Shown here: positions 1 to 64,000 of the stretch, piece by piece
Layout: each line of letters begins with the position of its first letter
Position numbering within the stretch: the stretch's first letter is position 1
Assembly: GCF_023055435.1 (NCBI RefSeq)
Contig: NW_025963779.1
Location: forward strand, 22,444,001-22,508,000
Length of the DNA: 64,000 nucleotides
Source of the DNA: Haliotis rufescens
Lineage: Eukaryota
Direction of reading: 5' to 3'
Made by a program: the position numbers and the translations under genes
The notes under the pieces: model-generated
What the model was told of the DNA's origin: nothing
Database searches by the model: none
What the model saw: the letters and a program-made list of their open reading frames with translations, nothing else

Positions 1-734
1 TTTCCCAATATATTTCAATAATATTGCAATATGTTTTTGAAATATTGCAATATATCGCAATACACTTTTTGGTCCAATTCCCAACCCTAATATCTGGTTT
101 ATTGAAGCCCTAGTAAAATCCTTTCAGTTCCCCTTCAGCAATGACACTCAGGACCAGTGGAATGGATCGATATCCACAACAAGCACACTTCTTTTTCATG
201 TAACCTTATCAGTTGTAATCACATGAGTTGTCTTGATATGCTACAGTATTGTCAGATGCATTTATAAGTTGTGATGGTTCCTAAACAAATAAAAAAGAAA
301 CCTGAAATACAAGAATATATATATGTATATATATACTCTTAACACGTTACACTGGAAATGAGGGTAAAATATATACTTCAGAGATTTGGAGAAAACAAGT
401 ATCTCTCAATTTTCACTTGTTTCGGACAAAGAGACGAGTGGCTGTGTCCAACTCTGTTGCTGTAAATACCATACAGGGGCAGCAAGGCAGAAGTCATGTC
501 AGATGCCTTCACCCATTCAGCAACAACTAATTGCGGTGCCTTCCTTCCTTTGTTTTGTTTGTTGGTTGGTTTTGGGGTAGGTGTGATCACTATTCACCAT
601 CCATGTGTTCCACTCCCTCCTCACGTTGGCCTTGAATGGTTAATTGAGACAAACATGAAGTGGCTGCACCAGGGATGTGCAGCCTCTGGGGATCACTGCC
701 TGCTGTATTTTACTGTCCGCCAACTTCTTCTTTA

Positions 735-1085
735 TAGCTTCGCACAAATGAGCTCAGAACACATACCACACAAGCAGGGACTTGCAGCCCCCAGCACTCC
801 CAGGTCTCTTCATCCGGACATTGTCAATCCACTTGTGTACTAGAGACTCGTCCATCCACCCCTTTTCTTGTACTGTGACGTACACGCCACTGGGGAATTG
901 TCTTTCGCCTTCAGCTTCCGCTTGAATATCAGCATCAGTGTCAGCTTGGTCCCATCGGCCATAAGAGGTCAACACCATGGTGAAGTGTTATTTCTCTGTT
1001 TCACATGTTCATACTGACACAGTTGAAGTCCCCTTGGTGTCAATATTCCTTGATCCTCGCATGTCAAAGTTGAGAGGGTTTTTTC
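735..1085 (-). mobile_element. Decayed pogo/Tigger-type DDE transposase fragment
   Basis: The minus strand gives ...FTMVLT...GVYVTVQEKGWMDESLVHKWIDNV...SLLVW..F*AHL, typical of the DDE_1 (pogo/CENP-B-like) domain, and is disrupted by stops. Confidence 0.75.
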
Positions 1086-1287
1086 GGAAACTACTTTTTC
1101 AGTGCTTTTAATTTCCAGAAAAACTTTACTCTTGAATTCCACACTTCAATATATCACAAAATTTGATGTCATTAGGCCTGACCAATTTAATTTCTTGAAT
1201 TTTTTTAATTAAATAGCTGAAGGTAAAACCTGGTGACCGTAGATACAGTTACATATCAATCTTCAGAGGTTCAGGTCAAAAATGAAT

Positions 1288-1566
1288 GGGGGTACGAGTG
1301 GCCCAGTCGTCTAAGGCGCCACGATTTTCTGTGCTGAGTTGTGTCCCTTGGGCACGCCAGAAACCTATAATTGTGGGTTCGAATCCTGGTTCGCCCCGAT
1401 TATGTTTCTAGGTTTGTCAGCACCATACGCGTGCTCGTGGGTTTCATTGAAGTTGTAAACGTCTGATACCTGCATCACTTTGGGATTTCCTCCCACATTA
1501 AGCTGATACGCCGTGGTATAACTGGAATACTGCTAAAAGCAGCGTTAAACCCTAATTCACTCACTC
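1288..1566 (+). mobile_element. tRNA-derived SINE family A
   Basis: A box (tggcccagtcgt), B box (ggttcgaatcc), (actc)n tail and TSD tcaaaaatgaa on both sides; several copies occur in the window. Confidence 0.9.
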
Positions 1567-1589
1567 AAAAATGAAAGCAAATGCCATCT

Positions 1590-2450
1590 GAAGTTTACTG
1601 AGAAAACTACTGGGGTATGTGAAATGCTGGACTTCCTCATTGATATCATCTATATACGTGGGGTAAGACATTTAGGCAAGAAGTAGATTTGGGCACCAAT
1701 TGTGCTCCCCTTCTTACTGATGTGTTTCACTGTTCACATGAATTGAAATTTCTGCTCGAATTGGCAAATTCAAAACAAAGGAAATTTGGTCAGAAAGTTA
1801 AACTTTAGCTTCAGGTGTGTTGATGATCTGGTATCATTCAAAGACCAAATATCCAAATCACTTCCACAGATTTACCCACCTGAACTAGAAATAAAGGACT
1901 CCAATGAGACCGCCTCATCTGTTTTATAGATCTATGCATACAAAATCAGCGTGACAAAACACTCTCCACAAGAGGGATGTCTGCAACTGTTCAATAGTCA
2001 ACTTTCCTTTTTTGTCGAGCAATATTCCTGCAGCTCCAGACTTTGGTGTTCACAACTTTTGAGGTACAATCGAGCATGCTCTTTCTACCAAGATTTCAAA
2101 GAGCGTCATACAACTATGCTCAGAAGCTGCTTGATCAAGGTTACAACATTCAAAGCCTCAGTAAAGCTTTCAAAAACTATTGTGGAAGACAAATTTGATG
2201 CATCACTGACAAAAAATAATGTCCACTGTTATTTCCTATTGTGGCTTGTAACCTAATGTTCCCGTGTTTTTTAAGGTGAACAAATGACTTGCCTTTGAAT
2301 GAGTCTGTGATGGGTGGCACCATAGGGGAAGGATGCGCTCACCTTTTAGCGAACACCTGGTATCATCACTATCTGCTAGTGATTCATAAACACATTCTCA
2401 TGATATTGTCACAATATAATGGACTCTACTTTTGGCAGAGATTTCTTAAG
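1590..2450 (+). mobile_element. Decayed Penelope-like retroelement reverse transcriptase remnant plus 3' region
   Basis: Fragments GTNCAPLL.D.F, FRCVDDL (YIDD-like), IYPPELEIKD and SQLLRYNRACSFYQDF, with frameshifts. The 3' part recurs at about 51915-52040. Confidence 0.75.
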
Positions 2451-3337
2451 AATATGGAAAGGGTTTTGTTGCTTTTGTTTATTATTGTGTATGGCTTTTC
2501 TTTGTGAAGATGTCAAGAGTCAGGAGGAAAAATAAACAATAAATGTTGTCAGGGTTGATTTGACGTTACTTTCCTAAATAATATAACTAAATATTAAACA
2601 CTGATTTGACATGACTTGAACTCTGCCAAAAGAGTCAATTTGACCAAGTACCTTGAAAAGTCATAATATAAATTTTATGACTTATCAGATATAGTCATGG
2701 TGAATGTAAAACTGTCCAGTAATCCAATTATCAAGTGGTCTTAGTGCACAAAGCAAGGGGGCTAAGTAACATGGAGCTTTAGAGGCAGAAGCCATAGAAA
2801 ACAGCCAGATCTGAATGGGTCTGACGGAAGCCTTTATAAATGGTTTAGGCAGTGGGTGTTATGAATGCCATGTTAATCTGAGTACCGACAATGTTATTGA
2901 CAACAGACACAGTTTTATAACATGGCTCCTTGGAGTGGCAATCTTGATGGGACATTCGTGGGATGAACTCGGATATCCAGATGAATATCTGTAGCTAAGG
3001 TAAGACAATAGGCAGAACGGGCAATGTGTTGGCTTGAACATCGGAGATTCAGAACATTTAGCCACAACTGACAGCAGAGGAAAAGGTATTCAACACCAGC
3101 CTGACATTACTAAGCAATATTTCCCATTTGTCAAACTGTACAGCGAATATATGTCCTTGGGTTTTTATCTGAGTTTAGAGTGAAAAGTTATTCTCTTCTT
3201 ACAGATTATGAACTTTTCTAATTACCTATGACTTAACACATGCATGTTCCCAAGAGGTGTGAACAAACTTACCTAAGTAGTATCCTAAGTGAGTATGGTG
3301 TTTATTAGTCATTGACTTACAGGAAGTTAATATATGT

Positions 3338-3493
3338 CAGGGGTAGAAACTAACATATTTAGTCCACAAGTCCTTATAATGATAACATATAGCAAAACAC
3401 TTAAAAATGGCAAATTTCTACTAGTCCTTATGATACCTTAACTATTGGGCAGTTTGGCAAGGACTACAGGACTAGTGCCAATTTCTACCACTG
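3338..3493. mobile_element. Small MITE
   Basis: TIRs caggggtagaaa / tttctaccactg, flanked by tatgt on both sides. Confidence 0.5.
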
Positions 3494-4592
3494 TATGTCA
3501 CACTGATTGGAGTGTATCTTGAACCAACTTTGTGGAATCACAGCCTCTTCAAATATACACAAATCATTCAGCAGGGCCTAGATGGTAATATTCAAAAGTA
3601 AAGTTTTAACAAGGAAATTTATTATTGATGGTGCTCTATGGATATTATGTCTAAATGATAATATACCCAACAGACAACAGCAACCTGCTACCATAGAGAC
3701 TAATATGCATACCCCACAAATGTTGAAACAGAATGGATGATGTCTTTAAACAATGAAGCAAAATGTAAAAATGCATGTCCATGACCCTGTAAATCTGTGC
3801 TAAGGCAAATATAGAGTTGCATGCTCCACAACACTAACGTTAAGTTGAACACTTTCAGTGATGAACAACACATTACATACACCAGTCTAGTCTGTCTCAC
3901 AGTCCCTGAACAATAGTATTGCCCCTTCCACCAAGTCCTTACTGTAATGCTATTGTAATAAAGCAAGTCTACATTTTCCCCAGGTTCAGGAATCTCCCAT
4001 TCCTTTTTAATTTAAATGTAATTGACTGTTTCTATCAAAACTATATATTTTCAGAGACTTAGCATAGTCTAACATCAGTCATGAAACAATATAACCAGTA
4101 TCAACAAAACAAAGACAGGCAATATATACAGTACATCTTATCACACAAAACAAGCAGATAAACACGATGCCCTACTGAGATTAGATTTAGAAACGACTAA
4201 ACTGCTTCAGCTTTCATCCTGTTAGAGTGGGTATGTAGCTAATCTGTCAACTAGAGAGTTCCCCTCTTATCTCCATGTTACCCACTATGTATGGGGTAGT
4301 CTCAGGTCGTTGTCATAGGCCAAGCCAATACACACAACTTTCTGCTCCATGTACACTCAAGATTATCTTGTCAAGAGTAAAGAACATGTTGAATGATTGA
4401 GCCTGGGACGGCTCAGCTATTTCTTTGGCAGCTCTCTATATACAAGGTAGGTGGTCTTTTGTTCATGATTTTTTAAAACAGAAATGAAACCATGCCTTTT
4501 GTTCAACATGTTAAATAAATATAAGTTTCTACAGATGTACATATATATATATCATTTGTATACAGAATTGTGTACATGATCTATCTGCTTGT

Positions 4593-4883
4593 GGGGGCAC
4601 GGGTGGCTCAGTTGTCTAACGCGCTGCGATTTGCTGTGCAGAGTTGCTGTGCAGAGTTGCGTCCCTTGACCACGCCAGAAACCTATGGTTGTGGGTTCGA
4701 ATCCCGGTTCACCCCGATTATGTTTCTAGGTTTGACAGCACCGTACCCGTGCTCGTGGGTTTCACTGAAGTGGTACAAGTCTGAGACCTGCATCACTTCG
4801 GGCTTTCCTCCCACATTAAGTTGACACGTCGTGATATAACTGTAATACTGTTAAAAGCGGCGTTAAACCCAACTCACTCACTC
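4593..4883 (+). mobile_element. SINE family A copy
   Basis: Collinear with 1288-1566; TSD-like tctatctg. Confidence 0.9.
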
Positions 4884-5016
4884 TATCTGTATGTGTGAAA
4901 AGTTGTCTAATCATGGTTGGCATAATCCACAACTGATTAATTGATGATGATTTCCTGAGATCAGGCATGTGTAAGTAAATTATTATTACACATTAAATTT
5001 CAAATCATGACGAAAA

Positions 5017-5089
5017 GGTGAGGTGAGGTGAGATGAAATTTGGTTTAACGTCGCGTCCAAGATTATTGCACTTATATAGCGACGTGCAT

Positions 5090-5156
<67 letters not shown>

Positions 5157-5405
5157 TGCTTGTACAAGTCAAGACTAATGCCGATTTATAGTGCTAGCCC
5201 ACTAGGATACCATGCCACAGTATAACATGAATACCCCACTCAGACACAGTATACTGACTCCGAGCTGACCAGTCCTTGTTTTAGACCCTTAATGCCAAGC
5301 GCCAGACAGTGTAACAACAAGTACCATCTTTTAGTATGAAGCGTCCGGGGATCAAACCCCAGACCTTCCGCTCTCCAGGCGGACACTCTACCACTAGGCT
5401 GCCGA
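5017..5405 (-). mobile_element. tRNA-derived SINE family D (resembles molluscan Meta/RUDI-type SINEs) with an internal (CA)n expansion
   Basis: The minus strand has an A/B-box head and a (tcacc)n tail. It is collinear with 23532-23886 and has (TG)n at about 5094-5155. The family name is from recall. Confidence 0.85.
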
Positions 5406-6298
5406 CAAATAGGAGATTAAAGTCTATGATATAATTATAATCCATCATTGGGATTGCCTAATAGTAATGAATGATCATTACTGACTCATCACATGATCAA
5501 AATAACAAGCATTATGTTAAAGAGATTGAAATGAAAACTTCATATGTCTATCTTGCTGCTATATTCAGACAGCTGAAATATCAAGGTGGAGCTCTGTACC
5601 CATCCAGGAATATGCTGCCTATGCCACAGCCTCTACAAACAATTATCTATTTAAATTTCTTAGGAAATAATAAACAAAATATAAGGATATACCTTGCATA
5701 TACCAAATTATAGACATCTCAACTGTTACTTTCAGTGTTTAAAAGCCCCTCCCTGCCCCATGTAAAACAACACAAACATATTGATCAGCAATGTTGATGG
5801 TTGAAAGCCTACAGCATTGAATATTGATGGCTCAGTTCCCTGTCACGCCTTTGAAATAGATCAACACTGGGGTATTCATTTCGGGACATTCTTGTGAGGG
5901 GATCCATCAAGGGAGGTATTCACTTGTTGACAAGCTCAACACTGGAGAAACAATATGTGGAGAGTACCGGGTGGGTTACGTTCTAGCTGTGCACAACTGA
6001 AGTCTCCCAATGCTGTATGTTGGTATAATCATTTTCTGTCTGTTCAAAATTTGTTCTGATTGTCATGTAATATGTTTTGTAATAAGGCTTTCAATTTATT
6101 TGGAATCTTTACTATACCACTTTCAAAATCTTTTAAACTGCTTGTTGTCATTCTATTTAAACATTTTGTTCTATATTCTTTTCAAATAGATACATATATG
6201 AATTGAAATTGTGCAGTTTCTTAAGTTATTAATGGATATATAAATGCAATATATGCTGTCATCTTATAACTGTATAATTGAAAAATAAAAACATCTGC

Positions 6299-6421
6299 AT
6301 GAACAACTTCTGTATTACAATTAGTAGCGCCGTTTTGGTGTAGGTTCTAACACTGTTATCAAGCAAGTGTTAGAACCTACACCGAAACGTCGCTCCTTAT
6401 TGTAATAAAGAAGTCGTTCAT
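6299..6421. repeat. Inverted repeat (about 56-bp arms, 11-nt spacer), Penelope pLTR-like
   Basis: atgaacaacttc...ggtgtaggttctaacact is the reverse complement, with few mismatches, of agtgttagaacctacacc...gaagtcgttcat. Confidence 0.8.
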
Positions 6422-7642
6422 CCATATATCTTATCCTTACTTAGTACTCCAACTTCTAAATGCCTTTCAAAGAAATAAAAAAATCAATCATAATTATGAT
6501 GATGTGGACTACACATCTTATAGGCTGACCATGCATCACTGAACACAACAAACCACTTGTGGCATAGTAGACACAATTTATGGATAACAACTTTTTTATG
6601 TTCTGTGAGGGGGATGTTTCAGTAGAGATCCTTATACCGTTTCATAAAATTTCATAAACAGTTAAATGAAGATTACAAAAATTGCACAGCAGAATTTGAA
6701 TATAAAATTTCGAAATTGTTACCGCAGATAAAAATTAGTTTTGCCCTTGAGTACATGTAAAGATTCTATATTCTTTTGTTGCTGACTTCTTACATTATTG
6801 ATCATGAATGTTCCTTTGCATTAGATGTTATTTTCAACGTAGTCCTATTTTACCTGTCGATTGAAAAGTGCTAAACTGAAAGCACAACATGAGGTTTCAG
6901 TGATAAATCTTGTGCCATCAAATCTGCAAGTAACACTGCTCCGTCCTCAAGCACATTATGCTTAACTCCATTCTACTCATGACAAAATTAGATGTGAACT
7001 CTGTGGCCTTAGCAAAGCACCAACTTTCAAGCTCTCTGTAGTCCTTAACATTTAAGATATCTTCTAGTTCATTTCTATCTGGTGTTCTGGCCAAAATGTA
7101 TTGCCACACACGCTTGAAGATTGTAGTAGCCGCAGTCTGCATTTTGTAACTTGTTGTCAGTTGTACATATCATGACTTCAAAAGCCCTACAATGATTGCA
7201 AAAGAGAGTATGGTTTTATGCCTTTTGCAGCAATATTCCATTAATATCGCAGTGGGGATACCAGAATTGGGGATCCACATTACCCATGTTGGTCGTGAAA
7301 ACTGAGCCTTTGGCATAAGTAAAAAACACTTAAGCCACAAGGCTACCTGATTTGAGAAAGCTTCCAGTGATACAGTCATCAAATCAGTTGTTTCAACATG
7401 ATGTGCTTTAAACCTCCAAAAGATCAATCAGAATTGAGTATGCAGAACTGAGTATTTTCTATAATCATGGTAGAGTACTCAATGAACTAATTTATTCTCT
7501 ACTTGATTTTACAGGTTTCAACTGACATGACACATAAAGCCAAGTGAGGAACAGAGCATCAACTTAATATCACGAGAATGAAACTACAATAAATACATCT
7601 TTGCACATTCCATTTGATCTAATAAACTTAAAAGGAAAAACA

Positions 7643-8638
7643 ATGGCCAGTTCTCTGAAAGAAAATAATCCTGATATCATTGATGACGATATCCAACGAC
7701 GAGTCCAGGCATTGTTAAGCAGCAAACAATCACACGACAATGGCATCCAGGCATCATCCATATACGAGGAAGATATAGATGACCTTGAGGTGACCTTGAA
7801 GAAAGTTCTCCAAGCTGAGAGGAATCACTGGAAGGAGAAGCTCCAGAGTTCAATGCAGGAGATTGACAAGCAGCACAAAGTGATTCTGTCAGCACAGTCA
7901 GAATTACAAGCTCTTGCTGATGAGGTTGGGGTGGTACCTCACAATGATGTAGAGGATGACTATAATAGCTGGGGCAGTTCAAAGGATCTTGTAAAATGTC
8001 TCCAAGACTATATTCACAAACTCCAAGAATCCAAGACGGAGACACCAAGAGATCCACAGCCATCTGTGGTTGATCTAAAACTTAAAAGCACCATAAGCTC
8101 TCTGAAGAAGGAAAAGACTGAACATTTAGCCACCATTACATCTCAGAGCAACCAAATCCGTTGGCTTCAGACTGAGCTGAATTCATACAAACATAAAGTT
8201 CACAAATACAGGAAAATTGTGAAAAATTATAATGAACAGACTTCCTCACATTTTCATCTTGATGATATAGAAACTTCCAAGAAATTTCCTAATCAGCAGA
8301 TTGAGAAACAAGGAGGGGAGAGGGTATATGTTGAAGGGGAACAACTGACATATCCTAATCCGAATGATGAGATTGCATCATGGACACAAAGGTCCAATCA
8401 GAAAGGAAAGGATGCACTTCGAGGGAGTCCTCGAGCTGGTATTAGTCAGTGTCTGAGATGTCAGAAACTGTTTAAGCCGAATGAGAACACCAAGTTGGCA
8501 TGTCGCTTTCACAAGAAGGGTCGTGAGATCAAGGAACAGTACGATGACTCTGGTAGACTCTGCAGGGTTGTATATAAGTGGGCATGTTGTAAGAAGGTCC
8601 TGGACTCACCAGGATGTTCTTATGGATTCCATGTCTAG
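7643..8638 (+). CDS. Coiled-coil protein (331 aa) with C-terminal CHORD/BTK-like Cys/His zinc finger; single coding exon ('gene 0')
   Basis: Long open frame with an ATG in good context (acaATGg) at 7643 and a likely acceptor ttgattttacAG at 7514. The middle is heptad-rich. The C-terminus CLRCQKLF..N...CRFH..G...WACC....PGC..G.H matches the recalled CHORD-like ligand spacing. Confidence 0.85.
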   Translation: MASSLKENNPDIIDDDIQRRVQALLSSKQSHDNGIQASSIYEEDIDDLEVTLKKVLQAERNHWKEKLQSSMQEIDKQHKVILSAQSELQALADEVGVVPHNDVEDDYNSWGSSKDLVKCLQDYIHKLQESKTETPRDPQPSVVDLKLKSTISSLKKEKTEHLATITSQSNQIRWLQTELNSYKHKVHKYRKIVKNYNEQTSSHFHLDDIETSKKFPNQQIEKQGGERVYVEGEQLTYPNPNDEIASWTQRSNQKGKDALRGSPRAGISQCLRCQKLFKPNENTKLACRFHKKGREIKEQYDDSGRLCRVVYKWACCKKVLDSPGCSYGFHV

Positions 8639-11600
8639 AGAAAGATCTGCTGTACCTTTACCGGATGAGGATGAGGATGAGGATAATGCCTTATTACCGT
8701 GAGAATGTTCTTGATATAAAGAATCTCACAACTTAATTTGGGCTGTAGAATTATGTTGATGGGCTCATAGTGATCTAGTGATTTAAATGACCCACCTCAG
8801 CTTCTCAAGAGAACACAGGACAACAAACAGGATGATAAATATGAGCTAATTACTATGCATTCCATGTCTAAGATTTCCGGTGGCACAACTCTAAAGCGTT
8901 TGGTTCTTCAGGTTGTTTTATTTTGGATGTCTTTTATGCTCATGAAATTCAGTTTTCAACACACAAGAAAATAACATGATGCCCAATCAACACTGATAAT
9001 CTGCTGTATAAATACTGTGTGGTCACTGGCATGACATTCACTTGTATGTGATAGCCTCTCAATCAAATCCAAAGGTACCCATGAGTTTAAACATGGAGGC
9101 ATAATATAACCACATGGAAGCGATCATAAAGTATATATGGTATGCATTCTGGAATAAAAAGGGGATTTCAAGAATTTCTTTTGTGGAGTGATGAGCCATA
9201 AAAGGTACACTTTGAAAACCTTCCACTGTTCAATAAACATTTCTGGATGCCACAGGCATTGCAGCAACCAAATTCTGCTTTAAGGAGATATACCAGTGAT
9301 TAATGTGTTTTCAGTTTTCACTGTTAAGAAACAAAGATTGCAAATGTTGTATTGATGTAAAGATAATAAAAATGAAATTTCAATATGCGTCTTCATGTAC
9401 CTATGTCAGTGTATGCTGGTCATATACCTGACATTCTGTGGAAAGTTTTTTAGGAATTCCATATATCTTAAAATGACAGGAAAAAAAGTGACACTGCATA
9501 TCACATGAAAAGTGTCAAGTAGTCACCACTTTAATGTACTTGAAGTTCATTGATCATGTTAGATCTAATCTTTACAATGATAATGGAGAACCAATCTGTA
9601 ACATTCCTTATGTCAAATATCAAAGCTTAAGTACATTAATCGGCGATCTTTGTCACCCTTCACTAAGCCGTGCGTGGACCCGTCTGGTCAAAACTTAACT
9701 GACAGTGCATATGGTATGCACGATACAAGCGGTACACGGTACTATCACACCTATTGACAGTTAACCAGTATAGGCTTCACCTCAATCAGCAATGTTCACG
9801 CAGGTGTATGGACAGTAATCTTTTCACCTAAACGATGATCTACAAACATATGTTCCATGATTCAATGATACATCAGGGATGACCACGACTGCTTAAATTG
9901 TAATAGTAAGCCACTTGATAGCCATTCAAAGCGAGGCGATGCGATCAGCTGATCGTTCATTCCAGGTCCCTGACTTTGTTGACATTTTGCAATCGGTACA
10001 TAAAATGATGCCCTTGATGTTTGAATATCACGCTTTTAAAAATTAAGTCCATTTTTTTTCATTGTATATGTATGCATATCTATGTTGTATAACCAATGAG
10101 GCAATATATATGCATTTCAGTACAGCGGGTAGGCGATGTGGTACACAAAATGTAAAGGTCTTATGTAATGTAAAGTTTTTCAGTAGATTTTGTGAATTTT
10201 GACAGCAACAGATGTATTTATCAGGTATACAACTGAGAGAGGAGAGTGAGGAGAATATTTCAACAAATTGTGAAAAAAAGGCATAGACATTTTATGTCAT
10301 CAACTAAATATCATAATACAATGTTCAAAAAACCGAATTGGAAATCACTTAAATCCAAGGTGTACACATTTTTTACATAGATGTATTGTGGCTGTTGCCC
10401 AGGACTACCATGATTACATACATTTCAATTATGATAAATAAAAGATAGATATAATTATGGCATTTTTTGAAATTCTAAATAATTTTTTTTGAGACACAGA
10501 GGAGCCTATATATTAGTTTAAATACATATTCAAGGATGCAGATACCAACTACAACTTTTCATATTGTAAATGGAAAACAACATATTCATACTAATTTTCA
10601 ATCACTATAATGCTGATTGTATTAACATTACACAGTGTCTACACCATCAGCTGATTGTAACAGCTCTTTCTAAATTAGACCTTGCTTTGTATGTATTCCT
10701 TATTCCAAACTGATGTTTCAAATTCCCACACAAGCAAATAAAGAATGCCATTCTTTCTTCTCTTTTCATCATTAGATATCTGCATAGCACAATATAATAA
10801 TTTTATTTGATATCTGTTAGGGCTGGGACGTGTACCTCAGGTACTCGGGCCGGGTGGGTATTGAGTAGGACCCGGGTACCCAGAGGACTACCCGGACCCT
10901 TGGTTAGTTATTGATATATTGTTTCATGACAAAAATTTACTATAACTACATGGTTACACAAATCACTAATGTTCACATTTCTTTGTGACTATGATCGCAT
11001 TCCTTCTGACTCATATATGTTTGAATAAAGATAAAACTTCAGTCAAATTCAGTGTATATACATGACCAGGACATTTTATATGTGTATCTAAATACATTTT
11101 GCTCAGGCTATTGTCAAACTATTCTCAATCGGACATTTTGTACCTATATTTTGAAACCAACAGCGGGTAATAGAGGGTGTGAGTACCCGGGTAGTAAATT
11201 TGGACTCCAAGCCCAAATATCTTTGTATACTTGTGCATGTGTATTAGTATTAGATTACACATGCGTGACTTTTTATCCGTCATTACATATAAGAATAATC
11301 TGTTATATGTAAAAACAAATAACATAAATAAATGCATTTAGATATATCTACACAGACTGGTTGTGGAGTTAAATTTGCATTTATGCCATGATCAAAATAT
11401 TTGATTATGAACAAATCAAAATCATATTTGCTGCATCTAATAAATAGACAATACTACAGATGTCTTAAGTACTGCTGAATGTAAATCGTGATACATAGCG
11501 ATAGCATGGTAAATGCATGGGTTGTAAGGGATATAACTTGTAAACATATGCTACCAAAACAAGAAGATACAGCTATCATTTACAACAATGTATATATCAT

Positions 11601-12417
11601 ACTCATCTTGTGGGGGTAGTCAGTATTTGTTGTTTGTTGGGACAAATCTCTGTAACTTACTGCTATTTTATGAGCATGAGTATCAGTATTTTGTAAGAAA
11701 TTGTGCAATATATTAACACCTGTGATGACTCAAAGCACTAAATGATGAGACACATTTTACGAGGGGCATAATAGTACAGGTAAATCTGTTTGTTCAAAGT
11801 GATGACTGGTATGTATATTTCAACTGAGTAACTGAGTGGTTTATAGATGCATGGTAGATATATTTTCTTTTGGTATATTCCTAAAAAATATTAACAGACT
11901 AAAAAAATGAAATTAGATGTAAGAGGTATTGTCTAATTGAAGTAACATTTAAAATTCAGTCTTAACGATATTTCTTCTTCAATTATAAGAACACAGGTGT
12001 ATAATAAGCATACATGATCTAGGCCTGTCAAAGATGTCCGTGTTCTGCAAATGTAGGCGTATTCTATTACATGGTAGTATGAAAACTAATTGCTTTAGAT
12101 TTGAATGCTACAATAGTTAAGGACTTGTAGTGGGAAATAACACAACGGCTGATAAATAAAATGAGTATGCATTATTTCATGTTACCCCAGATTGACACAA
12201 TGCCTTGTTGTTTTCTGACGTGGAAATGCTATGGCAATATACTGTTTTTCATGGCGTTTTTCCTCTTTCTTCCATTGTGTCATTTTGTGTTTTAGTTGAA
12301 GACTCAACAAATGTTGATAATCTAAACTTACAATCACAACAAAATAAATGTTAGTTAAAAATATTCAGTAGTCAAGAACCGTTTTTGAATGAAGTTGCAG
12401 CAGAATAACATTTCAGC

Positions 12418-12530
12418 TTGGCACCGTCACTAAATGCCACTAGTTGTCACAGACCACATTGATCCGAGAACCAGACCAGAAGCGACAACTTGGCACCGTC
12501 ACGAAATGCCACTAGTTGTCGCAGACCACT
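12418..12530. repeat. Local direct duplication of about 41 bp (period about 71)
   Basis: cttggcaccgtcac(t/g)aaatgccactagttgtc(a/g)cagaccac occurs twice. Confidence 0.75.
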
Positions 12531-12640
12531 TTGGAATAAAAAGATTGCCTATTCATATCACTGTATTGTTACAATCCTATAATTAACTTCCCAAATACAA
12601 TCCGCAAGAGTAAGTGATGCTCTGAACTCATAGTTCCACA

Positions 12641-12904
12641 GGGGGGCACATGTGGCCCAGTCACTTAAGGCACAGTGCAGAGTTGCATCCCTTGGGCATG
12701 CCAGAAACCAATGATTGTGGGTTCGAATCCTGGTTCGCCCCAATTATGTTTCTAGGTTTGTCAGCACCATACCCATGCTCTAGGGTTTCACCAAAGTGGT
12801 AAACGTCTGAGACCTGCATCACTTCTTCCCACATTAAACTGACACGCTGTGATATAACTGAAATAATGTTAAAAACTGCGTTGAACCCATCTCACTGACA
12901 CTCA
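12641..12904 (+). mobile_element. SINE family A copy
   Basis: Collinear with the other A copies; TSD cata(g/a)ttccac. Confidence 0.88.
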
Positions 12905-15900
12905 TAATTCCACGATACTTGCTCTACTACAATGCAAAGTGATACTCAGTATACTATCTCTATTTCCAACATATTTGTTCGCGAGTCCGGTGATGGGCAA
13001 ATTGTGCAAAAACTCACGGACTTGACATATTCAAGAAAAATATGTCAATAATACATTTTTGAGATGCATGCATAGTGTGTCTATGCATCTCTGGTGTTTT
13101 GTGAAAGATAGTAGTGTCTGCCGGGCGATTATCTGTCTAGGAGTAGAGCAGATGTTGCAGAGCACAATAACACAGTGCTACCAACGACCAGCTGATGTAA
13201 CAAATAGTCCGGTCCGCATGTGATGTTATTTAATAAACATGTATTATATTAACAAACGGGTGATCTCTTCACGTGTAAGTAATAAAAAGGGCATACATAA
13301 TACGTAAATATTTTCTTCAGCAGGAGCCTAATGTTATTTAAAAATCAAATTATTCAACAAATATAGCTGAACAAATTTTTAATTTGTTGCAGCCTAATTG
13401 TCGACCTAGTATAACATAAGTTCTTCAGCACTGTGTTAAGACTTCTCAAGCTGACTTTGTGTTTAGAGATATGTCTAACTGACAACACATGACTTACTGG
13501 ATCAGTTGAACAGGTTAAGTCTGTTCCTGGGTACCTGATAATGTGGTATTGTGAAAATGAACATGGCTCTATCCAAGCATAAACCTGAGGTTAATTGTAG
13601 GACGGAGTGCTGAAGATAAAGTCAAGGGACTGTGAATCTAGGGCTATCTTCTTGTCAGTGTAAGATTGTCAGAAGATCTATGCATAGACGATCTGTATTA
13701 TGTAAACAAGACAAGACAAACTGCTAGATGGACCATGTCACAGTTAACACCGAGCCACATAACCACTAACATAGATTCACATAGCATGATACCCTTTCAA
13801 CACAACATAAACACGGCATGTGAGGACTGATCTCATTTGCTGTGCACATAAAATACCCAACTGAATAGTTGCATTAATCCTACACTGTTCATATACATTG
13901 CTTAGAAGGCAATAAAAGCTGGTTGCATGGAGAGATCGGAGTTCAACTGGAAACTTCTACACAGTCTGTAGCTCTCCTACTTTCTGACTGTCATTGTTGT
14001 TAAGCTTTGTATGTGGCTTTTCATGGACACTCTAATTGTCCTTGCAAGTGATTCAAAATGATATGGATGCCTCGCTAGCAAATCAAAAACGGTTTAGTTT
14101 CTTTCCGCATATCAAACGTTATTAAGTATGCAAATAGTGCCAAAGCACTGTAGCTCACCTGGCTATGTTGTCAACAGTTTGAAATGTAAACAAAGACAGC
14201 CAACAAAAGTCAGTATTGCTAACCAAAGATTTTGTGAATAATATTGACAACAGTAACCAAATTCAACAATTCTTCTTAATCTGCAAAAATAAATCATTCT
14301 CACCATGTATTTTATGAAAGTAACCATAATATTTTGTTGTTTTATACAGGTTTTTCCAGCATGTGTCCAACAACTTTCCTTATCTATTCAGAACCTCTAC
14401 AGTCATGGATAGAACGTGTTCTGCGCTGTCAGTAACGGCTCGTTCACACCAAGCCAACAATTGGTCAAAAGTAGAGAGATTCGGAGATTTTGCTAGTGAA
14501 GAATTTTGTGTCCAGCCATTCAGCTCTACACATATTTGAGTACAATTCAGTGAAACAATCACATTTGCCCTCGTAACAATTAACATTCTGAGTGAACTTA
14601 AATGTTAAGTAATAAAATTTCTAAGTTAACAATTGTCAATATACCAGTAGGTTTATTTATGAACACATATCAGTGAACTGAGTTAACTGTCGGCTCACCG
14701 ACAGCACCTGGCATGAATATGGAAACGTAAGGGGTCAGCCTCGTGTGAAGACGCCCCAGTAACACATATAGTGAATCAGGACTTAGGTCAAATTCAAGAT
14801 ATTCTGGCTAAGATAAGGGTCTGGGAAATGGTTCTGGCTCAAGTAATTGAACTTCATTCAAGCAAGAAGTTCTTCTTCTAGTATCTGGATGTTATCATAA
14901 TTGAAGAAAGTCAAATCATGTGCTAGATCATGCCACATTATAATACTGTCTAAACATCCATCCGAATGTTGAATAAAAAGATAAAATTATGAAAAGAATA
15001 CCTTTCCAACAATGTTTCCATTTAATTTCTCAGACTGCTATAGCTACAAAAAACATGAATGAAAAGTCTATATTTTAATCATATTGACAAGATAAATTGA
15101 GGGTTTATTCTGTCACATTTTTGACAGAGTTTTCAACAGACCATGCTTGAGGAACAAGTTGACCTAGACAAGAATCGCCTGATTAGATAGATCTATACAT
15201 AATTTACAAGCACACATCATCCTTAATAGTCATTCTCTATATTGAGTGGTCTAAACGCAGACAAGCTTGGAAGCAAGTCAAAATATGACAGCTTACCTGT
15301 GCAAGAAAACACTAGAAAAACAAGATGCAATTACGCTCAATGGAAAACAGTTTGCATAATACAAACATAATTAGTTTCAAATAGCTGTTTTTTCCCTAAT
15401 GTTATAGCTTCATCATTCTAACAGTTTACCAGACACTGATGTGATGTGTTTAATTTGAAATATTTAAGCTATTCAAGCTACAAACCACTGATAATGTATA
15501 ATGGAATATTTAGCAGTACATCAGCACACACAGTCAAGTCATGTTCATATATGCGCTGTAGTAGCAGCTCATGCAGAAAATGTGTAACGACAACGCCAGA
15601 TGTGTCAACACAAATAGAAATTATTATATGAGCATGTGTGTCATACTGATTTTACAAAACGGGTGTTAGAATGCTTGTATTTCCCAAGCGAGAGCGGGGG
15701 TAATACATGAATTCATACAAAATTTTGTGTCAAATTAGTATGACACACATGCAAGTATAATAATTTCTTTATTTCCCATTATTTCTTAATTCTTTTGAGC
15801 TCCTATTTAGAAAAATGCACTGATCACGAAAACCACAATTGTCAAATGACGTTTGTGACGTTGTTTCTCATGTGATGTCCTTCCGACCTTACATTAAAAT

Positions 15901-16214
15901 AAGATTTGAAGGATGTCAACAATGCCATATATGGGACATAAGCAATACACCGGTACGATTTTTTACACATACGATTTTTATGAACTTGGTTATTTCTAAC
16001 CTTATGGGTATGAAATGTAATTATGTAACAGGGAGCGGTATTTACATAAGCCTGTTTGGCCTGTTTACCAATCCCTTAAAGTTAATATGAATAAAATATG
16101 TTTAAACTAACAACCCCAGAGAATAACCAGTCTCGACTATCACGCCACAATAGATTACATTATGCATAAAAGGCAAAATAGCACTGAAATGGAATTCTTT
16201 ACCTATATGAAAGA

Positions 16215-16437
16215 AGTTGGTTGGTTGGTTGTTTAACGGTGCACTCAGCAATATTCCAGATATATGTCGGCGGTCTGTAAATAATCGAGTGTGGACCAGA
16301 CAATCCAGTGATTTTGTCATGAGCATCGATCCATGCAATTGGGATCGATGACATGCATCAACCAAGTCAGCGAGCCTGACCATCCGATCCCGTCAGTCGC
16401 CTTTTACGACAAGCATATTCGCCTTTTACGGCAAGCA
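16215..16437 (-). mobile_element. SINE-like family C copy
   Basis: Shared core ggaccagacaatccagtgat and (caac)n tail; at least six copies in the window. Confidence 0.85.
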
Positions 16438-17507
16438 ATATGGAAGAAGTAGTGAAAACAATGCCACATACTCAACAGCGCCATAATAGTGACAAAGTAA
16501 TCAATCTCCCAACACATTTCCAGATGATGCAGAGTGACAGGCAAAGAGTCCCAACAAATTCTCCCAGAAAGCAGGATAACTCACAGTAAATAAACATGAC
16601 AAAATTATTTCAATAATCATAAGACATAAAAGCAGAGGGCATTGTACAAATCCGACTTTATCATGAACATGTGTCCATAAATCACTCTCGAAAAGTAATG
16701 ATATCAGGTGTTTGCAAAAAGGTGAGCTTACACTTCCCCACCGGTGGCACCCATCACAAACACATGTAAAGGCACATCAATTGTACACCTGAAACAACAC
16801 AGGTAGAAGTCAGAACACAACATTGTATGTTATTTCATATAGAACATGTCCTAATCTTGTGGTTCCATTTTCTCTACAAGCATTCCCAAAAGCTTTTTAT
16901 TCTATCGCACTTTTAAATATGTTCCAGGAATTTGACGAAGATTGCTTAAACAAGTATTCAACAACGATTTTTTTTACTCTCATTGTGAATAAATAAAATA
17001 ACTTATAACAATAAAGGTTCTTATCTCACCTTACATTAAAATACTAGCTTCTGATTGGTTATGCCCGGGCAATTATTTTCCAAATAGCCCGCTTACGTGT
17101 CCCACTATGAAATCAGTCGGAACACACCATAGGTAACTAGCATATCTCGAACAAGTATCGTTGAGTTGCAATGAACCTATGTTTATCGAAATGCATTGGG
17201 TAATGGGAAGTAAGTTCGTTTGAGTCGTCTGCTACAAATTTTGCTAACTGAGGACACATATTCCGGACCTGTATGAAAGAATGTCAGTAAGATATATTTG
17301 TTGTCTACCAATCCCTCGGGCATATAGTGTGATCTACCCTGTGTGTGTCCCTTGCCATCACATAGGCCCACACTGGGAACATCAGGTACATATCCCTCGA
17401 GATCGATTGACAACACATAATATACCTATTTCATTCAATCAATTTGAAAGAGAAACTGACTGAACAATATAGGTACATATACCCTGTTTCTTTCAATCAA
17501 CATGAAA

Positions 17508-17722
17508 GAGTGAGTGAGTGAGTGAGTGAGTGAGTGAGTGAGTGAGTGAGTGAGTGAGTGAGTGAGTGAGTTTTGGTTTTACGCCGCTTTTAGCAATATT
17601 CCAGCAATATCACGGCGGGGGACACCAGAAATGGGCTTCACACATTGTACCCATGTCGGGAATCAACCTGGGTCTCGGCATGATGAGCGAACGCTTTAAC
17701 CACTAGGCTTCCCGACCTCCCC
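17508..17722 (-). mobile_element. SINE family B copy with expanded (actc)n tail
   Basis: Reverse complement of 27782-27950; TSD tcaacatgaaagag. Confidence 0.9.
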
Positions 17723-18748
17723 TCAACATGAAAGAGAGAGTGATTGAACAATATAGGTACATATACCCTGTTTCATTCAATCAACATGAAAGAGACACTG
17801 CCTGCACAATATAGGTACATATACCCTGTTTCATTCAATCAACATGAAAGAGACACTGATTGAACAATATAGGTACATATACCCTGTTTTATTCAATCAA
17901 CATGAAAGAGACACTGATTGAACAATATAGGTACATATACCCTGTTTTATTCAATCAACATGAAAGAGACACTGATTGAACAATATAGGTACATATACCC
18001 TGTTTTATTCAATCAACATGAAAGAGACACTGATTGAACAATATAGGTACATATACCCTGTTTCATTCAATCAACATGAAAGAGACACTGATTGAACAAT
18101 ATAGGTACATATACCCTGTTTTATTCAATCAACATGAAAGAGACACTGATTGAACAATATAGGTACATATACCCTGTTTTATTCAATCAACATGAAAGAG
18201 ACACTGATTGAACAATATAGGTACATATACCCTGTTTTATTCAATCAACATGAAAGAGACACTGATTGAACAATATAGGTACATATACCCTGTTTCATTC
18301 AATCAACATGAAAGAGACACTGATTGAACAATATAGGTACATATACCCTGTTTTATTCAATCAACATGAAAGAGACACTGATTGAACAATATAGGTACAT
18401 ATACCCTGTTTTATTCAATCAACATGAAAGAGACACTGATTGAACAATATAGGTACATATACCCTGTTTCATTCAATCAACATGAAAGAGACACTGATTG
18501 AACAATATAGGTACATATACCCTGTTTCATTCAATCAACATGAAAGAGACACTGACTGAACAATATAGGTACATATACCCTGTTTCATTCAATCAACATG
18601 AAAGAGACACTGACTGAACAATATAGGTACATATACCCTGTTTCATTCAATCAACATGAAAGAGACACTGACTGAACAATATAGGTACATATACCCTGTT
18701 TTATTCAATCAACATGAAAGAGACACTGACTGAACAATATAGGTACAT

Positions 18749-18997
18749 GAGTGACTGAGTGAGTGAGTGAGTTGGGTTTAAAGCCGCTTTTAAAGTGGTG
18801 CCCAAAGTGGTGCCCGAAGTGGTGCAGGTTTCAGATGTTAATCACTTCGGTGAAACCCACGAGCATGGGTATGGTGCGGACAAACCTAGAAACATAATCG
18901 GGGCGAACAGGGATTCGAACCCACAATCATTATACTAAGGTTTCTGGCGTGCAACTCCTTACGCGGCACCTTAGACGACAGGGCCACCCGTGCCCCC
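18749..18997 (-). mobile_element. SINE family A copy, internally deleted
   Basis: Reverse complement of family A, flanked by a duplicated part of the 58-bp unit. Confidence 0.88.
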
Positions 18998-19789
18998 AGA
19001 CACTGACTGAACAATATAGGAACATATACCTTGTTTCATTCAATCAACATGAAAGAGACATGTAAACTAATCAATCTTCTGGTTGCTGGGATAATACATC
19101 TGCTTGCATATGCACGTGAGTGACATGACTAAGTCATATGAACATCATGTCATCATTGGACAAAATGTTTCCTCGGGGACCATGGTAACTGCCTTTGAAA
19201 CAAGGCCCCTATGACATCAGTGTCTCTCCACAGTGTGATCTGTGGATAGTGCTGATATGGCTACAAGGATTACCTCCCTTGTACTGCACTGAAATCACAT
19301 CTGAAACATGTCCCCCAAATCAACATTTACCAAAGCAACTAAATTCAGAGATTGTTGTACACATAAAGGTTGAGTTTACAAATCATCTTACATGTGGCAA
19401 AGAAACAAATGAAAACAATGATCCTTTTATGATCAGATTTATTTGATCTACAGCCAGGATCATACAATGATAACGATACAAAAACAACATTGAAAGTGTG
19501 AAATTTAGAATGTCAAAATGCAAATTTTTGTTTATTTTTCTATTAATTTATGTGTGTAAAATAATCCTGGCATGGGATAATTAAGAGTTAAACCCACACA
19601 ATTAAAACTGTGAGCTTACATTTAAGGCTCTTGTAAGTCTTTTGTAAAAATCCACTGCATGGATTCACACAGTTTTCTGGTTTTCAATTCATACCTAAAA
19701 TATATACACAGTCGAACTTAATTAAATTTTTACAACAAAAACAAAAGTTATCGACAAAAGTATGACAAACATATAAATCAAAACAGGCG

Positions 19790-19852
19790 GAGACGATGGG
19801 ATCAACAAATATTCATGGGAAGGAATGCAGCTTGTGGCATTACTGGAAGCAG
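19790..19852 (+). other. Candidate upstream exon of paralogue A (5' UTR or short N-terminal extension)
   Basis: Perfect donor CAG|GTAAGT at 19852/19853. Splicing to the acceptor at 23940 would put ATG 19825 (MQLVALLEA-AST) in frame with ATG 23949. The start coordinate is approximate. Confidence 0.35.
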
Positions 19853-20340
19853 GTAAGTGCTAAATTTATTACATATAAACTGGCACGCCTCACTTGCTTC
19901 CCACTTCTTTCAGCATACACTATATTATAATTTCAGGATAACAACTTTACAGTTACATGCATTGGATCACTATCACAACATATTTTATGTGGATTCTGTG
20001 ATGCATGCTTTGAGGTTTTGAAGTGTTATTTGAATGGCTTAACAAATCAAATGACAATGTTTCAACTTAAAGCAGATTATTTATTTGAAACAGATCAACT
20101 CTTGAACATCATTTAGTCCAGTACAATAATCTTTGCTTTTTAAGACTGAATCCAACCAACTGTAAATTGTTGATTGTCATATATATGATCTTAGCCTACA
20201 ATCACTTGGTGCAAGTGGATGGCAATTGTGGCCCAAACCTAAGATCGCGATCTTATGGATTTACAATAATTGCAGCAACAGGGTCGGTTTAAACAAGTGG
20301 GTCTAGGAAGAAGTCAACAAGGGATCCCTCAACTTGCATT

Positions 20341-20570
20341 GTTAGCTTGCTTATTGTTTAACGACACACTCAGCAATATTCCACCTATATGATGGCAGTC
20401 TGTAAATAATCGAGTCTGGACCAGACAATCCAGTGATTGATATCATGAGCAACCAATTCAGCAAGCCCGATCCTGTTAGTCGCCTCTTATGACAAGCATA
20501 GTCGCCATTTACGGCAAGCATCAAGCATGGGTTGCTGAAGATCTATTCCACCCCGGATCTTCATGGGTCC
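20341..20570 (-). mobile_element. SINE-like family C copy
   Basis: Collinear with 16215-16437 and 44217-44461. Confidence 0.85.
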
Positions 20571-21758
20571 AACTTGCATTGGGATTCCCCGACATTCCAT
20601 TGTGATGAGAGTATTCCATCTTGGTGGGCATGACTTATGTTTTACATTCATTGAGAAATGATGGCAATAGATATTGAACACTAATAATTTATTATTCACC
20701 AGTGATGCACAAACTTGTGGTCTAATCTAGATTCAAACTACAAGAGAAACAATCAGACTGCAACATTCTATAGAAATAACAAAATAATAACGTCTAAATC
20801 CGTATTCATATTAGACTTACACTTTTAACTCAAGGAGTATAAAATACATATGTTCCAGTTAGCAAATTGTGAGGATTGTTTGACAATTTCAAGGACATGT
20901 TATGTGTCTTGTACCTACCCCTACTTCACACACAATATAGAATATTTCACACTTCATCGAACCCAGTTGTCAACTTGGTAAGGCCCCTGTACATAATCCT
21001 CTACAGATATATCCATCAACACAAAGCCAGGCCCAACACGATAGAGTCAAGTACCAGTAACAAGTTGGGTATTATAGATCACAGGTATAGAGGCACTGTT
21101 ATAAAATAATATCATACTAAGTAATAATGCCCTCATTCTAGCACCAGCAATTACATATTACCGGAGCTATGTGTTATACTTTTTTAAGTAAGTCTAGTAT
21201 TGGCTAAACTGCACTGTGGTTATCATCACTAAGTTGATCTGAACAAACATCAAGGCAGATACTATGTGAAAATCAGTGAAGTAACTGATCTATAAAGAGA
21301 CAAACTGATTAAGACTTTAGAAATATTATATTATTATCAAAGATAAAACAATCACACGCAATCATTTCTGTCGTGTGAACACTAGAAACTAAATGCCAAT
21401 GTCATAACTGATATAAGACCAGCTTTGATCTGTGAGATAACGCTTGGGTGAGATCACAATGATATTGCATGACAGTGCTTTGCAGACCATTGGTTACCAT
21501 GACATCACAATCAAATGACATCACTAATCTCTCTGACACGTTTTACACTCAAGACACTAGTATTTACTGTTTACAAATTTAAAAAGTTCAAATTATGATT
21601 TGGATGTTAAATGGAATCTTTTTTTGTCATTCGTCAATAAAAATTCAAAACTCTTCAGCAAAACATTTATTCAAAACATTTATCGACTCGTTTGGATATA
21701 TTTGATGTCAAAAGACATTTGGGTGAGATTCTCTATGTATCATAGCAACCTTTAACTA

Positions 21759-22105
21759 CCGTATTCAACGTAATAAGCGCCCAGGGCGTTCTCAAAATTA
21801 GAAATAGGGAGCTCTTATTAGAAAATTATTTTGGTGAAAAAAAAAACAGAGTTGAAAGATAAATTTCATGGTTTATGCTGACAGCCTGATATGTTTATAT
21901 ACGACAAATATATTTTTCCAGAATTTAATTGCCCACAATTAAGGGTGCATATAACACACAAGTGCGTATTATATGCGCATAAATATGTCTTTTGTACATT
22001 GATTGATAGGATGGGGTGCTAATTGGGATTGTTCACTAGCCAAAATATTAGCAAATATCGCCATGGGTGCTTATTAGAGTGGGGCGCTTATTACGTCGAA
22101 TACAG
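21759..22105. mobile_element. Tc1/mariner-pogo-type MITE
   Basis: TIRs ccgtattcaacgtaataagcgccc / gggcgcttattacgtcgaatacag, preceded by TA. A related inverted copy lies at 49749-49974. Confidence 0.75.
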
Positions 22106-23531
22106 CAGTTCTATCTTGGACAGGAAACAAGAGGTTGATAGCATGAGCAATGGCTCACACTATCAGAGCATAATGAAACACAATCACAAGTACACATTTG
22201 TATCAGCTCTAGGTATATGTACTGGAGACATAATGTATTCCAGACTCCCCAATTAATCTGAGCCACAGTCCTATTTCACTGTAAAAAAAAAAAATATGAC
22301 AGATATTGAGTTATGGTTTGTGTTTTCCACTCTGACACCTTGCTTATTCATTAACATTCTTCTAGTGTCTGCACACCCTAGTACAGACTATAACATGGTA
22401 GAGGTATATGACTCCATTAATCAGGCCAAAATCTGTCATACATGACTTAATCTTAAACAGGCATAACAAGGCCTCATTCAAGCCACTACACTAACTACAT
22501 GTCTACCTGGATCATTTGCTGGTTACCCTCTTAGACAATTGTCTGCTACACAAGTCAAAGTCAAGCTTATGTGGTTGTTCAAGGCTGGATATTGAATGCA
22601 GTCCCTCGTTCTCAATCAGACAACATGGTCATGCGAGTTGGGAACATATGATTGGTAATCTGTTGTTACCAATGGTGTTACTTAGCATATTTCGTCAGCT
22701 ATGAGATTACTCGATGTATACAGTGTGGGAAGATACAATACAGATATCAAAACATTGACCATGTCAACTGGGGGGCTTCTTGATGAGCATGGAGAATGAC
22801 AACTAAATTCTTTGTATTCGAAAAAGTCTGTGATATTTCCTTGAAAGGTGGAGACATCAGTAACGGATAATTAATCTGCAACGATACAGATGGATACAGT
22901 GTTCTAGACACCAAGGTAATGTTGCTGTACGAGATGGAGTTTATTGTCATACTTCTAATCTGTTCAGGAAGAATTTTGATTGAAATTACATACATGTTTG
23001 GAAACATTTTTGACAGTTTTGTTAATATTCTCATAACATATCAAAACACTTTACATATTAATAAATGGATTAATTTATAAATGTATTTGTATGATAATAC
23101 CTCAAAATATTGTGTTGGGATTTTGTTAAAACATCAACAGTTGATCATTGTTTTGAAAAAGTAATTGATCAATCAATGATAAATCATGAATGAGGATAGT
23201 GAAATCATCAATTTTGAGAATTCTTTCTTTCATGGAATGACAAGAAATAAATTTTCAAACTTTTACATGATATTTACTATACTCTTTAAAAACAAACACC
23301 TTTAGCAGCAAACAACAACAGCCCTTTTACTAAATATTACTTTTTAAATAAACTGATATTACTAAAATATTATTCATCATCGATTCCATGAACAATTAAT
23401 TGGTTGGAAACTGAATCCAATCAATCCTCGATTAAAGTTATTAATTGAACAACACTGCAACAAAACCCTCTAAAAAATCATTGGAAATATCTGCTGAAAG
23501 CAGAGTCTATTGTGTGAATCTGTTTGTAAAA

Positions 23532-23886
23532 GGTGAGGTGAAATGGGGTTTAACGTCGCGTCCAAGATTATTGCACTTATATGGCGACATGCATGCACGT
23601 GTGTGTGTGTTTGTGTGGCTGCTTGTACTAGTCCGGACTTATGCCGATTAATAGTGCTAGCACACTGAGATACCATGCTGCAGTTTAACATGAATACCCC
23701 ACTCAGACACAGTATACTGACTCCGACCGACCGACCAGTCCTTGTTTTAGCCCCTTAATGCCGTGCGCCAGACAGGGTAACAACAAGTACGATCTTTTAA
23801 CGTCTTTTGGTATGACGCGGCCGGGGATCGAACCCCTGACCTTCCGCTCTCCGGGCGGACGCTCTACCGCTAGACCACGGAGGTGG
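23532..23886 (-). mobile_element. SINE family D copy
   Basis: tRNA-like head on the minus strand (gtggtctagcggtagag...ggttcgatccc); TSD tgtttgtaaaa. Confidence 0.88.
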
Positions 23887-23948
23887 TCTGTGTTTGTAAA
23901 AACAATCTAACTAAACTCTGTGCCCTTGCTTCTTCTCCAGCCAGCACA

Positions 23949-26381
23949 ATGGATGAGTGTCAGCGGTCAGTCTTACAGCGCCACTTCAAGCAGCTGGCCA
24001 GTGACCTCATGTTGTCGGAGGACCTGCTGGGGGACTTGTATCAGCAGCACATCTTTGACAGGAACATGATCGACATCATCAGGGTGAGAATATTGTGTCA
24101 CATATCTTATTTCCAACATGCAAGCTTGTATTTTTCAGAATGTAAGCCATAAATCAGAGGTGAACCTAAGTTAAACATAACAAATCTGCCAAGACATAAC
24201 ACTGAAGAAGCAGAAGTGACTGAGAGAATATTGTTTTGCACAGTCAACAATGCATAATTATATAACAGTTGCCTAACACACTGGACCTGAAAAACATGTG
24301 GTTAACACAAATACTGATCTATGCCAACAGTATATTATGTATTACACTTGCATCCAGAGCAGATAATTTCATAAGCATTATCATGAATTGATGACATTAT
24401 ACTAATCCGTAGCATGACTTGACGGTCATAATATCCATGTTCATCAGCCATCAATCTAAGCATGATATGGTGATCAAAGTTGTCCCAACTTAAGGTTCCA
24501 TGCGAGAAAAAAGTAACTAAGAATGAATATTGATTCAATCTTTGTATTATTTAAGGCATAGTCATGGACTATGAGATGTGATTGAGCTATTATCTGTGTT
24601 TCTCTATAGAGCCAAGCTACAGACAGCGACAGGGTGTACAAGATGCTAGAAATGCTTCCTAAACGTGGACCATCTGCTTTTGACACTTTCATCAACATCA
24701 TCCAGGACAGCTACCCATGGCTAGCCGCCATGCTGGATTCTAGCTACTTGGCCGCAAAGAGCAAACACCAGCCGAGTTCAGGTGGACAGCATTGCAAGCT
24801 GGAGAGGCTGTTCACCGTCACAGGTAAGTCAGGGAACAAGGGAAACAACTCTTTACAGCATAGCTTAAACAGTTTGTAGCCATTGAGACTACTCTTTACA
24901 AAATAAGGTTGGATCACATTTCAAGAATCAGCACAGCACAAAATGTTTTAATTCTAAACTCCTTACGATTATTTTAAGATCAGTCCTTAGTTGGTTTCAT
25001 GGATTTGTTCTTCGCCTCTTTAGCTAACTATTAATAATAGCTAATTATGGTATTTATGAACATGTGCAAACATTATCAGCGCATCACTTTCTTCACTATC
25101 CTAGAACTACCTATATCACTATGGAGAATATCAAAGAAGAACTATCAATATTCATGGGAATGGGGGAACAGGTGATCACTTATAGATAAAGTGAATTGCC
25201 AGGTGAAGGCAAATATTCCTTATAAATAATGAATGTGATCAAGAAATACTTCTGTCACTACTTTTCAGTAAAGCTAATTGCATTTGTATAAATAGCAAAC
25301 ATTGTCTTGATAAAAAATCCCAGACCAGTGTGTGTTAATTATTTGCAGATTGAAAAAGAATAATACCCATATGACAATAAATGTATTCTTCTTTATTTCA
25401 GACGCACCTCAACATCAAGATAAACCAGACTGTGACATAAGGAAAAGAGTTGGGACATTTGTCCACAAGCAGTTCGGTCAGAGTAAGAGGGTCTCCCAAA
25501 ATGATAAAAAGGCAGTGGAAAGGTTTCTCAATGAACAGCTGAATGATGAAAGGATTCGACTTCAGTCTCTGGCAGAGAAAGCAGAATCTCTCCCAGACAC
25601 AGAAACCGAATCTGTGGTCTCTCAGGTTAGTGATGTTCAGCAAAAACTGTTTGAAATCCATGTCATTCTAGAGCCATACCTCCAGGGCAAGGCACTTAAA
25701 GAATTCAACAACCTCCTTCCAGAAGACATGACCTTTGAAATCATCCAAAAAGAAATCAGATCGGTTTTGGAAAATCTGAATAGAGCTGAGAAAGAACTCA
25801 CTGAATGTTCTAAGCTGCCTGGGCTTCATGGGGATGAGGAGGACAAATTGCCATTGTGCAGTTACATAGAGAAGTTGATAGAAAAAGTTGAGGATCAGCA
25901 AGAGAAGCTTCAAAGTCAGGAAACTAGACTGACAGAACTGCAAGGAGAACTGAATGAATACTCCATCCATATCGACAAACTAGAATCTGAAAGAGAAACT
26001 TCTAGGAGTAAGATACAACTTCTATCCAAGGAAGTGTCTCAGGTCAGACATGACAAATTCAAGTTGGAGGAGAGAAACGCCCAACTTGAAAAGATTCATC
26101 AACAACATCTTGAAAAGGAAAAGACTCTAGAGAATCTGAAATCAGTTGTGAGAGAACTGCAGGCATCAAAGACTTGCAATAGCAGTGGTAACATAGATGA
26201 CAGTCAGAATGTCCGATCACGGGAGGTAAATGGACTTCGGAGCAGTATAATAAGACGTACCTTCAGGACAACGGGGGAAAGGTTTGGAAGGACAACACCA
26301 AAACCCATCCATAATTACCAGCTGGCCAGAACTAGATACACGGTCAGGAATACAACCAAGAAGAAGGCAAATTTACCATGA
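23949..26381 (+). CDS. CARD-coiled-coil protein, paralogue A (442 aa); exons 23949-24083, 24610-24823, 25402-26381
   Basis: Canonical GT-AG introns in phase 0 and phase 1 splice into one open frame. The CARD reads MDECQRSVLQRHFKQLASDL...IDIIR|SQATDSDRVYKMLEMLPKRGPSAFDTFINIIQDSYPWL (caspase-2/RAIDD-type LPKRGP motif). It is followed by a long coiled coil and an R/T-rich tail. Confidence 0.9.
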
Positions 26382-27781
26382 TAGAAGCGTTAACCATGTA
26401 GCAAAATATTCCAAAATGACATGCATTATGAATGTGTTTGTGGTGCCACAGGTAGGGAAGGATATGGTCAGCTTTTCGTGAACATGTGGCATCATTACTA
26501 TTTGATAGTCATTAAAAAACATTCTTATGATATAGTTGACATTGTACAACAGACTCTGCTTCTTTGAGATTTCTTTTGATTATGGAAATGGTACTTGTTA
26601 CTTTTATCTACAAACAGTATGTGTATTGCTGCCAAGTGACAGACATGTACTGATGGGGACACCCAAGATTGAGCATTACAGCTGGTGTCTGTGTTTGGAA
26701 TCAACCCAATCATGTTGTAACAAGACACAAGGCTACTGTAGCACACCAGCACAGGGACAGCCATGATTAGCATCACTGATAGGAGTATGAATTGCTCATA
26801 TCTGGAACACAACAACCAGTCCTGATACTTATCTGATGTTTTGTATTCAATCAGTTTTTAATGCTGTTAAGGAGTTCATTTGTTTGTGTTGAGAGTGATA
26901 TATTTCACAAGTCAACATTATTAGTCAAGAATAAAAAAATCTTTCAGTTTCAATCAGTCATGCAATGTGTACAATCAAGATATGTCATGCCTTCCATTTC
27001 AAATCAAATAAACAAATATGTATTGAAGTATACTCAATGTCATCATGTCAACACAAAGCATCACCAACCTGCTTCAGCTTCATCTTATCATTCATCGTGT
27101 TTGTTCTGAATTTGAGGAAACAAAACATGTCACAAGACACCAAATTAAATGCAGATCTATAATAGTGTAATGTTGAGTGAGTTGGCTACTAGCTTGTGCA
27201 ATTTGTATTTGTTAGTTCCCAACATATCCATATTCAGATCCATTGCAAACAGTGAGTCAAACAATAAAAAATGTCAACAACTCGTTTTCTGTTCTAATTC
27301 GTTTCTTATCGTATAATATGTCTATCAGGTATTGAAAAGTGTCCACAAGAGCAGTAGACTCTCTGTTATCCGACAACATTATCAGTAAGTGCTGACAGCT
27401 TGATAAATGGCAAGTCTATTCTCTCTTTACAAATTACCAACATCCAAATGTATATAACCTTGAATAGAAAATGATTACTTAGCATTGCAAATTCACGTGT
27501 TTCAGGTTTATTATAGTTCATGCAGTTGATAGCCTTTTGTTCTCAAACCACCACAGTCGTACCTTATCAAGATGAAGTCGTACAGTCACACTAACTCGTT
27601 TGACAAATGATTGCTCCAAATCTATATTTAGGCATGACTAAATGCACCTGTAATCCCCCGGCATACATAAGTGTTCCACAGGTACTGCTAGGAGTCCACT
27701 AAGCCACCTGACAGTTACGTAAAATAAATGACTTTCTGCACATAACTGTCATATATCTCTATCCCACATTATTCTTGATTA

Positions 27782-27950
27782 GGGGCGGTCGGGTAGCCTA
27801 GTGGTTTAAGCGTTAGCTCGTCACGCCGAAGACCCGGGTTCGATTCCCGACATGGGTACAATGTGTGAAGCCCATTTCTGCTGTCCCCCGCCGTGATATT
27901 GCTGGAATATTGCTAAAAGCGGCGTAAAACCATACTCACTCACTCACTCA
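27782..27950 (+). mobile_element. tRNA(Asp-like)-derived SINE family B
   Basis: Head tagcctagtggtt...gtcacgcc...ggttcgattccc, (actc)n tail and perfect TSD attcttgatta. Confidence 0.92.
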
Positions 27951-27981
27951 TTCTTGATTAGAGTGGAAAGTACTGGAGTTT

Positions 27982-28210
27982 TGATTGTTTAGTTTTTAAT
28001 GTTGCACTCAGCAATATTCCAGGTATATGATGGAGATCTGTAAATAATCAAAACTGCACCAGACAATCTAGTGACTTACATCATGAGCACCGATCTATGC
28101 ATTTGGGATATTTTGACATGCATCAATCAAGACAGTGAGCCTGATCCTCCGTTCACAGAAGTTGCCTCTTATGACAGGCATGGATTGCTGTAGACCAATT
28201 CTAACCCAGA
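27982..28210 (-). mobile_element. SINE-like family C copy, diverged
   Basis: Core cactcagcaatattccag...gcctcttatgacaggcatgg. Confidence 0.75.
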
Positions 28211-29403
28211 ATAGAGGAGATATGATGAAGGGAATTCCATATTTGTATCTCAACCTCAGTGAAGTTGGTCAAGAAAAATATCCTGAGGACATTTCATGAT
28301 TTTAGCAATTATTTATAGGACATTCTTCTATACCATTTCCAAACTTGAAAAATATCCTCAGGGCAGTTTGGATGACAATCAGACAATGTCCTTGAAAATG
28401 AATTGATCTGAGCACTGCAACCAATACTCAAAACACATCTTCATAACAAGAGTCATCAGAAGATGACATATCCCCCCAGTCTGGTGCAATTTGGAAATGG
28501 AGTTTGGCTACTTATACTCCACTTTTGGCTCATTGCCATTAGATACCTTTGTTCAACATGTCCTTGATAGAGTTTTGGCTACCAAAGTAGCATGATACAG
28601 CTAAAAGACAACATACAAATTATTGCAACAGGCAAAGAAATAGTTATCTAAAGGATAAATGAATAGTAATTTAATTACAATTTCCCTTCTCTGCCATAAT
28701 TATAGTACCTATAATGCAAGTCTAAAAAGTAATAATAAAAATTCACACACATACTTACCGGTATATATCTGTTCTCTACAGATGAATTATTTTCAACAAA
28801 TTGACTTAAAGTGTATGGCAGCCTAATTTGCCAAACAAAATAATGCTGTCAGTATTTTTCAAAATCCCAAATCATCAAAAGGCACCAGTTCACCACTAGA
28901 CTGATCTGTATAACTAGTTCCACAAGAAATATCCAATGGTTTTGGACTTCTGATTCAGAAACGAAAAATGGATATATCAACAGACTGCCAGCGGACAGGC
29001 ACGCTGATCGCCATATCACCCTGTTTTTCAAATCTGGGGAATAATGATGACCTTGGGTTCCTACAAAAAAGTAGATGCATGAAGGTTGATAGTCCTTGCA
29101 CCACAACTCCAGGAAATACATCTCCCACTCAAGTAATTTGTGGACAACATCCAGAACAGAAGCTCATTTTTATTGGATAATTATCACCTGGTTACAATGT
29201 GCTAGATTTTGGTTGTTGGACATTATATTATGGTCGCTTATATATAGGTAGAACTTTAGTATTCCCTGATATATCTGTACAATTAGATAATTAAAGCAAA
29301 TATGGCAACAATAAATGAGTTATTACATGTTCATCCACACTTTTCAAAACTTAGTTGACAGTCATTATATTTTGTTTAAAACAATCTGTTAAGGCATAAG
29401 CGG

Positions 29404-30904
29404 TAGAGGTATAACGATACGGGAGGGTCGCGATACGATACGTATCGCGATACAGGGGTCGCGATACGATACGTATCAGGATACAGTGTTTACTGGTACA
29501 AGCTAAGCCAAGTTGATGTCTTTCTGCTCTCTAAAAGATGTGACAAGTACAGTTGAAGAAGATATAAGGTGTTTATTTACTGTTATAGCAAATTGTCAGC
29601 AATACAGTATGTTTTACTGAAACAAACTGGCTTTGAAACATGAAATACGTTTAACAGTTTCAAAGTACAGTATTTTCTTGAGTATAGTGCGCACCCATGT
29701 ATAATGCGCACCCCCCCCTAGCGGGTTCAATATGTTGGAAAAAAAAGAAATTTGAATATTATGCGCAGAAAAAAATTACACCGTAGATCTACCCCTTCAG
29801 CGAAGTCCGGCAAACGAACGGGTGATGAGAAACTTTGTCAGTACAAATTTGAAATTTGAGATAAAAAATCACCAGACATGTTGATTTACCGTTTAAATTG
29901 AATTTTTTTTCAGCTATAGCTAGGCATTGTTTTATATCCAGGGATTAAGATTACCTTGTGTATTTTCTCGTAAACTAAGCCGGACACAGCAATCAGCTGT
30001 ACACACGTTTTCTTGGAATCTACCGGTAATTCGGTTAAGACACACCCAATGATATAACTTAACAGGATTTTAATGCAAGGATCGGCAAAAGTTGTATCTG
30101 AAACTATTTTTTTATCAGGAATAATATATTCCAATATCTTGTTAATTTAGATGCAGCTTTTACTAAACATATTTAAAATAATAATAACCCTAAGCGAAGC
30201 CGCTGATCGCTATTGCCGGGTATTATTTTTTACATGGAACCAGTCTGACCAGTCACCGTCAAGGCTCCCATGCGCGTGATCGCGAGAATTACGTGTTGAC
30301 ATAGAATCGTCCAAAAAAACAAATATGACTTTTAACGAATCAAAGTATGGCATTTATGATATATGTATCCATTCTCTGTCAACTAAAGTTCGTACCAAGG
30401 CATCAATAGCGGTAATCTGACCGTGGTTGCTGTAAATAACTGTAAGTTGTGCGATCTTCCGATTGCTTCACACACGATTTCGCCGAAATTAATTAAAACA
30501 ATATTAAAAGGAATTTTGAATAAAATTAATGAAAAAAGTTACAAACATAAGTTCAGATATACAAAGAACACTTTTTATAGCCAGACAGTGCAATTACATG
30601 AATAATTTGCGAACTTCAGTATGGATTTGTTGACATGGTATTTCCGGTGTTACGTGCTCACGGTAATGTCTTTCACTGGGGAAAAAAACCATCAAAACTC
30701 ATTAATTTGTGTATAATGCGCACCCCCTTCTACACAGCTGTGTTTTTTTGAAAAAAGTGCGCACTATACTCAAGAAAATACGTAAGTAAAACTGTGTTAT
30801 GAAAATATCGTATGTATCGCGATACATGCTTTCCAAATCGATGCATCGTATCGTGGGCTGTGCATTGGGATACAATACTGTATCGCCGTATCGTTACACC
30901 ACTA
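29404..30904. mobile_element. hAT-type MITE containing a nested MITE
   Basis: TIRs tagaggtataacgatac / gtatcgttacaccacta, perfect 8-bp TSD ataagcgg and cgatac subterminal repeats. Confidence 0.88.
29668..30782. mobile_element. pogo/Tigger-type non-autonomous element nested in the hAT MITE
   Basis: TIRs gtattttcttgagtatagtgcgcac / gtgcgcactatactcaagaaaatac, with TA on both sides. Confidence 0.88.
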
Positions 30905-33343
30905 ATAAGCGGACAAAAATATTTGATGGATGTGGTTTATGTGGAGGATAAATGTTTGCTTGGCTACATACATGTTATATTTTATCAACTGCAGAAAGAA
31001 GAGAACACTCATTCTGATTGTGATAAAATGATATTTGCATCATCAGGGAGAATTGTAAAAGAGCAATTTCTTTTTTCTAAAAAGGACAAATAATTACTGA
31101 GTCTAGATGTAGCATGAGATTTGCATCTATTTACATTTTTAGATTTTAAACCACGATCGATCAATCATATTGTCAACTAAAAATGTTAGTTGATTTAAAG
31201 ACCAAGTTGATTAACCCACAGGAATACATAGCTGTACACACACAGAGTATTCTTTATTGACCTGTGTATCCTTCGGCCTCGTAGGGTAGATAGGGCAATA
31301 ATAATAAAAAGATTCAGTCAAAGATCATCTCTGATAAACAGAAACAGATATAGAAAAACAAATGATCGGTAGCTTGACGATTTGGCAACGTGTTCAATCC
31401 GACCAATCTTCCAGGTTGATGCAGTCTTGGCGCGAATTTGGTTAAAATATGCCAAAGAAATATCAAGTGTGCTTTTTCTGTCTGTGATAGTCTGTTAATA
31501 GTCTGACTTAATAACTTCACTTCATAAATCTCTTACAAATGTTCGGTCATTCAATTTAAAAAACATGCATGCAATATTTGAAAGAGCTATTATATTTTTG
31601 CTACGATTGTCTTACGATCTTTCTGATCCAGATATGTACTATCTCATTGGATGTCTAATACTGTTCTATGCATATCAGACTGCCTATCTGGGATGCTAGC
31701 TAACTATTAGCCAATCAATTTGCTTAAAATAATCACATGATACATTCTCACGAAATTTGACAAAGTTTGATGTGTTGATATTTCTGTGCTGACGAGTCAC
31801 TATGTCAGCTAAAAAGCAAACTAACTTGAGGTTTACTTGAATTTTGACTTTGAAACATTTAGAGGAACCCTGATCATGAAACTCGCTATTTCGACCTCCG
31901 AATCAACCAATCATTGTGTTGTTTCTGGAGACAGCAGTGCTGGTCATAATTTGTTCTCATTTCCAAGCGTAACTTTGAGGTAAATTTCTGATAAATCTGA
32001 TAACCAATGAAGTCATTGTATTAAATTATGCAGGAATATACACGCCTAGTCATGGTGAACACTCTGACTAGCTGCGCTGAATTGGTTGTTTTTGGTTTGG
32101 ATTCTATTGCATTATGTTTATGTGATTCCTCTGTACATGTGTTGCCACTTGCCATGGTGGGCATGTTTTAAGTAGACTATGTACCTTCCTTGCCACAACT
32201 TGCACAACTTGGGGGCTCTCCTTCTTGTAAGTGGGTACCCATCCAATCACTTACCCACTCCTCTTGAGTGGTCCTTTATCCCCCAAGTCTACACCAGAGC
32301 TCAGGTCGCAGCCCCGGTCCCCAGACCACTGTCCAAGTCCCCAGTGGCCCCAGGACTATCACCCAGCTCGAGGTTGTTCCTCTCCTTGTGATAAAGTATC
32401 AGTCAGCTCCCAAATTTGTGGCAAAATTTTGTTTATGTATGTTGTTTTATCATGTGTATTAAATATTTTGTATTTCATCTCATTGCTCGTTGTGTTTGCA
32501 CAAATACTTGGCTGATTATTCATTTCAAGTGCCCTACAGGCACCTTGCTGTTACGACTCCCTGTCTTTTCTGTGCAGTTCACATTGTTGATACGATTTAA
32601 TGATCAGTTGTGGGTCGCTAATCCGGGAGCCTCCCAGATAGATCGGAAGGCATCACATGCATGACATGCACTGGATGGATTATCCATGCATGTTTATGGT
32701 TTTACAGTCCTAGCTGGCTGATAACAGGTGTAAATAAAACAATCACAGCACTGTAGTGCAAATATGGTTGTCATATCAGGTGAGTTAACAATGTATAAAG
32801 GAATGGTGGTCCGTCTTTTAAACAGAAACGAAATTGTAAACCCTAAAAACTAATCTATGGCAGAATTACAACCTGCAGGTATGTAGAGAGTCATTATAAA
32901 GTAGCAATTGTAGTAAGTCAGTAGAAAGAAACTGACTACGACCCGGAACATATCTACTGGCTAAGTCTCCACTCACTGGTTGGTGTGACTTTAACGCCAC
33001 TTCTGTTATTTATTGGGTAATGATTCAATCAATGCAGATTAAAGTTGCTCAACAAGATAACTCTTTCTCTCTGCCTGGATATTCTGTTTTTAAATGAGAA
33101 AATGTAAATACCTACAATACAGGGGGCAAACTAAACTGTTGAAAAATACAACATTTATCAAATGTATATCAATAGTCTTGGGCAACTACAAACATTCAAT
33201 AGAAAGATCAAACTCTTCTTTGACACAAACAAAACAAATTAGTGTTTAACAGTCTACCTTATAAACATATTTAGCATTTATTTGTTTCCAAATTAACCAA
33301 CCCAAACAATGTCATTTCAAACAAAGTTGAAAATATTCAAATA

Positions 33344-33517
33344 CAGTACACTATGGTTATTACGAACTCAAAGGGACCACTGATTTAAGTTCGATATAAA
33401 CATAGTTCGTTATAAGCATATATACATGTATAAACAGCAAATGGTCGGGACCAAAAAATATGTTCGTTATATCCGTCAGTTCGTTATAAACATGTTCGTT
33501 ATAAACGTAGTTTACTG
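33344..33517. mobile_element. Tc1/mariner-pogo-type MITE
   Basis: TA|cagta...tactg|TA termini and repeated gttcgttata motifs. Confidence 0.75.
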
Positions 33518-34111
33518 TACATTAACTTAATTCTGACCTACCAAAACATACATGTATATGTTAATGGGAGAATAAAATAAATGTGACCTAAAATGAAATC
33601 ATTTCTTCTTTTATTCTCACATGCTTACACCACTATTAGTCTAACATACAGTTATGTTGGTACAAGTGTCTATGACAAGCAGTCAATGTCCAAGAAACTA
33701 AAGCTATCTGAAACCCTGTACTACAGCATGAATTAGCAGATGTTGCATGTTCATTAAAAGATACCAATTGAAATGTCCATCTTATAGCAATGATTAATAA
33801 TTCTAACATGTTATATTTTGTTATTTCTTTTACCCAACATAGGTAATATCAGTTTCTATCGTTTCAAATCCATCAGTCATGTGTACCTTTCTGCTGTCTT
33901 GATCTCTGCAAGACAAAATAAGAGACACCACACTTTGCCAAGTGGTTTCAATTTATTCCCCCCTCAAAGATCAGTCAGACCTAATAATAGACAAATTGTC
34001 CTGCGGTAATGTATAAGCAACAAACACACAGTGTATTGATATCAACATAGAAAAAAGACTGCTATTTAAACAGTTTGTATACCTTCTCACTGAAAGGATA
34101 TCTGTTCCACA

Positions 34112-36540
34112 ATGGAGAAAAACCACAAGTCTACCCTGCAGTTCTTCCATGTCAAATTGATGCTTGATTTAAGGGTGAATGAAATGTTTCTCGCACCATT
34201 CCTACAGAAGGGAGTTCTGCATGAGGGTGACATCGAGGAGATTCTGGTAAGTAACTAAACACATACCACAACGCTTTGTAGTCCATATAAAGCTGAGTTT
34301 CATTATTTCTAAATCTAGTTATTGTGTCATATTGTTCAAGATATACTTGTCCTATGTAGTCAAGCTTGACTGCAACTCGTTCGTTTATTAATATTTACAT
34401 GACAAAGCTGTGGTTATCCCACCAGTTCAAACTCAATCCCTTCATGGAATATATTTAAACAATGGTGGTAAAGAACATGATTGAACATATTTGTAGTCTG
34501 ACCCAATAGGTTAATCAGGTTTAATCAAGTATCTTAAATCAAGCCCTGCAATAGATATGTCATTTACAGAGTGGGCCAACTTCAAATGCCAAGACTGCCC
34601 AATTCCTCTCTATTCTGCCAAAATGTGGACCACAAGCATATGATGTCTGCATCCTACAACTGAAAGATGTATATCCTTGGATTGCTGAAGAAATGGAGGC
34701 GTCTTTCAACAAACTGGCACCAGTTATTGACTACAACAATCCCGGTATGCTATGAGAGGAAACAATTATTGTGAAATGAGTTGCAGTAAATATATATCTG
34801 AAAACATCACAATATGGATCCAACCACTGCCACATATTTGACGAAAGTATCTTTCTTATTTGAGTTATGGCTCTTATAGATCTAAATTACACCTAAAATT
34901 ACACCATGGTCTATGAAATGAGGTTGGTTGGTTGGTTGGTTGGTTGGTTAACGCTGCACTCAGCAATATTCCAGCTATATGACGGCGGTCTGTAAGTAAT
35001 CGAGTCTGGACCAGACAATCCAATGATTGATATCATGAGCATCAATCCACGCAATTGGGAGCGATGACATGCATCAACCAAGTCAGATACCCTTTCTAGT
35101 CAGCATTTTCAGGGATCCATTCATATAATTTTCATCACTGTTTTGCCTTTTGCACCCAATGGAATCAATTTTGGTGGATACTCAAGACTCAGTTAATATT
35201 TTGAATTCAAAATTTATTTCATCAATAACATGTTGACAAAAAGCTAACCATGCTATATATAAATTAAATGACAAAATATTTCTTTTTAAACATTGCAGTG
35301 TTTGGATTCCTTGACAACAAAGATTGTAAGAATGACCCACTCTCAATATCTGACACCTCAAACACAATTATCTCCAATGGGGAGAGAAATACCAAGACAA
35401 ATTGTTCCTTCCATGAGGAGAAGAGCAGCATGGTCAGAGAACTGAAACTGATTGTAGCTAGAGTTTATAAAAGGCTTGCAGTGTATTTAGACAGCAGAGG
35501 TGTGAAGGAATATGATCTGGCTTTGTCCGAAGTCCCAGAGGACATTCTGGAGGTAGTTGTTAGTGAGATCATAGAAATAATATCAAATCAAGACACAACT
35601 CTCTTGGCTATCTCAAGCCTATTTACCCAAGAGGAAAAAGAAGCCAACAGTTTGTATGAAATCATACAGGGTATGAAATCTAATATTGAAAGCATGGAGA
35701 GGACACTTGAAGGCATGATTGAGATGGAAAGGAAACTAAAACGGCTTGAAGAAGACCAACAAGAAAAAAATAAATACATAAAGTTGCTGGAAAACTGCAC
35801 TGAAAATTAAGCTGGATGAGATTGAAAAGCAGAGAAAACAAGAATCCCTCATGGGGAGGAGATTCGACAATGAGGGACACAGTCAACATCTACATGTACA
35901 AGGGCATGGCTGTAATGATGATACACCCAAGTTCATGAAGGGGAGTGAAACTGCTAGGACAAATGAGTCTGATGCACATGGACAAACTCACCATTTCCAC
36001 ACTGATCCATCTACTGGTAGATGTGAGGTGCATATTACACTGACCAATATCCACAAAACTACTGGAAAAATAAAAAAGAGCCCTAGACCAGTCGACAGAC
36101 TCAGTCAAAGACCATCAGGTCAAAATACATCCTGATGCCATTTTCTGACTCCAAGCAATCATCAAGAGAAGCTTTCGATAGGTAACAGGTCAACAGCAAT
36201 GCCGTTGATGACTGCAGCCCTGGTTAGACCACAAAGTGCAAATATGTCTCTGACCAGTGTAAGGAGACCAGGAACTACAATCAGCAGAGAGGTAACTGGA
36301 GATTCACTGAGGGGCGTCTACAGGGACTCCAGATCTGTGTCTGCTAGCCAACAGTCCAGCTCATCCTTGAGATCCAAGGACATCAGTTCAAGCATTGATG
36401 GATTCCAGCAGAGACCCTCTTGCTATCAGAAACATCACAAAACAAAATCCACAAGAATTTATGTTTTACAATGTCGGACTTCTCCAAAGACCTCATCTAA
36501 GATATTAACCAAACGTAAATCAATGCAATGGCGCTATTGA
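34112..36540 (+). pseudogene. CARD-coiled-coil paralogue B, truncated or pseudogenised; exons 34112-34246, 34570-34744, 35299-(35810 stop; ancestral end 36540)
   Basis: The CARD exons are intact (MEKNHKSTLQFFHVKLMLDL...IEEIL|SGPTSNAKTAQFLSILPKCGPQAY...YPWI) with canonical splice sites. Exon 3 aligns by eye to paralogue C but has a frameshift near 35791-35794 and an in-frame TGA at 36133-36135. As written it encodes 273 aa. Confidence 0.8.
34922..35087 (-). mobile_element. SINE-like family C copy (5'-truncated) in intron 2 of paralogue B
   Basis: (ggtt)n followed by the family C core. Confidence 0.85.
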
Positions 36541-36666
36541 GACAAGCATGTTTATATCATCCCTACTGATGAACAATCTAAAGTGACTTCAGGGAGAGCC
36601 AACTAGTGTTAGTGATTAATTTTTATCTAAACATGATAATAAAAATGACATGAAAGATGTATTTCA

Positions 36667-36720
36667 GAGTGAGTGAGTGAGTGAGTGAGTGAGTGAGTGA
36701 GTGAGTGAGTGAGAGAGAGA
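36667..36720. repeat. (GAGT)n microsatellite
   Basis: Seen directly; a second shorter one is at about 37012-37036. Confidence 0.9.
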
Positions 36721-37825
36721 TATCAAGGCATGATATTTTCGACTTTTACCACTTGAAATCCATAAGCTATTGTATGCTGCTAACAAACTAATGCTTGTGA
36801 TCAGGGCAAATCTGGCAGTCAAACCCACAATCAATGGATCCTATCATGCTTGAGGGACACAACAGGGAATAAACCACCCATACTGTATTAGGATAACAAT
36901 GAATTATCTTTCAGCTACATATATTGTTGTACTGATCTACAGTCTGTCCCCGTATTATTTATAATGTGAAAACATTAAAGATTTCAGTGATTTCTGTTTC
37001 TTAAAAAAAGAGAGTGAGTGAGTGAGTGAGTGAGTGTTTCCGTTCTCTGCTTTATACTGGATATTGACGTGTCAGTTTTCTAACTTCTTATCAGCCAATA
37101 CTAGAATATATGATAGTCATTGCAATACCTGGAGAGTTGATGTTTAAATTTTTTTATGTCATCATTGCTACCTTGACATACATCGCTAACTTCAAAAACA
37201 GGTGAAAACAGTCCTAGAGCTATTATTAGCAATCATGGGACCAGAAATCTTTAGTCAGTACCGGTATTTTCGTTTGCTACCAGCCAACATTACTGGCAGA
37301 TAAAGATGCCCCTGGAAACACTGAAATAATCTAGTCTAGGCCAGTGGATGACATTATGAGCAATGTTCAACACAGTACGAAGGATGACACGCAATGAGCG
37401 ATGTCACTCGGCCCAGTCTGACCACCAGGTCCAATTTAGTAGCCACTTTTCAAAAGAACTAGAGTGTTGGGAACCGAGTCTAACCAAGGTCCCAATGGGA
37501 TAAATTACCAAATATCTTGGCAGCTGAGCAATTTATCAACAGGCACAGCCTGAACACGGTCACACTCACAAACGTAGAAGTTTATGAGAAATATTGTTTT
37601 ATCTCCTCGCCTTGTCTTTTGGCATCATTTCCAGTAGAAAATGTAACCAGTCTTCAGGATAGTTGTTAAAGTACAAGGCGAAGGTACTGTTGGATTACTA
37701 ACTGAGGAGCAAATTGACATTAGAAGTTTGAAATTAGGGGAGGGATGATGAAAGGAACTGAAGAGTCATCTACATAGAATCTATATACATATAATAATAT
37801 GTAAAAAAATAGTGTCACAGTATTG

Positions 37826-40452
37826 TAGCTCACCTGAATATGTTGTCAACGGTTCAAAATGTTAACAGACAGCCATGTAACAAAAGGTGCTGTCAGCATT
37901 GCTATGGCTGCTGGGTGATTCAAACCTTTTGAACAAATTCAGGTGTCATCTTTAGTGGGTACGGGCATGGTACACAGCAAAATGGTGTATTTTTCAACAT
38001 GGCTACTGGCAGTCATATTTGGCTTCCAATCAAGATGCCTCGGTACGACTACTAGTCGGGAGGGAAAGGCTGGATTTTATCAAAATTGTGAACTTTGGGT
38101 TAAAAGCAAAAAACTTGGCACACTTATACAATGAACCAATCCTAACATTTCTAGATATGGATCCACCTCAGCAGTGCCCCTTGGTGGTAAAAAAATCCAA
38201 GATAGTCACCAAATTGATTGAAATCGCTTATGATGCCAATCAATACTAAATATATCATTATCATCTTGTCAACATTAGTAAATTATGCAGGATTAATTGC
38301 AAACATTGCTGTATATAATTCAAATATAGTGGTGGTGACGAAAATCCAAGATTGCCACGAAAATTAGTTTATCTTCAATATCCACAATATCAGTATCATT
38401 CGTACATTTTGAACAATTCCAAGTAATGTCTCACTGAAAGTATTGGCTTTTGGTACTAAAATTCATTCATTTGAAGCAAGGTCTGTATTCCTTAAGGCAG
38501 ATCTTGGGAATCTATTAGACTGTATGAACTTGGTTAAATTCTGTAACTGTACACACAACAAGACTGGAATCAAATCATGTCACCAATTCTACATATGAGA
38601 GCTCCCAATCAAAGCAAAAAGGTCATATTGCAATCTGACGAAGATATTGGACCAGTACTGAAACATGCCTACAGTCAAAATTTTTATTAGAATCATTAAT
38701 GCTAGCTAGAGCAGCAACAGTTATCCGCAGAGATGTCTTCAGGTTGAAACGAATTTTCAGAGCAAAATTTCCTTCTGACTAACATGTTCTGTACCTGCCT
38801 CTGTGAAAGCTGATGTCAGTATGACATTGGATGGACCAGGCATTGAAACAATCCTCAACAAGAGATACAGTCTCAAGCGTCCCAAACTATCTCAGAACAT
38901 TGTGTTTTCAATTCATGAAATCTAGGGGCACCAGCTCATCAACACAAAGACACCACAGAGACTGAGAAATGCCAGTCCCAGTTTACTTGGTATTAAACAC
39001 AATATTCCATCTAATTTCACAACATGGGTTTATGCATTTCGTATGACTGTGTGTGGTGTATTTCAAAAGACATAGCCAACACAGTTTGTGGTGTTCATGA
39101 AGATGAAGATGTGGTATGCCCACCAAAAGATAACATCTATCATAATCCTGAGCTACAACAGCAAGATATTCACTTCATGGTACCTGCATTGCAGCATCCA
39201 ACAGCTGAAGGGAAGGGGACATCACATGTTGTTCTTTTGACTGAAGAAAGCACACAAACAAGGAAAACCAGATTCATGCAGCCCACGGTATATAGTAATG
39301 TGCCCCCATCCTTTTTTAGCAAGATGGGTAATTATTAGGGCTGTAAAGATTCACTCATATTTTTGGGGAATCAGACCGTATCCATTCATGACTTGAATTT
39401 CTTATTCATGACACAAGAATCGAAAAATTAAATGAGTGTTCTTTAACAAAATATCCACTAATTATATGCATACAAAGATTTCTTCAAAGACAACACTCTT
39501 ATATATTTAGTTTGACAGTATTGTGGTCACTGGTCATTGTCGCATTTTAGCAGATACTAGTACCTGGATAAGTGCAGTATATAAATGTATAATATTACAA
39601 TAATCATCAACACTGTCAAACCATGGCAAAAAAATTATTTTGTTATTGTTTTGCTGAAAATAATAAATAATACATCAACTGATGACCTGTTGGTGTATTC
39701 GTGAACAAATATTCATATTCGTTACCATATATTCATGATGCGTATCGTATTCGCCTCATAGCGTATTCGTTGCAGCCCTCGTAATTATGTGGCTCATTTC
39801 AAAGGACCTTTGACCCGAGATGTAGATAGTGTGAACACGGTACTTGACCATGAGTAAAAGTGGTCAAATCATATGAAGGAAGTCAAGGGGAACAATGATT
39901 TCCTCTCATAGGCAGCATTCAGTACGTTATTATCATACAACATATTCTCCAACAACAATTGCCTTCATGCCAATGTTCTCTAATGTGCTAGTCTGTTGAT
40001 ATGACACAGCATTCAATTCATGTGGTTAAAAAGGTTTCATGTGGTTTTTAGCAATTGAATCCAGGTCAGATACCTATGCTTGCAATGGATGAACCACTGT
40101 ATGCAACTGCTAAAACAATCCAGTGGAACAAAGTGAGCCAAGTTTGGTGCACAATTTTCGCCTTAACCGCCCCACTATACATATGGTGACAGCTCACTCA
40201 AAAGGTTTCAGGCCTCAATCTGTCCCTTTTGGTTTTGAGGAGAAGAATTTTTTATCATTTCTAAAATTAAAGATGGCTACCTGGTGGCCATATTGAAATT
40301 CCAGTTTTGACGCCTTGAACAACATCCACAAAAAATGTCAGCTGAATCTATCCATTCATTTCATAGAAGAAGTGAACAAAGTAAAAAAATTAAAGACGGC
40401 GGGCAACCTGCGAAGACATAAGCTCACCAGGCATATATGGCCAGGTGAGCTA
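37826..40452 (+). mobile_element. Decayed Academ-like DNA transposon derivative
   Basis: Inverted termini tagctcacctg / caggtgagcta. Broken peptides GLCISYD..., VVCPP, DNIYHNP, QHP and PGQIPMLAMDEPLYATAKTIQW resemble Academ-type transposases (family assignment from recall). Confidence 0.55.
39336..39780. mobile_element. hAT-type MITE inserted in the Academ-like remnant
   Basis: Termini tagggctgtaa / ttgcagccctc with perfect 8-bp TSD gtaattat. Confidence 0.82.
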
Positions 40453-41327
40453 AAGATATTTAACTCTACAAATTTTGTGTGGTGAACAATAATCCAAAAA
40501 CCAGAAAACATAAGATAATAATTGTTTTTTAGAGCTCCTGCTGGTGATATGTCACAGGCTTTTAGTAATCAATACATCAACACAATGAGTGTGCTCCTCT
40601 CGAGCTCTATCGAGAATAGAGCACAATCATAATCATGTGAGTTGTCCCATTATAATCATAATCAGACACTGTAGATGAGATCTGTACAATAATGCTGACT
40701 TGGATCAACTCCAAAACTCAACGTGGCAGGGGTAAAAGATAATGTGTCATTTATATTTCTTATCTTTTGTTTTGTTGCTGCTAGGTAGGTTAGTGTTCAC
40801 AACGACCGACCGTGTAGAGTGCACCAATTGAAACCATCTAGACCTGATATATATGTGATATATGTGAATCAGGTTACTTGGCTTTACGTCACGGCTAGAC
40901 CCAGGTGTTCGACGGATGACTAGTTAAGTATGACTGAAAGATTTCATCTAACATACGAAAGTGAAGAGAGTTGTCAGGTACACTGACTACAAAAGCGTGG
41001 TATTAGGTGTACTAGTGAGATCCAATGACAATATGACAGTGTACGTGCCATAAAGTTGGATATATGTTGTCAAGACTATGGAAATTACTTTTGTTTTTCA
41101 TGTGAAGATGAAACTTAAGTAGACCCATTCCAGACACTGCTGACAGACGCAAGGAGAGTTCAGGAACACTGGGTCAATAACACTCTATGTTACATCACAA
41201 CGTTGATTGGATGATCCAATCTCTATATTTATTGATTGGTATGTCAATTAGCAATATAATTAAAATGGTATCACTGATGAAGCGGATCACATTAACACTG
41301 AAGATTGGTTGACTGAAGTCTGTGGCA

Positions 41328-43068
41328 ATGAATGCCAAAGAACGGTTGACTCTGCAGAAGTTCCACAATGTGTTGGTTGAAGGTATCATGCTGAGTGAGA
41401 CTTTCCTTGGAGAGTTCATAGCACAAGGGATTCTAGATCTCGACCTTAAGGAGGAGATCACAGTAAGTCTTTCAGCTCCACTGTCTGGCAGTGAATAGTG
41501 CAATATGCAACTCTCAAATTGTTCAGACTTGTTGATTTGAAACATCATCCATGAACAAACAACTTTAAGGTTCTTTTTTAACATCAAATTGTACCATTTC
41601 TTGTGACATTAACATTCTAAACATGCAATGTGAAACAATCGATAAAGCCAAACCAATTTCTTGTTTTACAGAATATCTTGCCAGAAAGTTTGCTAAAGTC
41701 AAACTGAAGATACAAAGTTGTGTTTGATTTGAAATATACATTTTTATACATTGATTATTAGTTTTCTTTAAATTATAAATGAAACCATATATATGGGGAA
41801 AATGAAATGTATATCCTTTACATGGACTCTTCTAAATTGATCATCATTTCAGCCTGGAAAATCTTTTAAACAGGAAACAAAATTTATCTGGCCTAAAATT
41901 AAAATTATTTGGTTATTCTCAATATCAAATGACTATATAATTTTTAATTTCTGAACAATAGTTTTCAACAACAAAAAAGCCTCTCCCACTCCATTCCTCT
42001 TTAACATTGAATGGTCAGTTCCGAATGTAATTGTTTTCAACTACTTACAAAGACGATCGATATATTTTAGTTTTGCAGATATTTATCCAGCATGCCAAGC
42101 CAGGTTAGTGAAGTTGTATGCATAGAGATTACTGCAACTCAGACATGGGTAATAAAAATAGACATATCACATTCAGATGTCATAGATTTATTGAAGGGAT
42201 AATCTCACAGATGACATTTAAAGTAAATTACAGATATAGATATATCCTAGTGACTGTGGTATGCACCTTTACCACGTTACACACACATCTCAATGGACAT
42301 GAAGGAAACTGTTTTTCATCTTGGTATGTAGTTTCAGGGGATCCTGGAGTCATTGATTCTTTCCAGTATTCAGTATAATCAGTAGTTGATTATAAAGATG
42401 CCCCAAAATTAGGGTATCATTTGGTTTTTTATTCTTAATTTTCTATTACTGTACAATATAGTTGTATGGTATAGTGAAAATTGGTTTGGTCAAGTATATT
42501 TAGTACCATATTTGGTTTTCACACAAACATGTTTTCACTGAATTTTTATTGTAAATCAAACCTACATGCAGTCCATGACTCACCAGTCCAAAGCTGAGTC
42601 CTTCTGTCTAGGCTAATAATAGTCATTACATTCAGACTAAAATCTTATTAAAAAAGAAGAAGCCGAAAGACATGTTCATGCCAGTAGACACTAGTCGTGG
42701 ATCAGCAATACCGGTAGACAGGTAGACAGGTAGACATTGGTCCTTGATGCCTATACAATGTACCAATAGTCTTGGCTCAGTATCTGATAAATAAACATTA
42801 TTTAACAAACACCATAAGTTAATAAAAAAATAATTTACATTCCAAAGTTAGGATTTTTACTAAGGAGTGATTTAATATTAAATATTTTTAAGAATTATTT
42901 CTCACAGTTTAGTTTAGGAATGTGTCATGATTACTAATTACTACTCTGCATGAACATAATTACACTGAAATGTGAAAATTTATGTTTCAATTTCAGTTGG
43001 ATTTAATGGATTTAAACCAGTGACTATTTTACATTTTTTTAAATATTAAACTGAATATTAGACAATAA

Positions 43069-43140
<72 letters not shown>

Positions 43141-43208
43141 GCATTGCATTATATGAAAATAATTACACTGAAATGTGAAAATTTATGTTTCAATTTCAGT
43201 TGGATTTA

Positions 43209-43267
<59 letters not shown>

Positions 43268-46200
43268 GCATTGCATTATATGAAAATAACACTACTTTGC
43301 CACACAGCAGTCATGTGTATTGCCAATACCCAGGTCTGGTAGACACTAACATTTAATATTTTTTAACAAAACATTCATATGACTTGAAATTCTGTGGTCA
43401 AGATTTTCAACTAGGAATAAATATCAAAAGTGGGACAACAAACTTGCATCGAATATGCATCATAATCATAAAAAACATAGTTTGTAACATTTTCTGATCA
43501 TTTTCAAGATCTGCATTTTTAGTTTTAGGTTTAAAGAAGCATGGGGTGATGGGACAATCTGTATATATGTATATGTTCAGTTATTGACTGACTAATTGGT
43601 ATTCATGGAAAATAAATTTTAAATATAGGCATTTATTTTGCTCATTTCTTATATACATCAAACAATAATGTTAATGAGTCATTGACACTGGACATGCATA
43701 TTTATTGGTCTCACCAATAATGAGTGTGTGAGTATGTTTTTATGCCGCTTATAGCAATATATCAGCAATATGAGGACAGGGGACACCAGATATGGGCTTC
43801 AAACATTGTATCCATGTGGGGAATGAAACCCAGGCCTCTGATGTGACAAGAAAACGCTTTTACCACTTGGCTACCCTACCTCCCCCTCACCAGTAATGAA
43901 ATACCTAACAAATGAACAGACAGTTTAAATTGAAAACACATTCTTGGGACAGGCATTGATTTACATTTCTTATAAAGCATTTGTTTACCATTATATGCTT
44001 CGTTCATTAAAACTCCACAGGACTGGTGAAATTGTTTCGTAGTTCAGTACTTTTTTTTTGATTCCCCAAGTATTCATAAACATGTAATTCACAGTCATGG
44101 ATATATTTGGTACTTAAGTTTATATCCACTTCTTGGTATTGTCAAACATGAACATGTATCACAATGACTAAACTCAGTAGACAGATTGTGACCAGTTTCA
44201 TGACATGTGCTGTATGACCTGTGAAGATCCGGGTTAGAATAGGTCTTCAGCAACCCATGCTTGTCATAAGAGGCGACTATGCTTGTCGTAAGAGGTGCCT
44301 AACAGGATCGGGTGGTCAGGCTTGCTGACTTGGTTAATGCATCCCAATTGCCTAGATCAATGATATCAATCACTGGATTGTCTGGTACAGACTTGATTAT
44401 TTACAGATAGCTGGAATATTGCTAAGTGCCATGTTAAACAACAAACAAACAAATAAACAAACATATACTGTACCATGGAAACTGGTAGTGTTACTTTCTG
44501 TCCATTTCAGATAAAAACAGACAGTTACAGTGATATGGATTGAACTTGTGATTAGGTTTAACAAATAAAGCGACAAAACCATTTCCATATTCATAAGAAA
44601 TCTCTGCCAAAAATAGTCGATTGTACAATTCCAACTATATCATGAGCACGTGTTTATGAATCACTATCAAATAAACAAACCCGAGGCACAAGGCCTGAAT
44701 CTAGTAAAATTATTTTTGTTCTTAAGTTGTCTAAGGTAATAATTGTCCACTGGACTGCACTGAAAATTATGCTTAGAGCCATATTTGGGCAAGTAGACTC
44801 AAAAGGTTTTCACCCAGATTGTATCTGTGTTTGCTTTAACAATGTACTACTCCATGTTGTTTCTAAAGACCTTGACCCTAGTTTACAATATCAACTTCTG
44901 TTCATAGAGACTGACCATATGAACTGACACTGAAATATTCCATGGAGACTTGATGACAATATTTTTCAGTGTGAGGTGACCGTAGAAGCCAAGAATGCCA
45001 AGTTTCTGTCGGTCTTGCCCCGCCGTGGTCCCAATGCCTTCCCCACCCTACTGCGAGTGCTGGAGAGACAGGCACCCTGGATCAAAGATGAGTTGGAGAC
45101 ATTCTACAACAAGCAGAGACGTATGTTATCTCCCTTGTTCAACATATTGCTGTATATATTCCCATGTCTTCCACTGTAGCCAGAAGTCCAGGGCTTACTA
45201 GTGAATACTGCATTACAATGCACATCCGTCAACAAATAAACAACCCTACGTGACTCTGGACTACACCAGGGGTTGATACTATGACTAATGTTCCACTGAC
45301 ATATAATAAACAATAGCCAGGTCACACATTGTTACTCCTTAATTTCATTTTATAAAGAAAAACCTTTCTGGTGGAATCTTCTGAACATGATTTTTGCATG
45401 TGCTCTCAGTGATTGAAATGAAGGAGGTCATGGAGTCCTTCATGTTCAGTCACCCAATAAGGACCTTTCAGACACATCTATTTTGTCTATAACATGTGGA
45501 TTATGGCATGATGGATAATTTGTGTTTACTTGGTATATTCTGCTTATATTAGCATTAATATCTTCCAGGTATCGTGTACACTAGGGACGGTGATTTCGTC
45601 CCTGATGATAATACAGATATACAGCCCAGTTATGATCCTCCAAACAGAAGCCAGAGCAGTACTGTACTGGAAAAGGCAGTGCAGACGCTTGAAGATTTCC
45701 ATAACGAAGAAGATGTCAGTGTCATAAAAAGTTTGCGATCAACAATCGAGCATATCTATCTGAGACTGGTGACCTACCTCCATAGTCAAGGAATAAAGGA
45801 ATTTAACATTGTTGAATTAAACGTAACCTCTGAGCTACTAGACAGAGTAGCGAGGGAAATGTTGAATGTTGTGTCAAACAAGGACAACATACTTTCAAAT
45901 ATTTCCAGTCAATTTAGCGAAACTGAGAAGCAAATGGCAGAAAATGATGTGTGTAGCATGGTCAAGAGAGTCCTCTCAGATAAAGCATCACTGAAACATT
46001 ATCTTGACAATAAGGACTTGGAGGTGATGGAGCTAGAGAAAGAATCAAATAAAAGAATTGAAACCCTGGAGGACAAGCTCAGGCAGCTTGAGGAGAAGGT
46101 CGAGGAGAAGCAGCTTCGTGTACTAGCACTGGAGGAACAGTTGCAGGGTAAAGAGAGTGAGATCCAGAAGTTGGAAGTTGCTGACAAACTGCGGCTACAG

Positions 46201-47073
46201 GAGCCACTGTTGAAGAGAATACACAGCTTGATAGATGAGGTGTCCACCGCAAAGAGTCAGAAGGAGAAACAGATGTATCAGACAGAGCAGGAGTATCAGG
46301 ATCTGCAGAAGGATACTATTGGACTTGAGAATCTGTTGAATCAGCTGAAGGGTGTTCATCATTACCATGAACAACAGCATAGGAGTCATGAGCGGTATCG
46401 ATCTGTATCCCAGAGCATCAACAATGAGAATATTGGTAGAGATGGAAAGGTGTATCAAGGCATGTTTTCCTCTGAACAAACTTTGACTGTTGATAGTCAT
46501 TTAGGGTTTGACATGTCAACCAATAAGAATGAGAAAACTTACCAAACAAAACCCAGTAGAAGTCCCAGGAGAAGATTAAAGAGAAGTCCTAGGCCTGGCA
46601 ACATGCTAGTTAACAGGTCAAATTCAGACACTGTGCCTACTTCGCCAAAGCAGAAAACACCTCGATACCAGCAACCAATATTTAGTAGGCAAGTTTCAGA
46701 ACTTCACCTTGATAACCGATCAACATCAAGACAAAGTACAGATTTCCTTAGGTCAGTGTCAAGACAAGGAACAGACTTGTCCAGATCTGTATCCAGACAG
46801 GCTACTAATTTCTCTTTGAAAAGCAGCACTATGTCTATGCCATACACAAGCCGCCAGGGCACAGAACAGTCTCTCATGAATGGACACCAGTCCCGGACAT
46901 CAGTCAGATCTGAAGACATTGACCCTCTTGCATCTGCTAGACAAACACCTCGTGATAGTCCTCAACTACAATTAATGACCAGATCTGAAAGTGTTAGGTC
47001 AAATCCAAGGCAAAATCGTGCCACATATCAGACAAGAAGGGAAAGAACATGTCGTCTACTGTACATGAGGTGA
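41328..47073 (+). CDS. CARD-coiled-coil protein, paralogue C (596 aa); exons 41328-41462, 44970-45120, 45569-47073
   Basis: GT-AG introns in phase 0 and phase 1 give one open frame: MNAKERLTLQKFHNVLVEGI...KEEIT|CEVTVEAKNAKFLSVLPRRGPNAFPTLLRVLERQAPWI. A helical domain, coiled coil and Ser/Arg-rich tail follow. Confidence 0.9.
43074..43263. repeat. (TA)n and (TCTA)n microsatellites within a local duplication
   Basis: Seen directly; ataattacactgaaatgtgaaaatttatgtttcaatttcagttggattta and tgaaagcattgcattatatgaaaataa each occur twice nearby. Confidence 0.9.
43722..43885 (-). mobile_element. SINE family B copy, diverged
   Basis: Collinear with family B; TSD ctcacca(a/g)taatga. Confidence 0.85.
44217..44461 (+). 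mobile_element. SINE-like family C, near full-length copy
   Basis: gacctgtgaagatccgggttagaa...gtcgtaagagg...ctggaatattgct...(aaac)n. Confidence 0.85.
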
Positions 47074-47684
47074 CAAGGTGCATTCGTAGTTGAAAGATAG
47101 AACAGGACAAGCTTATTTTGTTGACACACTGTCTCAACATATTTATGTATCTGTGGAGGCTGACCTAAAGTTTCCTACTTGAAAGCTATTTATGTTTAAG
47201 GGAATACTTGGAGAAACGATGTTCAAGATCACCATCCAAAATATTACACTTACCATCCTAAAATGGTGAATAGCTCAAATATAAAAAGGAGCATTATGAA
47301 CATTTATTTATATAGTTTACAGAATACAATCAGAGAAGGAGTCTTCTGGCTTTGAAAACAGCCTGAACAAATGACTCAATCATTATCAATTATTTTCAAT
47401 CACTATTCATTGAGATGGATGGATCTAAAAGCACAGAAGTACCTTTCACCTCACTGGCAATGTATCTGTCACTTGACTTGACTTGAGTGCATTATCATTT
47501 TATACTGCATCAGCAACTGTGCGATAATTTGGGTAAAGACATCAGTTTATACCTCTTGCTGAGACCATCAAACTCAAAGTCACAAATACTTACAGCATGT
47601 GATTACCCTGTAACACTAACTGCTTTCTGGATAACAATGTATTTTTGTTTGTTTCTGTGTTACCTGGTTTACAGCTCCTAGACC

Positions 47685-48190
47685 CAGAGCTCCAGATAAG
47701 CTGCGTATCTGCGTAAAATAGGCATCAGAAATGCAGAAATATGCAGTAAAATAAAATCCAAGCGTATCAAATACGCAATGAACATTACAGATACGCTACA
47801 AAAATAAAACTTGTGCGTATCATCAAAATATTGTGAAGTAACCCTGCGTATTCGATTCGCAAATCAGCAACTTATTTTGAAATTATAAACGGGCATTCCG
47901 TCAACCTTGCCAAACTCCACGATGACAGTTACATCATGATCATTTGCCATCACACTTTCTTGTGGAAGTATCGTGGTATTTTTGAGTCCTACAAAGCTCT
48001 CGAACCCACACGACACCAGTTTGCAGGGACTAGATGAATAGTGTTTTTAAATATTTAACTTAAATACCCATATGTGTAAAGACTAGTGGGTAACAGAAAT
48101 TTGAATACCCAGATAGAATTACTGATACACAATTATTTTAAGATGCATGGGTAAAATACCCACAACACCAAAAGCTTATCTGGAGCTCTG
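47685..48190. mobile_element. MITE with perfect 18-bp TIRs and a 6-bp TSD
   Basis: cagagctccagataagct / agcttatctggagctctg, flanked by tagacc on both sides. Confidence 0.85.
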
Positions 48191-49748
48191 TAGACCATTA
48201 AATTTTTCAAATGTTTAATAAAAAAATAATGTGCAATCATTTTATTCTCTCTGGGTCGGTTAAATAACACAATAATAGTGTTGCAGGCATAGGCCCATTT
48301 TCAAGGCTTGTTATGTTGAATAATGAAATGTATAACAGAGTAATCATTGTAATCTGTAATAATTGTTACCATCAAGTATGAAAAAAAATCCATAAACCAA
48401 GTAACAAAAATTAAAAGGCCATTCACACAGGTGAATAAACATGGACTGACATGTAATGTTCCTGTCATGCTGACTTGGTGTATTATGTGGACACATATAA
48501 TCTTTATGTACATTCTATTTCATTTGTAGTCACTAGGTGAAGGTAAAGAACTTTATCATGATATACACCTGAAACATTAATGTGCCAAATTATTTTGATT
48601 TTTTGTTGAGTTTATTCTTCACTAACATGTCTTTCATGTTGATACATAACTCTTGTTGCCTCTTTACTAACAAGGATCACTGTTGTTTTAAGCATAATTT
48701 TATTATTCACAATCATTAATTAAGTGATCAACCATGTCTAGGCAGTAGCATTAGAGCATGTACTTTATGTAGACAGACAGACAGATTGTTTATTCACCTT
48801 ATTCACCTCAAAATAAAAATACAGTAAATATGTCAATAAAATCTGAGCCACTCCTATACAGAGTTTTGAGATGATATTCGTAGTATATACATTCAGTTAA
48901 ATGTAAATGTGCAGGAAGACATGTTAAAACCTATACATAGATCTACAAAAAGGATATTAGCAGCTATGTACATAAGATTTTTGCTTTAAAGTATAAATGG
49001 CAGGTTTAGGCAGTAAGAAGACAAATGTTGGGGTTGGATAATATATAACTTAACTTTTGTAGGTCATTAAATTGTTTAAACTTTATCACATTCTTCATTT
49101 CTTTTGTCATTATGTACGTCATGATGTCGCTACCTTCAGTAATCTCATGTTATTACAACTTGTAGTCTAACTATTTTGCAATATATGAGGCGCAAGATGT
49201 AAGTTGCCACAAATTGCTGCACAAAGCTCTGTTCCTCAGTAACCATGATCCACTGGTCATGGACTTGTAATCCTACATTCACCCCCATTGTGATCCTTGC
49301 TCTTTCCAGAGATCACATACCAATGTATGTATCTGGTCTTTCTATTCAGAAAATGTCCTTAATAAGACTTCAAAATCTAATCCCTGGCATTGATAGCTGT
49401 CGTTATTGTTGATTTGATCCAAGAGCTGGTGATTGAGACCACACAGGCATGTCTCATGACCTGCTATGTTCATTTTTTCATTGTTGTGTTCCTGCTTGAC
49501 AAGAGCACAGTCATGTCATCAATTTGATTTTAAGAATTTAATTGAAACAATATATATATTTGTGAAACCAGTTGAGTAAATTATAAAGCTCATCTTTGGA
49601 CTTTCGTGTTTTATCTATCTGTCTGTCTGTCTGTCTATCTATCAGATTCAATGTTGAGAAGAGAAAAGCCCACGGCGATATTTGCTAATATATTGGCAAG
49701 TGAACAATCCCAATTAGCACCCCTTCCGATTGATCAATGTACATAAGA

Positions 49749-49974
49749 CTTATTTATTCGCATATAATACGCACTCGTGTGTTATATCCACCCTTAATTA
49801 CGGGCAATTAAATTAGGAAAAATGTATATGTCGTATATAAACATTTTAGGCTGTCAGCATAAACCACAAAATTTATCTTTCAACTCTGTCTTTTTCACAC
49901 AAATAATATTCTAATAAGAGCCCCCTATTTCTAATTTGAGAGCGCCCTGGGCACTTATTATGCCGAATACGGTA
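49749..49974. mobile_element. MITE related to 21759-22105 (inverted, shorter)
   Basis: Reverse complement of about 21757-21990. Confidence 0.75.
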
Positions 49975-50769
49975 GCCATGATGTTGCTTCTCATGACGTG
50001 ATTGTCCTTCAGTCATTGCTGTGGTTCGCTGAACATGTGGGATTTCTTGTGTTGCAGCTCGGGATACAACAGACTGAGACTCGACTCCCGTGAGGCATAT
50101 ATATTATACAGCAACTTCAGATACATTCGAATACTTTCTTTCCAACACTGAAATGATGTGGAATTGCTGTGTAGGGAAATGTACAGAATCTGCTATGACC
50201 ACGTTTCCTCCATGTATTATGTGTCTGGCTATATGTGCATAGCTTCAATGAAGAAACTCTCCTATTGCATAGCATATACTTTTGAACATATTTTAAGATC
50301 ACAATTTCTGTAATGCAAAAGTGTATGTCACATAGATTAAACACTATAAGAGCATTAAATAAATTGAAATATGATTGTAATAAGAATATCCATGAGTTTT
50401 ACCATAATATTTACCAAATGTACACGTAATGAGTGGGTAAATGTTGTTTCTGCTATAGGCAGTAATGGTTTAGTTGTACCATGGCAGACTGAATAATTGA
50501 GAAGGGACCAGAAATAACAGCGAATGACAGCATGAGCAATGATCCAGTACAATGACACACAATCTTCCAGCCACACATTATAACACCTGATCTACATTTT
50601 AGTCGGTCCTTCTACAAGAATGAGGAAGTATTCAGACTGAAATGGCAACATGAGAGAGTGAGTGTTGTCTTCACTGCAGTCAGCACAACTCTGTCAAGGT
50701 GGCCTGAGAGTAACTGGGCTGTGATGGGCAAACCAGTGGATGACAGTATGAGTAACAATCCACACTATC

Positions 50770-51160
50770 AGACACACAGTCAGCCTCTTCTTGTTAACTA
50801 TCATGACAAGCATTAACACTAGAGATATACAACGTACACACACAGTCAGCCTCTTCTTGTTAACTATCATGACAAGCATTAACACTAGAGATATACAACG
50901 TACACACACAATCAGCCTCTTCTTGTTAACTATCATGACAAGCATTAACACTAGAGATATACAATGTACACACACAATCAGCCTCATCTTGTTAGCTGTC
51001 AAGACACAATGAGCACTAGAGATATATATCATACACACACAATCAGCCAGTTAACATTCCATCTTCATCTAGGCTGTTATGACACAATGAGCACTAGAGA
51101 TATATATCATACACACACAATCAGCCAGTTAACACTCCATTTTCATCTAGGCTGTCATGT
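50770..51160. repeat. About 69-bp tandem repeat (3 near-identical plus 2-3 variant units)
   Basis: Unit cagcctcttcttgttaactatcatgacaagcattaacactagagatatacaacgtacacacaca; it explains the 23-aa periodic ORFs. Confidence 0.9.
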
Positions 51161-51466
51161 TCACTAAATATGAAGTTTGATTAATATTTGTTGGAATACA
51201 TTCGAATCAGTTTTTTTAATCCACATTCTGCTAACTATTCAAGTTCAATTATCTATGAAGCATGAGATGTACAGAAATTTTATTTGCATTGGCTAGAGGT
51301 TTCAAATCAAATGTTTGGGCAGCCCACTCAGCCATCTAGGCTTCAACAATTATGGAAGTCTGACAACCAGTAGTCTTGATCACATACTTTGTGTACCCCT
51401 CTGACAAGTCTAAACTGGCACGGCTCCAATAGCCAAAAGGTATGAATGCACAATGTCTTTAAGAAA

Positions 51467-51590
51467 GTATGGTGCTGACAAACCAAGGACCATAATTATC
51501 GCATATGTGTGATTCAAACCCATAATCATGCAATCCTGGCACACCAAAGGAAATGCAACTCTGCATGGCCTTGGACGATTGAACCAACCA
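51467..51590 (-). mobile_element. Degenerate SINE family A fragment
   Basis: gtatggtgctgacaaacc...gattcaaacccataatca matches the family A reverse complement. Confidence 0.6.
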
Positions 51591-53284
51591 AGCCTCCATT
51601 TACACATGAACTGTCTACAATTTGAGATACGTGTAATCAGATCCATTGGATATATACAGTTTATCTTCTATTTCTATGAAATATAAAGGCAGGACTATGG
51701 TCATCTTCTTGATTCTGATGTATTATATTCCATATTGTCCCATTTTGACATCTACACTCAAGATAACTCTGATGAAAATGTAGGTGCTGAACGACTTGGT
51801 CTAATCAAGGACAGCTAACTTCGGAAGTTTATTACAGCTCTCTTCTCGTGAATTAAAGGACATCTATCATGACTGTGTGAGACAAGTCATGACTGTGTGA
51901 GACAAGCAACTTACCGGTGGAGCAGGATACACTCTTCTTTTCATGAACACCTCTGTCATCACTATTTGATAGTGATTTATAAACACATACTTATGACATA
52001 GTCAGAATCATAAAGAGGACTCTGCTTTTTGCAGAGATTTCCTTTGATTATGATGTGAAAGAATAAAGCAATGTGTGGACTGTTTAAGATACCACATTAG
52101 TTGCACCATCCATTTTAGGAGTGAGTGAGTTAATGTTGTTCAACTGTACAATTGGCAATATCCAAGCTACTTACACAAACCACTGACTGAACGCATGAGC
52201 CAAGGTTCATACTATTGGGGCAAGAGGACCTGTAATCACCCACCATGCCTGACCAACCGATCCCCTTTAGATGTCTCTTACAAGCAAAGATTAGAATCAT
52301 TTGAAATTTCTTATTTTATAACAAGCTGTGCAGGAATGTTTCTTGTTATGATGTTTGATAATGCTGGTTGAACTAGTCTGTAAGTGACACGCTAGATAGG
52401 ATGATATTTACAATAAGAGTAAGCTGGTCCAGGTGAGCAGGGAGAGAGAATGCTTATATTTTCTTGCACAGACCAGGTATATGGTCCTACCATGTGAGCA
52501 GTGATTTTACATCCACTTCAGTGATGTTCACAAAGCAAGCATGTCCTCAAACACAAGTGACATACCATCAGCTGCTGCCAATACAAGAGGAAATACTTCT
52601 CACAGACAGCAATGTTACAAGATGTCATCACATTGATGTCAAAACAAAACCAAGGAAACAACCAAAGTTCTCACTTTACACATCCTAGTCCCAAGCATTA
52701 AAAGTACAAAACCTCTATGATGTTGATGGGAAGTTGCTGAATGAGACATAGCAATTATCTCTCACAAATGCTACAAGACCAGATTGCCTTTTTTTCACTA
52801 TTATGAAGATGAATTTAAAGACAGATAAAACTTGTAACCTTCATGTGCATTGCTTATCCCATATAAATTGTTGTTTGGGTACATGTAAAATCACAAGATG
52901 TTCAGAATACAGTCGTTTAATTCTGTCCTAAAACTGCACTTATTCACACTCCCATCTAATGAAAACACTCTAAAATTTAGAGGGTAACATGATTGTTGTC
53001 ATAGCACAAAAAATCAAACAATAATTATCATTGTTAATAATTCAAAGAATATTACCTCTATTACATCAGTGCTATGAATACTGTATTTCAGCTGTCATAA
53101 CACTATAAAAAATTTAAGATTTTCAACAAATGTCCTCTTCTCTGTCAACTACTTATACTCAACACTATTAGCATCTCCCTCCCTAAGACTGTTGCGTATG
53201 CATGAGGCGGGAAAACATTAGTTCCTTCCAATATCAGCAACTATATGATATAATGTAGAGGGGAATGTCTGAATAACTCTCTAT

Positions 53285-56200
53285 TCTTTGGTTGATCGGT
53301 AATGGGTTGGTTGATCTGTCGTGGTTGTGGTTGATTTGTAGTGGGTTTGGATGATTTGTAGTTGGTTTGGGTGATCCATAGTGAGTATGACTGATCTGTT
53401 GTGGATTTGATTGATCCGTAGTGTGTTTGTGGTTTTGGTTGTTTTGTAGTGTTTGGTTGATCCAAAGTGGGTTAGTTGATCTGAAATGGGTTTTGTTGAT
53501 CTATAGTGGGTTGGTTGATTTGTAATGGGTAGGTTGATCTGCAGTGGGTTTGTGGTTGTGGTTGATCTATTGTGGTTTGGTCGGCCAATAGTGTGTTTGG
53601 TTGATTCATACTTGGTTTGGTTGATCTGTTGTGGGTTTGGTTGATCAATAGTTGGTGTGGTTGATCCAAAGTTGGTTTGGTTGATTTGTTATGGGTTTGG
53701 TTGATCTGTTGTTGATGTGGTTGATCCAAAGTTGGTTTGGTCGATTTGTTATGGGTTTGGTTGATCTGTTGTGGGTTTGGATTATTTGTTACTGGTTTGG
53801 TTGATTCATAGTGGGTTAGGTTGATCTGTTGTGTGTTTGGTTGATCCATAATGGGTGTGGTTGATCTGTTGTGTGTTTGGTTGATCTGTTGTGTGTTTGG
53901 TTGATCTGTAGTGAGTTTGGTTGATCTGTAGTGTTTGTGATTGATGTGTAGTGTGTCTTAGCTGAGCAGAGTTTTGTTTAATATGTCATCAGTGCGTTTT
54001 GACAGGTTGGGCCGATATGAAGTTAATTTTGTTGATCAGATGTGATTTTGGTTGATATTGAGTGTTGGTTATTTCTGAACTGGGTTTGGTTTATTTGTTA
54101 TTGGATTGATTGATCTATAGTTATAGTTTGATTGATCTGCATTAGGTTTCATTATTTAGTGGTGGATTTCATAGGTTTGTTGTAGTGGATTGGTTTAATA
54201 CGTATGTATGCTTGGTTGGATCTGTAGATTATTTGCTTGATCTATAGTGTGTTTGGTTGATCTGTAGATTATTTGGTTGATCTGTAGTGTGTTTGGTTGG
54301 ATCTGTAGATTATTTGCTTCATCTGTAGTGTGTTTCGTTGGATCTGTAGAGTATTTAGTTGATCTGTAGTGTGTTTGGTTGGATCTTTAGATTACTTGGT
54401 TGAACTGTAATGTAGTGGTCGGATCTGTACACTATTTGGTTGATCTGTAGTGTGTTTGGTTGATCTATAGATTATTTGGTTCATCTGTAGTGTGTTTGGT
54501 TGATCTGTAGATTATTTGGTTGATCTGTAGTGTGTTTGGTTGATCTATAAATTATTTGGTTGATCTGTAGTGTGTTTGGTTGATCTATAGATTATTTGGT
54601 TGATCTGTAGTGTGTTTGGTTGATCTATAGATTATTTGGTTGATCTGTAGTCTGTTTGGTTCATCTGTAGATTATTTGGTTGATCTGTAGTGTTTGGTTG
54701 ATCTATAGATTATTTGGTTGATCTGTAGTGTGTTTGGTTGATCTGTAGATGATTGGTTGATCTGTAGATGATTGGTTGGATCTGAAGATTATTTGATTGA
54801 TCTTGAGTGAGTTTAGTTTGATCTGTAGATTATTTAGTTGAATTCTAGTGTGTTTGGTTGGATTTGTAGATTATTTGGTTGATCTGTAGTGTGTTTGGTT
54901 GATCTGTAGATTATTTGGTTGATCTGTAGTGTGTTTCGTTGATCTGTAGTGTGTTTGGTTGGATCTGTAGATTATTTGGTTGATCTGTAGTGTGTTTGGT
55001 TGATCTGTAGATTATTTGCTTGATCTGTAGTGTGTTTGGTTGATCTATAGATTATAAGGTTGATCTTTAGTTATTTTGGTTGATCTGTAGATTATTTGCT
55101 TGGTCTGTTGTGTGTTTGGTTCATCTGTAGATTATTTGGTTGATCTGTAGCCAGTTTGGTTGGATCTGTGGATTATTTAGTTCATCTATCGATTATTTGG
55201 TTGATTTGTAGTGTGTTTCGTTGATCTGTAGTGTGTTTGATTGGATCTGTAGATTTTTTTGTTGATCTGTAGATTATTTGGTTGATCTGTTCTGTGTTTG
55301 GTTGGATCTGTAGATTATTTCGTTGATCTGTAGTGTGTTTGGTTCATCTGTAACGTGTTTGATGAATCTGTAACGTGTTTGACTGATCTGTAGATTATTT
55401 GGTTGATCTGTAGTGAGTTTGGTTGGATCTGTAGATTATTTGGTTGAATTCTAGTGTGTTTGGTTGGATATGTAGATTATTTGGTTGATCTGTAGTGTGT
55501 TTGGTTGATCTGTAGTGTGTTTAGTTGATCTGTAGATTATTTGGTTGGATCTGTAGATTATTTGGTTGATCTGTAATGTGTTTGGTTGATCTGTAAATTA
55601 TTTGGTTGATCTGTTGTGTGTTTGGTTGATCTGTAGTGTGTTTGGTTGATCTGTAGATTATTTGTTTGATGTGTAGTGTGTTTAGTTGATCTGTAGATTA
55701 TTTGGTTGATGCGTAGTGTGTTTGGTTGGATCTATAGATTATTTGGATGATCTGTAATGTATTTGGTTGATCTATAGATTATTTGGTTAATCTGTAGTGG
55801 GTTTGGTTGATCTGTATTGTGTTGGTTGGATCTGTAGATTATTTGGTTGATCTGTAATGTGTTTGGTTGATCTGTAGATTATTTGTTTGATCTGTAGTGT
55901 GTTTGGTTGATCAGTAGATTATTTGGTTGATCTGTAGTCAGTTTGGTTAGATCTGTAGATTATTTAGTTGATCTGTAGATTAGTTGGTTGTTCTGTAGTG
56001 TGTTTGGTTGATCTGTAGTGTGTTTGATGGATCTGTAACGTGTTAAGCTGATCAGTAGATTATATGATTGATCTGTAGTGAGTTTGGTTTGATCTGTAGA
56101 TTATTTAGTTGATCTGTAGTGTGTTTGGTTGGATCTGTAGATTATTTGCTTGATCTGTAGTGTGTTTCGTTGGATCTGTAGATTATTTGGTTGATCTGTA

Positions 56201-58080
56201 GTGTGTTTGGTTGATCTGTAGATTATTTCCTTGATCTGTAGTGTGTTTGGTTGATCCATAGATTATAAGGTTGATCTTTAGTTATTTTGGTTGATCTGTA
56301 AATTATTTGCTTGGTCTGTTGTGTGTTTGGTTCATCTGTAGATTATTTGATTGATCTGTAGCCAGTTTGGTTGGATCTGTAGATTATTTAGTTCATCTAT
56401 AGATTATTTGGTTGATTTGTAGTGTGTTTGGTTGATCTGTAGTGTGTTTGATTGGATCTGTAGATTTTTTATTGATCTGTAGATTATTTGGTTGATCTGT
56501 TCTGTGTTTGGTTGGATCTGTAGATTATTTCGTTGATCTGTAGTGTGTTTGGTTCATCTGTAACGTGTTTGATGAATCTGTAACGTGTTTGACTGATCTG
56601 TAGATTATTTGGTTGATCTGTAGTGAGTTTGGTTGGATCTGTAGATTATTTGGTTGAATTCTAGTCTGTTTGGTTGGATATGTAGATTATTTGGTTGATC
56701 TGTAGTGTGTTTGGTTGATCTGTAGATTATTTGGTTGATCTGTAGTGTGTTTGGTTGATCTGTAGATTATTTGGTTGGATCTGTAGATTATTTGGTTGAT
56801 CTGTAATGTGTTTGGTTGATCTGTAAATTATTTGGTTGATCTGTTGTGTGTTTGGTTGATCTGTAGTGTGTTTGGTTGATCTGTAGATTATTTGTTTGAT
56901 GTGTAGTGTGTTTAGTTGATCTGTAGATTATTTGGTTGATGTGTAGTGTGTTTGGTTGGATCTATAGATTATTTGGATGATCTGTAATGTATTTGGTTGA
57001 TCTGTAGATTATTTGGTTAATCTGTAGTGGGTTTGGTTGATCTGTATTGTGTTTGGTTGGATCTGTAGATTATTTGGTTGATCTGTAATGTGTTTGGTTG
57101 ATCTGTAGATTATTTGCTTGATCTGTAGATTATATGGATGATCTGTAGTGTGTTTGGTTGATCTGTAGATTATTTGGTTGATCTGTAGTGTTTGGTTGAT
57201 CTGTAGATTCTTTGGTTGATCTGTAATGTGTTTGGTTGGATCTGTAGATTATTTGGTTGATCTGTAGTGTGTTTGGTTGGATCTGTAGATTATTTGGTTG
57301 ATCTGTAGTGTGTTTGGTTGATCTGTAGATTATTTGGTTGATCTGTTGTGTGTTTGGTTGATCTGTAGATTATTTGGTTGATCTGTAGTGTGTTTGGTTG
57401 GATATGTAGATTATTTGGTTGATCTGTAGTGTGTTTGGTTGATCTGTAGATTATTTGGTTGATCTGTAGATTATTTGGTTGATCTGTTGTGTGTTTGATT
57501 GATCTGTAGATTATTTGGTTGATCTGTAGTGTGTTTGGTTGATCTATAGATTATTTGGTTGATCTGTAGTGTGTTTGGTTGATCTGTTGATTATTTGGTT
57601 GATCTGTAGTGTGTTTGGTTGATCTGTAGATTATTTGGTTGATCTGTAGTGTGTTTGGTTGATCTGTAGTGTGTTTGGTTGATCTGTAGATTATTTGGTT
57701 GATCTGTAGTGCGTTTGGTTGATCTGTAGATTATATGGATGATCTGTAGGGTGTTTGGTTGATCTGTAGATTATTTGCTTGATCTGTAGTGTGTTTGGTT
57801 GATCTGTAGATTATTTGCTTGATCTGAAGTGTGTTTGGTTGATCAGTTGTGTGTTTGGTTGATCTGTAGTGTGTTCGGTTGATCTGTAGTGTGTTTGGTT
57901 GTATCTATAGATTATTTGGTTGATCTGTATTGTGTTTGGTTGGATCTGTAGATTATTTGGTTGATCTGTAGTGTGTTTGGTTGATCTGTCGATTATTTGG
58001 TTGATCTGTAGTGTGTTTGGTTGTTCTGTAGATTATTTGGTTGATCTGTAATGTGTTTGGTTGATATGTTTTAGTTTTTG
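53285..58080. repeat. 4.8-kb satellite of 20-bp monomers forming a 40-bp dimer
   Basis: Alternating tggttgatctgtagtgtgtt and tggttgatctgtagattatt units; more degenerate at the left end. Confidence 0.97.
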
Positions 58081-58310
58081 TTTGATTTTGAATAAAAGTC
58101 TAACTTGGCACGTGACTTTGGCGTTTACCACTTTGGTGGAAACCATTAGCACAGTTATAGTGCTTTCAAACCAAGGATCATAATCAGGGTTATGAACCCA
58201 TGGTCAGTGGAGCCTTGCACCAGCCAGGGAGGCAACTATGAATAGCAAATTGGGATAACCATGCTCCTTGATCTGTGTGGCTTTGGTTCATCATTTGGAG
58301 CAAGTGGGTG

Positions 58311-58430
58311 AATGAATTTTGTTTAATGCCACAGGCAGCAATATTCCAGCTATATCACGAGAGCCTGTAAATAATGGAGCCTGGACCAGAGACTGGAAGC
58401 ATGAGCAACCACACAATCAGCCAAGTCACA
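58311..58430 (-). mobile_element. Degenerate family C fragment
   Basis: cagcaatattccagctatat...ctgtaaataat...ctggaccaga. Confidence 0.6.
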
Positions 58431-58502
58431 ACACCCAGACACCAATTAGGCAGCTCTGACAAAGCATGTTGCACTGGAGGCAGTAACTTTTCACTCAGTA
58501 AC

Positions 58503-58662
58503 TGAGTGAGTGAGGTTTTACGCCGCTTTTAGCAATATTCGAGAATATCATGGCAGGGGACACGAATAATGGGCTTCACACATTGTACCCATGATGGGAA
58601 TCGAACCCGGGTCTTCGGCGTGACGAGCTAACGCTTTAACCACTAGGCTACCCGACCGCCCC
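58503..58662 (-). mobile_element. SINE family B copy
   Basis: Near-exact reverse complement of 27782-27950. Confidence 0.9.
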
Positions 58663-61600
58663 TAAACTGTAGCCCTAACACGCCATAATTTACTTACAGC
58701 ATCACATCTCTTATGGCAGCCCCAGGATGGTTTTTCTTGTAGGTTCGAATCTCAGATTTGTCCAGATTCTTATGCATGTGTTCCAGCATCATGATACCCA
58801 AGCTTAAGGGTTTCATAAAAGTGGTACCTTTCCATGACTTTATCTTTCCTCTCTCATTAAGCTGACAAAGTGTGACTTAAGAACTGTATTAAGTACATTA
58901 ATTAACTTTAAACACTTCAAAATATTATGGAAGCATTAGTGTAAAGTAATGAATCAGTAACGATATCTGATTACTTAGTGATGGTTCTCATCTATTAACA
59001 AATTTTATCAGATGGTTATATACTACTCAAAAGAAGTTAAAGAACACCCATTTTTTATATGGGTCAGTAATATAAATAAATTACCAAAGTCATATAAAAC
59101 AATTGGGTGTTCTTTAACTTCCTAGTTGTATATTTTTAGTACCTGCTAAAATGTTGAATTAACTCATTAAATAACTAATATAACTGATCAGTTTTCCAGT
59201 TCTGTTTGCTGTGAGAAGTCCTGTTTAATATTTCTGTTTACTAGTCATATATCAATGTCAAGCTTACGGCTATCCTTCCTGTCATGGGAACTGAACTTGA
59301 AATACATTGACAGGTTTTAGCCAACAGATTAAGTGAAGATATCACTACACTTCAACACATGAGATGAACTGAAGCTGTGCATAATATGTAACCTAATCTT
59401 CAACATTCCTATATTCACTGGGTTTCTCCTTGTCTGTCTGCTATTCACCAGCTCCAATCAAAAGCCAACAAAAATTTCAAAGAACAGGTAACAGTTGCAA
59501 TGTCACGCGACACTCACAATAAAAAAGCTGACAAAGCCTACAAGGTCCCCACAAAAAGGTGATCATGGATCTATTTGTTGGTCACACACTGAAGCTGTAG
59601 ACTTACAATGGACAGGCAAAGATCAACTTTGAAACAGTTGAGCAGTACAAATTGATCACTGATAACACCTCAAAGAGATTGCAAAGTCTTCTGATCGTCA
59701 AACCCTTGCCTTGCACATGACAACTGGCAATTACTGAACTGTTGTTCATGACCCCATGACCTCTGGTCCCACCTCCCGTAACTTGAAGAGTAATTACTGA
59801 ACTAAGCGACTGGTAGTATACCTTGATATTTACAGTAAACTACCTACATGAGAATACCTGTAATCAACACAGAAAATAATGAATGCAAACTTTGATAAAA
59901 CATAAGTGAAATCAGGAAATATTCTTCAATGGACTAAACATTGTAAATAGCAGCATTAGGCAAATATTCTAACCTTGAAATGTTTATTTTTGAGTATCCA
60001 GCTAATGGCTTCTGTGTGTTTTCCAAGGTGACACATACATCAGAGTCTTATACTCCTTACAAGGCTAACTTAGATTATGAAAAAATTTCTTTTATAAAAT
60101 ATTTTTTTCAAAAGAACCTTCCCTCTTCTGCTGTTTTCATAGACTGTGGGATCAAGGAAACTAGACTTGCCTTGGCTTTTAGTAAAAAACAACTAAATAA
60201 TAACTATATGCATATATATAAATTCCACAGTCATGGCGCAGGATTAACTTCTTACCCATCAGAGTGTTAGTGATGCAGGTACAATGAAGGTGAATTTTAC
60301 TCCAAAATTTCCATAAATTCTGCATGAATGAAGATAAAGCTGATAGTTAAACTATCAATTATTATTTATAACTGAAATCAAAGTGTCCTGATAAAGATTT
60401 TTTTTACATAACATCAATTAAAGTATTACTTCATAAATAAATTCACATGCATCATATCATTTGAAAAATATGCCCATGTTACATTACACCATGGTCCATT
60501 TCCTGTACCTCTACCGTGTATCCTCTGTGTTAAAAGTTTTCCAGCAGTGATCTACAATTGTCAGTATTGAATCCTAGCCACCTGATGTCTCAGTCCAAGC
60601 TGATTACAGTGATTGATAATGACAAAACATCTATACACATCTACAAATAGCCTCAGCCCCTGCATTGTAATGACAGCACGGGATTTAATTTCCAATCCAT
60701 ACGACAACCCTGTGTCGTGGCCACGATTCCCAGGCATTCCGTGTGTATCATGGGTAATACAGTAAGCATGGCGAGATATGAGTTATGATCCAGGTATCTC
60801 TATTGCATGTTGTCGATTGGCTTGGCAAAGGTTTGGACTCAAACAAGGCAGTCAGTGAAGCGATGTAGCACTGATCCCTTGCTGACGACGGCCTCAGTCA
60901 GGGTGTTTCCATGTAGAGACTGAAGGACGAAGGACGAGGGGAATATACGAGGTGAGGTAACTTTGAATGTTTGGGTGAAAGAAAATAATTCTTTTATCTT
61001 ATTCTTTTTTAATCTATTCATATGTTAAAACTAAAACAATGGATGACTAAAAACATGAACTTGGGACAAAATGAAAAAATAACCATCAACACATCACTTT
61101 GAAGTACTGGTTGTGTCTTAGTGATACAAACCCAATGTTCATTCTTACAATGTTTAAGTGTTTTAATAATAATGTTTGTAACACTCCAATGAATGTGTGT
61201 GAATGTATCAAGTTTCCAGTAATGAACTAATAATATATTTTTCTGCTGTATAAATATACAGGAAGAAAATTGAATTTCTAGATACTGTGTTTGACCAAGT
61301 ATTTTCTATAAAGTTTATTTTAAACTATTTACAATTGTTCCAAACAAGTTGTTTCTTGGCAAATCAATTACTGCTATTTGACAAACTTTGAGAAGTATTG
61401 ACTCGGAACCACTTAGAAAAACGATAAGATTAACCTTTTACAGGTCACTGATATAGATTTCTGATTACGAAATGTCTTAGTCTTTACATGAGATATCTTA
61501 ACAAAACCAATCAACATATTGATTTCAAACTTGAAGGATTAGCGCTTCCAATTCACTGATCCTTGTTGATATCTTCACTGTACATGTAAAATATACTAAC

Positions 61601-61699
61601 AAAAATCTTTATCACATCACGTTTATGACAAAGCAGGATGTTGCCTAAAGTCTGAAAAAGTTCAAATTTATCCACAGAGTGACACAAGTCCCCACCAAG

Positions 61700-64000
61700 A
61701 TGGAGGAATCTGAGAAGAGGGTTCTTGGCCAGTACCGACATCGTCTTGCTAATGAAATAGTTGTCACTGAGAGTTTTCTGTGTGCGTTCTGTGAGAGCAA
61801 TGTACTGGACAAGGAGATGTCCGCTGTAGTTCAGGTCAGTACAGTCATCTTCTGATCAGTTCAGTAGTGACGGTCAAATTGATTGAAATTATGGAAGATT
61901 TACTGGAAGGTCCAAATTACAAACCATTCAAAAGCAATTTGCAATAATCAAAGACAAACAATTTTGCATCCGTCAAGTCCTGAGATAGTTTTGTTATCCT
62001 GAGAAGGTTATTATTAGTAGTTAATACTTGAAGCAAAACATGAGAAAGAGTGTGGCCAGTGTCTATATTTAAAAATAAAGTCCAGAAGTAAATATATATG
62101 TTTGTTTTTGTCAGATGTGATCTAGTTCTATTGAAAATTACATTTTTAAAAAGCAAAATGACATTAATCATTAAATCTTGATGCTCAATCGATTGAGACA
62201 ATCCAATCATCAATCATGATTATACAACTAATTCCCAACACTACAGATCAGTAACCAGAATCATGAAAGTAACATGTCATCTTATAGCAACACAAGTATT
62301 ATCAATTTTCAGTTATCAATACATTCAAATGTTGATAATTACTTTTGCCAACGAGTATGTTTTGCGCACCGGTATATGGATATAAACAGAACTGAACCTG
62401 TGTGGAAAATATTCCCCTTATAACACCTTTCCAAATACATTCCCTTATAACACCTTTCCAAATACATTCCCTTATAACACCTTTCCAAATACATTCCCTT
62501 ATAACACCTTTCCAAATACATTCCCTTATAACACCTTTCCAAATACATTCCCTCCTAACACCTTTCCAAATACATTCCCTTATAACACCTTTCCAAATAC
62601 ATTCCCTTATAACACCTTTGCAAATACATTCCCTTATAACACCTTTGCAAATACATTCCCTTATAACACCTTTGCAAATACATTCCCTTATAACACCTTT
62701 CCAAATACATTCCCTTATAACACCTTTGCAAATACATTCCCTCATAACACCTTTCCAAATACATTCCCTTATAACACCTTTCCAAATACATTCCCTTATA
62801 ACACCTTTGCAAATACATTCCCTTAAGCTATAGCTTAAAAGAAAGTGTAATGGTTGCGTGAGTATACTTTTATTGTCAACATCAAGTTAGTGAATCGTAC
62901 TGATACTTCAGAATGCAAGGCCCACAGGAAGTTATGTATTCCTTGTGTTCCAGAATGAGCTGACTTATGTGATCAAGGCACATTGGGATATAATGTATTC
63001 CTTGTGTTTCAAAATGAGCTGACTCACATGATCAAGGCACATTGGGATATAATGTATTCCTGGTGTTTCAGAATAAGCTGACTTATGTGATCAAGGCACA
63101 TTGGGATATAATGTATTCCTGGTGTTTCAGCAGAATAAGCTGTCACTCACGTGATCAAGGCACATGGGCATATCATGTATTCCTTGTGTTTCAAAATGAG
63201 CTGACTTATGTGATCAATGCACACGGGGATATCATGTATTCCTTGTGTTTCAAAATGAGCTGACTTATGTGATCAATGCACACGGGGATATCATGTATTC
63301 CTGGTGTTTCAAAATGAGCTGACTTATGTGATCAATGCACACGGGGGTATCATGTATTCCTTGTGTTTGAAAATGAGCTGACTAATATGTTCAATTGATC
63401 AATGCACACAGGGATATCATGTATTCCTTGTGTTTCAAAATGAGCTGACTTATGTGATCAATGCATACGGGGATATCATGTATTCCTTGTGTTTCAAAAT
63501 GAGCTGACTTATGTGATCAAGGTACATGGGCATATCATGTGTTCCTGGTGTTTCAGAATAAGTTTACCCATCTGATCTAGGTACATGGGGATATCATGTA
63601 TTTCTGGTGTTTCGGTATAAGCTGACTTATGTGATCAAGGTACATGGGCATGTCATATGTTCCTTGTGTTTTTAGAATGAGCTGGCTTATGTGATCAAGG
63701 CCCACAGGCATGTAATATATTCCTGGTATTTCAGAATGAGCTGACTGATGTGATCAAGGCCCACAGGCATGTAATATATTCCTGGTATTTCAGAATGAGC
63801 TGACTGATGTGATCAAGGCCCACAGGCAAGTCATGTATGCCTGGTGTTTCAGAATGAGCTGAGTTACGTGAGCAAGGCCCACCGCCTGCTGGAGCTGCTG
63901 CCCAAGAGAGGCTACAAGGCCTTCACCACCCTGCTGGAGATCCTGTCCATAACCAACCCCTGGCTGGCAGAGAAGATGAAGACTAGCTACATCGAGGAGA
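61700..64000 (+). CDS. CARD-domain paralogue D, 5' part only; exon 61700-61834 and exon 63853 to window end
   Basis: A 45-codon exon MEESEKRVLGQYRHRLANEI...SAVVQ ends at cag|gtcagt. After the acceptor tttcAG at 63852 the frame reads NELSYVSKAHRLLELLPKRGYKAFTTLLEILSITNPWLAEKMKTSYIEE. Confidence 0.88.
62410..62825. repeat. 27-bp minisatellite (about 15 units) in intron 1 of paralogue D
   Basis: Unit cccttataacaccttt(c/g)caaatacatt. Confidence 0.95.
62905..63883 (+). repeat. 59-bp minisatellite (about 16 units) made of the intron-1/exon-2 junction of paralogue D
   Basis: Unit tcatgtattcctggtgtttc(ag/aa)aatgagctgacttatgtgatcaaggcccacaggc; the last unit is the true acceptor and exon start. Confidence 0.92.

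Follow-up and report, generated by a model that had tools for sequence, protein, structure and literature searches.

Introduction

CHORD domains (PF04968) are found in RAR1, CHORDC1/Morgana and melusin. The account of RAR1 in PMC2935968 gives the ligands of its CHORD as C159, C164, C178, H181, C196, C197, C213 and H218, and its contacts with HSP90 as A185, F187, H188, D189, W194, F204, F207 and M208. The F187-H188-D189 loop touches HSP90 and its nucleotide, and F204, F207 and M208 are carried by a short helix (PMC2935968). The REXO1/Rex3 exonucleases are described as having a single CHORD outside the HSP90 co-chaperone architecture (PMC12129344), and a layout of CARD plus coiled coil is described for the scaffolds CARD9, CARD10, CARD11 and CARD14 (PMC5978004).

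We analyzed a window of 64,000 nucleotides from Haliotis rufescens (the whole stretch of DNA under study), in which a coiled-coil gene ending in a finger, Z2, lies beside CARD genes; along the array, Z1 comes first, followed by Z2, the CARD genes A to D and another CARD-like gene, E. The Z2 finger is similar to CHORDs in having eight ligands in like order and a profile match to the structure 2yrt, but it differs from those of PF04968 in being single and C-terminal, in its C-x2-C opening, in a hairpin that is 10 aa longer, and in having neither F-H-D nor the DF..F helix. In contrast to the CHORD co-chaperones, Z2 contains no CS domain and its finger is attached to a coiled coil. By domain description it is like REXO1/Rex3 in its single putative CHORD-fold domain, without the KIX or DEDDh domains given for those enzymes. 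Gene A has the CARD and coiled-coil layout reported for the CARD9-type scaffolds; however, its CARD is of the RAIDD type, and Z2 itself has no CARD.

The BTK motif (PF00779) has four ligands. It is similar to the H...CC..x8-9..C half of the finger, and 5 of the 15 members of our finger alignment match it weakly, with one distant finger-family match passing the cut-off of the BTK profile; Z2, in contrast, has eight ligands and no PH domain. CARD-only or truncated decoys, e.g., ICEBERG, also exist. Z2 is like them as a partial relative beside signaling genes, but the CARD is missing rather than the effector, and Z2 stands outside the CARD clade.

Gene structure and transcripts of Z2

The Z2 reading frame (7643..8638, + strand, 331 aa) is a single coding exon, based on its translation and on orthologue conservation, and carries DDDIQRRVQALLSSKQ, LQDYIHKLQE and the C-terminal finger. 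A polypyrimidine tract with an AG acceptor lies at 7495..7514 (+); the AG ends at 7514, in phase 1 and 128 nt 5' of the ATG, and three in-frame stops (TGA, TAA, TAA) lie between acceptor and ATG. The reading frame, the motifs, the finger pattern, the acceptor phase and the three stops had all been listed in a first-pass annotation of this DNA, and each was confirmed in the sequence. The acceptor is used: in all four putative RNA runs, which come from three studies, contigs open at 7513 and carry additional letters. In the three runs for which these letters were seen, they match exons ending at GT donors, at 2999 in X1 and X6 and at 4446 in X8. Loose contig ends of X1 and X6 thus mark the 3' end of a non-coding 5' exon a (2968..2999, +, donor GTAAGA at 3000), and the one from X8, a run of a related species, marks the 3' end of an alternative non-coding 5' exon b (4416..4446, +, donor GTAGGT at 4447). 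The genomic run X15 reads through the intron unspliced. A likely polyadenylation signal, AATAAA, is located at 9365..9370 (+), with RNA contigs stopping at 9286-9371.

Upstream ATGs in both examined leaders all run into a stop before the main ATG, and a CARD-profile search of 47 kb upstream of Z2 found no matching frame. Together with the RNA contigs, this gives Z2 a single coding exon preceded by non-coding 5' exons. The first-pass annotation had raised the splicing of a CARD exon into Z2; in the putative RNA contigs, only non-coding 5' exons join. We rejected Z2 as an isoform of a CARD protein, based on the three stops after the acceptor and on the non-coding 5' exons in all three runs with letters seen. 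Short gene-call fragments of some Z2 orthologues (P0206, P0208, P0176) end just past the N-terminal module, which suggests introns at that point; the single coding exon may therefore not be universal among orthologues.

The Z2 protein and its finger

We recovered 25 relatives of Z2 over 79-100% of its length, with 32-97% identity, the named ones being all gastropods and bivalves. The Z2 gene is real, spliced and conserved across these two groups. The protein opens with a predicted helical module, DxDI..V....Q.ER.W (aa 13-62; 7679..7828, +), common to A, D and Z1 and delimited by hhalign, finger-protein intermediates and model helices; in the predicted structure this region holds helices 15-31 and 40-95. 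It is followed by a helical and coiled-coil region (aa 63-200; 7829..8242, +; model helices 40-95, 113-132 and 140-200), in which the middle motif ER..C...L is absent. This motif is present in none of the 26 Z2 proteins, in contrast to 28 of 47 other finger proteins. The orthologue alignment then places the linker motifs FHL and R.Y.EG of the Z2 family at 8252..8341 (+), with F204, H205, L206, Y229 and E231 invariant in 25 sequences, and a putative CHORD-fold finger with a long basic hairpin at 8450..8635 (+), whose ligands C270, C273, C287, H290, C315, C316, C325 and H330 are invariant. Invariant residues across Z2 orthologues fall in the coil, linker and finger. The helices of the structure prediction are confident, and the finger is of low confidence except for its hairpin (pLDDT mostly under 60). 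Foldseek with the full model returned nothing at E 0.001, and VIA-align returned generic helices only, none at Z 8 or more. As leads only, the ESM Atlas placed the N-terminal part near bacterial helical clusters and coiled-coil proteins at under 0.9. A literature search of article full texts, which included gene identifiers, gave no published account of this protein family.

The finger reads C-x2-C-x13-C-x2-H-x22-W-x-CC-x8-C-x4-H. Its eight ligands are invariant in the 25 orthologues and in 84/84 fingers of canonical spacing; the spacing 2/13/2/22/8/4 is found in 84 of 99 family fingers, and 90 of the 99 end within 3 aa of the C-terminus. The ligand order C,C,C,H,(W-x)C,C,C,H maps onto that of RAR1. 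A finger profile of 15 sequences, including distant protist fingers, matches human CHORDC1 (2yrt) at E 9.5e-5 and RAR1 (2xcm) at E 0.47, whereas the single Z2 sequence found none of the solved CHORDs. Against PF04968, Z2 scored 12.6 bits, under the cut-off of 24.6. CHORD was nevertheless the commonest Pfam match in the finger alignment (7/15 members), with 0/15 over the cut-off. In the ESM Atlas, the nearest clusters to the finger, at 0.91, contain BTK in 13% of their members and CHORD in 19%. The first-pass annotation had called the finger CHORD/BTK-like; its CHORD half agrees with the ligands and with the 2yrt match, but the BTK half does not hold, with no PF00779 match at E up to 5. A search of PDB sequences with the finger alone returned two Rhs matches, which we regard as chance. 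Conserved hairpin residues are R272, N282, K292, E298, Y300, G304, L306 and V309, and the median net charge of the hairpin is +6.

The surface by which RAR1 contacts HSP90 is a different matter. We found F/Y-H-D/E in 0 of the 99 family fingers, and of the RAR1 contact residues only the Trp has a counterpart in Z2. The gap from CC to the next C is 8-9 residues in 99/99 fingers versus 15 in RAR1, so that the F204/F207 helix is deleted. No CS domain was matched in the Z2 protein, which contains a single finger and no tandem CHORDs. A canonical two-CHORD gene on another contig of the same genome (C445), however, keeps FHD/FHE and DF..FL. The link to HSP90 and NLR regulation, which had been drawn from the resemblance to CHORD, is not supported, because the RAR1 contact motif is missing while the canonical gene of this genome keeps it. 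Judged by its ligands and contact positions, the finger represents a distinct class, with a putative CHORD fold, that dropped the HSP90 surface.

The finger family and Z1

With a profile, 114 matches were obtained among 1.84 billion representatives, mostly longer proteins composed of module, coil and terminal finger. Ten were looked up, and the two named to species are annelids, Capitella and Paralvinella. None of 87 matches scanned was positive for a CARD, the other 27 being already known proteins, short fragments or plain coiled coils. Searching the own genome for finger genes revealed only Z1 and Z2, plus one weak match (E 2.3). Z1 lies 12 kb upstream of Z2 on the same (+) strand and has three coding exons (L003:2000-5249; G000:C1 about 22,436,000-22,439,249, upstream of the window). 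In a close relative it encodes 668 aa (P0154) with an acidic N-terminus, the module, the middle motif, the coil and a terminal finger that is 55% identical to that of Z2. Of the two genes, Z1 stands nearer to the finger family at large.

Eight small proteins, apparently protist, algal or fungal, have a like finger (P0213, P0214, P0218, P0223, P0224, P0229, P0230 and P0232), some by itself and others fused to an F-box or UBA domain. They point to a broader class of CHORD/BTK-like fingers that lacks annotation. As neither module nor finger matches Pfam at the cut-off, our analysis defines an unannotated spiralian protein family. The CHORD domain itself is already known; new, as far as can be judged from the alignments, is a putative CHORD-fold finger class without the HSP90 surface in an undescribed family.

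Relationship of Z2 to the CARD genes

CARD gene A (23949..26381, +; exons 23949-24083, 24610-24823 and 25402-26381) encodes a RAIDD-like CARD, the module, a coiled coil and an S/R tail, with no finger. Its CARD is matched by Pfam; among solved structures RAIDD is closest (E 2.3e-16), caspase-9 is also matched, and no match to CARD9 or CARD11 was obtained at E 0.001. Gene B (window 34112-36540) has two CARD exons and a third exon whose frame stops at 35810; coding-like sequence runs on in two other frames (35782-36135 and 36136-36540). Gene B may be frameshifted, mis-assembled or decaying. Gene C (window 41328-47073) comprises a pair of CARD exons plus an exon of 500 codons that encodes a coil and an S/R tail, without a module match. 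In gene D (window 61700-64000 and L007:1030-2775), the exon that follows the CARD encodes the module (DDDIKKKV...EEIQRER), and the module tree places D with A. Gene E consists of a CARD half-exon (L008:8824-9003; Pfam E 4e-6) and, after it, a coiled-coil exon of 485 codons (L009:2636-4093); it is likely a fifth CARD gene and lies at the distal end of the array. An own-genome search with the A module recovered A alone; D was missed, so this is a lower bound.

Pairwise comparison of Z2 with A by BLASTP was not significant (E 0.65). In Smith-Waterman comparisons, shuffles reached the observed score in 8/1000 cases over the whole length, 32/1000 for the N-terminal part and 93/1000 for the decapeptide region. 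Between family profiles, hhalign gave prob 6.6 with 5 A sequences, and prob 91.7 and E 7.6e-7 with 22; the module alone gave E 1.7e-4 (reversed E 0.17; 0/40 column shuffles). Comparison of the finger with A gave nothing, nor did that of Z2 with the CARD. Finger-protein intermediates decided the question: their modules match the A module at prob 97.8 and E 7.5e-13, and an alignment of A 124-400 with 32 finger proteins other than Z2 spans 157 collinear columns at prob 98.1 and E 8.3e-14, the reversed control giving E 0.13. When 3347 frames of 134 kb were searched with a profile built from finger proteins only, it picked A exon 3 (iE 3e-5) and D (iE 1.9e-5). Of the other CARD genes, module profiles found B weakly (iE 0.028) and C and E not at all. 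Reversed sequences and 10 unrelated coiled-coil decoys stayed under 1 bit against the module profile. An A-only profile of the middle motif failed to beat its reversed control (12.7 vs 9.1 bits), and the profile signal over Z2 residues 63-200 may be partly generic coiled coil.

On these profile alignments, Z2 and A are homologous over the module plus a collinear helical region, because finger-protein intermediates align both. The resemblance of the Z2 N-terminus to A exon 3 seen in the first-pass annotation, weak in pairwise comparison, is thus significant at the level of families. The likeness of LQDYIHKLQE to LCSYIEKLIE, also proposed there, is at chance level. We discarded the decapeptide as a mark of homology; only an L-x3-I/V-x2-L heptad is kept in either family, and the profile alignment is one heptad off. 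A exon 3 likewise opens in phase 1, a coincidence with the Z2 acceptor of one-in-three chance, and the distance from acceptor to motif is about 165 nt in Z2 versus about 30 nt in A. Against the A-module profile Z2 scores -1.7 bits, and 10/84 finger proteins reach 10 or more. Because of this low score and the missing middle motif, Z2 is, in comparative terms, a shortened and divergent member of the finger family.

Proposed origin and linkage of the CARD branch

An unrooted tree of 89 modules over 56 columns, with rough support values from an unsettled bootstrap, contained four supported clades: Z2 (99/96), Z1-like (97/85), one including Paralvinella (99/88) and CARD A+D (98/93). The finger design is likely the older one and the CARD genes a derived branch, because three of the four clades are finger-ended without CARD, and CARD forms are from molluscs only among the named hits when the best 7994 word-sharing candidates were scored. 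If the root lay on the CARD branch, the two designs would be equally old. The description of Z2 as a CARD-less member thus stands as to kinship with A; loss of a CARD does not, and the direction was probably the reverse. That Z2 was once a CARD gene is improbable, because it forms a separate clade, belongs to the finger group least like A, has Z1 upstream and has annelid relatives free of CARD.

We propose that a finger-family gene of this tandem array took up a cassette of two exons that encoded a RAIDD-like CARD and ended in a phase-1 donor. The cassette would have joined the module exon through its phase-1 acceptor, and subsequent loss of the finger would have produced A, after which D, and probably B and C, would have arisen. 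The linkage of Z2 and A would then be mainly a trace of tandem birth. Such a history would provide a traceable origin for the mollusc-wide set of CARD-coiled-coil genes of RAIDD-like type, in which the parental kind of gene still lies beside its derivatives, and a testable case of a death-domain scaffold born by exon capture. It would also bear on the caspase-2 pathways of bivalves, which PMC7836458 presents as unresolved.

Linkage was assessed in 12 named species with both Z2 and A orthologues, using near-adjacent gene identifiers on equal-sized contigs as a proxy. By this proxy Z2 and A are near-adjacent in 9 of the 12, namely the gastropods H. rubra, H. asinina, H. cracherodii and Patella caerulea (locus tags 022056/022057) and the bivalves Saccostrea echinata (LOC...389/388), Mya arenaria, Mercenaria, Mytilus edulis and M. 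trossulus, and the possibility that orthologues are never linked to the CARD cluster, raised in the first-pass annotation, does not hold. In Argopecten and Pinctada, the two are on equal-sized contigs but have distant identifiers, and in M. galloprovincialis the records are on different short scaffolds. Taking kinship and identifier order together, Z2 is a distant relative and long-standing neighbor of the adjoining CARD genes.

Possible functions of Z2

The explanation toward which we lean is that Z2 is a self-associating coiled-coil adaptor, with paired two-zinc fingers for a partner other than HSP90, in a family older than the CARD branch. Z2 would dimerize through module and coil, and the dimer would hold out its paired fingers to that partner. 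Based on the RAR1 ligand map, each finger would bind two zinc ions, and the conserved basic hairpin would be the binding surface. Rather unlikely, in our judgment, is co-assembly of Z2 or Z1 with the CARD proteins through module and coil, either as a decoy that dilutes CARD density or as a donor of fingers, part of which the first-pass annotation had suggested. It would suit the module and collinear helices common to the Z2 family and A, the near-adjacent identifiers in gastropods and bivalves alike, and the RAIDD-like CARD of A, RAIDD being an oligomerizing adaptor. However, Z2 itself fits the A-module profile poorly, only a minority of finger proteins do better, and the middle motif is absent from all Z2 proteins; tandem birth suffices to explain the linkage, and both named annelid members are without CARD. 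A complex prediction of A 118-385 with Z2 8-206 scored 0.00, made without alignments and with an uncertain fold of the partner, and weighs neither way. A broader version, to which we give somewhat less credence, is that molluscs acquired a CARD-coiled-coil signaling scaffold of their own, separate in origin from CARD9/CARMA, when a RAIDD-like CARD was grafted onto a finger-ended coiled-coil family of spiralians, and that the finger genes have stayed adjacent since the gastropod/bivalve split by co-assembly, supplying the lost CHORD-fold sensor in trans.

We also consider it improbable that Z2 serves as a structural component of cilia, centrosome or sperm, with the finger as its docking module and with no part in death or immune signaling. 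What speaks for this coiled-coil role is the architecture, i.e., the long coils, the serine-rich linkers in paralogues and the several paralogues in ciliated spiralians, but the fold searches yielded only generic helices. Binding of HSP90 in the manner of RAR1 and CHORDC1, which would tie the cluster to NLR chaperoning, is very improbable: the CHORD-type ligands, the 2yrt and weak 2xcm matches and the prevalence of CHORD among Pfam matches would agree with it, but apart from the Trp the contacts of RAR1 are gone, the hairpin is 10 residues longer, and the genome has a separate canonical two-CHORD gene. The least credible reading takes Z2 and A for unrelated neighbors with a convergent helical pattern. 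The BLASTP result and the first hhalign comparison were in line with it; the intermediates and the reversed and decoy controls largely refute it.

Other features of the locus

An unrelated gene on the opposite strand flanks the array with a 560-codon exon (L006:5017-6699, -) that has no Pfam match. Copies of high-copy short interspersed repeats, recognized by very high contig depth, are present at window 1250-1560, 4590-4885, 4990-5400 and 23530-23890. At window 52000-58000 and 62300-62890, introns of the C-D region contain long strand-biased tandem repeats (GC skew 0.6, AT skew -0.5) and an array of the 27-nt type.

Follow-up and report, generated by a model that had tools for sequence, protein, structure and literature searches.

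The window analyzed, a 64,000-nucleotide stretch of a Haliotis rufescens contig, contains a cluster of four CARD genes, A to D, which adjoin one another on the plus strand (Table 1). A six-frame scan of the window for the motif L-P-[KR]-[RC]-G-x-x-A-[FY] returned exactly four matches, all on the plus strand (24655, 34615, 45015, and 63898), and a scan for an ATG with 45 open codons followed by GT recovered four homologous first exons. In each gene, exon 1 ends at a phase-0 intron (526, 323, 3507, and 2018 bp in A to D, respectively), which closes with a pyrimidine tract and AG (at 24609, 34569, 44969, and 63852) and leads into a second CARD exon followed by a phase-1 intron. Both the donors and the acceptors of the phase-1 intron were placed for A, B, and C; the donor in A is a GTAAGT directly after cag. 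RefSeq models of H. rufescens and H. cracherodii match the predicted junctions exon by exon (proteins P0041, P0048, and P0001 for A, B, and C).

The first-pass annotation had proposed four same-strand genes with a 45-codon first exon, a phase-0 intron of these lengths, and a second CARD exon carrying the motif in each gene, and the scans, splice sites, and RefSeq proteins bear this out, including the junctions of A to C. Two of its statements on gene structure hold only in part. The phase-1 intron described for A, B, and C is present in all three, but the long terminal exon to which it was said to lead is broken in B. The exon architecture was called identical; first exons and introns are indeed common to the cluster, but D has four coding exons, and the architecture is therefore common to A to D but not identical.

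Table 1. Exons of the four CARD genes and the tail remnant of gene B (window coordinates)
Gene	Feature	Positions	Strand	Content
A	Exon 1	23949..24083	+	45 codons, first CARD half, phase-0 donor GTGAGA; Pfam CARD 2-40
A	Exon 2	24610..24823	+	Second CARD half (LPKRGPSAF...YPWL) and linker; CARD 42-83, 28.7 bits
A	Exon 3	25402..26381, including stop	+	Post-CARD motif, helical region, coiled coil, basic tail
B	Exon 1	34112..34246	+	45 codons, donor GTAAGT
B	Exon 2	34570..34744	+	Second CARD half (LPKCGPQAY...YPWI), phase-1 end; CARD 43-84, 19.3 bits
B	Exon 3	35299..35810	+	Helical region and coiled-coil start only, premature stop
B	Tail remnant	35811..36540	+	Other frame, TGA at 36133-36135, end collinear with C-terminus of C
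C	Exon 1	41328..41462	+	45 codons, donor GTAAGT
C	Exon 2	44970..45120	+	Second CARD half (LPRRGPNAF...APWI), phase-1 end; Pfam CARD 22 bits
C	Exon 3	45569..47073, including stop	+	Helical region, coiled coil, S/R-rich basic tail
D	Exon 1	61700..61834	+	45 codons, donor GTCAGT; 93% identity to H. asinina P0016
D	Exon 2	63853..64000, clipped by window end	+	Second CARD half, motif at 63898
D	Exons 3 and 4	About 65070-65545 and about 66266-66772 (window-equivalent)	+	Beyond window, locus L006

The exons of gene A are 100% identical to RefSeq protein XP_048249300.1 (P0041; LOC125378222; 442 amino acids), with exon 1 corresponding to residues 1 to 45, and the conserved post-CARD motif in exon 3 starts DIRKRVGTFVHKQFGQSKRVS. 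Those of gene B are also 100% identical to its RefSeq protein (P0048; LOC125378224), a product of 273 amino acids that stops early. The terminal exon of B is not intact: its frame, which has 29% identity to residues 109 to 284 of C, stops at 35808 to 35810, and the remnant downstream aligns weakly with residues 421 to 588 of protein P0002 (25.6% identity, E of 0.001). Gene B is truncated to the CARD and the helical region. Gene C, in which the tail encoded by exon 3 is 224 residues long, shows 97% identity to its H. cracherodii orthologue (P0001); its single-sequence AF2 model was poor (pLDDT of 50) and was set aside. On the contig, exon 2 of gene D ends at position 64048 in window-equivalent numbering, a second possible donor follows at 64078, and one extra intron lies past the window end.

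The Pfam CARD profile (PF00619; gathering cutoff of 23.9 bits) matched the full-length proteins at 51.8 bits for A (P0041), 37.0 bits for the D orthologue, and 37 to 64 bits for relatives, and the second exons of A to D all matched CARD positions 42 to 84 (E of 1.4e-6 to 1.2e-3). Exons were searched one by one, with RefSeq proteins representing the full-length products. No other domain was found by Pfam in the long exons or full-length proteins; specifically, no exon or full-length protein matched the death domain (PF00531), the caspase domain (PF00656, Peptidase C14), or any catalytic or NTPase domain. When a profile of the family was compared with the PDB, the RAIDD CARD came first in an end-to-end alignment (77.6 bits, E of 1.2e-20), leading the next match by 40 bits; below it stood caspase-9 (36 bits), CARD8 (30 bits), BCL10 (22.9 bits), and Apaf-1 (18 bits). 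No chain of CARD9 or CARD11 was among the best 60 PDB matches listed (last E of 0.053), though the PDB holds several. RAIDD was also the top match when gene C was searched alone, and in the profile alignment the family CARD and RAIDD have the motif LPxRGPxAFDxF...PW in common.

Structure modeling gave a consistent picture of the CARD. With the family alignment, AF2 modeled residues 1 to 97 at a pLDDT of about 90, and the model matched the caspase-9 CARD over 98 residues (Z of 17.1, rmsd of 1.2 Å, TM of 0.85 to 0.90, 29% identity). Its best structural matches are the prodomain CARDs of initiator caspases (caspase-2, caspase-9, CED-3, and Dronc), and in fold searches with the modeled protein CARD9 and CARMA1 fell far below the CARDs of caspase-9 and Apaf-1. 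These data indicate that the family CARD is RAIDD/CRADD-like, a six-helix domain of the RAIDD/caspase-2/caspase-9 type. A RAIDD-like CARD sequence is by itself no proof of caspase-2 binding.

Following the N-terminal CARD are a disordered linker, a short helical region, a long helix, and a basic disordered tail. The helical region of A-type proteins carries the motif D-x-D-I-K-x-x-V-x-x-F-V-H-K-Q-F-G-Q-S-K-R-[IV]-S; as a whole (residues 125 to 253) it had no fold match in Foldseek or VIA-align, all listed matches being to the CARD or the long helix. The long helix, about 100 to 110 residues (268 to 377 in A, the coiled-coil helix of exon 3), was modeled by AF2 at a pLDDT of 95 to 97. Two copies of A residues 262 to 380 reached an ipSAE of 0.51, compared with 0.00 for the best of three controls, on a scale where 21 of 30 proteins solved as one-chain pairs, and none of 23 single chains, reach the mark. 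The contacts agree to at least 97% among three runs of this homodimer model (partner pLDDT of 85) and run i to i with heptad spacing, the pattern of an in-register parallel pair. The long helix is thus predicted to pair as a parallel dimer, although the program used is prone to pairing long amphipathic helices. The tails have a pI of 10.2 to 11.8 (11.8 in A), with about 50% S/T/R/K/P. An ESM Atlas search with the post-CARD part returned generic coiled-coil clusters only. In hhalign comparisons of B/C with A/D-type proteins, homology was demonstrable over the CARD only, and the post-CARD regions of the two groups were not alignable.

In a search of the 1.33-Gb genome, the family had no matches besides the four cluster genes. 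At least 91 other CARD matches, nearly all single exon, and at least 91 death-domain matches were present. Weak matches on contigs C445 and C379 were rejected as unrelated single-exon CARDs, and a gene on contig C610 was rejected as a fifth family member because it encodes a CARD-caspase. In this multiexon gene, the CARD is split after 44 codons in phase 0, the exon halves matching Pfam CARD positions 1 to 40 and 42 to 83. The intron position and phase are the same as in the family, which ties the family CARD to the initiator-caspase CARD lineage. The caspase-domain matches listed are all outside the window and not adjacent to it; on contig C1, the closest is about 10 Mb away. Besides the C610 gene, abalone CARD-caspases are located at C1:32.49 Mb, C223:42.77 Mb, and C1:73.98 Mb. 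Elsewhere in the genome, a CRADD-type death domain is encoded on the minus strand at C379:2749486-2749698; on that strand, the closest CARD is 14 kb upstream and has Apaf-1 and CARD9 as its best matches, and a RAIDD-like CARD 9 kb away lies on the opposite strand.

The family extends well beyond abalone. A-type proteins are found among gastropods in Patella, Gigantopelta, Babylonia, Elysia, Plakobranchus, and Aplysia (LOC101846089) and, outside gastropods, in at least seven bivalve genera and the brachiopod Lingula. The D type is also present in Babylonia and Biomphalaria, making three gastropod lineages in all. A is the ancestral, conserved copy and D an old gastropod paralogue, and B and C are fast-evolving copies that are seen only in Haliotis and look restricted to it. 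Database names of the family proteins are either "uncharacterized" or wrong, and a literature search found no paper that describes the family. The first-pass annotation was mistaken in calling the family lineage specific, a description that would fit only B and C, but it was correct that the family is uncharacterized. Its CARD assignment and RAIDD-type classification stand, as do the coiled coil with a basic S/R-rich tail (seen here as the AF2 helix and the tail composition) and the lack of a catalytic or NTPase domain; its suggestion that the likeness to CARMA proteins is convergent agrees with the lead of RAIDD over the other PDB matches listed.

Several known systems resemble the family in part. 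CRADD/RAIDD has the same CARD sequence type and, like the family proteins, is a small adaptor without an enzymatic domain; however, its CARD is joined to a PIDD-binding death domain, in place of which the family has the helical region, coiled coil, and basic tail. Aplysia has a canonical CRADD gene (LOC101855728), as reported previously (PMC9334734), besides its family member. Initiator caspases have the CARDs closest in structure and, in the abalone CARD-caspase gene, the same intra-CARD intron, but A to D have no protease domain after the CARD. CARD-CC proteins (CARD9 and CARD10/11/14, or CARMA) share with the family an N-terminal CARD, a long oligomerizing coiled coil (predicted in the family), and a Ser-rich region, whereas their CARD is of another subtype (BCL10 at 23 bits), their coiled coils have no detectable sequence relation to that of the family, and the family proteins have no MAGUK part. 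Because the family CARD is RAIDD/CRADD-like, the family is not a CARD9/CARMA relative, and the likeness is one of layout only.

On balance, we lean toward the view that A to D are members of an undescribed lophotrochozoan family and that their proteins are cytoplasmic, death-fold, dimeric adaptors for a CARD caspase. The coiled coil would place two (or more) CARDs next to each other, and these CARDs would bind a partner that itself has a CARD. This partner is most likely a caspase-2-like initiator CARD-caspase, whose protease domains would thereby come into proximity; a regulatory role is probable for the linker and tail. We infer the identity of the partner, activation as opposed to blocking, and any link to immunity. 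Since the post-CARD regions of B/C cannot be aligned to those of A/D, a mechanism common to the four genes rests on architecture, not sequence.

The family proteins might instead be decoys or inhibitors that sequester CARD caspases or CRADD and block activation, with truncated B as the extreme case. Vertebrates have such CARD proteins (ARC/NOL3, ICEBERG, and COP), and the family is similar to ARC/NOL3 and CARD-only decoys in having an apoptotic-type CARD, then a C-terminus that is non-globular and of low complexity, and in lacking any effector or sensor domain. The CARD of ARC is likewise of the caspase-2/RAIDD type, ARC is among the fold matches of the modeled CARD (Z of 10.0), and B retains an intact CARD without most of the coiled coil and tail. 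However, the tail of ARC is acidic and rich in P/E, and ARC lacks a long coiled coil, whereas the family has a basic tail and a predicted dimerizing helix of about 100 residues. A conserved dimerizing coiled coil, if the model is right, is a feature of induced-proximity activators that vertebrate CARD-only decoys do not have, and the conservation of A-type proteins from brachiopod to gastropods, including the post-CARD motif, also argues against a decoy function, which we regard as unlikely.

We are similarly doubtful of a role unconnected to caspases, in which the CARD would, for example, tether a structural or trafficking coiled-coil protein to a different CARD protein or link, as an immune signaling adaptor, to one of the many expanded CARD receptors. 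The genome has at least 91 CARD loci and as many death-domain matches, so that many non-caspase CARD partners are available, and the family CARD could therefore have a binding partner other than a caspase; the generic matches of the coiled coil and the fast evolution of B and C, as is often seen for immune genes, fit such a role. Against it stand the CARD subtype, which is nearest to that of apoptotic adaptors and initiators, and the intron position common to the family CARD and the CARD-caspase. Finally, it is very improbable that A to D are mollusc CARD-CC (CARD9/10/11/14) orthologues, which would seed BCL10 filaments and act on NF-kB by way of a MALT1-like paracaspase. CARD-CC, BCL10, and a type-1 paracaspase have all been reported from molluscs (PMC5978004), and a CARD followed by a coiled coil and a Ser-rich region is also the arrangement in CARD9, but we rejected a CARD9-orthologue reading on the CARD subtype, given the score of RAIDD against that of BCL10, the absence of CARD9 and CARD11 chains from the 60 PDB matches listed, the low ranks of CARD9 and CARMA1 in the fold searches, the RAIDD signature of the family motif (LPKRGPxAF...YPWL), and the fact that other CARD loci in this genome, such as L011, do list CARD9 among their PDB matches.

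The caspase-adaptor reading can be taken further, more tentatively. A-type proteins might, though we think it improbable, supply molluscs and brachiopods with a second platform for caspase activation, independent of both PIDD and APAF-1. Their RAIDD-type CARDs would form a constitutive coiled-coil dimer, which a signal on the conserved K-R-[IV]-S motif or the basic tail would release, and the released dimer would use induced proximity to activate caspase-2-like initiators; B and C, seen only in Haliotis, would then be fast-evolving regulators or pathogen-facing variants of this platform.

If the family proteins were ordinary structural coiled-coil proteins, the finding would be a routine tandem gene family. 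As it stands, a combination of CARD and coiled coil that is most familiar from CARD9/CARMA occurs here on another CARD subtype. Withering syndrome and herpesvirus affect abalone stocks, and B and C, as fast-evolving copies, are candidates for marking variation in cell death or immunity in these animals. APAF-1 and PIDD are reportedly absent from molluscs, annelids, and brachiopods, with CRADD considered the only CARD-containing caspase activator (PMC11463336), which raises the question of how their CARD-caspases are switched on. A conserved family, unnamed or misnamed, that combines a RAIDD-type CARD with a coiled coil predicted to pair with itself provides a concrete second candidate besides CRADD, and it may be a missing adaptor for cell-death caspases in snails, bivalves, and a brachiopod.

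We used a six-frame scan of the window to locate the motif L-P-[KR]-[RC]-G-x-x-A-[FY], which gave four matches, all on the plus strand. A pattern scan for ATG, 45 codons and GT returned six candidates within 44 kb, four of which resemble one another, each sitting upstream of one of the motif exons. The four genes (A to D) therefore have the 45-codon first exon and phase-0 intron described in the first-pass annotation, and intron 1 measures 526, 323, 3507 and 2018 bp, respectively, as it had stated, with good splice signals. In an exon-by-exon search, the second exons of all four matched Pfam CARD positions 42-84, and exon 1 of A matched positions 2-40. For full-length sequences we relied on database proteins. 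Those for A (P0041, LOC125378222) and B (P0048, LOC125378224) are from Haliotis rufescens and 100% identical to the window exons; C was represented by its H. cracherodii orthologue P0001 (97%) and D by its H. asinina orthologue P0016. The predicted junctions were reproduced in each of them, and the full-length proteins cleared the CARD gathering threshold, A with 51.8 bits. No Pfam domain besides CARD was found in these proteins, consistent with the claim that no catalytic domain accompanies it. These data indicate that the A to D genes are real and their CARD genuine.

The four genes share an exon architecture, though not an identical one. Phase-1 junctions leading to long exons were found for A, B and C, as described, but the reading frame of B stops early, at 35808-35810. 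Downstream, a tail-like S/R-rich sequence whose end is collinear with the C-terminus of C lies in another frame and is interrupted by a TGA at 36133-36135. Considering these features and its RefSeq annotation of 273 amino acids, B is a truncated or a decaying copy. D extends beyond the window. The phase-1 end of its exon 2 lies at window-equivalent 64048 (alternative donor, 64078), and the remainder is split between two exons ~720 bp apart. Because the unit of a 59-bp minisatellite contains an acceptor, intron 1 of D carries many decoy acceptor sites; the last copy supplies the real one (63852/63853). A second, 27-bp minisatellite in this intron gives rise to long ORFs, on either strand, that are spurious.

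We compared a profile built from 13 family members with the PDB. The RAIDD (CRADD) CARD was the top match, aligning end to end (77.6 bits, E = 1.2e-20), ahead of caspase-9 (36 bits), CARD8 (30), BCL10 (23) and Apaf-1 (18). The CARD of A to D is thus RAIDD-like, bearing out the assignment to the caspase-2/RAIDD type. The layout resembles that of CARMA and other CARD-coiled-coil proteins, but the best 60 PDB matches listed for this profile include neither CARD9 nor CARD11, and the likeness is confined to layout. An AF2 model of A, made with the family alignment, places the CARD at residues 1-97 (pLDDT about 90). After a linker, which is disordered, come helices spanning 125-141, 149-177, 187-210 and 228-253 and then a single long one, 268-377, with pLDDT 95-97; the tail is again disordered. 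The best fold match of this CARD was the caspase-9 CARD (Z 17.1, rmsd 1.2 Å, 98 residues); with Foldseek and VIA-align, no other region of the model was matched, apart from generic coiled-coil matches to the long helix. When residues 262-380 were modelled in two copies, the chains paired in register and in parallel through contacts at heptad spacing, at least 97% of which were common to three runs. The pair scored 0.51, versus 0.00 for the best of three controls, with a partner pLDDT of 85; among proteins of known structure, 21 of 30 same-chain pairs reach this pairing mark, as against none of 23 single chains. At the level of prediction, the modelling supports self-pairing of the long helix of A. 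Family tails have a pI of 10.2-11.8 and consist about half of S/T/R/K/P, and A-type proteins carry a strongly conserved motif after the CARD.

The family had been proposed as a candidate lineage-specific one, which did not hold up. Profile searches and cluster look-ups, with all of 1.84 billion representative proteins read, recovered full-length relatives in other abalones (H. cracherodii, H. rubra and H. asinina), other gastropods (Gigantopelta, Patella, Babylonia, Elysia, Plakobranchus, Aplysia and Biomphalaria), bivalves (Mercenaria, Ruditapes, Mactra, Saccostrea, Mytilus, Pinctada, Potamilus and Dreissena) and the brachiopod Lingula. The family is therefore old and widespread in Lophotrochozoa. 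Database names for its members are "uncharacterized," "CARD domain-containing" or plainly in error: interaptin-like, CRADD, keratin type II-like (Mercenaria), myosin-7-like (Ruditapes), DNA ligase 1 (Lingula) and DNA N6-methyl adenine demethylase (Biomphalaria). Records P0022, P0023, P0032 and P0046 bear such misleading automatic names. Some relatives are encoded full length on very short Logan contigs (e.g., 425 amino acids on 1,303 nt), which suggests that these sequences derive from spliced transcripts and so points indirectly to transcription of family genes in these relatives. In each of Dreissena, Ruditapes and Pinctada, two members share a contig, hinting at recurrent local duplication.

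A maximum-likelihood tree with Lingula as its root grouped A with the conserved mollusc-wide type and united D with proteins of Babylonia and Biomphalaria (100/99), which places the A/D split before the gastropod radiation. B and C, seen in Haliotis only, formed a long-branched pair (99/98) joined to D at 84/94, a position flagged as possible long-branch attraction. Paralogues are 30-37% identical in the CARD and 14-26% elsewhere. Between B/C and A/D, significant alignment is confined to the CARD, and common descent of the post-CARD parts is argued from the adjacency of the genes and from the intron phases and element order they share.

Across the whole 1.33-Gb genome, only these four loci matched the family. 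Six-frame matches comprised at least 91 CARDs, nearly all single-exon, at least 107 caspase domains and at least 91 death domains; many lie in tandem arrays, such as CARDs on contig C605 and caspase fragments at C13:27.8-28.6 Mb. A multi-exon CARD-caspase gene on contig C610, caspase-9-like in its CARD by PDB match, opens with a 44-codon exon that ends at a phase-0 GT, and its second exon starts at CARD profile position 42, the same split (40/42) as in A to D. The arrangement of 45 codons and a phase-0 intron is thus most simply explained as inherited from the initiator-caspase/RAIDD CARD lineage, and not as special to the cluster.

Features of the window and of related H. rufescens loci (G000, genome; positions are those of the window unless a locus is named)
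Feature	Position	Strand	Description
345-aa ORF	7601-8638	+	Coiled coil, Cys/His-rich C-terminus
G/T-rich satellite, ~4.8 kb	53288-58069		Between C and D; 20-bp unit TTGGTTGATCTGTAGTGGG
27-bp minisatellite, 15 copies	62415-62825		97% identity; within D intron 1
59-bp minisatellite, ~16 copies	62934-63882		Unit spans acceptor and first ~39 nt of D exon 2
Multi-exon CARD-caspase gene	L010 (G000:C610:896001-906000), exons 2880-3011 and 5032 onward		
CRADD-type death domain	L012 (G000:C379:2749486-2749698)	-	Best PDB match CRADD death domain, E 8e-8

The death domain on C379 is flanked by a RAIDD-like CARD at 9 kb on the opposite strand and an Apaf-1/CARD9-like CARD at 14 kb on the same strand (loci L009/L011); the region is a candidate for the canonical CRADD gene. 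Within the window, the G/T-rich satellite also repeats at higher-order periods (40 and 60 bp) and accounts for the strong GC skew of +0.63 and AT skew of -0.5 in the composition profile. The 345-aa ORF has neither a CARD nor a significant Pfam match; its residues 25-84 align weakly to the family post-CARD motif (hhalign E = 0.0025, probability 12%) over a stretch reading D-D-D-I-Q-R-R-V...E-R, and it may be a relative without a CARD.

We found no description of this CARD-coiled-coil family in the literature. Staal et al. report that true CARD-CC homologues are confined to invertebrates in which Bcl10 is present too, including molluscs (PMC5978004). The Aplysia family member (LOC101846089) is distinct from the canonical CRADD listed for that species (LOC101855728; Aplysia immunome paper, PMC9334734). 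APAF-1 and PIDD are reported to be missing from molluscs, annelids and brachiopods, in which CRADD is treated as the sole CARD activator (Krasovec et al., PMC11463336). Most likely, an A-to-D-type protein, possibly acting in immunity, would form a coiled-coil dimer that presents its CARDs to a CARD-bearing partner, probably an initiator caspase, either activating or blocking it.

Follow-up and report, generated by a model that had tools for sequence, protein, structure and literature searches.

A minisatellite of copied intron-exon boundaries in a CARD gene of Haliotis rufescens, with one RNA-type contig from a related organism spliced to the nearest copy

Tandem arrays that copy an intron-exon boundary, termed mirages, are known from lancelets, where they have been described in BflGb6, BflGb9, Adh3, troponin C and PGBD5 (PMC3087553, PMC3902484). 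The accessible portions of these reports give units that are 81-100% alike and homogenised in blocks. For BflGb6, in which 150-160 bp units occur in 6 and 3 copies, RT-PCR suggested normal splicing (PMC3087553, accessible text), and the Adh and troponin C mirages are stated to generate no aberrant mRNAs (PMC3902484, accessible text). Related arrangements have been described in humans. The CBS 844ins68 polymorphism duplicates the junction between intron 7 and exon 8 as one extra copy; the distal site is strongly favoured, gene conversion has been proposed and, in the text available, no dominance of the proximal site is reported (PMC2630376). The 37-bp VNTR in intron 7 of F7 has an end unit that spans the exon-intron boundary, on the donor side, and the excerpts available describe pseudo-sites that are functional, normally silent and do not compete (PMC1557585). 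Moreover, intronic VNTRs in ABCA7 and TERT are linked to non-productive isoforms in a length-dependent manner, by exon skipping according to the available excerpts (PMC5954066, PMC3948165).

We analysed a window of 64,000 nt from Haliotis rufescens (the whole stretch of DNA examined), which ends within exon 2 of a CARD gene, paralogue D. The array in front of this exon is a mirage. As in BflGb6, it repeats the 3′ end of an intron together with the start of exon 2, with many but not all units keeping the splice signal, and block homogenisation is seen here as in the lancelets. It differs from BflGb6 in its 59-bp unit, its 16 copies and its gastropod host, and from the lancelet mirages, reported without aberrant mRNA, in that one contig uses a decoy acceptor. 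It resembles CBS 844ins68 in duplicating a junction on the acceptor side of an exon, although no conversion signal was found here. The acceptor side is also what separates it from F7, and the use of a copied acceptor rather than exon skipping is what separates it from ABCA7 and TERT. A literature search, largely without subscription papers, found no report on this gene and none of a mirage decoy in use.

Tandem Repeats Finder (TRF) placed the array at 62934-63882 with a period of 59 (15.8 copies, 86% matches, score 1114). The exon-like parts were located by script, starting at 62954, 63013, 63072, 63134, 63195, 63254, 63313 and 63372 in units 1-8 and at 63439, 63498, 63557, 63616, 63676, 63735, 63794 and 63853 in units 9-16. 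Both methods confirm the first-pass annotation, which had described about 16 tandem copies of a ~59-bp intron/exon-2 unit. Each unit contains ~27 nt of intron end and ~32 nt of exon-2 start; the units span the boundary head-to-tail, and the end unit, unit 16, is the real intron/exon-2 boundary. Identity to this real copy ranges from 69 to 83% across the upstream units, and the best ungapped matches to the real 59-mer elsewhere in the window (1-62900) are 29/59 and 32/59 on the two strands. Units 5, 6, 7 and 9 are mutually 96-98% identical and units 14 and 15 are identical, whilst the real copy stands apart, a pattern of block-wise concerted evolution. When the genome itself was searched with the unit pattern, 10 matches were found, 9 of them inside the array and 1 on another contig. 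The latter was considered as a possible dispersed element, but it lacks similarity beyond 18-19 nt and gives no sign of one. The coordinates of the features are collected in Table 1.

Table 1. Features of the mirage and of the CARD gene that carries it. Positions are those of the window unless prefixed L002.
Feature	Position	Strand	Remarks
5′ non-coding exon, paralogue D	60854..60951	+	GT..AG joints in X17 and X19; 5′ end is the contig start only
First coding exon	61678..61834	+	ATG at 61700, 45 codons, phase-0 donor after 61834; P0001 residues 1-45
27-bp x 15.2 minisatellite	62415..62825	+	Unrelated to the mirage; same intron; TRF
Mirage array	62927..63884	+	16 units of ~59 bp; TRF, script placement and unit alignment
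AA-unit region	62986..63529	+	Seven units (2 and 5-10); units 3 and 4, which keep AG, lie in between
Units 14 and 15	63689..63828	+	81-nt exact repeat; AG kept in both
Nearest decoy acceptor AG	63792..63793	+	Joined to exon 1 in the X20 contig
Retained unit and shifted frame, X20	63794..63862	+	59 nt kept; stop at 63860-63862; 67-codon product
Real acceptor AG	63851..63852	+	Codon and phase shared with paralogues A, B and C
Exon 2 (second half of CARD)	63853..64000	+	Runs past the window to L002:3048 or 3078
Two further exons beyond the window	L002:4073-4541; from L002:5268		Contig and record evidence

Fifteen units lie upstream of the real boundary, and their splice dinucleotide is AG in 7, AA in 7 and GG in 1. 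The AG-keeping units end at 62953, 63071, 63133 (also 63130), 63556, 63675, 63734 and 63793; these agree throughout with the positions listed in the first-pass annotation, and the other 8 of the 15 have lost the AG. The 7 AG-keeping units offer 8 AG positions between them, and each of these is followed by a stop within 6-63 codons, even the AG at 63675, whose distance from the real site is divisible by 3. Therefore, lengthening of the protein by any decoy is impossible.

The loss of AG from about half of the units had been read as a possible trace of selection against mis-splicing, a reading that the unit tree does not support. Parsimony requires one step at -1 and one at -2 (mean 0.9 steps per site), and among random site pairs 45% take at least two steps, as many as the AG column. 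A minority state is present in at least 5 units in 8 of the 59 columns, and the -1 column is therefore not unusual. The AA units (2, 5-10) form one clade, albeit with weak clade support on a tree of low support overall. With only two parsimony steps, the loss of AG is explained by about two mutations spread by unit copying. Moreover, the three units nearest the exon, which are potentially the harmful ones, all keep AG.

The gene itself is supported independently of the array. Spliced contigs of runs X17 and X19 confirm donor 61834 and acceptor 63852, and the recorded paralogue D proteins of 435 and 445 aa result from two exon-2 donors 30 nt apart (L002:3048 and L002:3078). Both of these forms are recorded here and in the P0002/P0005 orthologue, and X20 takes the distal donor. 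The Pfam CARD model (PF00619) matches residues 7-88 of P0001 with 36.5 bits against a curated cut-off of 23.9, and, among homologues with a name, the best are gastropod proteins, which share 43-48% identity (5 of 9 matches). CARD paralogues A, B and C, also found in the window, have an intron at the same codon and phase with a single acceptor each. The shared intron position indicates that the real site is ancestral and that the units were copied from it. Capture of the exon start from the repeat was rejected on the grounds of the same shared codon together with the presence of its residues in distant gastropods.

Some further observations concern the gene and its neighbours. Paralogues A-D lie in tandem on the + strand (window 23950-24780, 34112-34750, 41328-45120 and 61700-64000), each with its CARD split by the phase-0 intron at the same codon, and are 22-42% identical in matched pieces. 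No further CARD copy was found in the 40 kb downstream or the 30 kb upstream. The 5′ UTR intron of paralogue D (60951 to 61678/61680) ends in two AGs 2 nt apart, of which X17 uses the first and X19 the second. The real exon contains a donor-like GTGAGC at 63868-63873, 15 nt past the acceptor; its second G has been lost from every one of the 15 upstream units, which excludes matching 15-nt microexons by that site.

Other repeats are common around the mirage. Counting arrays with a period of at least 15 and at least 4 copies, there are 12 in 141 kb, one of them in the same intron. This last one, a 27-bp minisatellite, is 97% homogeneous and lies ~100 bp upstream of the mirage. At window 17440-19050 a 58-bp array of 17.7 copies (98% identity) has outlying copies on both sides and is split by two insertions, each beginning with a GAGT microsatellite. 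This array and a 66-bp array were inspected for links to exons, and none was evident. A 4.8-kb satellite of 20-bp units (~240 copies, strongly G/T-skewed) occupies window 53288-58069, between paralogues C and D, and intron 3 of paralogue D (L002:4555-5080) contains short, very high-copy interspersed repeats with contig depth up to 10^6.

Acceptor choice was examined in four runs with contigs on exon 1 whose status as RNA was guessed (X11, X17, X19 and X20). In X11, coverage runs on from exon into intron without a joint, and the run was therefore regarded as DNA-like and uninformative on splicing. Of the three spliced contigs, two use the real acceptor (X17, organism A; X19, organism B), neither being able to reveal minor decoy use, and one uses a decoy (X20, organism C). 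The X20 contig is 1655 nt long at a depth of 17.3, has three introns removed and aligns in four gap-free pieces (window 61694-61834; L002 2785-3076, 4071-4539 and 5266-5900). Its first joint leads from donor 61834 to the decoy AG at 63793, followed by a 59-nt unit with the sequence of units 14/15 and then the real exon start; the decoy joint was placed by record position 1514, which corresponds to window 63794. Five letters differ in the exon-2 piece (four substitutions and one mismatch in a 9-nt overlap), none of which falls at the real AG, so this is intact in X20. A merely converted exon start was considered and rejected, as the contig carries the unit and then the real exon start.

These contigs bear on the first-pass annotation. 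That decoy acceptors can be spliced, truncating the CARD, is supported by the X20 contig, in which a stop is reached after 67 codons. The nearest decoy was the only one found in use among the three spliced contigs, which argues that array length matters little. At the protein level, a search for a short decoy-truncated protein (24-79 aa) carrying exon 1 gave no candidate, a blank that carries no evidential weight. The same is true of a representative-protein search, whose 8 matches include no decoy-truncated product. One entry, P0014, was discarded as a decoy product, being a 77-aa exon-1 read-through from another species.

How far these contigs can be trusted depends on how they were built. 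As far as the accessible description goes, Logan contigs derive from a 31-mer graph with SPAdes-like simplification, and singletons are dropped (10.1101/2024.07.30.605881). Exon 1 and the intron end have only 5 exact bases in common, and decoy and exon differ at base 11; therefore, reads joining exon 1 to decoy-specific bases existed in X20. The heuristics of Minia and SPAdes usually remove a minor longer path. From this behaviour and the unbroken contig we infer that the decoy form was probably the majority in X20, the decoy joint itself having been seen in a single contig of a single run. Unspliced intron contigs are also found in X20, at depth 2-4.

The presence of the array beyond the reference assembly was assessed in three DNA-type runs, two of organism A (X1 and X7) and one of organism B (X15), all of which contain its 3′ end. 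In each of the three the single-copy contig sets in at L002:2799, where the first 31-mer specific to unit 15 lies. An 82-nt contig is additionally present in X15, and its 9 differences are as many as the unit 14-15 joint would be expected to give. The first-pass annotation had allowed for an assembly artefact. Given the array end and its sister units in 3/3 DNA-type runs, the unit in RNA of organism C, and units that differ by up to 31% in a tree-like pattern, it is next to inconceivable that the array is an artefact of the Haliotis rufescens assembly.

A further proposal was that the array serves as a gene-conversion donor pool diversifying the first ten residues of exon 2, and hence a CARD surface, much as conversion has been proposed from the duplicated junction in CBS 844ins68 (PMC2630376, accessible text). 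Two bases could be taken to favour it. The real acceptor in X20 has a T at -24, as do 14 of the 15 units, where organisms A and B have an A; in organism B, exon base 30 is changed synonymously to a state common to 7 of the 15 units. However, the T at -24 is possibly ancestral and base 27 does not go along with base 30; both are explained by an ancestral state and by coincidence. All five fully countable runs (X17, X19, X20, X1 and X7) carry the bases of the real copy at exon positions 11, 15 and 20, and in X15, where 23 of 26 differences are listed, none of these falls at the three positions. Residues 46-55 do not vary among 3/3 close orthologues, and Y50, K53, A54 and H55 are shared by 8/8 aligned proteins. 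No unit-derived tract was found in the expressed exon in the five runs or the three orthologues, bearing in mind that contigs drop rare variants. The proposal is thus not supported by these data, and such a role for the array is extremely improbable.

The reading we favour, and consider probable, is that of a neutral minisatellite produced by 16-fold copying of the boundary, whose nearest spare acceptor leaks. A 59-bp duplication across the junction would have seeded the array and unequal exchange would have amplified it; spread by unequal exchange is indicated by the near-identical blocks (units 5-9; 14-15). Judged by base counts rather than by a trained model, units 14 and 15 look at least as strong as the real acceptor, with 11 against 10 pyrimidines in the tract and TAAT against TCAT at -22 to -19, around which a branch point is expected from the consensus pattern. 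Exon 2 is probably defined from its downstream donor, in which case the closest acceptors would compete and distant ones would hardly matter. A small difference between alleles, tissues or species could then tip the choice, and in organism C it may lie in intron sequence that is spliced out and hence invisible in RNA contigs. Rather than being an evolved switch, the decoy message is most likely due to unproductive leakage or to a weak allele. Against this neutral reading, a purely neutral repeat would not be expected to redirect the principal splice of a conserved gene in a single organism; the decoy path may be regulated. On the other side, the X20 contig could be partly a graph artefact.

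Each of these objections leads to a reading of its own. If the decoy path is regulated, the nearest decoy may now serve as a co-opted poison acceptor, which would reduce the amount of CARD protein in certain tissues, conditions or species or, through a putative restart at Met87, yield a CARD-less protein. A fully spliced contig at depth 17 was assembled along the decoy path, units 14 and 15 are common to organisms A and B with AG kept, and the reading frame has its next Met at residue 87, right at the close of the CARD match (7-88). However, only 1/3 spliced contigs takes that path and the AG column shows no excess of conservation or loss, and we consider such an off-switch quite unlikely. If instead the mirage is fully silent, the X20 contig would stem from a path of the assembly graph, or from a rare mis-splice that the assembler retained. 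The unspliced intron contigs in X20 would fit this, as would the simplified 31-mer graph behind the contigs (10.1101/2024.07.30.605881) and the silence reported in the accessible text on published mirages (PMC3087553, PMC3902484). Complete silence is nevertheless rather unlikely, as the X20 reads must have included 31-mers in which exon 1 runs into decoy-specific bases. The contig is also unbroken over the junction, where an assembler would usually drop the minor longer path. Decoy use as such would also suit a copy-number splicing rheostat, in which more AG-keeping units bring more mis-splicing, and the available excerpts on ABCA7 and TERT correlate VNTR length with splicing (PMC5954066, PMC3948165). 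Use was seen for the nearest unit only, however, and the identical pseudo-donors of the F7 VNTR do not compete according to the accessible text (PMC1557585), making a rheostat very unlikely.

Taken together, the repeat itself is an oddity of an already known and likely harmless kind, and the unusual part is the use of a decoy in X20. Near-identical acceptors 59 nt apart, between which closely related organisms apparently choose differently, make the array a natural experiment on how a 3′ splice site is chosen. Should raw reads bear out the X20 result, published accounts of mirages as silent would have an exception, and the result would point to a few sequence differences that could tip acceptor choice in a conserved CARD gene. 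It is conceivable, though doubtful, that the nearest copied acceptor now predominates in some tissues or in a related organism and acts as a poison splice, by which the conserved CARD adaptor is either silenced or deprived of its CARD. Should that be true, junction-spanning minisatellites would be more than silent clutter, giving invertebrates a fast and reversible means of inactivating genes in a regulated or species-specific manner.
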